DNA of 24,535 bases from a virus (lineage: Duplodnaviria > Caudoviricetes), in the IMG/VR virus record IMGVR_UViG_3300020043_002110, positions 1-24,535 of that record; one strand, given 5' to 3'. The position numbers and the translations under genes are program-made. Under the pieces are notes generated by a model, which was not told where the DNA came from, ran no database searches, and saw nothing but the letters and a program-made list of their open reading frames with translations. Below are positions 1 through 24,535 of this stretch, piece after piece. Numbering within the stretch: position 1 is the stretch's first letter; each line of letters opens with the position of its first letter.

Positions 1-81
1 ATACAATTGACCGAACGATTCAAACAATGGGACGGGATGCCCGCGAACTACACGAACGACGTCGTCGTTTTAACCCCGCCG
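1..81. repeat. 81-bp exact inverted copy of 5972-6052 (3' end of the RecE-like gene); probable chimeric contig end
   Basis: Positions 1-81 equal the reverse complement of 5972-6052; identity stops abruptly at 82. Confidence 0.9.
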
Positions 82-241
82 TGGTTCGGTATTCCGTCCC
101 CAACGCGGCCGCACATTCGTCGTCATACGTTCGGGCACATAGGTAATGCGAACCGGTATCGTCCATACCAACGAACACGCGCGTTTGCCATTCGCCACCG
201 CCGTTTCGTACTTCGATTATTTCGAGGAATTGTGGTGTCAT
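82..241 (-). CDS. hypothetical protein, 3' end interrupted by the inverted segment
   Basis: ATG at 241 overlaps the stop of ORF 238-486; the frame runs into the duplicated segment at position 81. Confidence 0.5.
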
Positions 242-486
242 TTGTTCACCGCGTTAACGTCGGGCAACTGGCAACAACAACGCAAACGTTTCTCGTCGTG
301 CGCGTCAATGAACGCCAACCGACCATCGGCGGCGTCAAACCCAGCGGCGAACAATGCACGTCGTACGATGTCAAGTGCGTCGTCGATGTGTGAAACGTGT
401 ACGATGTGCGACGAAATGGTGACGACGTCACCCTCGTGTTGTATTGTGACGCGGAACAATGGTTGGGTGTCGGCATAGTCAATCAT
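238..486 (-). CDS. hypothetical protein (82 aa)
   Basis: Co-directional ORF, coupled to the downstream gene by an ATGA overlap. Confidence 0.55.
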   Translation of the reverse strand: MIDYADTQPLFRVTIQHEGDVVTISSHIVHVSHIDDALDIVRRALFAAGFDAADGRLAFIDAHDEKRLRCCCQLPDVNAVNK

Positions 487-531
487 GGCAATGTGTGATT
501 AAATGCACATAATGTGCGGTTATTGTGTGAT

Positions 532-783
532 TCATTTGACGTGTGAGCAACTCATTTTGTGGTACCCGAACCCGCCGCATTCGTCGCAGTTCATTGCGCC
601 GACGACGTCGTTCAGTTGGTTGAATATCGATTGCGCGGTTTCGCCCCAATACATTTCGCATTTGCCGTCAACGATCGGCGGCGAAAGGAACGTCGATTGA
701 TAATCGGACGACGGCGACGTGTATCGGTAGCACGTTCCACGCATATGGCATCCGTCGCCCGTGCATTTGGTGATGTCGGTCAT
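532..783 (-). CDS. Cys-rich hypothetical protein, possibly Zn-binding
   Basis: DITKCTGDGC..RGTCYRYT...YQSTF..PP...CEMYW pattern that I recall from aquatic phage proteins, plus C-terminal CDEC..HKMSC. Confidence 0.7.
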   Translation of the reverse strand: MTDITKCTGDGCHMRGTCYRYTSPSSDYQSTFLSPPIVDGKCEMYWGETAQSIFNQLNDVVGAMNCDECGGFGYHKMSCSHVK

Positions 784-840
784 TTGGTGTTTTTATTCAT
801 CGTTGTGTTTCCAAACCGCGGTTGGTGATGTGTTGCCGCA

Positions 841-1008
841 TCATTCCGCGCGTTCGTGTTTGATGTACTCCAGCGACGCCGGCAGTTCATCAATGAATCG
901 TTGAACGTGTCGCGTACGGCGTTCGAACTGCAACCGCATAACGTGAACGCGGCCGGTTTCGCGGTGCCGTATGTGAAACGCGTACCATTCATTTCGTATG
1001 CGCCTCAC
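841..1008 (-). CDS. small hypothetical protein (start uncertain, GTG at 1008)
   Basis: 3' part of ORF 841..1086 lying outside the HNH gene; the alternative frame 780..992 cannot be excluded. Confidence 0.35.
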   Translation of the reverse strand: MRRIRNEWYAFHIRHRETGRVHVMRLQFERRTRHVQRFIDELPASLEYIKHERAE

Positions 1009-1282
1009 GCCCCGATTTAGAGTTGTGGCACGGGTGACACATTGTTTGCAGATTGTCCCACGCCAACGCGAGGTCGGGGTTGTCATTCACGCGAACGATG
1101 TGGTCGACGACGGCACCGGTGCGACCGCACACGATACACACGGGATTTGTTCGTATAAACATACCCCGCAGTTTGCGCCACGCGGCCGACTGGTAAAACG
1201 TTGAGTTGGCGTTTCGGCGTCCTTTGTCGAACCCCGATCCCGTCAACCACGGGCGTTGTTTGCGTTCGGGCATATTAGGCAT
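989..1282 (-). CDS. HNH endonuclease, terminase-associated (HK97 gp74-like)
   Basis: FYQSAAWRKLR...CIVC...VVDHIV...NLQTMCHPCHNSKS is the typical cos-phage HNH signature; start taken at MPNMPERK. Confidence 0.9.
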   Translation of the reverse strand: MPNMPERKQRPWLTGSGFDKGRRNANSTFYQSAAWRKLRGMFIRTNPVCIVCGRTGAVVDHIVRVNDNPDLALAWDNLQTMCHPCHNSKSGREAHTK

Positions 1283-1499
1283 TGACGTCGATGTGTGTGT
1301 AATCAAACGCGCGGTCGATTGTCACCACCGACGTCAACGCTTTGGTGCGGTCGTCGACCCGACGCGGCGTGGCCGCCGCTTGGTCGTCGTCCGCCAAACG
1401 TTGCAATGCACGTTCAACGGCGGGTTTGTTTGCGCGGTGAACGGAACCAATGTGTTCGAGCCATTCGGTGAAACCGCGGCGTGTTGTTTCGTTATTCAT
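1275..1499 (-). CDS. hypothetical protein (74 aa)
   Basis: Fills the gap, with short overlaps to both neighbours. Confidence 0.6.
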   Translation of the reverse strand: MNNETTRRGFTEWLEHIGSVHRANKPAVERALQRLADDDQAAATPRRVDDRTKALTSVVTIDRAFDYTHIDVNA

Positions 1500-1731
1500 G
1501 ATCTTGACACGTTTCGCCGTTGATACGGGTGTTGTTGCATTTGCACACGACGCACCGAGATTCGGGCGTGAACGTGTCCAGTTGTTGTTGTAGGGCGCGA
1601 ACGAGGGTGAATTTGAATTGCAATTTCGCGCGGATTACCAAACGCGCGGCGGCGCGGTAGTTGTCGCCCATAAGGTAGCGACGATGCAAACGCACGATGG
1701 CGTTTTCGAATGGTGTGAGTAGTTGGTTCAT
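1492..1731 (-). CDS. hypothetical protein (79 aa, starts MNQLLTPF)
   Basis: ATG at 1731 overlaps the TGA of the upstream small ORF; C-terminal CxxCxC cluster. Confidence 0.6.
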   Translation of the reverse strand: MNQLLTPFENAIVRLHRRYLMGDNYRAAARLVIRAKLQFKFTLVRALQQQLDTFTPESRCVVCKCNNTRINGETCQDHE

Positions 1732-1883
1732 CGAATCAATTGTTTGATGGTTGGAATGTCGATGGTTCCGTATTTGGCGTGGAACTTTAGTAAAACCTTT
1801 TCCGCATCGTAAAACGCGGCCGTTGTTTTCGGTGTCGTGTACGACGACCACGCCTCGGTCAGTTGTTGGATTTCCGTTTTCAT
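1728..1883 (-). CDS. small hypothetical protein (51 aa), not in the ORF track
   Basis: Manual translation MKTEIQQLTEAWSSYTTPKTTAAFYDAEKVLLKFHAKYGTIDIPTIKQLIR*; ATGA overlap with the next gene. Confidence 0.6.
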   Translation of the reverse strand: MKTEIQQLTEAWSSYTTPKTTAAFYDAEKVLLKFHAKYGTIDIPTIKQLIR

Positions 1884-1894
1884 TGTGCGACGGA

Positions 1895-2191
1895 TTAAAA
1901 AGATAGAACCATACCGGTTGCGAGTTCGAACATACCCATCAATTCGAAATTGAAAATGTTTTTTTGTTCGAACGTGGTTTTGATTTCCAGCGTGCGGCCG
2001 TTCAACTTGAATGCCTTGAGCGTGTATTGGTCTTGGCCGGCTTGAATGTCAATTGCAACGTACTTGTTGCGTGGGAACATAATTTGAATTCCGTTTTCGG
2101 TGTACACCACACCGGTTGCGTCGGTCATTGCGTAAACGCGCTTCATGCCTCCGAGTTGCTCAATGATTGTGTTTTTTGCTTGATTGTCCAT
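1895..2191 (-). CDS. phage hypothetical protein (TIIEQLGG..YAMT type)
   Basis: Starts MDNQAKNT after an A-rich leader and a consensus promoter; the N-terminus resembles a widespread 'TILxQLGGxxFxxMTGA' phage family from memory. Confidence 0.75.
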   Translation of the reverse strand: MDNQAKNTIIEQLGGMKRVYAMTDATGVVYTENGIQIMFPRNKYVAIDIQAGQDQYTLKAFKLNGRTLEIKTTFEQKNIFNFELMGMFELATGMVLSF

Positions 2192-2221
2192 GACGTTTTG
2201 TTTTTGTTTTGTTTCTTGAGT

Positions 2222-2251
2222 CAAATGTACAACAAAATGTTGAATGCACAA
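2222..2251 (-). promoter_or_regulatory. Bacteroidota housekeeping-sigma promoter
   Basis: Minus strand TTG-19 nt-TACATTTG, matching the -33 TTG / -7 TAnnTTTG consensus. Confidence 0.75.
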
Positions 2252-2308
2252 GTACAAATACCAAAATGAATCAAAATCGTGATACGTTGCATGAAATTTG
2301 AGAAAAAT

Positions 2309-2617
2309 TCAACCAATTTTCGCCGGCTTGCGCCCCAAATACGGGGCCATCCGATGAATACGGCATTCCCGAACCTTGGTCAACGTATTGTTCACCTCGT
2401 CGATTTGCAGCGCATTGTAAACCATTGCCGACCGATTGGCCGCTTTGATGTGCGGAATCTTTGACGGGTCTTTGATCGGTACGCATTGCCCGACGTCCAT
2501 CGTCATGACGCGTTCAATGATTTGTTCGATTAACTTGTCGTCGGCGGTCGTATCAATCAACAACCACCCCAAACCAGCGCGTTCGATTTCTTCGCGTGTA
2601 AGGCCGTTCAAAATCAT
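2309..2617 (-). CDS. hypothetical protein (102 aa)
   Basis: Overlaps the stop of the upstream gene; last gene of the replication operon. Confidence 0.7.
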   Translation of the reverse strand: MILNGLTREEIERAGLGWLLIDTTADDKLIEQIIERVMTMDVGQCVPIKDPSKIPHIKAANRSAMVYNALQIDEVNNTLTKVRECRIHRMAPYLGRKPAKIG

Positions 2618-3066
2618 TTTAACACTCGCATATGTTTCAACGGAATAAACGCGTTGTATCGTTCGACAATGCCCCCGTTGACGTTCTTTCGCGTTGTGGT
2701 ACGGGCGACGTCGTAATCAATCAACAACGACCCGTCGGCGTCGGCGACTTTGAACGACACGATGTTTTCCGAACCAATGAGGTAAACGATTAAAACAAAC
2801 GGAATGCCCAGCACGCGGGCGGCATCGCATCCGTCGGTGATTTTTTGATGGGTGACCAAATACGTTCCCATCGTGGCCAATTCGTCCAACGTCATTTCCC
2901 GCGATTTGAATTCGTAAACGGCCAACATATCGCCCTCATGGTTCAATACGATTCCATCGACGCGGGCGTATCGTGGCGTTTTAATGGTGCGCCACCCGTG
3001 CAAATCCGACAACAATATCATTGCGTCGATTTCGTGTTGTAGTGATTCCTCAAATGTCATGTTCAA
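2614..3066 (-). CDS. putative PD-(D/E)XK nuclease-fold protein
   Basis: YARVDG...VYEFKSR matches the D...ExK catalytic pattern. Confidence 0.6.
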   Translation of the reverse strand: MNMTFEESLQHEIDAMILLSDLHGWRTIKTPRYARVDGIVLNHEGDMLAVYEFKSREMTLDELATMGTYLVTHQKITDGCDAARVLGIPFVLIVYLIGSENIVSFKVADADGSLLIDYDVARTTTRKNVNGGIVERYNAFIPLKHMRVLK

Positions 3067-5036
3067 AATGGTGTGTCAAGTTCGTCGTTGTGGTCGTTGT
3101 ACGCGGCGCGTTGTGGTCGCCCGCTGGTCATTGTCACGATACCTTGGTCAAGCATCAAGTTGAACGCCTTTTGCGCCTCTTTTTGCTTTGCCGATTCCGT
3201 GTCGCGAATGAACGGAACGATTTCCGTTTTCATCTTGCCGTCAATCTTTTTTGCAATGCGTTGCAAATCGTCGGGTGTCCATACGCGGTCGAGTTCGTAA
3301 AAATCCGATTCAACGTGTTCCGTTAGCGAAATGGTGTCGTCCATACCCACGCGCATCGTTAATGCGGGAAATTCAATGTTTCTGGTGTATTCGGGCGTTA
3401 TATTGGAACACGACGCATCCGTTTCGTTTTTCGCCACACCGATGACCGATTCCGCCTTTTGAACCAAGTACGCTCCCAAATGACCCTTTGCGTTCCGGTC
3501 GTTTTTGTTTTCGTGCAAAACCGCAACCAATGTGCAATTGTAATCCGATGTCCATTTGAGCAACCGCGATGCGATTTCGGTCGCCTCTTCTTCGTCGTTG
3601 ACGCCCTTTGACGCCAAATCAACGATGCCGTCAACGATGACCAAACCAACGTTGGGAATGCGGGACAATGCGAATTCCACAAACGCGAAACGTTCGGCGT
3701 TGCGATCCAGCCCGCGGAATTTGAAATACTTCAAACGTTCGTGGTTCACCGATGGGTCGAATCCCGCCATTGTGAGAATGCGTTTCTTTGCCCGTGCCGC
3801 GTGCCAATCACCTTGTTCGGTGTCGATGTACACCACCATTTTGTCGCCGATGAACCCGCGCAATGCGTCGGCAACGACACCGCCCGACAATGCGGCGGCG
3901 GCGATTGCGGAAACCAAATACGATTTGCGGGATTTGGCTTTGCCTTGAATCAAAATAAAATTACCCAACGAACCCAACACGAACGATTCCAAACCCGTGA
4001 ACACGTCAACGGCAACGGGCGGGCGTTCAACTGGTATGGTCGAATCCACTTCCATCGCCATCAATGCCGCCAACATTTCATCCTCGGTCGGTTCGTCCGC
4101 CTCAAATGAATCGTTGTCGACCAACTTGTACGATGCCCCGAAACCGCGTTCGTTCAACTGGCGGTATGCCTCTTTAAAATCACCGCGGCATTCCAGCACG
4201 ACGAAGCATTGAAACGCGTCGTATGGTTTTTCTGCTTCGAATTCCGTTGACGTCGTCCACGGCCAAAACAAACCGGTATCGTTGAATATCACGCCCGACG
4301 TTTTGGCGTCCGTATCACCGGGGCGTTTCAAATATGTGTATTTTGCATTTTGCCCGACGATGCGCCATCCGTTCGCTTCGAGGATTTCCAACGCCGTGTG
4401 CGTTTCGCGGAACTCGCCCCACGGCGTTGTCGACGTCGCCTCGGTGCGGATTTTTTGTTCATGGGCCACGGCGACGATCGCGGGTGCCGTTGACGTCAAA
4501 CGGGCGCAACGGAATAAGATTTCACGTTCGTCGGGTGTGATACGCTGAACCAATGTGATTTTTGATTTCATCGAATACCCCGGTGACGGAAACACCACGA
4601 TTTGACCGCCGACGCCGCGTGTTTCGAATGTCGTTTCGCCGTTTAGGTTGCGGGCAAGTTTTTGATTGCCCTCGACCGAATCGCATTTGTAGATCCAATG
4701 TTGGCCACCCGACCGCGTGTTTTGGATTGTCATTTTCGAACGCAACCCGGGCGCCTCGGCATCAACGGCCGCGATGAATTCAACCAACTCGTCGCCGTCA
4801 AAATGCTTGGCGTCGATGTCCAACACCTCCAAACCATCGTACCCGCAAACGATGCCGATTGAATCCGTGTTCGTGAATAATTGTTCGGCGTCCCCCCAAC
4901 TGATTGGTTCGGTTCCGTATCGTTGCCACGCCTTTAGTGCGGGGCGTTTGTCACCCCGAACCAATGGTATGGGTGAAAATCCCGCGGCAAGATAGCGGCG
5001 GGCGATGTCAACGACGTCGTGTTGTTGTGAGGTCAT
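3063..5036 (-). CDS. Prim-Pol (bifunctional primase/polymerase) fused to an AAA_25/RecA-like helicase
   Basis: N-terminal GFSPIPL..GDKRP..W, IGIVCG..LEVLDID, TRSGGQH, ETRGVGGQIVVFPS; C-terminal Walker A GKAKSRKS, YIDTEQ, Walker B LVIVDG, VLHENK..KGHLG. Start taken at MTSQQ. Confidence 0.9.
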   Translation of the reverse strand: MTSQQHDVVDIARRYLAAGFSPIPLVRGDKRPALKAWQRYGTEPISWGDAEQLFTNTDSIGIVCGYDGLEVLDIDAKHFDGDELVEFIAAVDAEAPGLRSKMTIQNTRSGGQHWIYKCDSVEGNQKLARNLNGETTFETRGVGGQIVVFPSPGYSMKSKITLVQRITPDEREILFRCARLTSTAPAIVAVAHEQKIRTEATSTTPWGEFRETHTALEILEANGWRIVGQNAKYTYLKRPGDTDAKTSGVIFNDTGLFWPWTTSTEFEAEKPYDAFQCFVVLECRGDFKEAYRQLNERGFGASYKLVDNDSFEADEPTEDEMLAALMAMEVDSTIPVERPPVAVDVFTGLESFVLGSLGNFILIQGKAKSRKSYLVSAIAAAALSGGVVADALRGFIGDKMVVYIDTEQGDWHAARAKKRILTMAGFDPSVNHERLKYFKFRGLDRNAERFAFVEFALSRIPNVGLVIVDGIVDLASKGVNDEEEATEIASRLLKWTSDYNCTLVAVLHENKNDRNAKGHLGAYLVQKAESVIGVAKNETDASCSNITPEYTRNIEFPALTMRVGMDDTISLTEHVESDFYELDRVWTPDDLQRIAKKIDGKMKTEIVPFIRDTESAKQKEAQKAFNLMLDQGIVTMTSGRPQRAAYNDHNDELDTPF

Positions 5037-5418
5037 TCCAGTTGTCCAGTTTGTTTGTTTCGTTTTGCAGTACTCTAAATGTTTTTTGTCCGTTTGTTTC
5101 AGATGGCCGGACAAACCGCCACCGATCAATGTTCCCGTCGTACAACGCCAAAAAATCAACGTCGTCGTCGGTATATCGTTTTTTCGTCGCCCAACCTTTG
5201 CCGATGTTCCATTTCGATTTTCCGTTCAAATTGGTGAACGTCGATTTGACTTGTATTTTTATCGGTCGCCCGTCCCAAATCAATATCACGTCGGCGGCGG
5301 TTGAATCGCCAATGGGTTTGAATACCTCGAACCCGTAGCGCATCGCGTCGGCGACGAACTGCATTTCAGCCCATTCGCCGTTTTGCTTATCGCGTCGCCT
5401 CGGTGATTCGTCTTGCAT
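5008..5418 (-). CDS. PD-(D/E)XK endonuclease (PDDEXK_5 / I-Ssp6803I-like homing type)
   Basis: GEWAE..F...GFEVFKP.GD...DVI...IKIQVKST...Y...DVDFLALY pattern. Confidence 0.8.
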   Translation of the reverse strand: MQDESPRRRDKQNGEWAEMQFVADAMRYGFEVFKPIGDSTAADVILIWDGRPIKIQVKSTFTNLNGKSKWNIGKGWATKKRYTDDDVDFLALYDGNIDRWRFVRPSETNGQKTFRVLQNETNKLDNWNDLTTTRRR

Positions 5419-5818
5419 AATCGTCGTACGTCTTTGCGATAAAATACACGCCACCCGCGGCGTTTATTTCCCGTTCAACCTCACGTTGGTATTGGGACTG
5501 GCGGTCGGTTCCGATTTTTACCTCGATTCCGATGAACCGCCCATCCAATATACCAATGATATCGGGCACACCGCGTTTCGTGACGCCGGCACGATATACA
5601 CCGCGCGCTTTGTCGTACGTTGCCCCGTTGTTGATTCGGTATGCCGCACCACCGCGAACGTTGACGATGTCGTATATGATCGCATTCGTAAGGCCGTTGG
5701 CGTTTTTATCCGTGAACGTCGTCGTCGGTATCGCCGATTCGGGAATATGGGCATATTTCGTCGCGTTGTGTTTCTTTGCGAACTGGCGCAGTTCCGTTAA
5801 GGATGTGGGTGAGGGCAT
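5387..5818 (-). CDS. VRR-NUC domain nuclease (putative Holliday junction resolvase)
   Basis: GVPDIIG..DGRFIGIEVK...RQSQYQ......INAAGG.YFIA. Confidence 0.88.
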   Translation of the reverse strand: MPSPTSLTELRQFAKKHNATKYAHIPESAIPTTTFTDKNANGLTNAIIYDIVNVRGGAAYRINNGATYDKARGVYRAGVTKRGVPDIIGILDGRFIGIEVKIGTDRQSQYQREVEREINAAGGVYFIAKTYDDYARRITEATR

Positions 5819-5969
5819 AATTCGGCAAGTTCATTTCACAAAACGCGACCATGACCGCGATGTCGTCCGACAACGCAATCAATTCGTCGGATTCCCAACG
5901 TTCGGCCAACGTGCGCGCACGTTCGGCGAACTCCGAAACGCGGTTCAATCGTTGTTCAACGTCAGCCAT
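5706..5969 (-). CDS. hypothetical protein (starts MADVEQ)
   Basis: Fills the 5819-5944 gap but overlaps the VRR-NUC gene by 113 bp. Confidence 0.4.
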   Translation of the reverse strand: MADVEQRLNRVSEFAERARTLAERWESDELIALSDDIAVMVAFCEMNLPNYALTHILNGTAPVRKETQRDEICPYSRIGDTDDDVHG

Positions 5970-6679
5970 TGCGGCGGGGTTAAAACGACGACGTCGTTCG
6001 TGTAGTTCGCGGGCATCCCGTCCCATTGTTTGAATCGTTCGGTCAATTGTATTAATTCAAATATACCAAATTCAATCGACGCGGCGTCCATTTGAAATAC
6101 GCCGACGTTGTACGGCGAATTTGCCTCGACGCCAACAAAGTAGAACGTGTCCAAACCAAATGCGCGGCAGTACAACGACGCTTGCAAATGGTATTTGTTG
6201 CCGAACACCCAGCGTTTGAATGCGGATTCGGAAACGTCTTGCGTCGATTTCAAATCAGCAACGAACGTCGGCGCGACCATGTCGGCGAACCCGCGGTATG
6301 GGATTCCGGCGAAATCAAATTCAAACGACTGCTCGACGGCGGTCACTTGCGCGAACAATTCCGACGCGGCGGGGTGCGCCCACAATGCGGCCGCCATTCG
6401 TTCGATTATTTCGAATTCAGAATCTTTGAGAATTTCACGCGTTCCGGCGGCCTCTTCGACCTCTTTCCACGCGTTCGTGCCACGACGAATGTCGGGCGCG
6501 ACAAGGTATCGTTTTTCGAAATCGTCGGGTTCCAAAACAAACGTGTGCAACGCCGACCCGCGGGTCATGGCGGCGGTCGTTTCCCGTTGTTTGTTTTTGT
6601 AGGCGAGGAAATGGTTTGGCGATTTCGCAAATTCCTTGACGGACGAAAACGACAACGGCAAAAATGGTTTGGTTTTCAT
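5945..6679 (-). CDS. RecE/exonuclease VIII-like PD-(D/E)XK nuclease (DUF3799-like)
   Basis: LSFSSVK...SP.H, TAAMTRGSALH..VLEP..F, RGFAD..ADLKST, YHLQASLY, FYFVGVE..SPY; start MKTKPF is coupled by ATGA. Confidence 0.88.
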   Translation of the reverse strand: MKTKPFLPLSFSSVKEFAKSPNHFLAYKNKQRETTAAMTRGSALHTFVLEPDDFEKRYLVAPDIRRGTNAWKEVEEAAGTREILKDSEFEIIERMAAALWAHPAASELFAQVTAVEQSFEFDFAGIPYRGFADMVAPTFVADLKSTQDVSESAFKRWVFGNKYHLQASLYCRAFGLDTFYFVGVEANSPYNVGVFQMDAASIEFGIFELIQLTERFKQWDGMPANYTNDVVVLTPPQWLTLNND

Positions 6680-6822
6680 CGTTTCCAGCGATTGACCGAA
6701 ACCAAAATGGTGAGGTATGTGAACGATGTGACGAGGTAGTATGTTTCGGGGTCGGCGAATACCGCAATCGATGGGGTGATGAAAAACGCGTCTTCGTTTT
6801 TCCAAGTGATGTCAATGGTCAT
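6676..6822 (-). CDS. small hydrophobic hypothetical protein (48 aa), not in the ORF track
   Basis: MTIDITWKNEDAFFITPSIAVFADPETYYLVTSFTYLTILVSVNRWKR*; ATGA overlaps at both ends. Confidence 0.65.
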   Translation of the reverse strand: MTIDITWKNEDAFFITPSIAVFADPETYYLVTSFTYLTILVSVNRWKR

Positions 6823-7244
6823 TTTGTTTCTTTTAATACCCGAACCAATTTGTTCAGACGTTTGATTTCATTTTCTAAATACTCGATGTCCGTTTCGCGG
6901 GATTGAATTTCCAAATCCTCTTTGAAAATTTCATAATCGCGACAATACACGGGGTCTACTTGTCGCAATGTGTTTCCCATCGTTTTGTGCGATTCATTGT
7001 GAACACGCAATTGATGGTGAATGGCGGGGTGTTTGCGATTGATGATTTTTGCGACTTGTTCTTGTGACAAATTGATTTCCCAATAGCAATACGCAATGAT
7101 CATTCGGCGAACGTAGTTGATTGACGACATTCGCGTTCTGCCTTTGATTGACCCCGCCGGTAGGGCGGCCCAGTTCTCGGCGAACTGAACCACCCATTCG
7201 GCGTGTTGCACGCGGTCGCCGTTATTAGAACGGGAAATCGTCAT
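6819..7244 (-). CDS. DnaA C-terminal (domain IV)-like helix-turn-helix protein
   Basis: IKGRTR...INYVRRMIIAY.....NLSQEQVAKIINRKHPAIHH parallels Bac_DnaA_C (R...i..aRqiamY....sl..Ig..f.rdHtTV.h); C-terminal coiled coil; start uncertain. Confidence 0.65.
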   Translation of the reverse strand: MTISRSNNGDRVQHAEWVVQFAENWAALPAGSIKGRTRMSSINYVRRMIIAYCYWEINLSQEQVAKIINRKHPAIHHQLRVHNESHKTMGNTLRQVDPVYCRDYEIFKEDLEIQSRETDIEYLENEIKRLNKLVRVLKETK

Positions 7245-7740
7245 TTGATTCGGTCGTTGTTGGTGCGTCAAACGTTGGTTCGGTCGGCGTTACGCCCTCG
7301 AAAAAATCCGATGGTGTTCCGCCACCCTCACCGCGTTCGGCAAGTGTCAACACAATGACGTCGTTGACCCATACGGACAAACCTTTTTTGCCGTTGTAAT
7401 CATACGCCTTGACGATGCAGTTCGTTTTGAGAACCGAACCATTGTTGACGTAATCATCGAACGCGTGTTTGTGCGTGTCGAATACGTTGGGCGGGTTGTT
7501 CGCCTTGACGCGGACGGCCGGAACCTCGTATTTGGGTTTGCCGTCTTGGCCTTTGATTTGAACGAACTTATATGCACCGAGGTCTTCTAATGCTTTGACG
7601 CTTGCGGCGTCCAGCATCAAATCGGCTTGGTATTTGTTCGACAATTTGTTCGGGCCGGATTTGGGCGTGATTTGCGCCCATTGTGCGGTGCCGGTCAAAA
7701 TAACTCGGACACCTTTTGAAAAATCGGGTTTTGTAGTCAT
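7225..7740 (-). CDS. single-stranded DNA-binding protein (T7 gp2.5/DUF2815-like)
   Basis: G.AQWA.I..P....KY..DL, VNNGS....AYDYNGKKGLS...VIVL and an acidic C-terminal tail ending DDFPF. Confidence 0.8.
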   Translation of the reverse strand: MTTKPDFSKGVRVILTGTAQWAQITPKSGPNKLSNKYQADLMLDAASVKALEDLGAYKFVQIKGQDGKPKYEVPAVRVKANNPPNVFDTHKHAFDDYVNNGSVLKTNCIVKAYDYNGKKGLSVWVNDVIVLTLAERGEGGGTPSDFFEGVTPTEPTFDAPTTTESNDDFPF

Positions 7741-7772
7741 GATTTAAAGTGCGTTTGTTTGTTTACGCTTGG

Positions 7773-7829
7773 CAAACATACGGCGACGTTTTCAACATTG
7801 CAAACATATTTTGTTCAATTTATCCACAA
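7773..7829 (-). promoter_or_regulatory. tandem Bacteroidota-type promoters of the replication operon, overlapping DnaA-like boxes
   Basis: TATGTTTG at 7773-7780 with TTTG 20 nt upstream; second TATGTTTG at 7801-7808 with TTG 18 nt upstream; TTATCCACA at 7820-7828. Confidence 0.7.
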
Positions 7830-7860
7830 AAAAGAAACCCCGCCGTTTGACGGGCGGGGT
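7828..7860 (-). terminator. intrinsic terminator
   Basis: Minus strand ACCCCGCCCGTCAAACGGCGGGGT hairpin followed by TTCTTTTTT. Confidence 0.8.
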
Positions 7861-7919
7861 CAACGCACACACTCAGTGCGCTCGCGGGTTCGGAAATTTA
7901 AGAAACAAACAAACAAACG

Positions 7920-8102
7920 TCACCCGCGTCGTTCGTACTTGTTGAAATTTTGGTGCGCCGATGCGGCCCAAACCAACCCGGCGAAACCGAGAATGATTGT
8001 CCACGTCATTGACGTGTGTGACACGGCGCAAAACAAAAGAATGGTCGCGACCATCGTTTGAATCATTGCTTTGCCGAGGTAGGTATCTTTTTGATTTTCC
8101 AT
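7920..8102 (-). CDS. small membrane protein (60 aa, two predicted TM segments) in its own transcription unit
   Basis: MENQKD start after an A-rich leader; two hydrophobic segments; flanked by a promoter and a terminator. Confidence 0.7.
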   Translation of the reverse strand: MENQKDTYLGKAMIQTMVATILLFCAVSHTSMTWTIILGFAGLVWAASAHQNFNKYERRG

Positions 8103-8131
8103 GACGTTTGAATTTGTTTGTTGTTCGGGGG

Positions 8132-8161
8132 CAAATATACAAAACCAAACCAATTGTGCAA
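8132..8161 (-). promoter_or_regulatory. Bacteroidota-type promoter
   Basis: TTG-19 nt-TATATTTG on the minus strand. Confidence 0.78.
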
Positions 8162-8167
8162 CACCCC

Positions 8168-8297
8168 AAAAATTTATTGACACGCGTTGTTGATTTTATT
8201 TATTTATATATATCCCTTTAGGGATATATATAAATAAATAAAATACACGGCGCATCAATACCGACCAAATAAATACAAAAAAACATTTCAACAATGT
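8168..8297. repeat. AT-rich palindromic element, copy 1
   Basis: Perfect 25-bp arms (8193-8217 / 8220-8244) around TT; direct repeat of 23703-23835. Confidence 0.95.
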
Positions 8298-8363
8298 GGT
8301 TTTGTCAACCCAAAGGTTCACGAACGGCGAACGAATTTCAACCCATCGGTTGACGTTGTGCAT

Positions 8364-8388
8364 AAAAAAACCCGACACACTGGTCGGG
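8364..8388 (-). terminator. intrinsic terminator after the lysis cassette
   Basis: Minus strand CCCGAC-cagtgt-GTCGGG followed by T7. Confidence 0.75.
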
Positions 8389-8418
8389 CATACCATTTCG
8401 GTGACGTCAACGATATGG

Positions 8419-8838
8419 TCACCAACGCCGGTCATGCGAACGGAACACGACGAACACGGCGGAAAACACCAGCGCAACGAATCCCAACCAACCGATGACA
8501 CGTTCGCGTCGGGTGACGGGTTGAACGACTTGCGGAATTTCGCGTATAACGTCGATTTTTATCGTGTCGGGTAGACAAGTACCCTCGACCATCAAAGTAT
8601 CGTAAGAACGCACCAAACGCACCCGTACGCGGTCGCGTTCAATCGTTATCGTATCGACGTCGTTCATCACGATCGTGTCGGTCAATTTTCGTTCCCGTGT
8701 GACGACGATTGTGTCGAACCGAACCGCCGTTGGTTTGACAATCGACGGGTCTTTGGCAATCGCACGTTTTAGGTGCCACGATGCAGAACACGACGCCATC
8801 ACGGCGACGGCGGGAACAATCAATATCCAACGAGCCAT
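8419..8838 (-). CDS. putative unimolecular spanin (lipoprotein with C-terminal TM)
   Basis: Signal peptide ending in lipobox-like MASC, beta-rich DT-repeat middle, C-terminal hydrophobic helix; directly after the endolysin. Confidence 0.72.
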   Translation of the reverse strand: MARWILIVPAVAVMASCSASWHLKRAIAKDPSIVKPTAVRFDTIVVTRERKLTDTIVMNDVDTITIERDRVRVRLVRSYDTLMVEGTCLPDTIKIDVIREIPQVVQPVTRRERVIGWLGFVALVFSAVFVVFRSHDRRW

Positions 8839-9236
8839 GCGAATTTTTGTTTGACGTTAAACGACGGACACGCCTTCGCGGCGTATTCATTGTGGCCGTG
8901 CAACGTTAGCGGGCCATATTCATCACGCAAATGCTTCACCAAATTAACGAATGCCGTTTCTTGTGCGGCGTTCATTGTGTCTTTCGCCTTTCCCGCCGCA
9001 TCCGTTCCGCCGACGTACACCACACCAATTGTTGTGGCGTTGTGTCCGGCGACGTGTGCGCCCGTTTTTGACACGTCGCGCCCGGAATGAACCGAACCAT
9101 CGATATAAATGATGAAATGATATCCGACGTCCGACCATCCACGGGCTTTGTGCCAAACGCGGATTGTGTCAACGTCAACGTGACGACCCTCGGGTGTCGC
9201 GGTGCAATGCAGAATGATGCGGTCGAGTTTACGCAC
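8820..9236 (-). CDS. endolysin, N-acetylmuramoyl-L-alanine amidase (Amidase_2, T7 lysozyme-like)
   Basis: IILHCTAT, WH..RGWSDVGYHF, GAHVAGHN, GHNE..AKACPSF (Zn ligands H, H, C). Confidence 0.95.
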   Translation of the reverse strand: MRKLDRIILHCTATPEGRHVDVDTIRVWHKARGWSDVGYHFIIYIDGSVHSGRDVSKTGAHVAGHNATTIGVVYVGGTDAAGKAKDTMNAAQETAFVNLVKHLRDEYGPLTLHGHNEYAAKACPSFNVKQKFAWLVGY

Positions 9237-9357
9237 GACCTTGCCCGCGGTATGGTTTCGTTTTGTTTCCGTGCTTCACGGATTTTGCGTGCTTGCCACG
9301 CTTGCGTGATTTGGAAACGTACGTCGACGACGCCGTTGCCTTAACTTTTGCCGCCAT
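9229..9357 (-). CDS. small highly basic protein ending in YRGQGR (42 aa), not in the ORF track
   Basis: Manual translation MAAKVKATASSTYVSKSRKRGKHAKSVKHGNKTKPYRGQGRA*; overlaps both neighbours. Confidence 0.75.
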   Translation of the reverse strand: MAAKVKATASSTYVSKSRKRGKHAKSVKHGNKTKPYRGQGRA

Positions 9358-9523
9358 CGGTTTTGTCGGGGTCTTTGAGGAACAACATAAAAAATCCGCT
9401 GGTTATGAATAACCCGACCTCCGTCAAAGTGCTTTTGCCGAACCAAACGAATAAAAACGAAACGACCAACACCAGTAAACCGATGATGGTCGTTTTCGGA
9501 TTGCGAAACAATCGGTCGATCAT
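9341..9523 (-). CDS. putative holin (two TM segments)
   Basis: NPKTTIIGLL... two hydrophobic helices and a charged tail; upstream of the amidase. Confidence 0.6.
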   Translation of the reverse strand: MIDRLFRNPKTTIIGLLVLVVSFLFVWFGKSTLTEVGLFITSGFFMLFLKDPDKTDGGKS

Positions 9524-9708
9524 TCTTTGTTTTTTTTCCGCATTTCGTGTCGGTATTGAATGTCCAAGTACGCTTTGTACATGAGCATTCCCGTCAACGC
9601 AATTGCGAACAACGACGCGATGGCGGACAATATCGGGTTAATGTTTAACGTCAACCACGATGCGATCGTGGAGCCAAACGCCAAACCAGTTTGTTCGCCG
9701 CGTGTCAT
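9520..9708 (-). CDS. small membrane protein, putative holin or antiholin
   Basis: Hydrophobic segment(s) and a basic C-terminus, in the lysis region. Confidence 0.55.
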   Translation of the reverse strand: MTRGEQTGLAFGSTIASWLTLNINPILSAIASLFAIALTGMLMYKAYLDIQYRHEMRKKNKE

Positions 9709-9711
9709 TGT

Positions 9712-9837
9712 TTATTCCGTTTTTTCGTTCAACGTGTTGTTGTACGCGTGAATCAACACGCGCACCTCGTCCAACTCCATCAAAAGGACTTGTTCCCGTT
9801 GTTGCAATTGAACGAGGCGTTCGCGAAGGTGATCCAT
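9712..9837 (-). CDS. small coiled-coil protein (41 aa), not in the ORF track
   Basis: MDHLRERLVQLQQREQVLLMELDEVRVLIHAYNNTLNEKTE*; TAATG overlap with the upstream stop. Confidence 0.65.
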   Translation of the reverse strand: MDHLRERLVQLQQREQVLLMELDEVRVLIHAYNNTLNEKTE

Positions 9838-10106
9838 TATTCCGCGGCGTTTGCCGGTTCGGTCACGATTTCCTCAACCACTACGGGCGTTGGAACCATA
9901 GCCCAAGCATCTGAAGCCAAAGTGCGGTAGTAGCCATCAACTCCCAATACCTCATCGGCAGCAGGGTCGTTGACTTGGAGCACCGTGCGCCAATAAGATG
10001 AGGCGATAACTGCGCCATCTTTGGTTACATCGGTGGTCTTGCGTACTTCAATCGTTCCGTCAATCTTGACGTTGAAGCCCGAAATGTAGATTACTTCTTC
10101 AATCAT
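9837..10106 (-). CDS. fibre-associated small protein (possible chaperone or tip cap)
   Basis: DGTIEVRKTT...DG..IASSYWR.VL pattern that I recall downstream of DDYEEG-type fibres; shares the fibre gene's atypical composition. Confidence 0.65.
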   Translation of the reverse strand: MIEEVIYISGFNVKIDGTIEVRKTTDVTKDGAVIASSYWRTVLQVNDPAADEVLGVDGYYRTLASDAWAMVPTPVVVEEIVTEPANAAE

Positions 10107-10124
10107 TTTGTTTAGTTTTATTTT

Positions 10125-11216
10125 TTATACGAAGTAGGTAAATGATATAATTATTGAAGAATCGTTAGCAAAATTAGTATTATCTAAATTGTCAAACAAT
10201 CCTGCAGTCGTTATCTCTTGCAAGGCTATGGTATTTTGCCCAATTTCCCCGTATGCAATAAAGACATCCGAAAACGAAATATACGCAGGTCTTAAAGTAG
10301 GCGCAGAGTAATTTCCAAAAGAACCACCTGAAATGTTAAAAGGCAAACCTTCAATCTTGGCGGCACCCGTAGATGTTCCTTTGTTAGATAACTCAATTAA
10401 GCCATTTACTGTAACCTGCCGACCGATTTTAGTATAGGTTGCCGTACGACTCGCATAAGTAATTCCCGTAGACCCACCACCAAAAGTAATGCTCGCAGTA
10501 AAAGTCCCCTCTTCGTAGTCATCAAGGGCGTTGGCTGCTGCGGTGTCCCCGTTGAATGTTAGGCCGTCAGCAGTAATGCGAACACGCTCGGCAGGGGCGG
10601 TGTCAGACGTTCCACTTCGGGTTGCGAATACTAAATCTCCCCTCGTGCTACCTGCACCACTTGTGCATAAATAACCAATGTACGCAGGTTGTTGTGTTTC
10701 CCCGTCATATCCAAAATTTATCAAATTTGCTTTGGTTGATGAATCCGCACCCGACAAACTTAATGCAGCGTTACCCGTTGCACCATAACTTGTTGTGATT
10801 GTTTTTATTGAAGTCAATTTAGAAGTAGGCGCACTCGTGCCGATGCCTACGTTGCCTGCGGAGGTGATGCGAAGACGCTCTGCATTGTTTGCTCTTAAAA
10901 TAAGGGCATCAGTAGCGTTGTCGTAACGAATACCACCATCAGCAAGGTTAGCCGTGTTGCCCAAGTTCAAAGAAGACAAACCCGAAGCACCGCCTTCAAT
11001 ACCAATAGTCGTATCTCCGCTTCCTTTTACTTGTAGCGAATACGTTGGCGTAGCCGTTCCAATACCTACTTGGCTCGTTGACAAAGCAAGAATTGAATCA
11101 TTACCCAAGCCATCAGATAGGTATTTAGCCGTACCGCTTAACGGCCCGTTATCCGTAACCTTAATAAGGCTATCGTAAGTGTCTTGGGGAGTAGTCCCCG
11201 TTAAAGTTGTTCCCAT
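10125..11216 (-). CDS. tail fibre / receptor-binding protein
   Basis: Repeated (GN)VGIGT..P and ERLRIT/ERVRIT units; C-terminal ALDDYEEGTFT...YTKIGRQVTV..GLPF domain. Confidence 0.85.
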   Translation of the reverse strand: MGTTLTGTTPQDTYDSLIKVTDNGPLSGTAKYLSDGLGNDSILALSTSQVGIGTATPTYSLQVKGSGDTTIGIEGGASGLSSLNLGNTANLADGGIRYDNATDALILRANNAERLRITSAGNVGIGTSAPTSKLTSIKTITTSYGATGNAALSLSGADSSTKANLINFGYDGETQQPAYIGYLCTSGAGSTRGDLVFATRSGTSDTAPAERVRITADGLTFNGDTAAANALDDYEEGTFTASITFGGGSTGITYASRTATYTKIGRQVTVNGLIELSNKGTSTGAAKIEGLPFNISGGSFGNYSAPTLRPAYISFSDVFIAYGEIGQNTIALQEITTAGLFDNLDNTNFANDSSIIISFTYFV

Positions 11217-11365
11217 GTTCTTTCAATTGATTCCCAATTATCGCCAAGTAGTTCCCAACGCTCGCCATCGCCGCCACCGCCCGCAACACCAGCGCCAATG
11301 ATGGCCGATGAAATCGAGTTGATTCGGTTGCGACGAAATAACGATATGTAAAGCGCTGTACTCAT
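11201..11365 (-). CDS. 54-aa protein with Gly linker and Trp-heptad tail, not in the ORF track
   Basis: MSTALYISLFRRNRINSISSAIIGAGVAGGGGDGERWELLGDNWESIERTWEQL*; overlaps the fibre start by 16 bp. Confidence 0.75.
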   Translation of the reverse strand: MSTALYISLFRRNRINSISSAIIGAGVAGGGGDGERWELLGDNWESIERTWEQL

Positions 11366-11428
11366 TGTATAATCAAAATTAATTAATTATATTACGAAGC
11401 AAACGTGATTTTATCAACAATTGCGTTT

Positions 11429-13972
11429 TTATCCTTTGTCCTTTTTCTGAATCACCCACCAATCGCCGTTGTGCGCCAAATACGTTGCGCCGTCATACGA
11501 TCGCGTCATTGCGGACGACGATTCGCCATCAATTAAAACACCCGTGTCGCTAGCGTCGGGCGTGATTGACAACGCGTTGGAATTCGAAATCGTTGAATCC
11601 GTTTTGATACGAACCATTCGGCCCTCGGACGTACCGACCCGCGGCAATTTGATTGTGAATGTTCCCGAACCGCCCGACCACGTTGCGAACAAAACATAAT
11701 CCGTATTTTTTACCTCATACGTTCCCGATGCGGTCGCGGTGACGTCAACAATGTTTGACGCCCACGATCCGTTGACGAGCGCATTCGCGTTCATCGTCGC
11801 GTTGCCATTCATCGTCGTGGTTCCGTTCATTGTCGCCGCACCCGTGACGCCCAGCGTTGACGACAACGTCGTTGCGCCGGTCACGTTTGCCGTTCCGTTG
11901 ATACGCCCGCCCGTAGCCGTTTGTTCGTATGGGCCGACCGATTCGTTTTCAATATCAACCGACATACCGGCGATTCGTCCGCCGACAATATCGTTCGGCG
12001 AAAATCCCGACGATGTCGCCGTTGAAATTGGCAATCTGTTCACCAAATCGGGCAACACGTCAAGTGCCGTCACCGAACCGCGGAATGTTTCAATTTTATA
12101 CCAACGCCCCGACCATTCATCCGTGTTCGCCGTGAACGTTCCCGACGTCATCAAATACGCGGTTGAATCAAACACGATGCGTTGACCGAACGTCGTCGTT
12201 GCAATAACGTTTCCGTTGTATTGTTCAATTGGGCGAACGTGCAATGCCAACGTTTCGTTGGTCAATAGTTTCAAAATCGGCACGGCGGTTCCGCTGGAAC
12301 CCTTGCGCCAATCCTCGGTACCAATCCACGACGTTCCGTTGTACGCGGCCAAATGTCCCGTTTGACGTGGGCCGTCGGCAATGAACAAATCGCCAAGGTC
12401 GAGCGTCAAATTTGAATCAACGTTGGTGTCGGTATTTGACGACGAAAATGTCGCGCCGGGTGCATTTGTTGAACCATTTGTTTCGATACCAAACACGAAC
12501 ACCGAATCGAACAACGGCGTTTGCGTCGGTGTGTACGTTGCGCCATTTCCCGCGCGGAATACGCCGTGAAGGGACAACACGAAATCCAATTCGCCGTTGA
12601 CGGGAATATCGGGTGTAATGATTGCAACGGGGTAATTGACGATGGCGATTCCCGACGAAAAAAACATGGGCAAATCAAAAAAGTATTCACCCGCCGTTGT
12701 CGACCACGACGGAATCCCGAACATTGCGCCACCCGCGGCGTACCCGTTATACGTTCGGTTGCAGTAATAATACGTCCCCGTCGATGAATCTTGAATGCGG
12801 ATTCGCATTTTGAACACGGGAAAAATCGGTGACGTTGCGGTCGGTGCGCCGACGACCTTGAAATTGAATGACGTTGAACCAATCGACAATTGAACACCCG
12901 AACCACCCGCGATGAATCCCGCGGTATATGCGTTCGGCGCGTTGCGGAATCGGAACAACCCGAATGCGTTGAACGGGTTGAGGAATCGTTGAACGTAATG
13001 GATTTTCGCCAACTGAACGGCGGGCAAAAAATCAAAATTGTTTCCCGAACGACGTGCGCCACCCGCGGCGGTTTGGTTTAACGTGAGGTCATCATTTAAT
13101 GAAATGCGCTCAAGTTGAACCCCGGTTTTGTCGTATTTCGAAACGTAACGCGATGCGGCATCGCGGTTGCCGTATTGTTCGAATACGAATCGTCCGCGTT
13201 GCATGAAAATTCGCGCGTTGTACAACGTCGCCATTTGACGCAACAATTCCAATGCGGGCGACAACACGTCGTTTCCGTCGTCGTCCTTTTGCGTGAAATA
13301 TCGAACGTCAAAACCTTGGTTGTACAACGGGTCATTTGCCGTTGAATACGTTTGCGCGTTGGTTTCCCACCAATCCGCCGACGTTTCAAAAAATACGTCG
13401 GACGCACCCCACAAATCATACGTTCCGATTTTTTCAAAACATTCGCGCAAAACGTCCGTGATGCGTGTCGTTTTGAATCCGTTGGTTTCGTTCACCACGT
13501 TGGCGGCATCGTACTCGATGTTCGCCAAACGCCCGATTCCGTCGGTTGCGGTGATTTCGTAAATGTATGGGGCCGATGAATCCTCGACGTTCACGAGGTC
13601 TTGCGTTAGCCAGCCAATCCAATACAATGAAATTTCGTCCCACGGATCGGTTGCGTTATTCCACAAATCTGCCCACGATTCCCAAACCGCCGTTGGGCGA
13701 TATACGACAACACGAAATCGGTTTTCTTGAAATGTTTTCAACGTATCGATGAACGTTTCAAATGTTGCATCCGCGGCATACGCGCCGAATGTCATTTTCG
13801 AACCGACAATGGGCGAAACGATGTCATCGGTTTCGCCCTCGTACGTTAGTTCAAAACCGCGTGAATCGACGTTGAACGTCGTGGCCGCGGCCAACCATTG
13901 CGTGTCGTGGATTTCGATTCGGTATAAAATACCTTGATCGGACTTGAATTCGGAATAAAGACGAACGGCCAT
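11429..13972 (-). CDS. large tail-tip / baseplate hub protein with fibre-like C-terminus
   Basis: Directly follows the tape measure gene; ITATDGIGRL motif; 6-residue beta-helix-like repeats (GAATMN GTTTMN GNATMN) near the C-terminus. Confidence 0.75.
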   Translation of the reverse strand: MAVRLYSEFKSDQGILYRIEIHDTQWLAAATTFNVDSRGFELTYEGETDDIVSPIVGSKMTFGAYAADATFETFIDTLKTFQENRFRVVVYRPTAVWESWADLWNNATDPWDEISLYWIGWLTQDLVNVEDSSAPYIYEITATDGIGRLANIEYDAANVVNETNGFKTTRITDVLRECFEKIGTYDLWGASDVFFETSADWWETNAQTYSTANDPLYNQGFDVRYFTQKDDDGNDVLSPALELLRQMATLYNARIFMQRGRFVFEQYGNRDAASRYVSKYDKTGVQLERISLNDDLTLNQTAAGGARRSGNNFDFLPAVQLAKIHYVQRFLNPFNAFGLFRFRNAPNAYTAGFIAGGSGVQLSIGSTSFNFKVVGAPTATSPIFPVFKMRIRIQDSSTGTYYYCNRTYNGYAAGGAMFGIPSWSTTAGEYFFDLPMFFSSGIAIVNYPVAIITPDIPVNGELDFVLSLHGVFRAGNGATYTPTQTPLFDSVFVFGIETNGSTNAPGATFSSSNTDTNVDSNLTLDLGDLFIADGPRQTGHLAAYNGTSWIGTEDWRKGSSGTAVPILKLLTNETLALHVRPIEQYNGNVIATTTFGQRIVFDSTAYLMTSGTFTANTDEWSGRWYKIETFRGSVTALDVLPDLVNRLPISTATSSGFSPNDIVGGRIAGMSVDIENESVGPYEQTATGGRINGTANVTGATTLSSTLGVTGAATMNGTTTMNGNATMNANALVNGSWASNIVDVTATASGTYEVKNTDYVLFATWSGGSGTFTIKLPRVGTSEGRMVRIKTDSTISNSNALSITPDASDTGVLIDGESSSAMTRSYDGATYLAHNGDWWVIQKKDKG

Positions 13973-13987
13973 TTGTTTTGTGTTGTA

Positions 13988-16294
13988 TTAAAATCCGCGG
14001 TATCGTGAACGTTGACGCTCGGCGCGTTCGGACGAAATCAAAATGTCGGAACCTTGAATGCGACCCGTCACGACGACGTTGCTTTGGTTTCCGAAACCGC
14101 CCATCATTCCCTCGAGTTTATCCAAAGGAATGACGGCCTCGGGGCCACGACCTTCACCAATCAATGCGAGCGTTGGCCCCGTCGCGATACCACCCTCGGC
14201 CAATGCGGGAATGGTTCCGCCGCCTTGAATCGCACCCGCCTTTTTCGCAAGTGACGTGCGGATTCCCGACGCCAACGCAACCAACGCAATACCGCCCGCG
14301 ATGGCGACGGCGGGGTTCAATGTTTTCAATGCGACTTGAATTCCCAGCAACGCGATACCGGTTTGGATTGCCATTTCACCGACTTGTTGCAACAAACCCG
14401 CCAACGATTGCAACGCGAAGGTTCCGAAATCAGCAATCCCCGCACCGCCAACCGCGGCCGCGCCAATCATTTCACCGATACCAATTGCGAACGATGTCGC
14501 GGCACCCGTGATGGCGGACGAAATGTCCTTTGACAATTGTTTGGTCGCCTCAATCAATTTGAATTGTTCCATCGTCATCGCTTGAATCGGCGATGCCATT
14601 TGAACGGCACCCGCTTTCATTGCGGCAACCGCCGTGTTCATCGACTTTGGTGCAACCTTCGCCAATGATTTGAACGATGAAACGACGCCAGCAACCCCCG
14701 AACCACTGGCGGCGTCACCCGTTCCCGTTGTATCGCCTTCGACGCCGATTATTTCCGCCGCACCTTTGGTAACGGCCGACGCGGTAGAACCGCCGAACAT
14801 TGCGCCGACGTCGCGTTTGACCTCTTTGGCGACTTGTGAAATGGATTTCAGTTTCGGAACGGCCTCCATTTCAAGTTTGTCGAACAACTCGATTTTGATT
14901 CCGTCCATACCAAGGGCGTCGGCGACGCCGTTGAACACTTTGATCCAGTTGTTCAAATACGAAATTCCGAGGTTCACGAATCCGCGAACGGCATTCAATG
15001 CCATCGCTTTGAACGCCTCGAAATTGTACCCCACATAAATCGCAATCGCGCCCAATGCCGCCAACGCCACAACGGCGATACCAATTGGCCCGATTAACAT
15101 TCGCAAACCTTGAATGGCCATAAATCGTAATGCCGCGCCAATTTTCGTGATGTATGGGAGCATCAAAACGAAATTGCGTTGCATCAATCCAAACGTGAAC
15201 AACAACGGCCCGATTGCCGCAACCAACCCCGCAATGACAACCGCAACGATTTTGATCGGGCCGGGCATTTCGTTCAACGTCGACAATACGGACGTCAACG
15301 CCTTCACCAACGGAACCAATGCAACGGAAATGATTTCACCGACGGAAATCATCAAACCCTCGAATGCGGATTGAAGGTTTTTGAGCGCACCTTGCGTGGT
15401 TGCGCCCATTGTTTCGGCCATCGCCTTTGCGGCCCCGTCGGCCTTTTCAAATGACGCGGTCAACGGGTCGATTTGTGCCGACCCCTTGGCCAATACCAAC
15501 AATGCGGATTGTGCGGTTCGGCCAACCTCTTCGTTCGCATCGGAAAACGTAATTCCCGACGCGGCCAATTGTTTGATTTTTTCCGTGACGGGTTCCGCAC
15601 CCGCACCAAGGTCGCCAATGATTTTCCGCAATGCGGTTCCCGCCATCGAACCTTTGATGCCGGAATTCGAAAGAACGGCCAGCATCGCGGACGTTTCTTC
15701 TAATGAAATGCCAGCGGCGGCCGCAACCGGGCCGACGTATTTCATCGCATCGGCAAACGTCGACAAATCCAATGCGGATTTGTTGAACGATTCCGCCATG
15801 ACGTCGGCAACGTGTGTCGTTTGCGATGCATCCAAACCAAATGCGCGGATTGTTGCGCCCGCGATTTCCGCCGAACGCGCCAAATCCTCGCCCGACGCTT
15901 GTGCCAAATACAATGTGGCCTCGGTGACCTTCGTGATTTCGTCGGCGGAAAAACCAAGGCGAGCGAATTCCGCTTGCAATGCGCCGACTTCTTTGGCCGT
16001 GAAAATGGTTGATGCGCCAAGTTTTTCGGCGTTCTTTTTTAACGCCTCGAATTCAGCACCCGTAGCACCCGAAACCGCCTTGACCTCGGCCATTTGTTGT
16101 TCGAATGCTTGGAATGTGTTGACGGCAATTGCGCCCATCCCCGCAATCGGGGCGGTCAATTGCATCGTCAAACGTTTGCCGGTCGCTTGCATTTGCCGAC
16201 CAGCGCGGTCAAGTGCGCGTTCCGCCTTATTCAACCCCGTAATTAACGGGGCGATGTTTGCGAAAAACCGAAGGTTAATGGACGAAAGATTCAT
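13988..16294 (-). CDS. tail tape measure protein (TP901 family)
   Basis: FEQQMAEVKAVSGATG, DAMKYVGPVA, GIKGSMAGTALR core; hydrophobic Ala/Gly-rich mid region; C-terminal LAEGGIATGPT..IGEG.GPEAVIPL. Confidence 0.95.
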   Translation of the reverse strand: MNLSSINLRFFANIAPLITGLNKAERALDRAGRQMQATGKRLTMQLTAPIAGMGAIAVNTFQAFEQQMAEVKAVSGATGAEFEALKKNAEKLGASTIFTAKEVGALQAEFARLGFSADEITKVTEATLYLAQASGEDLARSAEIAGATIRAFGLDASQTTHVADVMAESFNKSALDLSTFADAMKYVGPVAAAAGISLEETSAMLAVLSNSGIKGSMAGTALRKIIGDLGAGAEPVTEKIKQLAASGITFSDANEEVGRTAQSALLVLAKGSAQIDPLTASFEKADGAAKAMAETMGATTQGALKNLQSAFEGLMISVGEIISVALVPLVKALTSVLSTLNEMPGPIKIVAVVIAGLVAAIGPLLFTFGLMQRNFVLMLPYITKIGAALRFMAIQGLRMLIGPIGIAVVALAALGAIAIYVGYNFEAFKAMALNAVRGFVNLGISYLNNWIKVFNGVADALGMDGIKIELFDKLEMEAVPKLKSISQVAKEVKRDVGAMFGGSTASAVTKGAAEIIGVEGDTTGTGDAASGSGVAGVVSSFKSLAKVAPKSMNTAVAAMKAGAVQMASPIQAMTMEQFKLIEATKQLSKDISSAITGAATSFAIGIGEMIGAAAVGGAGIADFGTFALQSLAGLLQQVGEMAIQTGIALLGIQVALKTLNPAVAIAGGIALVALASGIRTSLAKKAGAIQGGGTIPALAEGGIATGPTLALIGEGRGPEAVIPLDKLEGMMGGFGNQSNVVVTGRIQGSDILISSERAERQRSRYRGF

Positions 16295-16647
16295 CGAATG
16301 CCGAACTTTTGATTGATTGCGTCAATGACTTCACCGCGTGACCACACGCGCTTTGGCCCTTGACGTTTATTTTCCCACGGGAACCGAATCAAATCGGTCG
16401 GCGATACTCGCTTTTTAGTATGCGGCGCAATCGTGACCGACGCGATCCACCGCGCCCGTTCCCAATCAGCGCGGTATTGTTGTTGCAGTTTTTCCGAAAA
16501 ACCCCGCGACGTGTTCGCAAACTCGCGCGGGGTCATATCGTAAAACTGCGACGGCGTCAATCCTATTTGGCCAAATGCGTACGCCTCAATCGTGTCCCAT
16601 GTAGGTATTTCAAAATCGGCGTTGCCGTCGATGCTTTGGCCCGTTAT
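16291..16647 (-). CDS. tail assembly chaperone GT extension (-1 frameshift frame)
   Basis: The -1 frame is open from the A8 slippery run through ITGQSID...GLTPSQFYDMTPREF to the stop at 16291. Confidence 0.85.
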   Translation of the reverse strand: MTGQSIDGNADFEIPTWDTIEAYAFGQIGLTPSQFYDMTPREFANTSRGFSEKLQQQYRADWERARWIASVTIAPHTKKRVSPTDLIRFPWENKRQGPKRVWSRGEVIDAINQKFGIR

Positions 16648-16952
16648 TTTTTTTCTTCTTCGGTGTTGAATTGCCGACCGAAAATGTCGAACGCCTTTTC
16701 CAAAATTGTGTTGTCGTCGTCAAGTAAATCAGCGACGTCGTCAACCGCCATTTTGAATGGCATTTTGTCTTTGCGTGCGCCGTCTTTGAAACCACACCAA
16801 ACCAAGGTGATCGCTTGGTCGAGGGTGATGTCGTGTTGAAGGTTTGACAAAGACGCCAACGGCATTCCGGTCACGCGTGAAAATTCACGCAATGCGTTGA
16901 ACCCGAATCGTACGGGAAAACGCTTGTTGTTTGTTTCGATGTATTCAACCAT
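16644..16952 (-). CDS. tail assembly chaperone (lambda gpG-like)
   Basis: Between tail tube and tape measure; PVRFGFNAL; ends GAA AAA AAA TAA. Confidence 0.88.
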   Translation of the reverse strand: MVEYIETNNKRFPVRFGFNALREFSRVTGMPLASLSNLQHDITLDQAITLVWCGFKDGARKDKMPFKMAVDDVADLLDDDNTILEKAFDIFGRQFNTEEEKK

Positions 16953-16984
16953 AAAAAAGAAAAAATGGGGGCGTTTCCGCCCCC
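16953..16984 (-). terminator. intrinsic terminator or attenuator after the major tail gene
   Basis: Minus strand GGGGGCG-GAAA-CGCCCCC followed by ATTTTTTCTTTTTT, directly abutting the next ATG. Confidence 0.75.
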
Positions 16985-16992
16985 GTTAATTG

Positions 16993-17427
16993 TTAGGCGT
17001 TCGCCGTTTCGGCAAGTACGCCAGTTCCCTCGAACGAGAACGAAAACGTTGCGTTGTCCTCAACACCCGCCTCTTGGTCAAGTGAGGTGATGAATCCGCG
17101 GCCCGAATAGTATTTTTCGCCACTTGCGGTTGAACCAAACTTGACGTAAAGGTTCGTGCGTCCGTTAAGGTAACCGAAAAGGTCGGAATATCCGTCGGCA
17201 CTCGTAAGTGAGTACACAACCAATCCGTCGCCGGACAAAGACCATGAGCGTTGGCCCGACAAAAGTTCACGCCATCCGGCTGAATCTTTGGTTGATGTGT
17301 CGCGGGTTTCCATTGAAATTGACAATGACGCGTTGGTCATACGTCCAACTTCGTCGTAAGTTACGCCGTCCGTGCTGAATTGAATCAGTACGTCGGTTGC
17401 GTTCATGATGGCAGTAGATGCGGGCAT
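16993..17427 (-). CDS. major tail tube protein (TP901-1 / Phage_tail_2 family)
   Basis: DTSTKDSAGWRE.L.G.RSWSLSGDG, YSG.GFITSL, ATFSFSFEGTG.L. Confidence 0.92.
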   Translation of the reverse strand: MPASTAIMNATDVLIQFSTDGVTYDEVGRMTNASLSISMETRDTSTKDSAGWRELLSGQRSWSLSGDGLVVYSLTSADGYSDLFGYLNGRTNLYVKFGSTASGEKYYSGRGFITSLDQEAGVEDNATFSFSFEGTGVLAETANA

Positions 17428-17429
17428 GA

Positions 17430-17603
17430 TTATTTAGTTTTAGGGGTTTTAATTTCGGGTTTTGCGTCGGGTTCGTCGCTAACGATGAAACCGGCGGCTT
17501 TGAGTTGTTCGGCCGTATGATGCGGAACCATGACGAACGAACCTTTGAGAACGACGCGCTCGCGCATCATTTCCCAATCTTTTTTCAATTCAATTTTAAT
17601 CAT
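17430..17603 (-). CDS. small hypothetical protein (57 aa), not in the ORF track
   Basis: MIKIELKKDWEMMRERVVLKGSFVMVPHHTAEQLKAAGFIVSDEPDAKPEIKTPKTK*; ATGA overlap upstream. Confidence 0.7.
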   Translation of the reverse strand: MIKIELKKDWEMMRERVVLKGSFVMVPHHTAEQLKAAGFIVSDEPDAKPEIKTPKTK

Positions 17604-17989
17604 AATTTGATGATTCTGAATGTTAAATCAACTTGCTTGGCGAAATATCGTTCGTCGTCCGAAAACAAATCCCTTTCACCTTCAAATTTACAACTTTGCA
17701 CGGCAACGTCCAAAATTATTTCACGCATACGGACGAATGCGGAACGAACATAATCGATGCCGTTTGCGGTGTCGGAATAGTTCGTGGAAATAAGTGTGAT
17801 TCGCACGTCGACGGAATCAATGTGCGAATCCGAATCTTTGGTTCGGGACGGCGTATTATTTATCACCTCGTAAATGGCGTACGCGGCCGATTGCGCTTGT
17901 GCGCCAACCAACGGGAAAACACGCCCGCCGAATAACGAATTCAAATTCGCATCGGTCGTGAACTTTGATTTGATCACCTTGCCAATCAT
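17600..17989 (-). CDS. tail completion / terminator protein (DUF3168-like)
   Basis: GGRVFPL.....YAIYEVI...P..TKD pattern; position before the tail tube gene. Confidence 0.8.
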   Translation of the reverse strand: MIGKVIKSKFTTDANLNSLFGGRVFPLVGAQAQSAAYAIYEVINNTPSRTKDSDSHIDSVDVRITLISTNYSDTANGIDYVRSAFVRMREIILDVAVQSCKFEGERDLFSDDERYFAKQVDLTFRIIKL

Positions 17990-18534
17990 TGCACCGATTT
18001 ATTGAATTCATTTTCAATGTACGACTTTGCGTCGGCCGTGAACTTTGCCGTCACCAATGCCATCGTGCGCGCTTTGGCGCGGTCGGCGAAACCCAAGTTT
18101 GAACCGCCATACCGCCCCGATTTGATGTTTCCGTAGTTGATGAAATGCGCGAACCAACCGCCCTTTTCGGGGTCGGCAAATGCGCCCTTTACGCGTGGGC
18201 CGACCCAATATGCGGAAAACAAACGCGCGGGGCCATTCGTTTTGCCCTTGCCAATACCAATTGATTTGGCTAATGTTCCCGGCTGGATTTCCGCATACAA
18301 ACCGCCATTGCGGTACACCTTGATGGTTTTGTCGGCGTTCTCGATTTCGGCCTTCATCGCATCGCGCGTGATACGCATTGCGTCGCGTTGTAGTTTGCCC
18401 AAATCGCGTGCGTCGATGGCGTGTGCGAATTTGGAAAGTTCGTTCAACACACGCGAAAATTCGCGGTTCATTTCGGCACCATCGATACCGATACCGCCAA
18501 CGTCACCGCCTTTGTGTTTGTAGGTGCGTGCCAT
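17986..18534 (-). CDS. HK97 gp10-like tail/neck component
   Basis: PGTLAKSI...VGPR...GWFAHFINYG; canonical gene position. Confidence 0.75.
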   Translation of the reverse strand: MARTYKHKGGDVGGIGIDGAEMNREFSRVLNELSKFAHAIDARDLGKLQRDAMRITRDAMKAEIENADKTIKVYRNGGLYAEIQPGTLAKSIGIGKGKTNGPARLFSAYWVGPRVKGAFADPEKGGWFAHFINYGNIKSGRYGGSNLGFADRAKARTMALVTAKFTADAKSYIENEFNKSVQ

Positions 18535-18538
18535 CAGT

Positions 18539-18931
18539 TCACGAAATTATTTGTTCCCATTTGCGGGTGATTGCCTCCCAATTTGGAATGAACAATTCCC
18601 ATTTCATCATGTTCGCGTCCGACAAACGCGTGTGCAAAACCATCGTGTGACGGCGGGCATCGCCCGAAATGATGGATTCGATTTCGTAAATTTTACCGCG
18701 GTAAACAATCGGCATCCGTTCGTTGACGTCGTTGCGCCAACGAATCAAAAATTGAACTTTTTTTGATGCGATGATTTGGTCGGATTGTTCACCCTCGACG
18801 CCGCTTTTTTCCTCAACCTTTGCCCATACGGCCGCAAGGGTTGAAAATGATTTAATCCGTTGCCCGAATACGTCAACGGATTCCGTCACGTTTTGAATCG
18901 TGATGCGCTGGTCGAAATCGCCCGGATTCAT
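18539..18931 (-). CDS. head closure / head-tail adaptor (SPP1 gp16-like) with Trp-heptad C-terminal extension
   Basis: MNPGDFDQRITIQ..D.FG......VWAKV...FLIRWR.DV...M.IVY.GKIYEI; true start at 18931 (TGATG overlap), not 19135. Confidence 0.9.
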   Translation of the reverse strand: MNPGDFDQRITIQNVTESVDVFGQRIKSFSTLAAVWAKVEEKSGVEGEQSDQIIASKKVQFLIRWRNDVNERMPIVYRGKIYEIESIISGDARRHTMVLHTRLSDANMMKWELFIPNWEAITRKWEQIIS

Positions 18932-19512
18932 CAGAACTCGAAAACGCGGTATGGATTCCAAAGATATTCCGACGCCGTTGGCAAACGCTTCACGGAATCC
19001 GTGCGGTTTTCGTACATGTCGCCAATGACGAGCATCATGCCGTGTTTCAACGGCGCTGGAACGGCGGCGGCGTTGGCAAATCCCGCAACGTAACGCACGA
19101 ACACGGCGTTGATGGTTTCGTATGTTCCAAACCATCCGTTGTCGGGTGAAATACGCGCGGGGCGCGAAATGGTGTCGACTTTGTATTCGGCGGGATCCGC
19201 GGTGATCGTGGTTTCGTTCCCGTCGATGTATTTGACGTAGGTCACCGCCGACACCGGCGAACGTGACAAACGAATTTCGTCTTTGTAATCGCCCGAATAC
19301 TGCGGGAAATCGTCAAAGAATTCCTCAAATGTCGTTGGCAACAACGCCATTCGGGTGTATGATTCGCACAATTGACGCGCGGCCGTGATGAAAATGGCCA
19401 ACGTTGCGTCGTCATCCGAATGGTCAACGCGCAAAAATTCCTTAACCTCGGCCAATGTTAATGGTTCCGACGCGGGCGGCGTGACAATTTGAATGGTTTT
19501 TTGTGCGTTCAT
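18931..19512 (-). CDS. head-tail connector (HK97 gp6 / phiE125 gp8-like)
   Basis: EPLTLAEVKEFLRVD..DDD....ITAAR..CE.YT; VPAPLKHGM...IGDMYENR. Confidence 0.92.
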   Translation of the reverse strand: MNAQKTIQIVTPPASEPLTLAEVKEFLRVDHSDDDATLAIFITAARQLCESYTRMALLPTTFEEFFDDFPQYSGDYKDEIRLSRSPVSAVTYVKYIDGNETTITADPAEYKVDTISRPARISPDNGWFGTYETINAVFVRYVAGFANAAAVPAPLKHGMMLVIGDMYENRTDSVKRLPTASEYLWNPYRVFEF

Positions 19513-19515
19513 GGT

Positions 19516-19701
19516 TTAGCGTTTTTCCGTCTTTGATTTTGGAACGGCGCGTTCAGCCCGTTGGGCGGCGGGCTTGGCGATAACTTCCGCCAAACCCGCG
19601 CCAACGTACTCCATCGCCGCCTCGGCGGTAAGGGTATGCACCTCGCCCGAGCGATATGCAAACCCGTTACCAACCAAGGTTGTGAGGAATCGAATTTCCA
19701 T
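19516..19701 (-). CDS. small capsid-adjacent hypothetical protein (61 aa)
   Basis: Fills the gap between the capsid and connector genes. Confidence 0.75.
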   Translation of the reverse strand: MEIRFLTTLVGNGFAYRSGEVHTLTAEAAMEYVGAGLAEVIAKPAAQRAERAVPKSKTEKR

Positions 19702-19705
19702 TCGA

Positions 19706-20908
19706 TTAGGCAGTTTTCATAGTGATGTACTTGATGGCGGCACCATTGATCGCACCAGCGTCAGAACGCTTGTACGCAATGAATCCAACCAACAAAGCGT
19801 CAGCGTAACGCTCGTTCAAACGAAGCATTTGAACGCCACCAGCATTGCGAACAACGTACTTGCTGAAATCAGCGGCAACCAATGGTTTGTTGGTTGAAGC
19901 GATTGCGGCCATGTCGTTGTTGACGTAGAATGGTACACCGAATACGCGGTCGGGTTCTCCAGCGGCCATACCCGGGATAAACACGGGGAAATCGTTAGAT
20001 GAACCAACACCAAGTTTGCGGATAGCGGCGGCAGTTGAATCGGCACCCATAAGAGCGAACGAAGCAGAATTGCGGTACGACTTGTCAACGCTATGGATAA
20101 GGGTCAAGATTTCGTCGGCCGTGATTGCGGTTGCACTTGCGGTAGTGAGGGCAGATGAACCAGCGGTGATGATACCGGTTGGCTTGCTTGATCCGTCACC
20201 CGTGGTGAAATGCGCGTTTTGACCGCGTGCGATACGCTCGCCAAGGGCGTTCACAAGGAACGCGTCGAGGTCGAAAGCGGCGTCTTGCAACAATTGGTAA
20301 GAAACCTTTACGATTTTAGATGAGTAGGTATAGGCACCAAGGTTCAACGATGCAAACGTCATGTCGCTTACAACGTCGGCAGAACCTTCGCTCAAGATAG
20401 CACCAACGACGCTGGTGTCGTCAACCTTTGGGTAAGGCAACGTCGCGCCGCTTTGCGTGTTCAGAACTTGGGCAAGACGCTCAACCTCACCGGTGAACTT
20501 GCTCGCGACGTCAAGGGCGTACGAGAAATCTTCGGGGACGAGGTAACCACCGGCAGATGCTGGGGTCGTCAATTGTGGGTCGGTTCCACGTTGTTCAACG
20601 AGTGAACGCTCTTCGTTGTTCAGACCGGCAAGGCCATGACGAAGGTATTTAGAAAATGCCTCACGCTTGGTGATTTCCTTTTGTTCGGCACGGGCCTCAC
20701 GTCCAGCGGCAATTTCCTTTTTCATTTGCTCGGCGCGCTCGATTTTCTCGGCACTCTCACCAAGTGAGCGAACGTCGTTCTCGATTGCATCGAACTTTTG
20801 GTTTTCTTCGGCGTTCAGCGAACGGCCTTCGGTTTGTGCGGCGGCAACGATGTGATTCATTTCGTTGACCAACGCGGCGCGCTTTTCGCGCAGTTGGATT
20901 GAATTCAT
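19706..20908 (-). CDS. major capsid protein, HK97 fold, with N-terminal delta (scaffold) domain
   Basis: Coiled-coil N-terminal ~100 aa; AGGYLVPE, VSYQLLQD, GDGSSKPTGI, ADFSKY, RLNERYA. Confidence 0.96.
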   Translation of the reverse strand: MNSIQLREKRAALVNEMNHIVAAAQTEGRSLNAEENQKFDAIENDVRSLGESAEKIERAEQMKKEIAAGREARAEQKEITKREAFSKYLRHGLAGLNNEERSLVEQRGTDPQLTTPASAGGYLVPEDFSYALDVASKFTGEVERLAQVLNTQSGATLPYPKVDDTSVVGAILSEGSADVVSDMTFASLNLGAYTYSSKIVKVSYQLLQDAAFDLDAFLVNALGERIARGQNAHFTTGDGSSKPTGIITAGSSALTTASATAITADEILTLIHSVDKSYRNSASFALMGADSTAAAIRKLGVGSSNDFPVFIPGMAAGEPDRVFGVPFYVNNDMAAIASTNKPLVAADFSKYVVRNAGGVQMLRLNERYADALLVGFIAYKRSDAGAINGAAIKYITMKTA

Positions 20909-20911
20909 GAT

Positions 20912-22432
20912 TTATGAATTGAGGTTAATAATTCGTAGAATTAAAGAGCGCAAATTCGGCCGTTCGACCTCGTTCACGTTTTCGGTTTCCAAACCAATTG
21001 GTTCGGTTTGTGGTACGTCGACAACTTCGTCAACGTTTAATGCGCGCGACACCAATTGCGATGTGGCGGCGGGGTAGGCGGGAATCACAACGGGCGCAAC
21101 GTCAATCAAACGCGAAACCTTCGTGATTGTACGAACGTTTTGTTTGTTTTTGATTTCCCATTTGTCGGATTCGATCATAAATGCGAACGACGATTGATTG
21201 ACGTCACCGCGGCGCATCAATTCGGCCAAATCGTTGGCGTATGTCGTGTTCGGCAAATCGATTTCATACATTAAACCCTTTTCGTCGACCGAAAGGCGCA
21301 ACGTACCCGACGAAACCCGACCAAGTAAGTAGTTCCAATCGTGGTTGTAGAACCCGCGAACGTCGTCGTTCATGACGTCGTCGAACGCTCCCGGCGCGAT
21401 GTATTCAATGAACCCGCCCAAATCCTCGGACGGCGAATTGAATACGGCCGCATAACCGCGAATCGTTTGACCCATAACGTCGGCGCGTTGGGTTGTGGTA
21501 CGGCGTTCCATGATGGGAACGTTCTTGCGAACGTCGGCGTCGTATTCCTCAAGTGTGGAAAAACGATGCACCACGTTCAACGGCGGTTGTTGTTCGACGT
21601 ATGCCTCGATTTCGGTGTCGAATTCGTACACACGGATTTTTGCGGCGGGGTCGTCGGGCGTACCCGTTACCACAAAGCCCGAATCGGCCTCTAATTCGCC
21701 GTCCATTGCGATTTCAATGACGCGACCATACGCGAACCCGTTTGACGAATTCCAACGCACGAAATCGCCTAATTCGAGTTCATCGGGCATTGCCCGTGCG
21801 GCCGTCCCTCCCTTAACGCCGACGCCGCCGATTTCGGCCAACACGTCGTCGTTGTTTTCGTAATGACGAACAATGTTCAATTCGTTCACCTTTTCAATTT
21901 TTTTCTCGTTAGACCCCGTCGCGAAAATGCGCGATGCGGGAATTCCGTATTCCTCACCGAACGCGATCAATTCGGCGTCATCGTTGCGGGCGGAAATAAG
22001 GTAAACCTCGGAACCGGATTCCAATTCCTTTTGCAAATACTCTTTGCCCTCGTCCGTGGTCAACGTGCCATCGTAATCAAACGAAACGCGTTCGCCCTCG
22101 GCGCGCAATTCGCGTTTGTATTCCTCGGATTCTTTGTACGTTTCCTCGGCCCAAACCAACATTTCGTCACCGCCCCATGCCGCGTACATGACCGAACCGC
22201 ATATTTCGTTACCCTCGGAATCGAAAAAATCGCCTTGGTCGTAAACCTTGGCGCGGGATAAAAACGAATAAATGCGCGGCAGACGTTCAACCGACACGGC
22301 TTCGCGTTCGGACAAAATTCGGGCGGTTTCCCAACCAACGGCGGTGCCGCATTGCGAATCGTTTTCCTCGCGATGTTTCAACGCACGTTGCGCGTTGTCC
22401 GTGGCCGCTTGCGGGTAATCAGTCCAAGGCAT
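20912..22432 (-). CDS. HK97-family prohead protease with a large multi-domain N-terminal extension
   Basis: C-terminal IRGYAAVFNSPSEDLGGF.E.IAPGAF, FYNHD (His), QSSFAF (Ser), V..PAYPA; about 315 extra N-terminal residues. Confidence 0.93.
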   Translation of the reverse strand: MPWTDYPQAATDNAQRALKHREENDSQCGTAVGWETARILSEREAVSVERLPRIYSFLSRAKVYDQGDFFDSEGNEICGSVMYAAWGGDEMLVWAEETYKESEEYKRELRAEGERVSFDYDGTLTTDEGKEYLQKELESGSEVYLISARNDDAELIAFGEEYGIPASRIFATGSNEKKIEKVNELNIVRHYENNDDVLAEIGGVGVKGGTAARAMPDELELGDFVRWNSSNGFAYGRVIEIAMDGELEADSGFVVTGTPDDPAAKIRVYEFDTEIEAYVEQQPPLNVVHRFSTLEEYDADVRKNVPIMERRTTTQRADVMGQTIRGYAAVFNSPSEDLGGFIEYIAPGAFDDVMNDDVRGFYNHDWNYLLGRVSSGTLRLSVDEKGLMYEIDLPNTTYANDLAELMRRGDVNQSSFAFMIESDKWEIKNKQNVRTITKVSRLIDVAPVVIPAYPAATSQLVSRALNVDEVVDVPQTEPIGLETENVNEVERPNLRSLILRIINLNS

Positions 22433-22436
22433 CGTT

Positions 22437-23642
22437 TTAAATGCTTTGATCTTGACCGGCGTTCACCATGTTCAACGGCTGGAGGTACACGTCGCCACCA
22501 TCGACGTCGGGCAATTGTTCTTTTTTGCGAATGTCGTTCACCGACAACCAACCCCACTGGCGGCCGACGGCGTACGCATCGTATCTCGATTTGATGTCAC
22601 CACGAAGCAAACCCTCGAGGTTGAATTCGACGAAAAACGGCGATTCCAAACCAAACAATTTCAACGTGAATTCTTGTTCCCAACGCACGGCGTATGGGCG
22701 AATCGTATTGCGGACAAACTGAATACCTTGTTCCTCGACGTTCGCACGCGTGGCGGAATTTTTCAAATCGCCCAGCATATGCGGCGGAATAAGGAACCAG
22801 CGGGCAACCTCTTCGACTTGGAACTCGCGTGTTTGCAAAAACTGCGCTTGGTCGGGCGGAATCGTCATGCGCTCGATTTTCATACCCTCCTCGAGAATTG
22901 CGGTCTTGTGGGCGTTACCCAAACCGCCGTATGAATTCGCCCACGAATTTTTGATTCGAACGTATGCGTCGTCCGACAAACGTCCGGGGTGCGTTAACAC
23001 GCCACCGACGTTTGCGCCGTTGCCGAAAAATTGTGCGCCGAACTGGTTTGCCGCCAAACCAATTCCAAAGGTTTCGCGGGCGGCCTTGATCGGTGAAATA
23101 CCGACCATGCCGTCGAACGACAATCCACAAACGTGAATCATTTCGAAATCGGCGTAAACCTCTTTTTTGTCAACGTGGTAATATTTTTCGCCGTCGACGA
23201 CTTTGATTTCAACCCGCAATGGGTGAATCGGAACCAACTTGGTGACGGCGGCGGTTCCGTCGCGCTCGATGAATGCGTATGCGTTGCCGTGAAGCGCGAG
23301 GTTCGCCATCATCGTTTCGCGGAACGTCATTGACGTCATCATCGGATTCGGACGGCGCAGAATCTTCGTCATCGGGTGATTCGCCACCGCGACGGGTGAT
23401 TCGTCCTCGGTCGTGTAAACATTCCACGGCAACGACGCGATTGTTTCCGATAAAATGCGAACCGAAGCCCAAACCGCCGAAAACGTCATGGCGGTTTTTT
23501 CGTTTACCGAAACACCCGTTTTTGATCGGTCGTCAGAAAACAACCATTCGGCTGGTTTGGCCAACGACGTTGACGGGTTGTTGGGCGATGCGCGGAACAA
23601 TCCGCGGAATCGGTCAATGAGGGTGTTTTGCGTTTCGGCCAT
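22437..23642 (-). CDS. portal protein, HK97 family
   Basis: SAVWASVRILSETIASLP, LHGNAYA, GISPI, FFGNGA..GGVL, ILEEGM, DQAQFLQTR, GWLSVNDIR. Confidence 0.97.
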   Translation of the reverse strand: MAETQNTLIDRFRGLFRASPNNPSTSLAKPAEWLFSDDRSKTGVSVNEKTAMTFSAVWASVRILSETIASLPWNVYTTEDESPVAVANHPMTKILRRPNPMMTSMTFRETMMANLALHGNAYAFIERDGTAAVTKLVPIHPLRVEIKVVDGEKYYHVDKKEVYADFEMIHVCGLSFDGMVGISPIKAARETFGIGLAANQFGAQFFGNGANVGGVLTHPGRLSDDAYVRIKNSWANSYGGLGNAHKTAILEEGMKIERMTIPPDQAQFLQTREFQVEEVARWFLIPPHMLGDLKNSATRANVEEQGIQFVRNTIRPYAVRWEQEFTLKLFGLESPFFVEFNLEGLLRGDIKSRYDAYAVGRQWGWLSVNDIRKKEQLPDVDGGDVYLQPLNMVNAGQDQSI

Positions 23643-23659
23643 GGTACGGGAATCCCCAC

Positions 23660-23689
23660 CAAAAATACGAAACGTATTCCAAACCGCAC
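23660..23689 (-). promoter_or_regulatory. possible promoter of the head/tail operon
   Basis: -7 box TATTTTTG at 23660-23667; the -33 position reads GTG rather than TTG. Confidence 0.45.
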
Positions 23690-23702
23690 ACGAATTGACC
23701 GA

Positions 23703-23835
23703 AAAAATTTATTGACACGCGTTGTTGATTTTATTTTTATTTATATATATCCCTTTAGGGATATATATAAATAAAAATAAAATACACGGCGCATCAATAC
23801 GAAGCAAATAAATAAACGAAAACTTTCGAACAATG
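23703..23835. repeat. AT-rich palindromic element, copy 2
   Basis: Perfect 27-bp arms (23728-23754 / 23757-23783) around TT; direct repeat of 8168-8297. Confidence 0.95.
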
Positions 23836-24114
23836 TCAGTTTTCCCGTTCGTACGCAATCAAAAGGTGAATATAATACCCCATCAAATCGTAGATTGTGT
23901 CAATGGTTTCATCGTTCACACCGACCGCTTGAATGCGGGACAACTTGTCGTCGATGCGTCCGCAAATGGATTCAACCGACGACGATTTTGAGAAAACCCG
24001 CACGGGGTTTTGTAACGAATCGCCGTACGTCGTGTTTTTGGACAAAACCAAATCTTCGAGTTTCTCGATGATTTCGGAAATCTTTTCATTCGTGTGTTTC
24101 GCGTCTTTTAGCAT
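23836..24114 (-). CDS. DUF1599 / nucleotide modification-associated domain 1 (Nmad1)-like protein
   Basis: KNTTYGDS...RIDDKLSRI...DTIYDLMGYY signature. Confidence 0.82.
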   Translation of the reverse strand: MLKDAKHTNEKISEIIEKLEDLVLSKNTTYGDSLQNPVRVFSKSSSVESICGRIDDKLSRIQAVGVNDETIDTIYDLMGYYIHLLIAYEREN

Positions 24115-24304
24115 TGTTTAGGCAGTTTTGAAATGATTGATAGCGGGTGAATCGTCGGCGTCCGTAAACCGAAACGTGCATCAATTCACACATTTCGTAC
24201 GCCTCGATTTTTTGTGCGCCCTCGTCGGTGTAAACCTTGAACAATTGGTTGAAGGAATCCAATGTGGCGCATTGATTTTTAAACACTTGGGTTTTGTTTT
24301 TCAT
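24086..24304 (-). CDS. hypothetical protein (72 aa)
   Basis: ATGA-coupled to the terminase stop. Confidence 0.65.
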   Translation of the reverse strand: MKNKTQVFKNQCATLDSFNQLFKVYTDEGAQKIEAYEMCELMHVSVYGRRRFTRYQSFQNCLNNAKRRETHE

Positions 24305-24535
24305 AGGTATCGTATTCCAGTTTGGTCGTACACGGAACCATTGTCGCCGTTGTTCCGCGTCGCGGTCATAAATTCACCAATCGCCATCGCCAGTGCGACG
24401 ACGCCGTCAATCTTGTCGCCCGATTTATTCTTGACGAACTTGACGTTCATCGCCTCATCAAGTTTGGTTTGAACGTTCGAAACCATCCAACGAAGCATTG
24501 AATTGCCGCCGTGGTGTAGTTTCTTTTTCTTTACC
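24301..24535 (-). CDS. terL: terminase large subunit, C-terminal fragment (partial, runs off the window)
   Basis: LHHGGNSMLRWMVSNV...NVKFVKNKSGDKIDGVVALAMAI is the Terminase_1 nuclease C-terminus. Confidence 0.93.
   Translation of the reverse strand, partial: VKKKKLHHGGNSMLRWMVSNVQTKLDEAMNVKFVKNKSGDKIDGVVALAMAIGEFMTATRNNGDNGSVYDQTGIRYL

Follow-up and report, generated by a model that had tools for sequence, protein, structure and literature searches.

Genome-wide AG/CT depletion in a lake siphophage and its relatives may be a pooled shadow of host restriction

What could make a phage genome shed most copies of a single dinucleotide? The window analysed here (the whole 24,535-nucleotide stretch of IMG/VR record IMGVR_UViG_3300020043_002110) comes from a lake-water bacterial virus and holds most of an HK97-like siphophage; the record is linear and was estimated by CheckV to be 70% complete. 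An earlier note on this DNA had described a loss of AG/CT on both strands together with abundant CG, and the full counts bear this out (AG 431 and CT 522; symmetrised rho 0.311; rho of CG about 1.78, AA/TT about 1.51, TA 0.49, and GA/TC 0.99). Its hand counts of AG+CT were exact (7 in 1-360, 4 in 12001-12300, and 9 in 21301-21600), and the codon preferences that it listed were recovered as well: TTG makes up 311 of 544 Leu codons, AAA 265 of 368 Lys, GAA 323 of 442 Glu, CAA 225 of 245 Gln, TCG 207 of 462 Ser, and CGN 430 of 445 Arg codons. The main features of the window are these:

1..81, plus strand: contig end that repeats 5972-6052 exactly in inverted orientation
82..24535, every called gene on the minus strand: HK97-like siphophage fragment with genome-wide AG/CT depletion (rho 0.31)
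3063..7740, minus strand: replication/recombination module (Prim-Pol/AAA primase-helicase, PD-(D/E)XK nucleases, exonuclease VIII-like protein, SSB), 29-43 AG+CT per kb
8820..9236, minus strand: Amidase_2 endolysin
9837..11216, minus strand: tail-fibre module of two genes, 98-104 AG+CT per kb
11429..13972, minus strand: 847-aa gene after the tape measure, 16.9 AG+CT per kb
16993..17427, minus strand: major tail protein gene, 67.6 AG+CT per kb
19706..20908, minus strand: major capsid gene, 83.5 AG+CT per kb
20912..23642, minus strand: prohead protease gene (33 AG+CT per kb) and portal gene (37.5 AG+CT per kb)

The inverted copy at 1..81 is probably a chimeric end and irrelevant to the AG/CT signal; the joint linking it with 5972-6052 was absent in all three runs searched. 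The 847-aa gene, the most purged among the large genes, may occupy the tail-tip position, and its product gave a single weak PHROG match of unknown function. No methyltransferase or base-modification gene was found among the 38 window proteins, and no tRNA gene in the window.

At one-kb resolution, rho(AG/CT) was at most 0.41 in 23 of the 25 bins, and only the tail-fibre bin (10001-11000, 0.80) and the capsid bin (20001-21000, 0.69) stood higher. The bins showed no end-to-end gradient across the window, and an AG-free first-injected end was rejected on that account. The depletion extends to codon junctions, where 300 synonymous shuffles predicted 507.8 AG and 484.0 CT against 194 and 94 observed (ratios 0.38 and 0.19; z -21.6 and -28.9, respectively), and to the 1,422 intergenic bases (AG 20 vs 87 and CT 21 vs 87 expected, i.e., 0.23-0.24 on both strands). 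Codon bias or amino-acid composition, which the earlier note had named as a potential full cause, is largely refuted as such by the junction shuffles, and the depletion survives that check. Recoding the same proteins without an AG penalty gave a rho of 0.83-0.88, and a modelled uniform AG penalty of about 2 log units reproduced a rho of 0.29-0.32. Since the AG-only penalty also lifted CG (1.16 to about 1.5; observed 1.79) and AA (1.08 to 1.34; observed 1.50), the CG excess appears to be mostly a by-product, and we rejected it as an independent trait.

The portal gene served as the marker for relative searches and for the tree. Across 122 family loci the trait was bimodal, with 52 loci below a rho of 0.6, 65 at 0.8 or above, and 5 in between. 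In the low-AG state, the window phage and many relatives keep a quarter to half of the expected AG/CT; relatives also occur in marine records. The trait was gained or lost at least four times in the family, whose low clades are A (which includes the window), B, C, and D, and whose normal sister clade is N1.

Is this state held by selection or produced by mutation? Singleton synonymous gains of AG/CT were suppressed in clades A (71 vs 231.5 expected) and C (134 vs 610.6) and normal in N1 (127 vs 116.7; 1.09), with ratios of 0.31 in A and 0.22 in C; gains counted alongside the losses below stood at 0.35 and 0.19. Gains fell below neutral in nine of the ten substitution types that permit a gain, and gains of nine other dinucleotide classes in clade A ranged from 0.56 to 1.65. 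Losses in the two low clades (10 vs 7.2 expected, and 23 vs 24.9 in clade C) are not clearly faster. Because gains are suppressed in A and C and normal in N1, and losses are not clearly faster, the depletion looks like selection, not hypermutation: context-specific hypermutation, which needs faster loss by one route with normal gains, does not fit, and the same loss counts disfavour the mutational process that had been raised as an alternative in the earlier note. The effect reaches the protein level: in four low clades, dipeptides that force an AG ([KEQ]-[VADEG]) ranged from 0.72 to 0.84, against 0.97-1.00 for two normal sets. TA gains were mixed (52 vs 49.9 in clade A, 83 vs 196 in clade C), and we did not retain TA as currently selected.

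Which longer words carry the effect? Near-absent short words in clade A include ones with AG (observed/expected: ACAG 10/93, CAGG 1/64, AGCT 2/56, GGAAG 11/60, CAGTG 4/40, GAGTC 2/35, CCAGA 1/31) and ones without it (ACCGT 0/151, GGACC 1/81, AACNGTT 0/65, GAAN4TTC 8/75), and type II-like palindromes (AGCT, ACCGT, GGACC, AACNGTT, GAAN4TTC) were rarer there than shorter words predict. The ban on CAGG applies to clades A and D and does not extend to B and C. All 16 xAGy contexts were below 0.7 in the window core, where the base preceding AG was, relative to background, A at 1.92, G at 1.03, C at 0.62, and T at 0.44. Across 208 hexamers, AG contexts were graded from 0 to 0.9 of neutral in a clade-specific manner, with a median retention of 0.11-0.24 and none above 0.94 in clades A, C, and D; the near-neutral contexts included CCAGCG (68 vs 75) and CCAGTT (41 vs 48) in clade A and AAAGAA (55 vs 58) in clade D. 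No clean rule separated allowed from forbidden AG (cross-validated AUC 0.78, against 0.70 when site type is the only predictor). AAG and GAG are CRISPR PAM sequences, and avoidance of these PAMs was rejected since AAG is the best-retained AG context. The earlier suggestion that the phage evades host defences whose targets share an AG core stands in part: suppressed gains and a shadow running from the A of AG to a distal T (described below) favour it, and the motifs named as examples do not appear to carry the effect. Under a null that keeps codons and junctions, EcoP15I CAGCAG (0 vs 2.6) and BREX TAGGAG (0 vs 0.6) were too rare in clade A to inform, BREX GGTAAG was not depleted (11 vs 10.7), and DarT TCTC was moderately low (70 vs 110), with TCT slightly so (526 vs 563).

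The distal T gives a more geometric clue. Counting from the A of AG, T at +7/+8/+9/+10 occurred at 0.89/0.81/0.77/0.93 of expectation in clade A, 0.75/0.79/0.67/0.83 in clade B, 0.95/0.81/0.57/0.86 in clade C, and 0.82/0.74/0.69/0.77 in clade D, with near-normal values at the flanking lags (+6, 1.00-1.11; +11, 0.97-1.05) and 0.96-1.05 for the control pairs T..A, G..C, and C..G at lags +7 to +10. In type I families, 6-9 bp lie between the two target adenines, which places a T at +7 to +10 (PMC12707154 Table 1), and we read the gap as type I geometry because the lags match this spacing. The window itself shows the loss of TA as well as a type I-like spacing, both of which had escaped the earlier note: T at +7 to +10 followed AG 403 times vs 468 expected (z -3.8), TA 608 vs 763 (z -7.0), and other A 6299 vs 6353, with the gap running from +8 to +10 for AG (no depletion at +7, 131 vs 120) and from +7 to +10 for TA. 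The shadow of N1 differs (A-N7-T 0.70 in all contexts, CC/GG gains 0.38). This spacing signal accounts for only about 1.8-2.8-fold: optional AG was kept at 0.17, 0.11, 0.09, and 0.16 of neutral where at least two T lay at +7 to +10, and still at 0.30, 0.29, 0.22, and 0.44 where none did, so type I systems fail as the sole cause; AG gains without a downstream T were likewise low (0.37 and 0.27). Many bipartite 3+3 words were low or zero, spread across many half-sites.

On balance, we lean toward reading the AG/CT depletion as the joint imprint of a host restriction arsenal that is large, varied, and rich in AG at its core. Weak genome-wide selection would likely remove targets of many restriction-type systems whose recognised adenine often stands before G. 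The T gap would then pool the traces of many type I (or IIB) sites whose half-sites carry AG or TA, and the larger T-independent part those of contiguous AG-containing sites (type II, IIG, III, and BREX-like). In this proposal no single site is targeted because specificities differ between host strains, and loss of the shared core may be the cheapest general escape; the trait would switch when a phage lineage changes host group. In its favour, one lake Bacteroidetes methylome has five bipartite motif pairs, four with AG and one with TA, in addition to GAANNNNTTC (PMC6329791). Against it, AC is also frequent in such restriction sites and is not depleted (0.98-1.23), and none of the five bipartite motifs of BS15 was individually depleted in clade A (41 vs 38.3 summed). 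Against the type I part, a survey saw no phage avoidance of type I or IIG sites (PMC6286503), and no type I motifs were detected in marine MAGs (PMC8919816), although relatives of the window phage occur in marine records.

Genes that keep AG/CT fit into the pooled-restriction reading if abundant proteins retain AG-containing codons for translation and purge the worst contexts only. The capsid retains 100 AG/CT steps and uses GCT in 14 of 59, TCT in 9 of 33, and AAG in 13 of 20 cases, vs 11 of 417, 5 of 238, and 50 of 175 in eight core genes, a preference (for GCT, TCT, CTT, and AAG) which suggests that host translation favours these codons. It nevertheless holds none of six banned words (AGCT, ACAG, CAGG, CTAG, GGWCC, ACNGT), all of which are also absent from the major tail protein gene, a second partial exception, and T at +9 after AG is low in the capsid (10 vs 23.6 expected). 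The tail-fibre module carries all nine CAGG/CCTG sites and both ACNGT sites, lacks the T+9 gap (36 vs 37.4), and is at most 38-45% identical to fibre genes of relatives; it may be a recent acquisition, still unpurged. More generally, resident genes are purged, and apparently new ones stand at 100-135 AG+CT per kb.

The host is probably a member of Bacteroidota, to which the Amidase_2 endolysin is a weak pointer. Matches to cultured phages disagree on host group: the primase resembles Cellulophaga and Flavobacterium phages (28-32% identity), the amidase Bacteroides phages (55%), the portal Firmicutes phages (43-47%), the capsid rhizobial phages (36%), and the exonuclease cyanophages (33%). A portal scan of genome contigs returned two unrelated loci at 38-40% identity, in an Alphaproteobacteria MAG and a Phycisphaerae MAG, and we rejected both as hosts. 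Two cultured Bacteroidota phages (30 kb each) lacked a clear spacing gap, and their rho(AG) was 1.16 and 1.27; low AG is thus not general to Bacteroidota phages. The accessible part of PMC7198788 does not identify the phage family of the window.

Could one enzyme replace the arsenal? A single undescribed host defence might read the AG step itself on double-stranded DNA (e.g., a low-rate nickase, glycosylase, or base-modifying enzyme that makes each AG costly), with ordinary site avoidance on top. The low values in all 16 xAGy contexts, the low median hexamer retention, the 2-4-fold T-independent depletion, and the bimodal family speak for it, as do the modelled uniform penalty (about 2 log units), which reproduces the low rho and predicts a gain ratio of about 0.31, matching clade A, and the AG-specific enzymes known from chloroviruses (PMC3017599). 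Yet some contexts are near neutral and differ between clades, the capsid keeps its AG/CT steps, RAG is less depleted than YAG (the reverse of a known R^AG nickase), and a uniform penalty predicts raised losses, which clade C does not show. We therefore hold only as a tentative possibility that a widespread aquatic group, probably Bacteroidota, has such a defence and flips phage lineages between two compositional states. If true, the strength of this defence would suffice to reshape codons and dipeptides throughout the phage genome, and rho(AG) with the A-to-T shadow would be a fingerprint of host group and immunity for uncultured phages.

Explanations that do without restriction fare worse. 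Drift of the phage toward an AG-poor, CG-rich host chromosome shaped by mutation or repair bias agrees with the strand-symmetric and intergenic depletion, with the contrast between purged resident genes and apparently new ones, and with state changes on the tree as host shifts predict; we consider it unlikely, as gains are suppressed on nearly all routes with losses not clearly faster, protein dipeptides are affected too, and the capsid prefers AG- and CT-containing codons. We also know of no mutational explanation for a directional A..T gap at 7-10 bases. Modification by the phage of its own DNA at AG (by a Mom-like enzyme or a methyltransferase), with trimming of costly or mutable sites, draws on some low-AG relatives that carry, beside the terminase, either Mom together with an N6/N4 methyltransferase (L016) or a fused ATPase-GNAT gene (L020, L097), in a stretch that is missing from the window. 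But Mom occurred in 1 of 20 records and an N6/N4 methyltransferase in none of three close virus records, methyltransferases turned up sporadically in both states, and, clade-bound genes aside, no gene family set 19 low records apart from 20 normal ones (all records being fragments). This makes such self-modification very improbable, and the base modification raised in the earlier note is disfavoured in its phage-made form. Least credible is codon/tRNA adaptation combined with amino-acid composition, which has the strongly skewed codon usage in its favour but is already largely refuted by the junction ratios with codon usage fixed, the intergenic DNA, and the recoding result; the lack of a tRNA gene also speaks against it.

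How does the pooled-restriction reading compare with known systems? Our literature search, which had most subscription journals outside its coverage, found no report of AG/CT-depleted phage genomes. Neisseria AG/CT may lie near 0.7, a value on which we do not rely. The MANTIS preprint gives a hemimethylated CAACAG target, and type I BREX PglX methylates the adenine (m6A) in the fifth position of an asymmetric 6-bp motif, e.g., GATCAG, with AG at its 3′ end (PMC11341690). Single BREX motifs are too rare or undepleted here, and only a large pool could matter. Chlorovirus Nt.CviQII (R^AG) and M.CviQII (AG) demonstrate that enzymes can read AG or RAG (PMC3017599); this pair is virus-encoded in an algal system, whereas the window phage encodes no such pair and retains RAG better, and the expectation from an R^AG nickase (RAG more depleted than YAG) fails in the window core. 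Type I systems are able to shape phage sequence, as the Mme2I motif is missing from the first-injected region of Murciavirus phages (PMC12455610), a local effect of one motif, while the depletion here is genome-wide, varies by gene type, and has no end-to-end gradient. The 6-9 bp adenine spacing of type I families IA-IE matches our T gap, and GAG half-sites occur in StyLT7III, EcoAI, and EcoEI (PMC12707154); no single 3+4 site explains the signal here, which is known from sequence and spreads over many second half-sites. Phage restriction-site avoidance is alike in that a non-temperate-looking dsDNA phage has absent or rare palindromes (AGCT, CTAG, GGWCC, ACNGT, GAAN4TTC, CCAN5TGG). The survey of such avoidance (PMC6286503) saw it mainly for orthodox type II sites and not for type I or IIG sites, whereas pooling of half-sites here reveals a clear shadow at type I adenine spacing, both in the low-AG clades and, differently shaped, in normal sister clades; the loss here also extends to a whole non-palindromic dinucleotide. 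It follows that host immunity may be legible in phage DNA even when neither the host nor any single motif is known. The family offers natural replicates, as its state has changed at least four times between close relatives with a common gene set, and its 2-4-fold T-independent AG penalty is a precise lead to an AG-biased restriction arsenal or to a new dinucleotide-reading defence.

The window contains 431 AG and 522 CT dinucleotides, giving a strand-symmetrised observed/expected ratio, rho, of 0.311 (at most 0.41 in 23 of 25 one-kb bins), with the mirror step GA/TC normal (0.99), TA at 0.49, CG at 1.78 and AA/TT at 1.51. The three hand counts of AG+CT in the earlier note proved exact on recount, and the depletion it claimed on both strands is confirmed at codon junctions (AG 194 and CT 94 against 507.8 and 484.0 expected with proteins and codon usage held fixed) and in intergenic DNA (AG 20 and CT 21 against 87 expected for each; 11 segments, 1,422 bases). 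Because junction and intergenic AG/CT are both low, the depletion acts on DNA, on both strands, and codon bias is excluded as its source. When the same proteins were recoded with AG/CT alone penalised, rho came to 0.32, CG to 1.54 and AA to 1.34, and thus the CG excess is for the most part a by-product. A literature search found no published account of AG/CT-depleted phage genomes.

The window is a fragment of an HK97-like siphophage whose called genes all lie on the minus strand. A scan of 38 proteins identified the large terminase end, portal, protease, capsid, connectors, major tail protein, tape measure and tail fibre, together with amidase, SSB, exonuclease, primase-helicase and HNH genes; no integrase or modification gene was matched among these proteins, and the window has no tRNA gene. 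Compared with 27-33 kb relatives, it is missing the small terminase, the greater part of the large one and the adjoining optional slot. The sequence was present in 20 of the 24 runs listed, from 14 studies, mostly labelled lake water, freshwater or estuary. Our best guess for the host phylum is Bacteroidota, because the amidase matches Bacteroides phages, the primase matches Cellulophaga and Flavobacterium phages, Bacteroidota is the most frequent phylum among the 10 Atlas cluster members of known phylum, and one normal-AG relative has a T9SS sorting domain, below cut-off; portal, capsid and exonuclease matches were to other host groups, at low identity.

Features of the window
1-81 and 5972-6052: inverted copy, 100% identical, from the exonuclease gene end
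8184-8297 and 23719-23836: two related elements between genes (103 nt; similarity 76%), located upstream of both main gene blocks; each has an AT-rich inverted repeat of 34-36 bp around a spacer of 2 nt and may be an operator, promoter or origin
20912-22432, minus strand: prohead protease, 506 aa, with a long N-terminal extension and an Hva1-type Tudor match preceding the S78 domain

None of the three runs examined showed a joint between bases 1-81 and the exonuclease region, so this end of the contig is probably chimeric.

Rho was 0.29-0.46 in every one of the 29 close loci (protein identity 78-100%; some share a contig), 0.83-0.96 in 13 distant primase loci and 0.73-1.12 in 29 further, more distant loci. 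Of 122 distinct loci with a capsid gene (identity of 52% or more, length of 4 kb or more), 52 were low (<0.6), 5 lay at 0.6-0.8 and 65 were normal (>=0.8), and rho(AG) correlated with rho(CG) at -0.88. The portal tree (82 rows: 36 low, 42 normal, 4 intermediate not counted; quick IQ-TREE run, SH-aLRT only, midpoint root) requires at least four state changes, every one forced by strongly supported branches, and the states are likewise patchy on the capsid tree. CG remains at 1.14-1.32 in nine normal rows nested within a low group, suggesting, under the midpoint root, a reversal. Low and normal states were not separated by any protein family, clade-bound genes aside, in a set of 42 partial records (19 low, 20 normal and 3 intermediate); the best splits were 9 versus 0 for the exonuclease and 0 versus 9 for an 85-aa protein with no Pfam match. 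Since, in addition, Mom occurred in 1 of 20 records and methyltransferases were scattered over low and normal records alike, the cause likely lies outside the phage, and self-modification, for which no gene was matched among the window's proteins, is unlikely. Two further biases were observed: normal-AG subclade L107, L108, L122 and L153 is CG-poor (0.48-0.59), opposite to the window's clade, and CATG, of which the window has 43 copies, is missing or almost missing from L014-L016, L020 and L024-L027, a recent, lineage-specific site loss. The modification-type genes that some low-AG relatives have in the optional slot are AG-poor too (24-33 AG+CT per kb in L016 and L020).

Accessory features of relatives (local coordinates)
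L016:5858-7792, L020:6136-7293 and L097:43-1206: Mom with N6/N4 methyltransferase or ABC-ATPase/GNAT fusion, in the optional slot adjoining terminase
L256:1879-4145, L257:1715-2944 and L254:8764-9573 (normal-AG): TET-associated glycosyltransferase with FkbM methyltransferase; PAS histidine kinase; thymidylate synthase
L020:3459-5403: array of short related genes, several starting MKQTAV, 104-135 AG+CT per kb; apparently newly acquired

Polarised synonymous changes seen in one relative only were compared with matched neutral changes, genes above 62 AG+CT per kb being omitted in low-AG clades A (3 of 29), which contains the window, and C. AG/CT gains numbered 71 against 231.5 expected in A, 134 against 610.6 in C and 127 against 116.7 in the normal-AG sister clade N1 (ratios 0.32, 0.19 and 1.14 with CG and TA held fixed), with 9 of the 10 types of substitution below neutral; losses were 10 against 7.2, 23 against 24.9 and 147 against 151. 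The test is noisy, judging by the spread of nine other dinucleotide classes (0.56-1.65 in A, 0.42-1.36 in C), with AG lowest in both. Dipeptides with unavoidable AG stood at 0.72, 0.74, 0.78 and 0.84 in low clades A-D, once the genes with more than 75 AG+CT per kb, namely capsid, fibres and new genes, had been dropped, and at 1.00 and 0.97 in normal sets; the homologs pooled in the clade counts are not independent. With gains suppressed and losses near expectation, the mutational process raised in the earlier note is disfavoured. The AG/CT loss is genuine and spans the lineage, and its most likely source is selection imposed by the host, a reading of which we are largely confident.

Shuffles that preserved protein, codon counts and junction dinucleotides served as the null. 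In each of the four low clades, T was scarce at +7 to +10 downstream of the adenine of surviving AG steps, most strongly at +9 (minimum 0.57-0.77), and normal at +6 and +11. The A of TA showed a similar gap (0.67-0.92), with control pairs T..A, G..C and C..G at 0.96-1.05. In the window alone, T over +7 to +10 numbered 403 against 468 after AG, 608 against 763 after TA and 6299 against 6353 after other A; controls at +11 to +14 were flat, and +7 after AG showed no depletion. Type IIB sites overlap this spacing range. In type I families the two target adenines lie 6-9 bp apart (PMC12707154), which places T at +7 to +10, the observed gap. Normal clades carry another shadow, with A..T low at +8 whatever the context (N1 0.70, N2 0.86); N1 also has suppressed CC/GG gains (0.38), a host shadow of another kind. 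CCGG and GGWCC are absent from most N1 loci (e.g., L045-L062).

Type I systems are not the sole cause. Optional AG without T at +7 to +10 was still reduced to 0.30, 0.29, 0.22 and 0.44 of neutral in clades A-D, against 0.17, 0.11, 0.09 and 0.16 with at least two T (control offsets flat), and AG gains with and without T were 0.27 versus 0.37 in A and 0.19 versus 0.27 in C. The remaining depletion is graded by near context (the 208 hexamers in A span 0 to 0.9, with a median of 0.15) and differs among clades, CAGG being banned in A and D, not B and C. Nearly absent from clade A are ACAG, CAGG, AGCT, GGAAG, CAGTG, GAGTC and CCAGA and, among words lacking AG, ACCGT, GGACC and AACNGTT. Judged from sequence, this fits the combined effect of many contiguous sites, BREX-type NNNNAG motifs (PMC11341690) among them; a single AG penalty applied uniformly, with ordinary site avoidance on top, could account for the same data equally well.

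The capsid gene retains GCT, TCT, CTT and AAG codons, contains none of the six banned words AGCT, ACAG, CAGG, CTAG, GGWCC and ACNGT, and has 10 T at +9 after AG against 23.6 expected; every one of the 9 CAGG sites lies in the fibre module, which shows no T gap; and apparently new genes of relatives carry 100-135 AG+CT per kb. Given these exceptions, the simplest reading is that per-site selection would be weak, could be outweighed by translation and would need time to act on newly acquired DNA. The earlier proposal of escape from AG-core defences is partly supported. The best single mechanism would be that the phage avoids the pooled sites of an AG-biased restriction arsenal, a reading we favour somewhat over its negation; an unknown host reader of the AG step itself ranks next, as a rather doubtful possibility, and host mimicry, like codon bias, is unlikely.

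The AG/CT loss works like restriction-site avoidance. In PMC6329791, a lake Bacteroidetes bin has AG in four of five bipartite motif pairs and TA in the fifth, plus a GAANNNNTTC motif; clade A is short of GAANNNNTTC (8 against 75) but not of the five bipartite motifs (41 against 38.3), so this bin is rejected as the host and serves as an analogy only. The known R^AG nickase pattern (PMC3017599) does not hold here, because the phage retains RAG better than YAG. One survey describes type I sites as not avoided by phages (PMC6286503), and another source gives a local case of a type I effect on phage sequence (PMC12455610); the T gap of the low-AG clades resembles type I restriction-site avoidance in its spacing.
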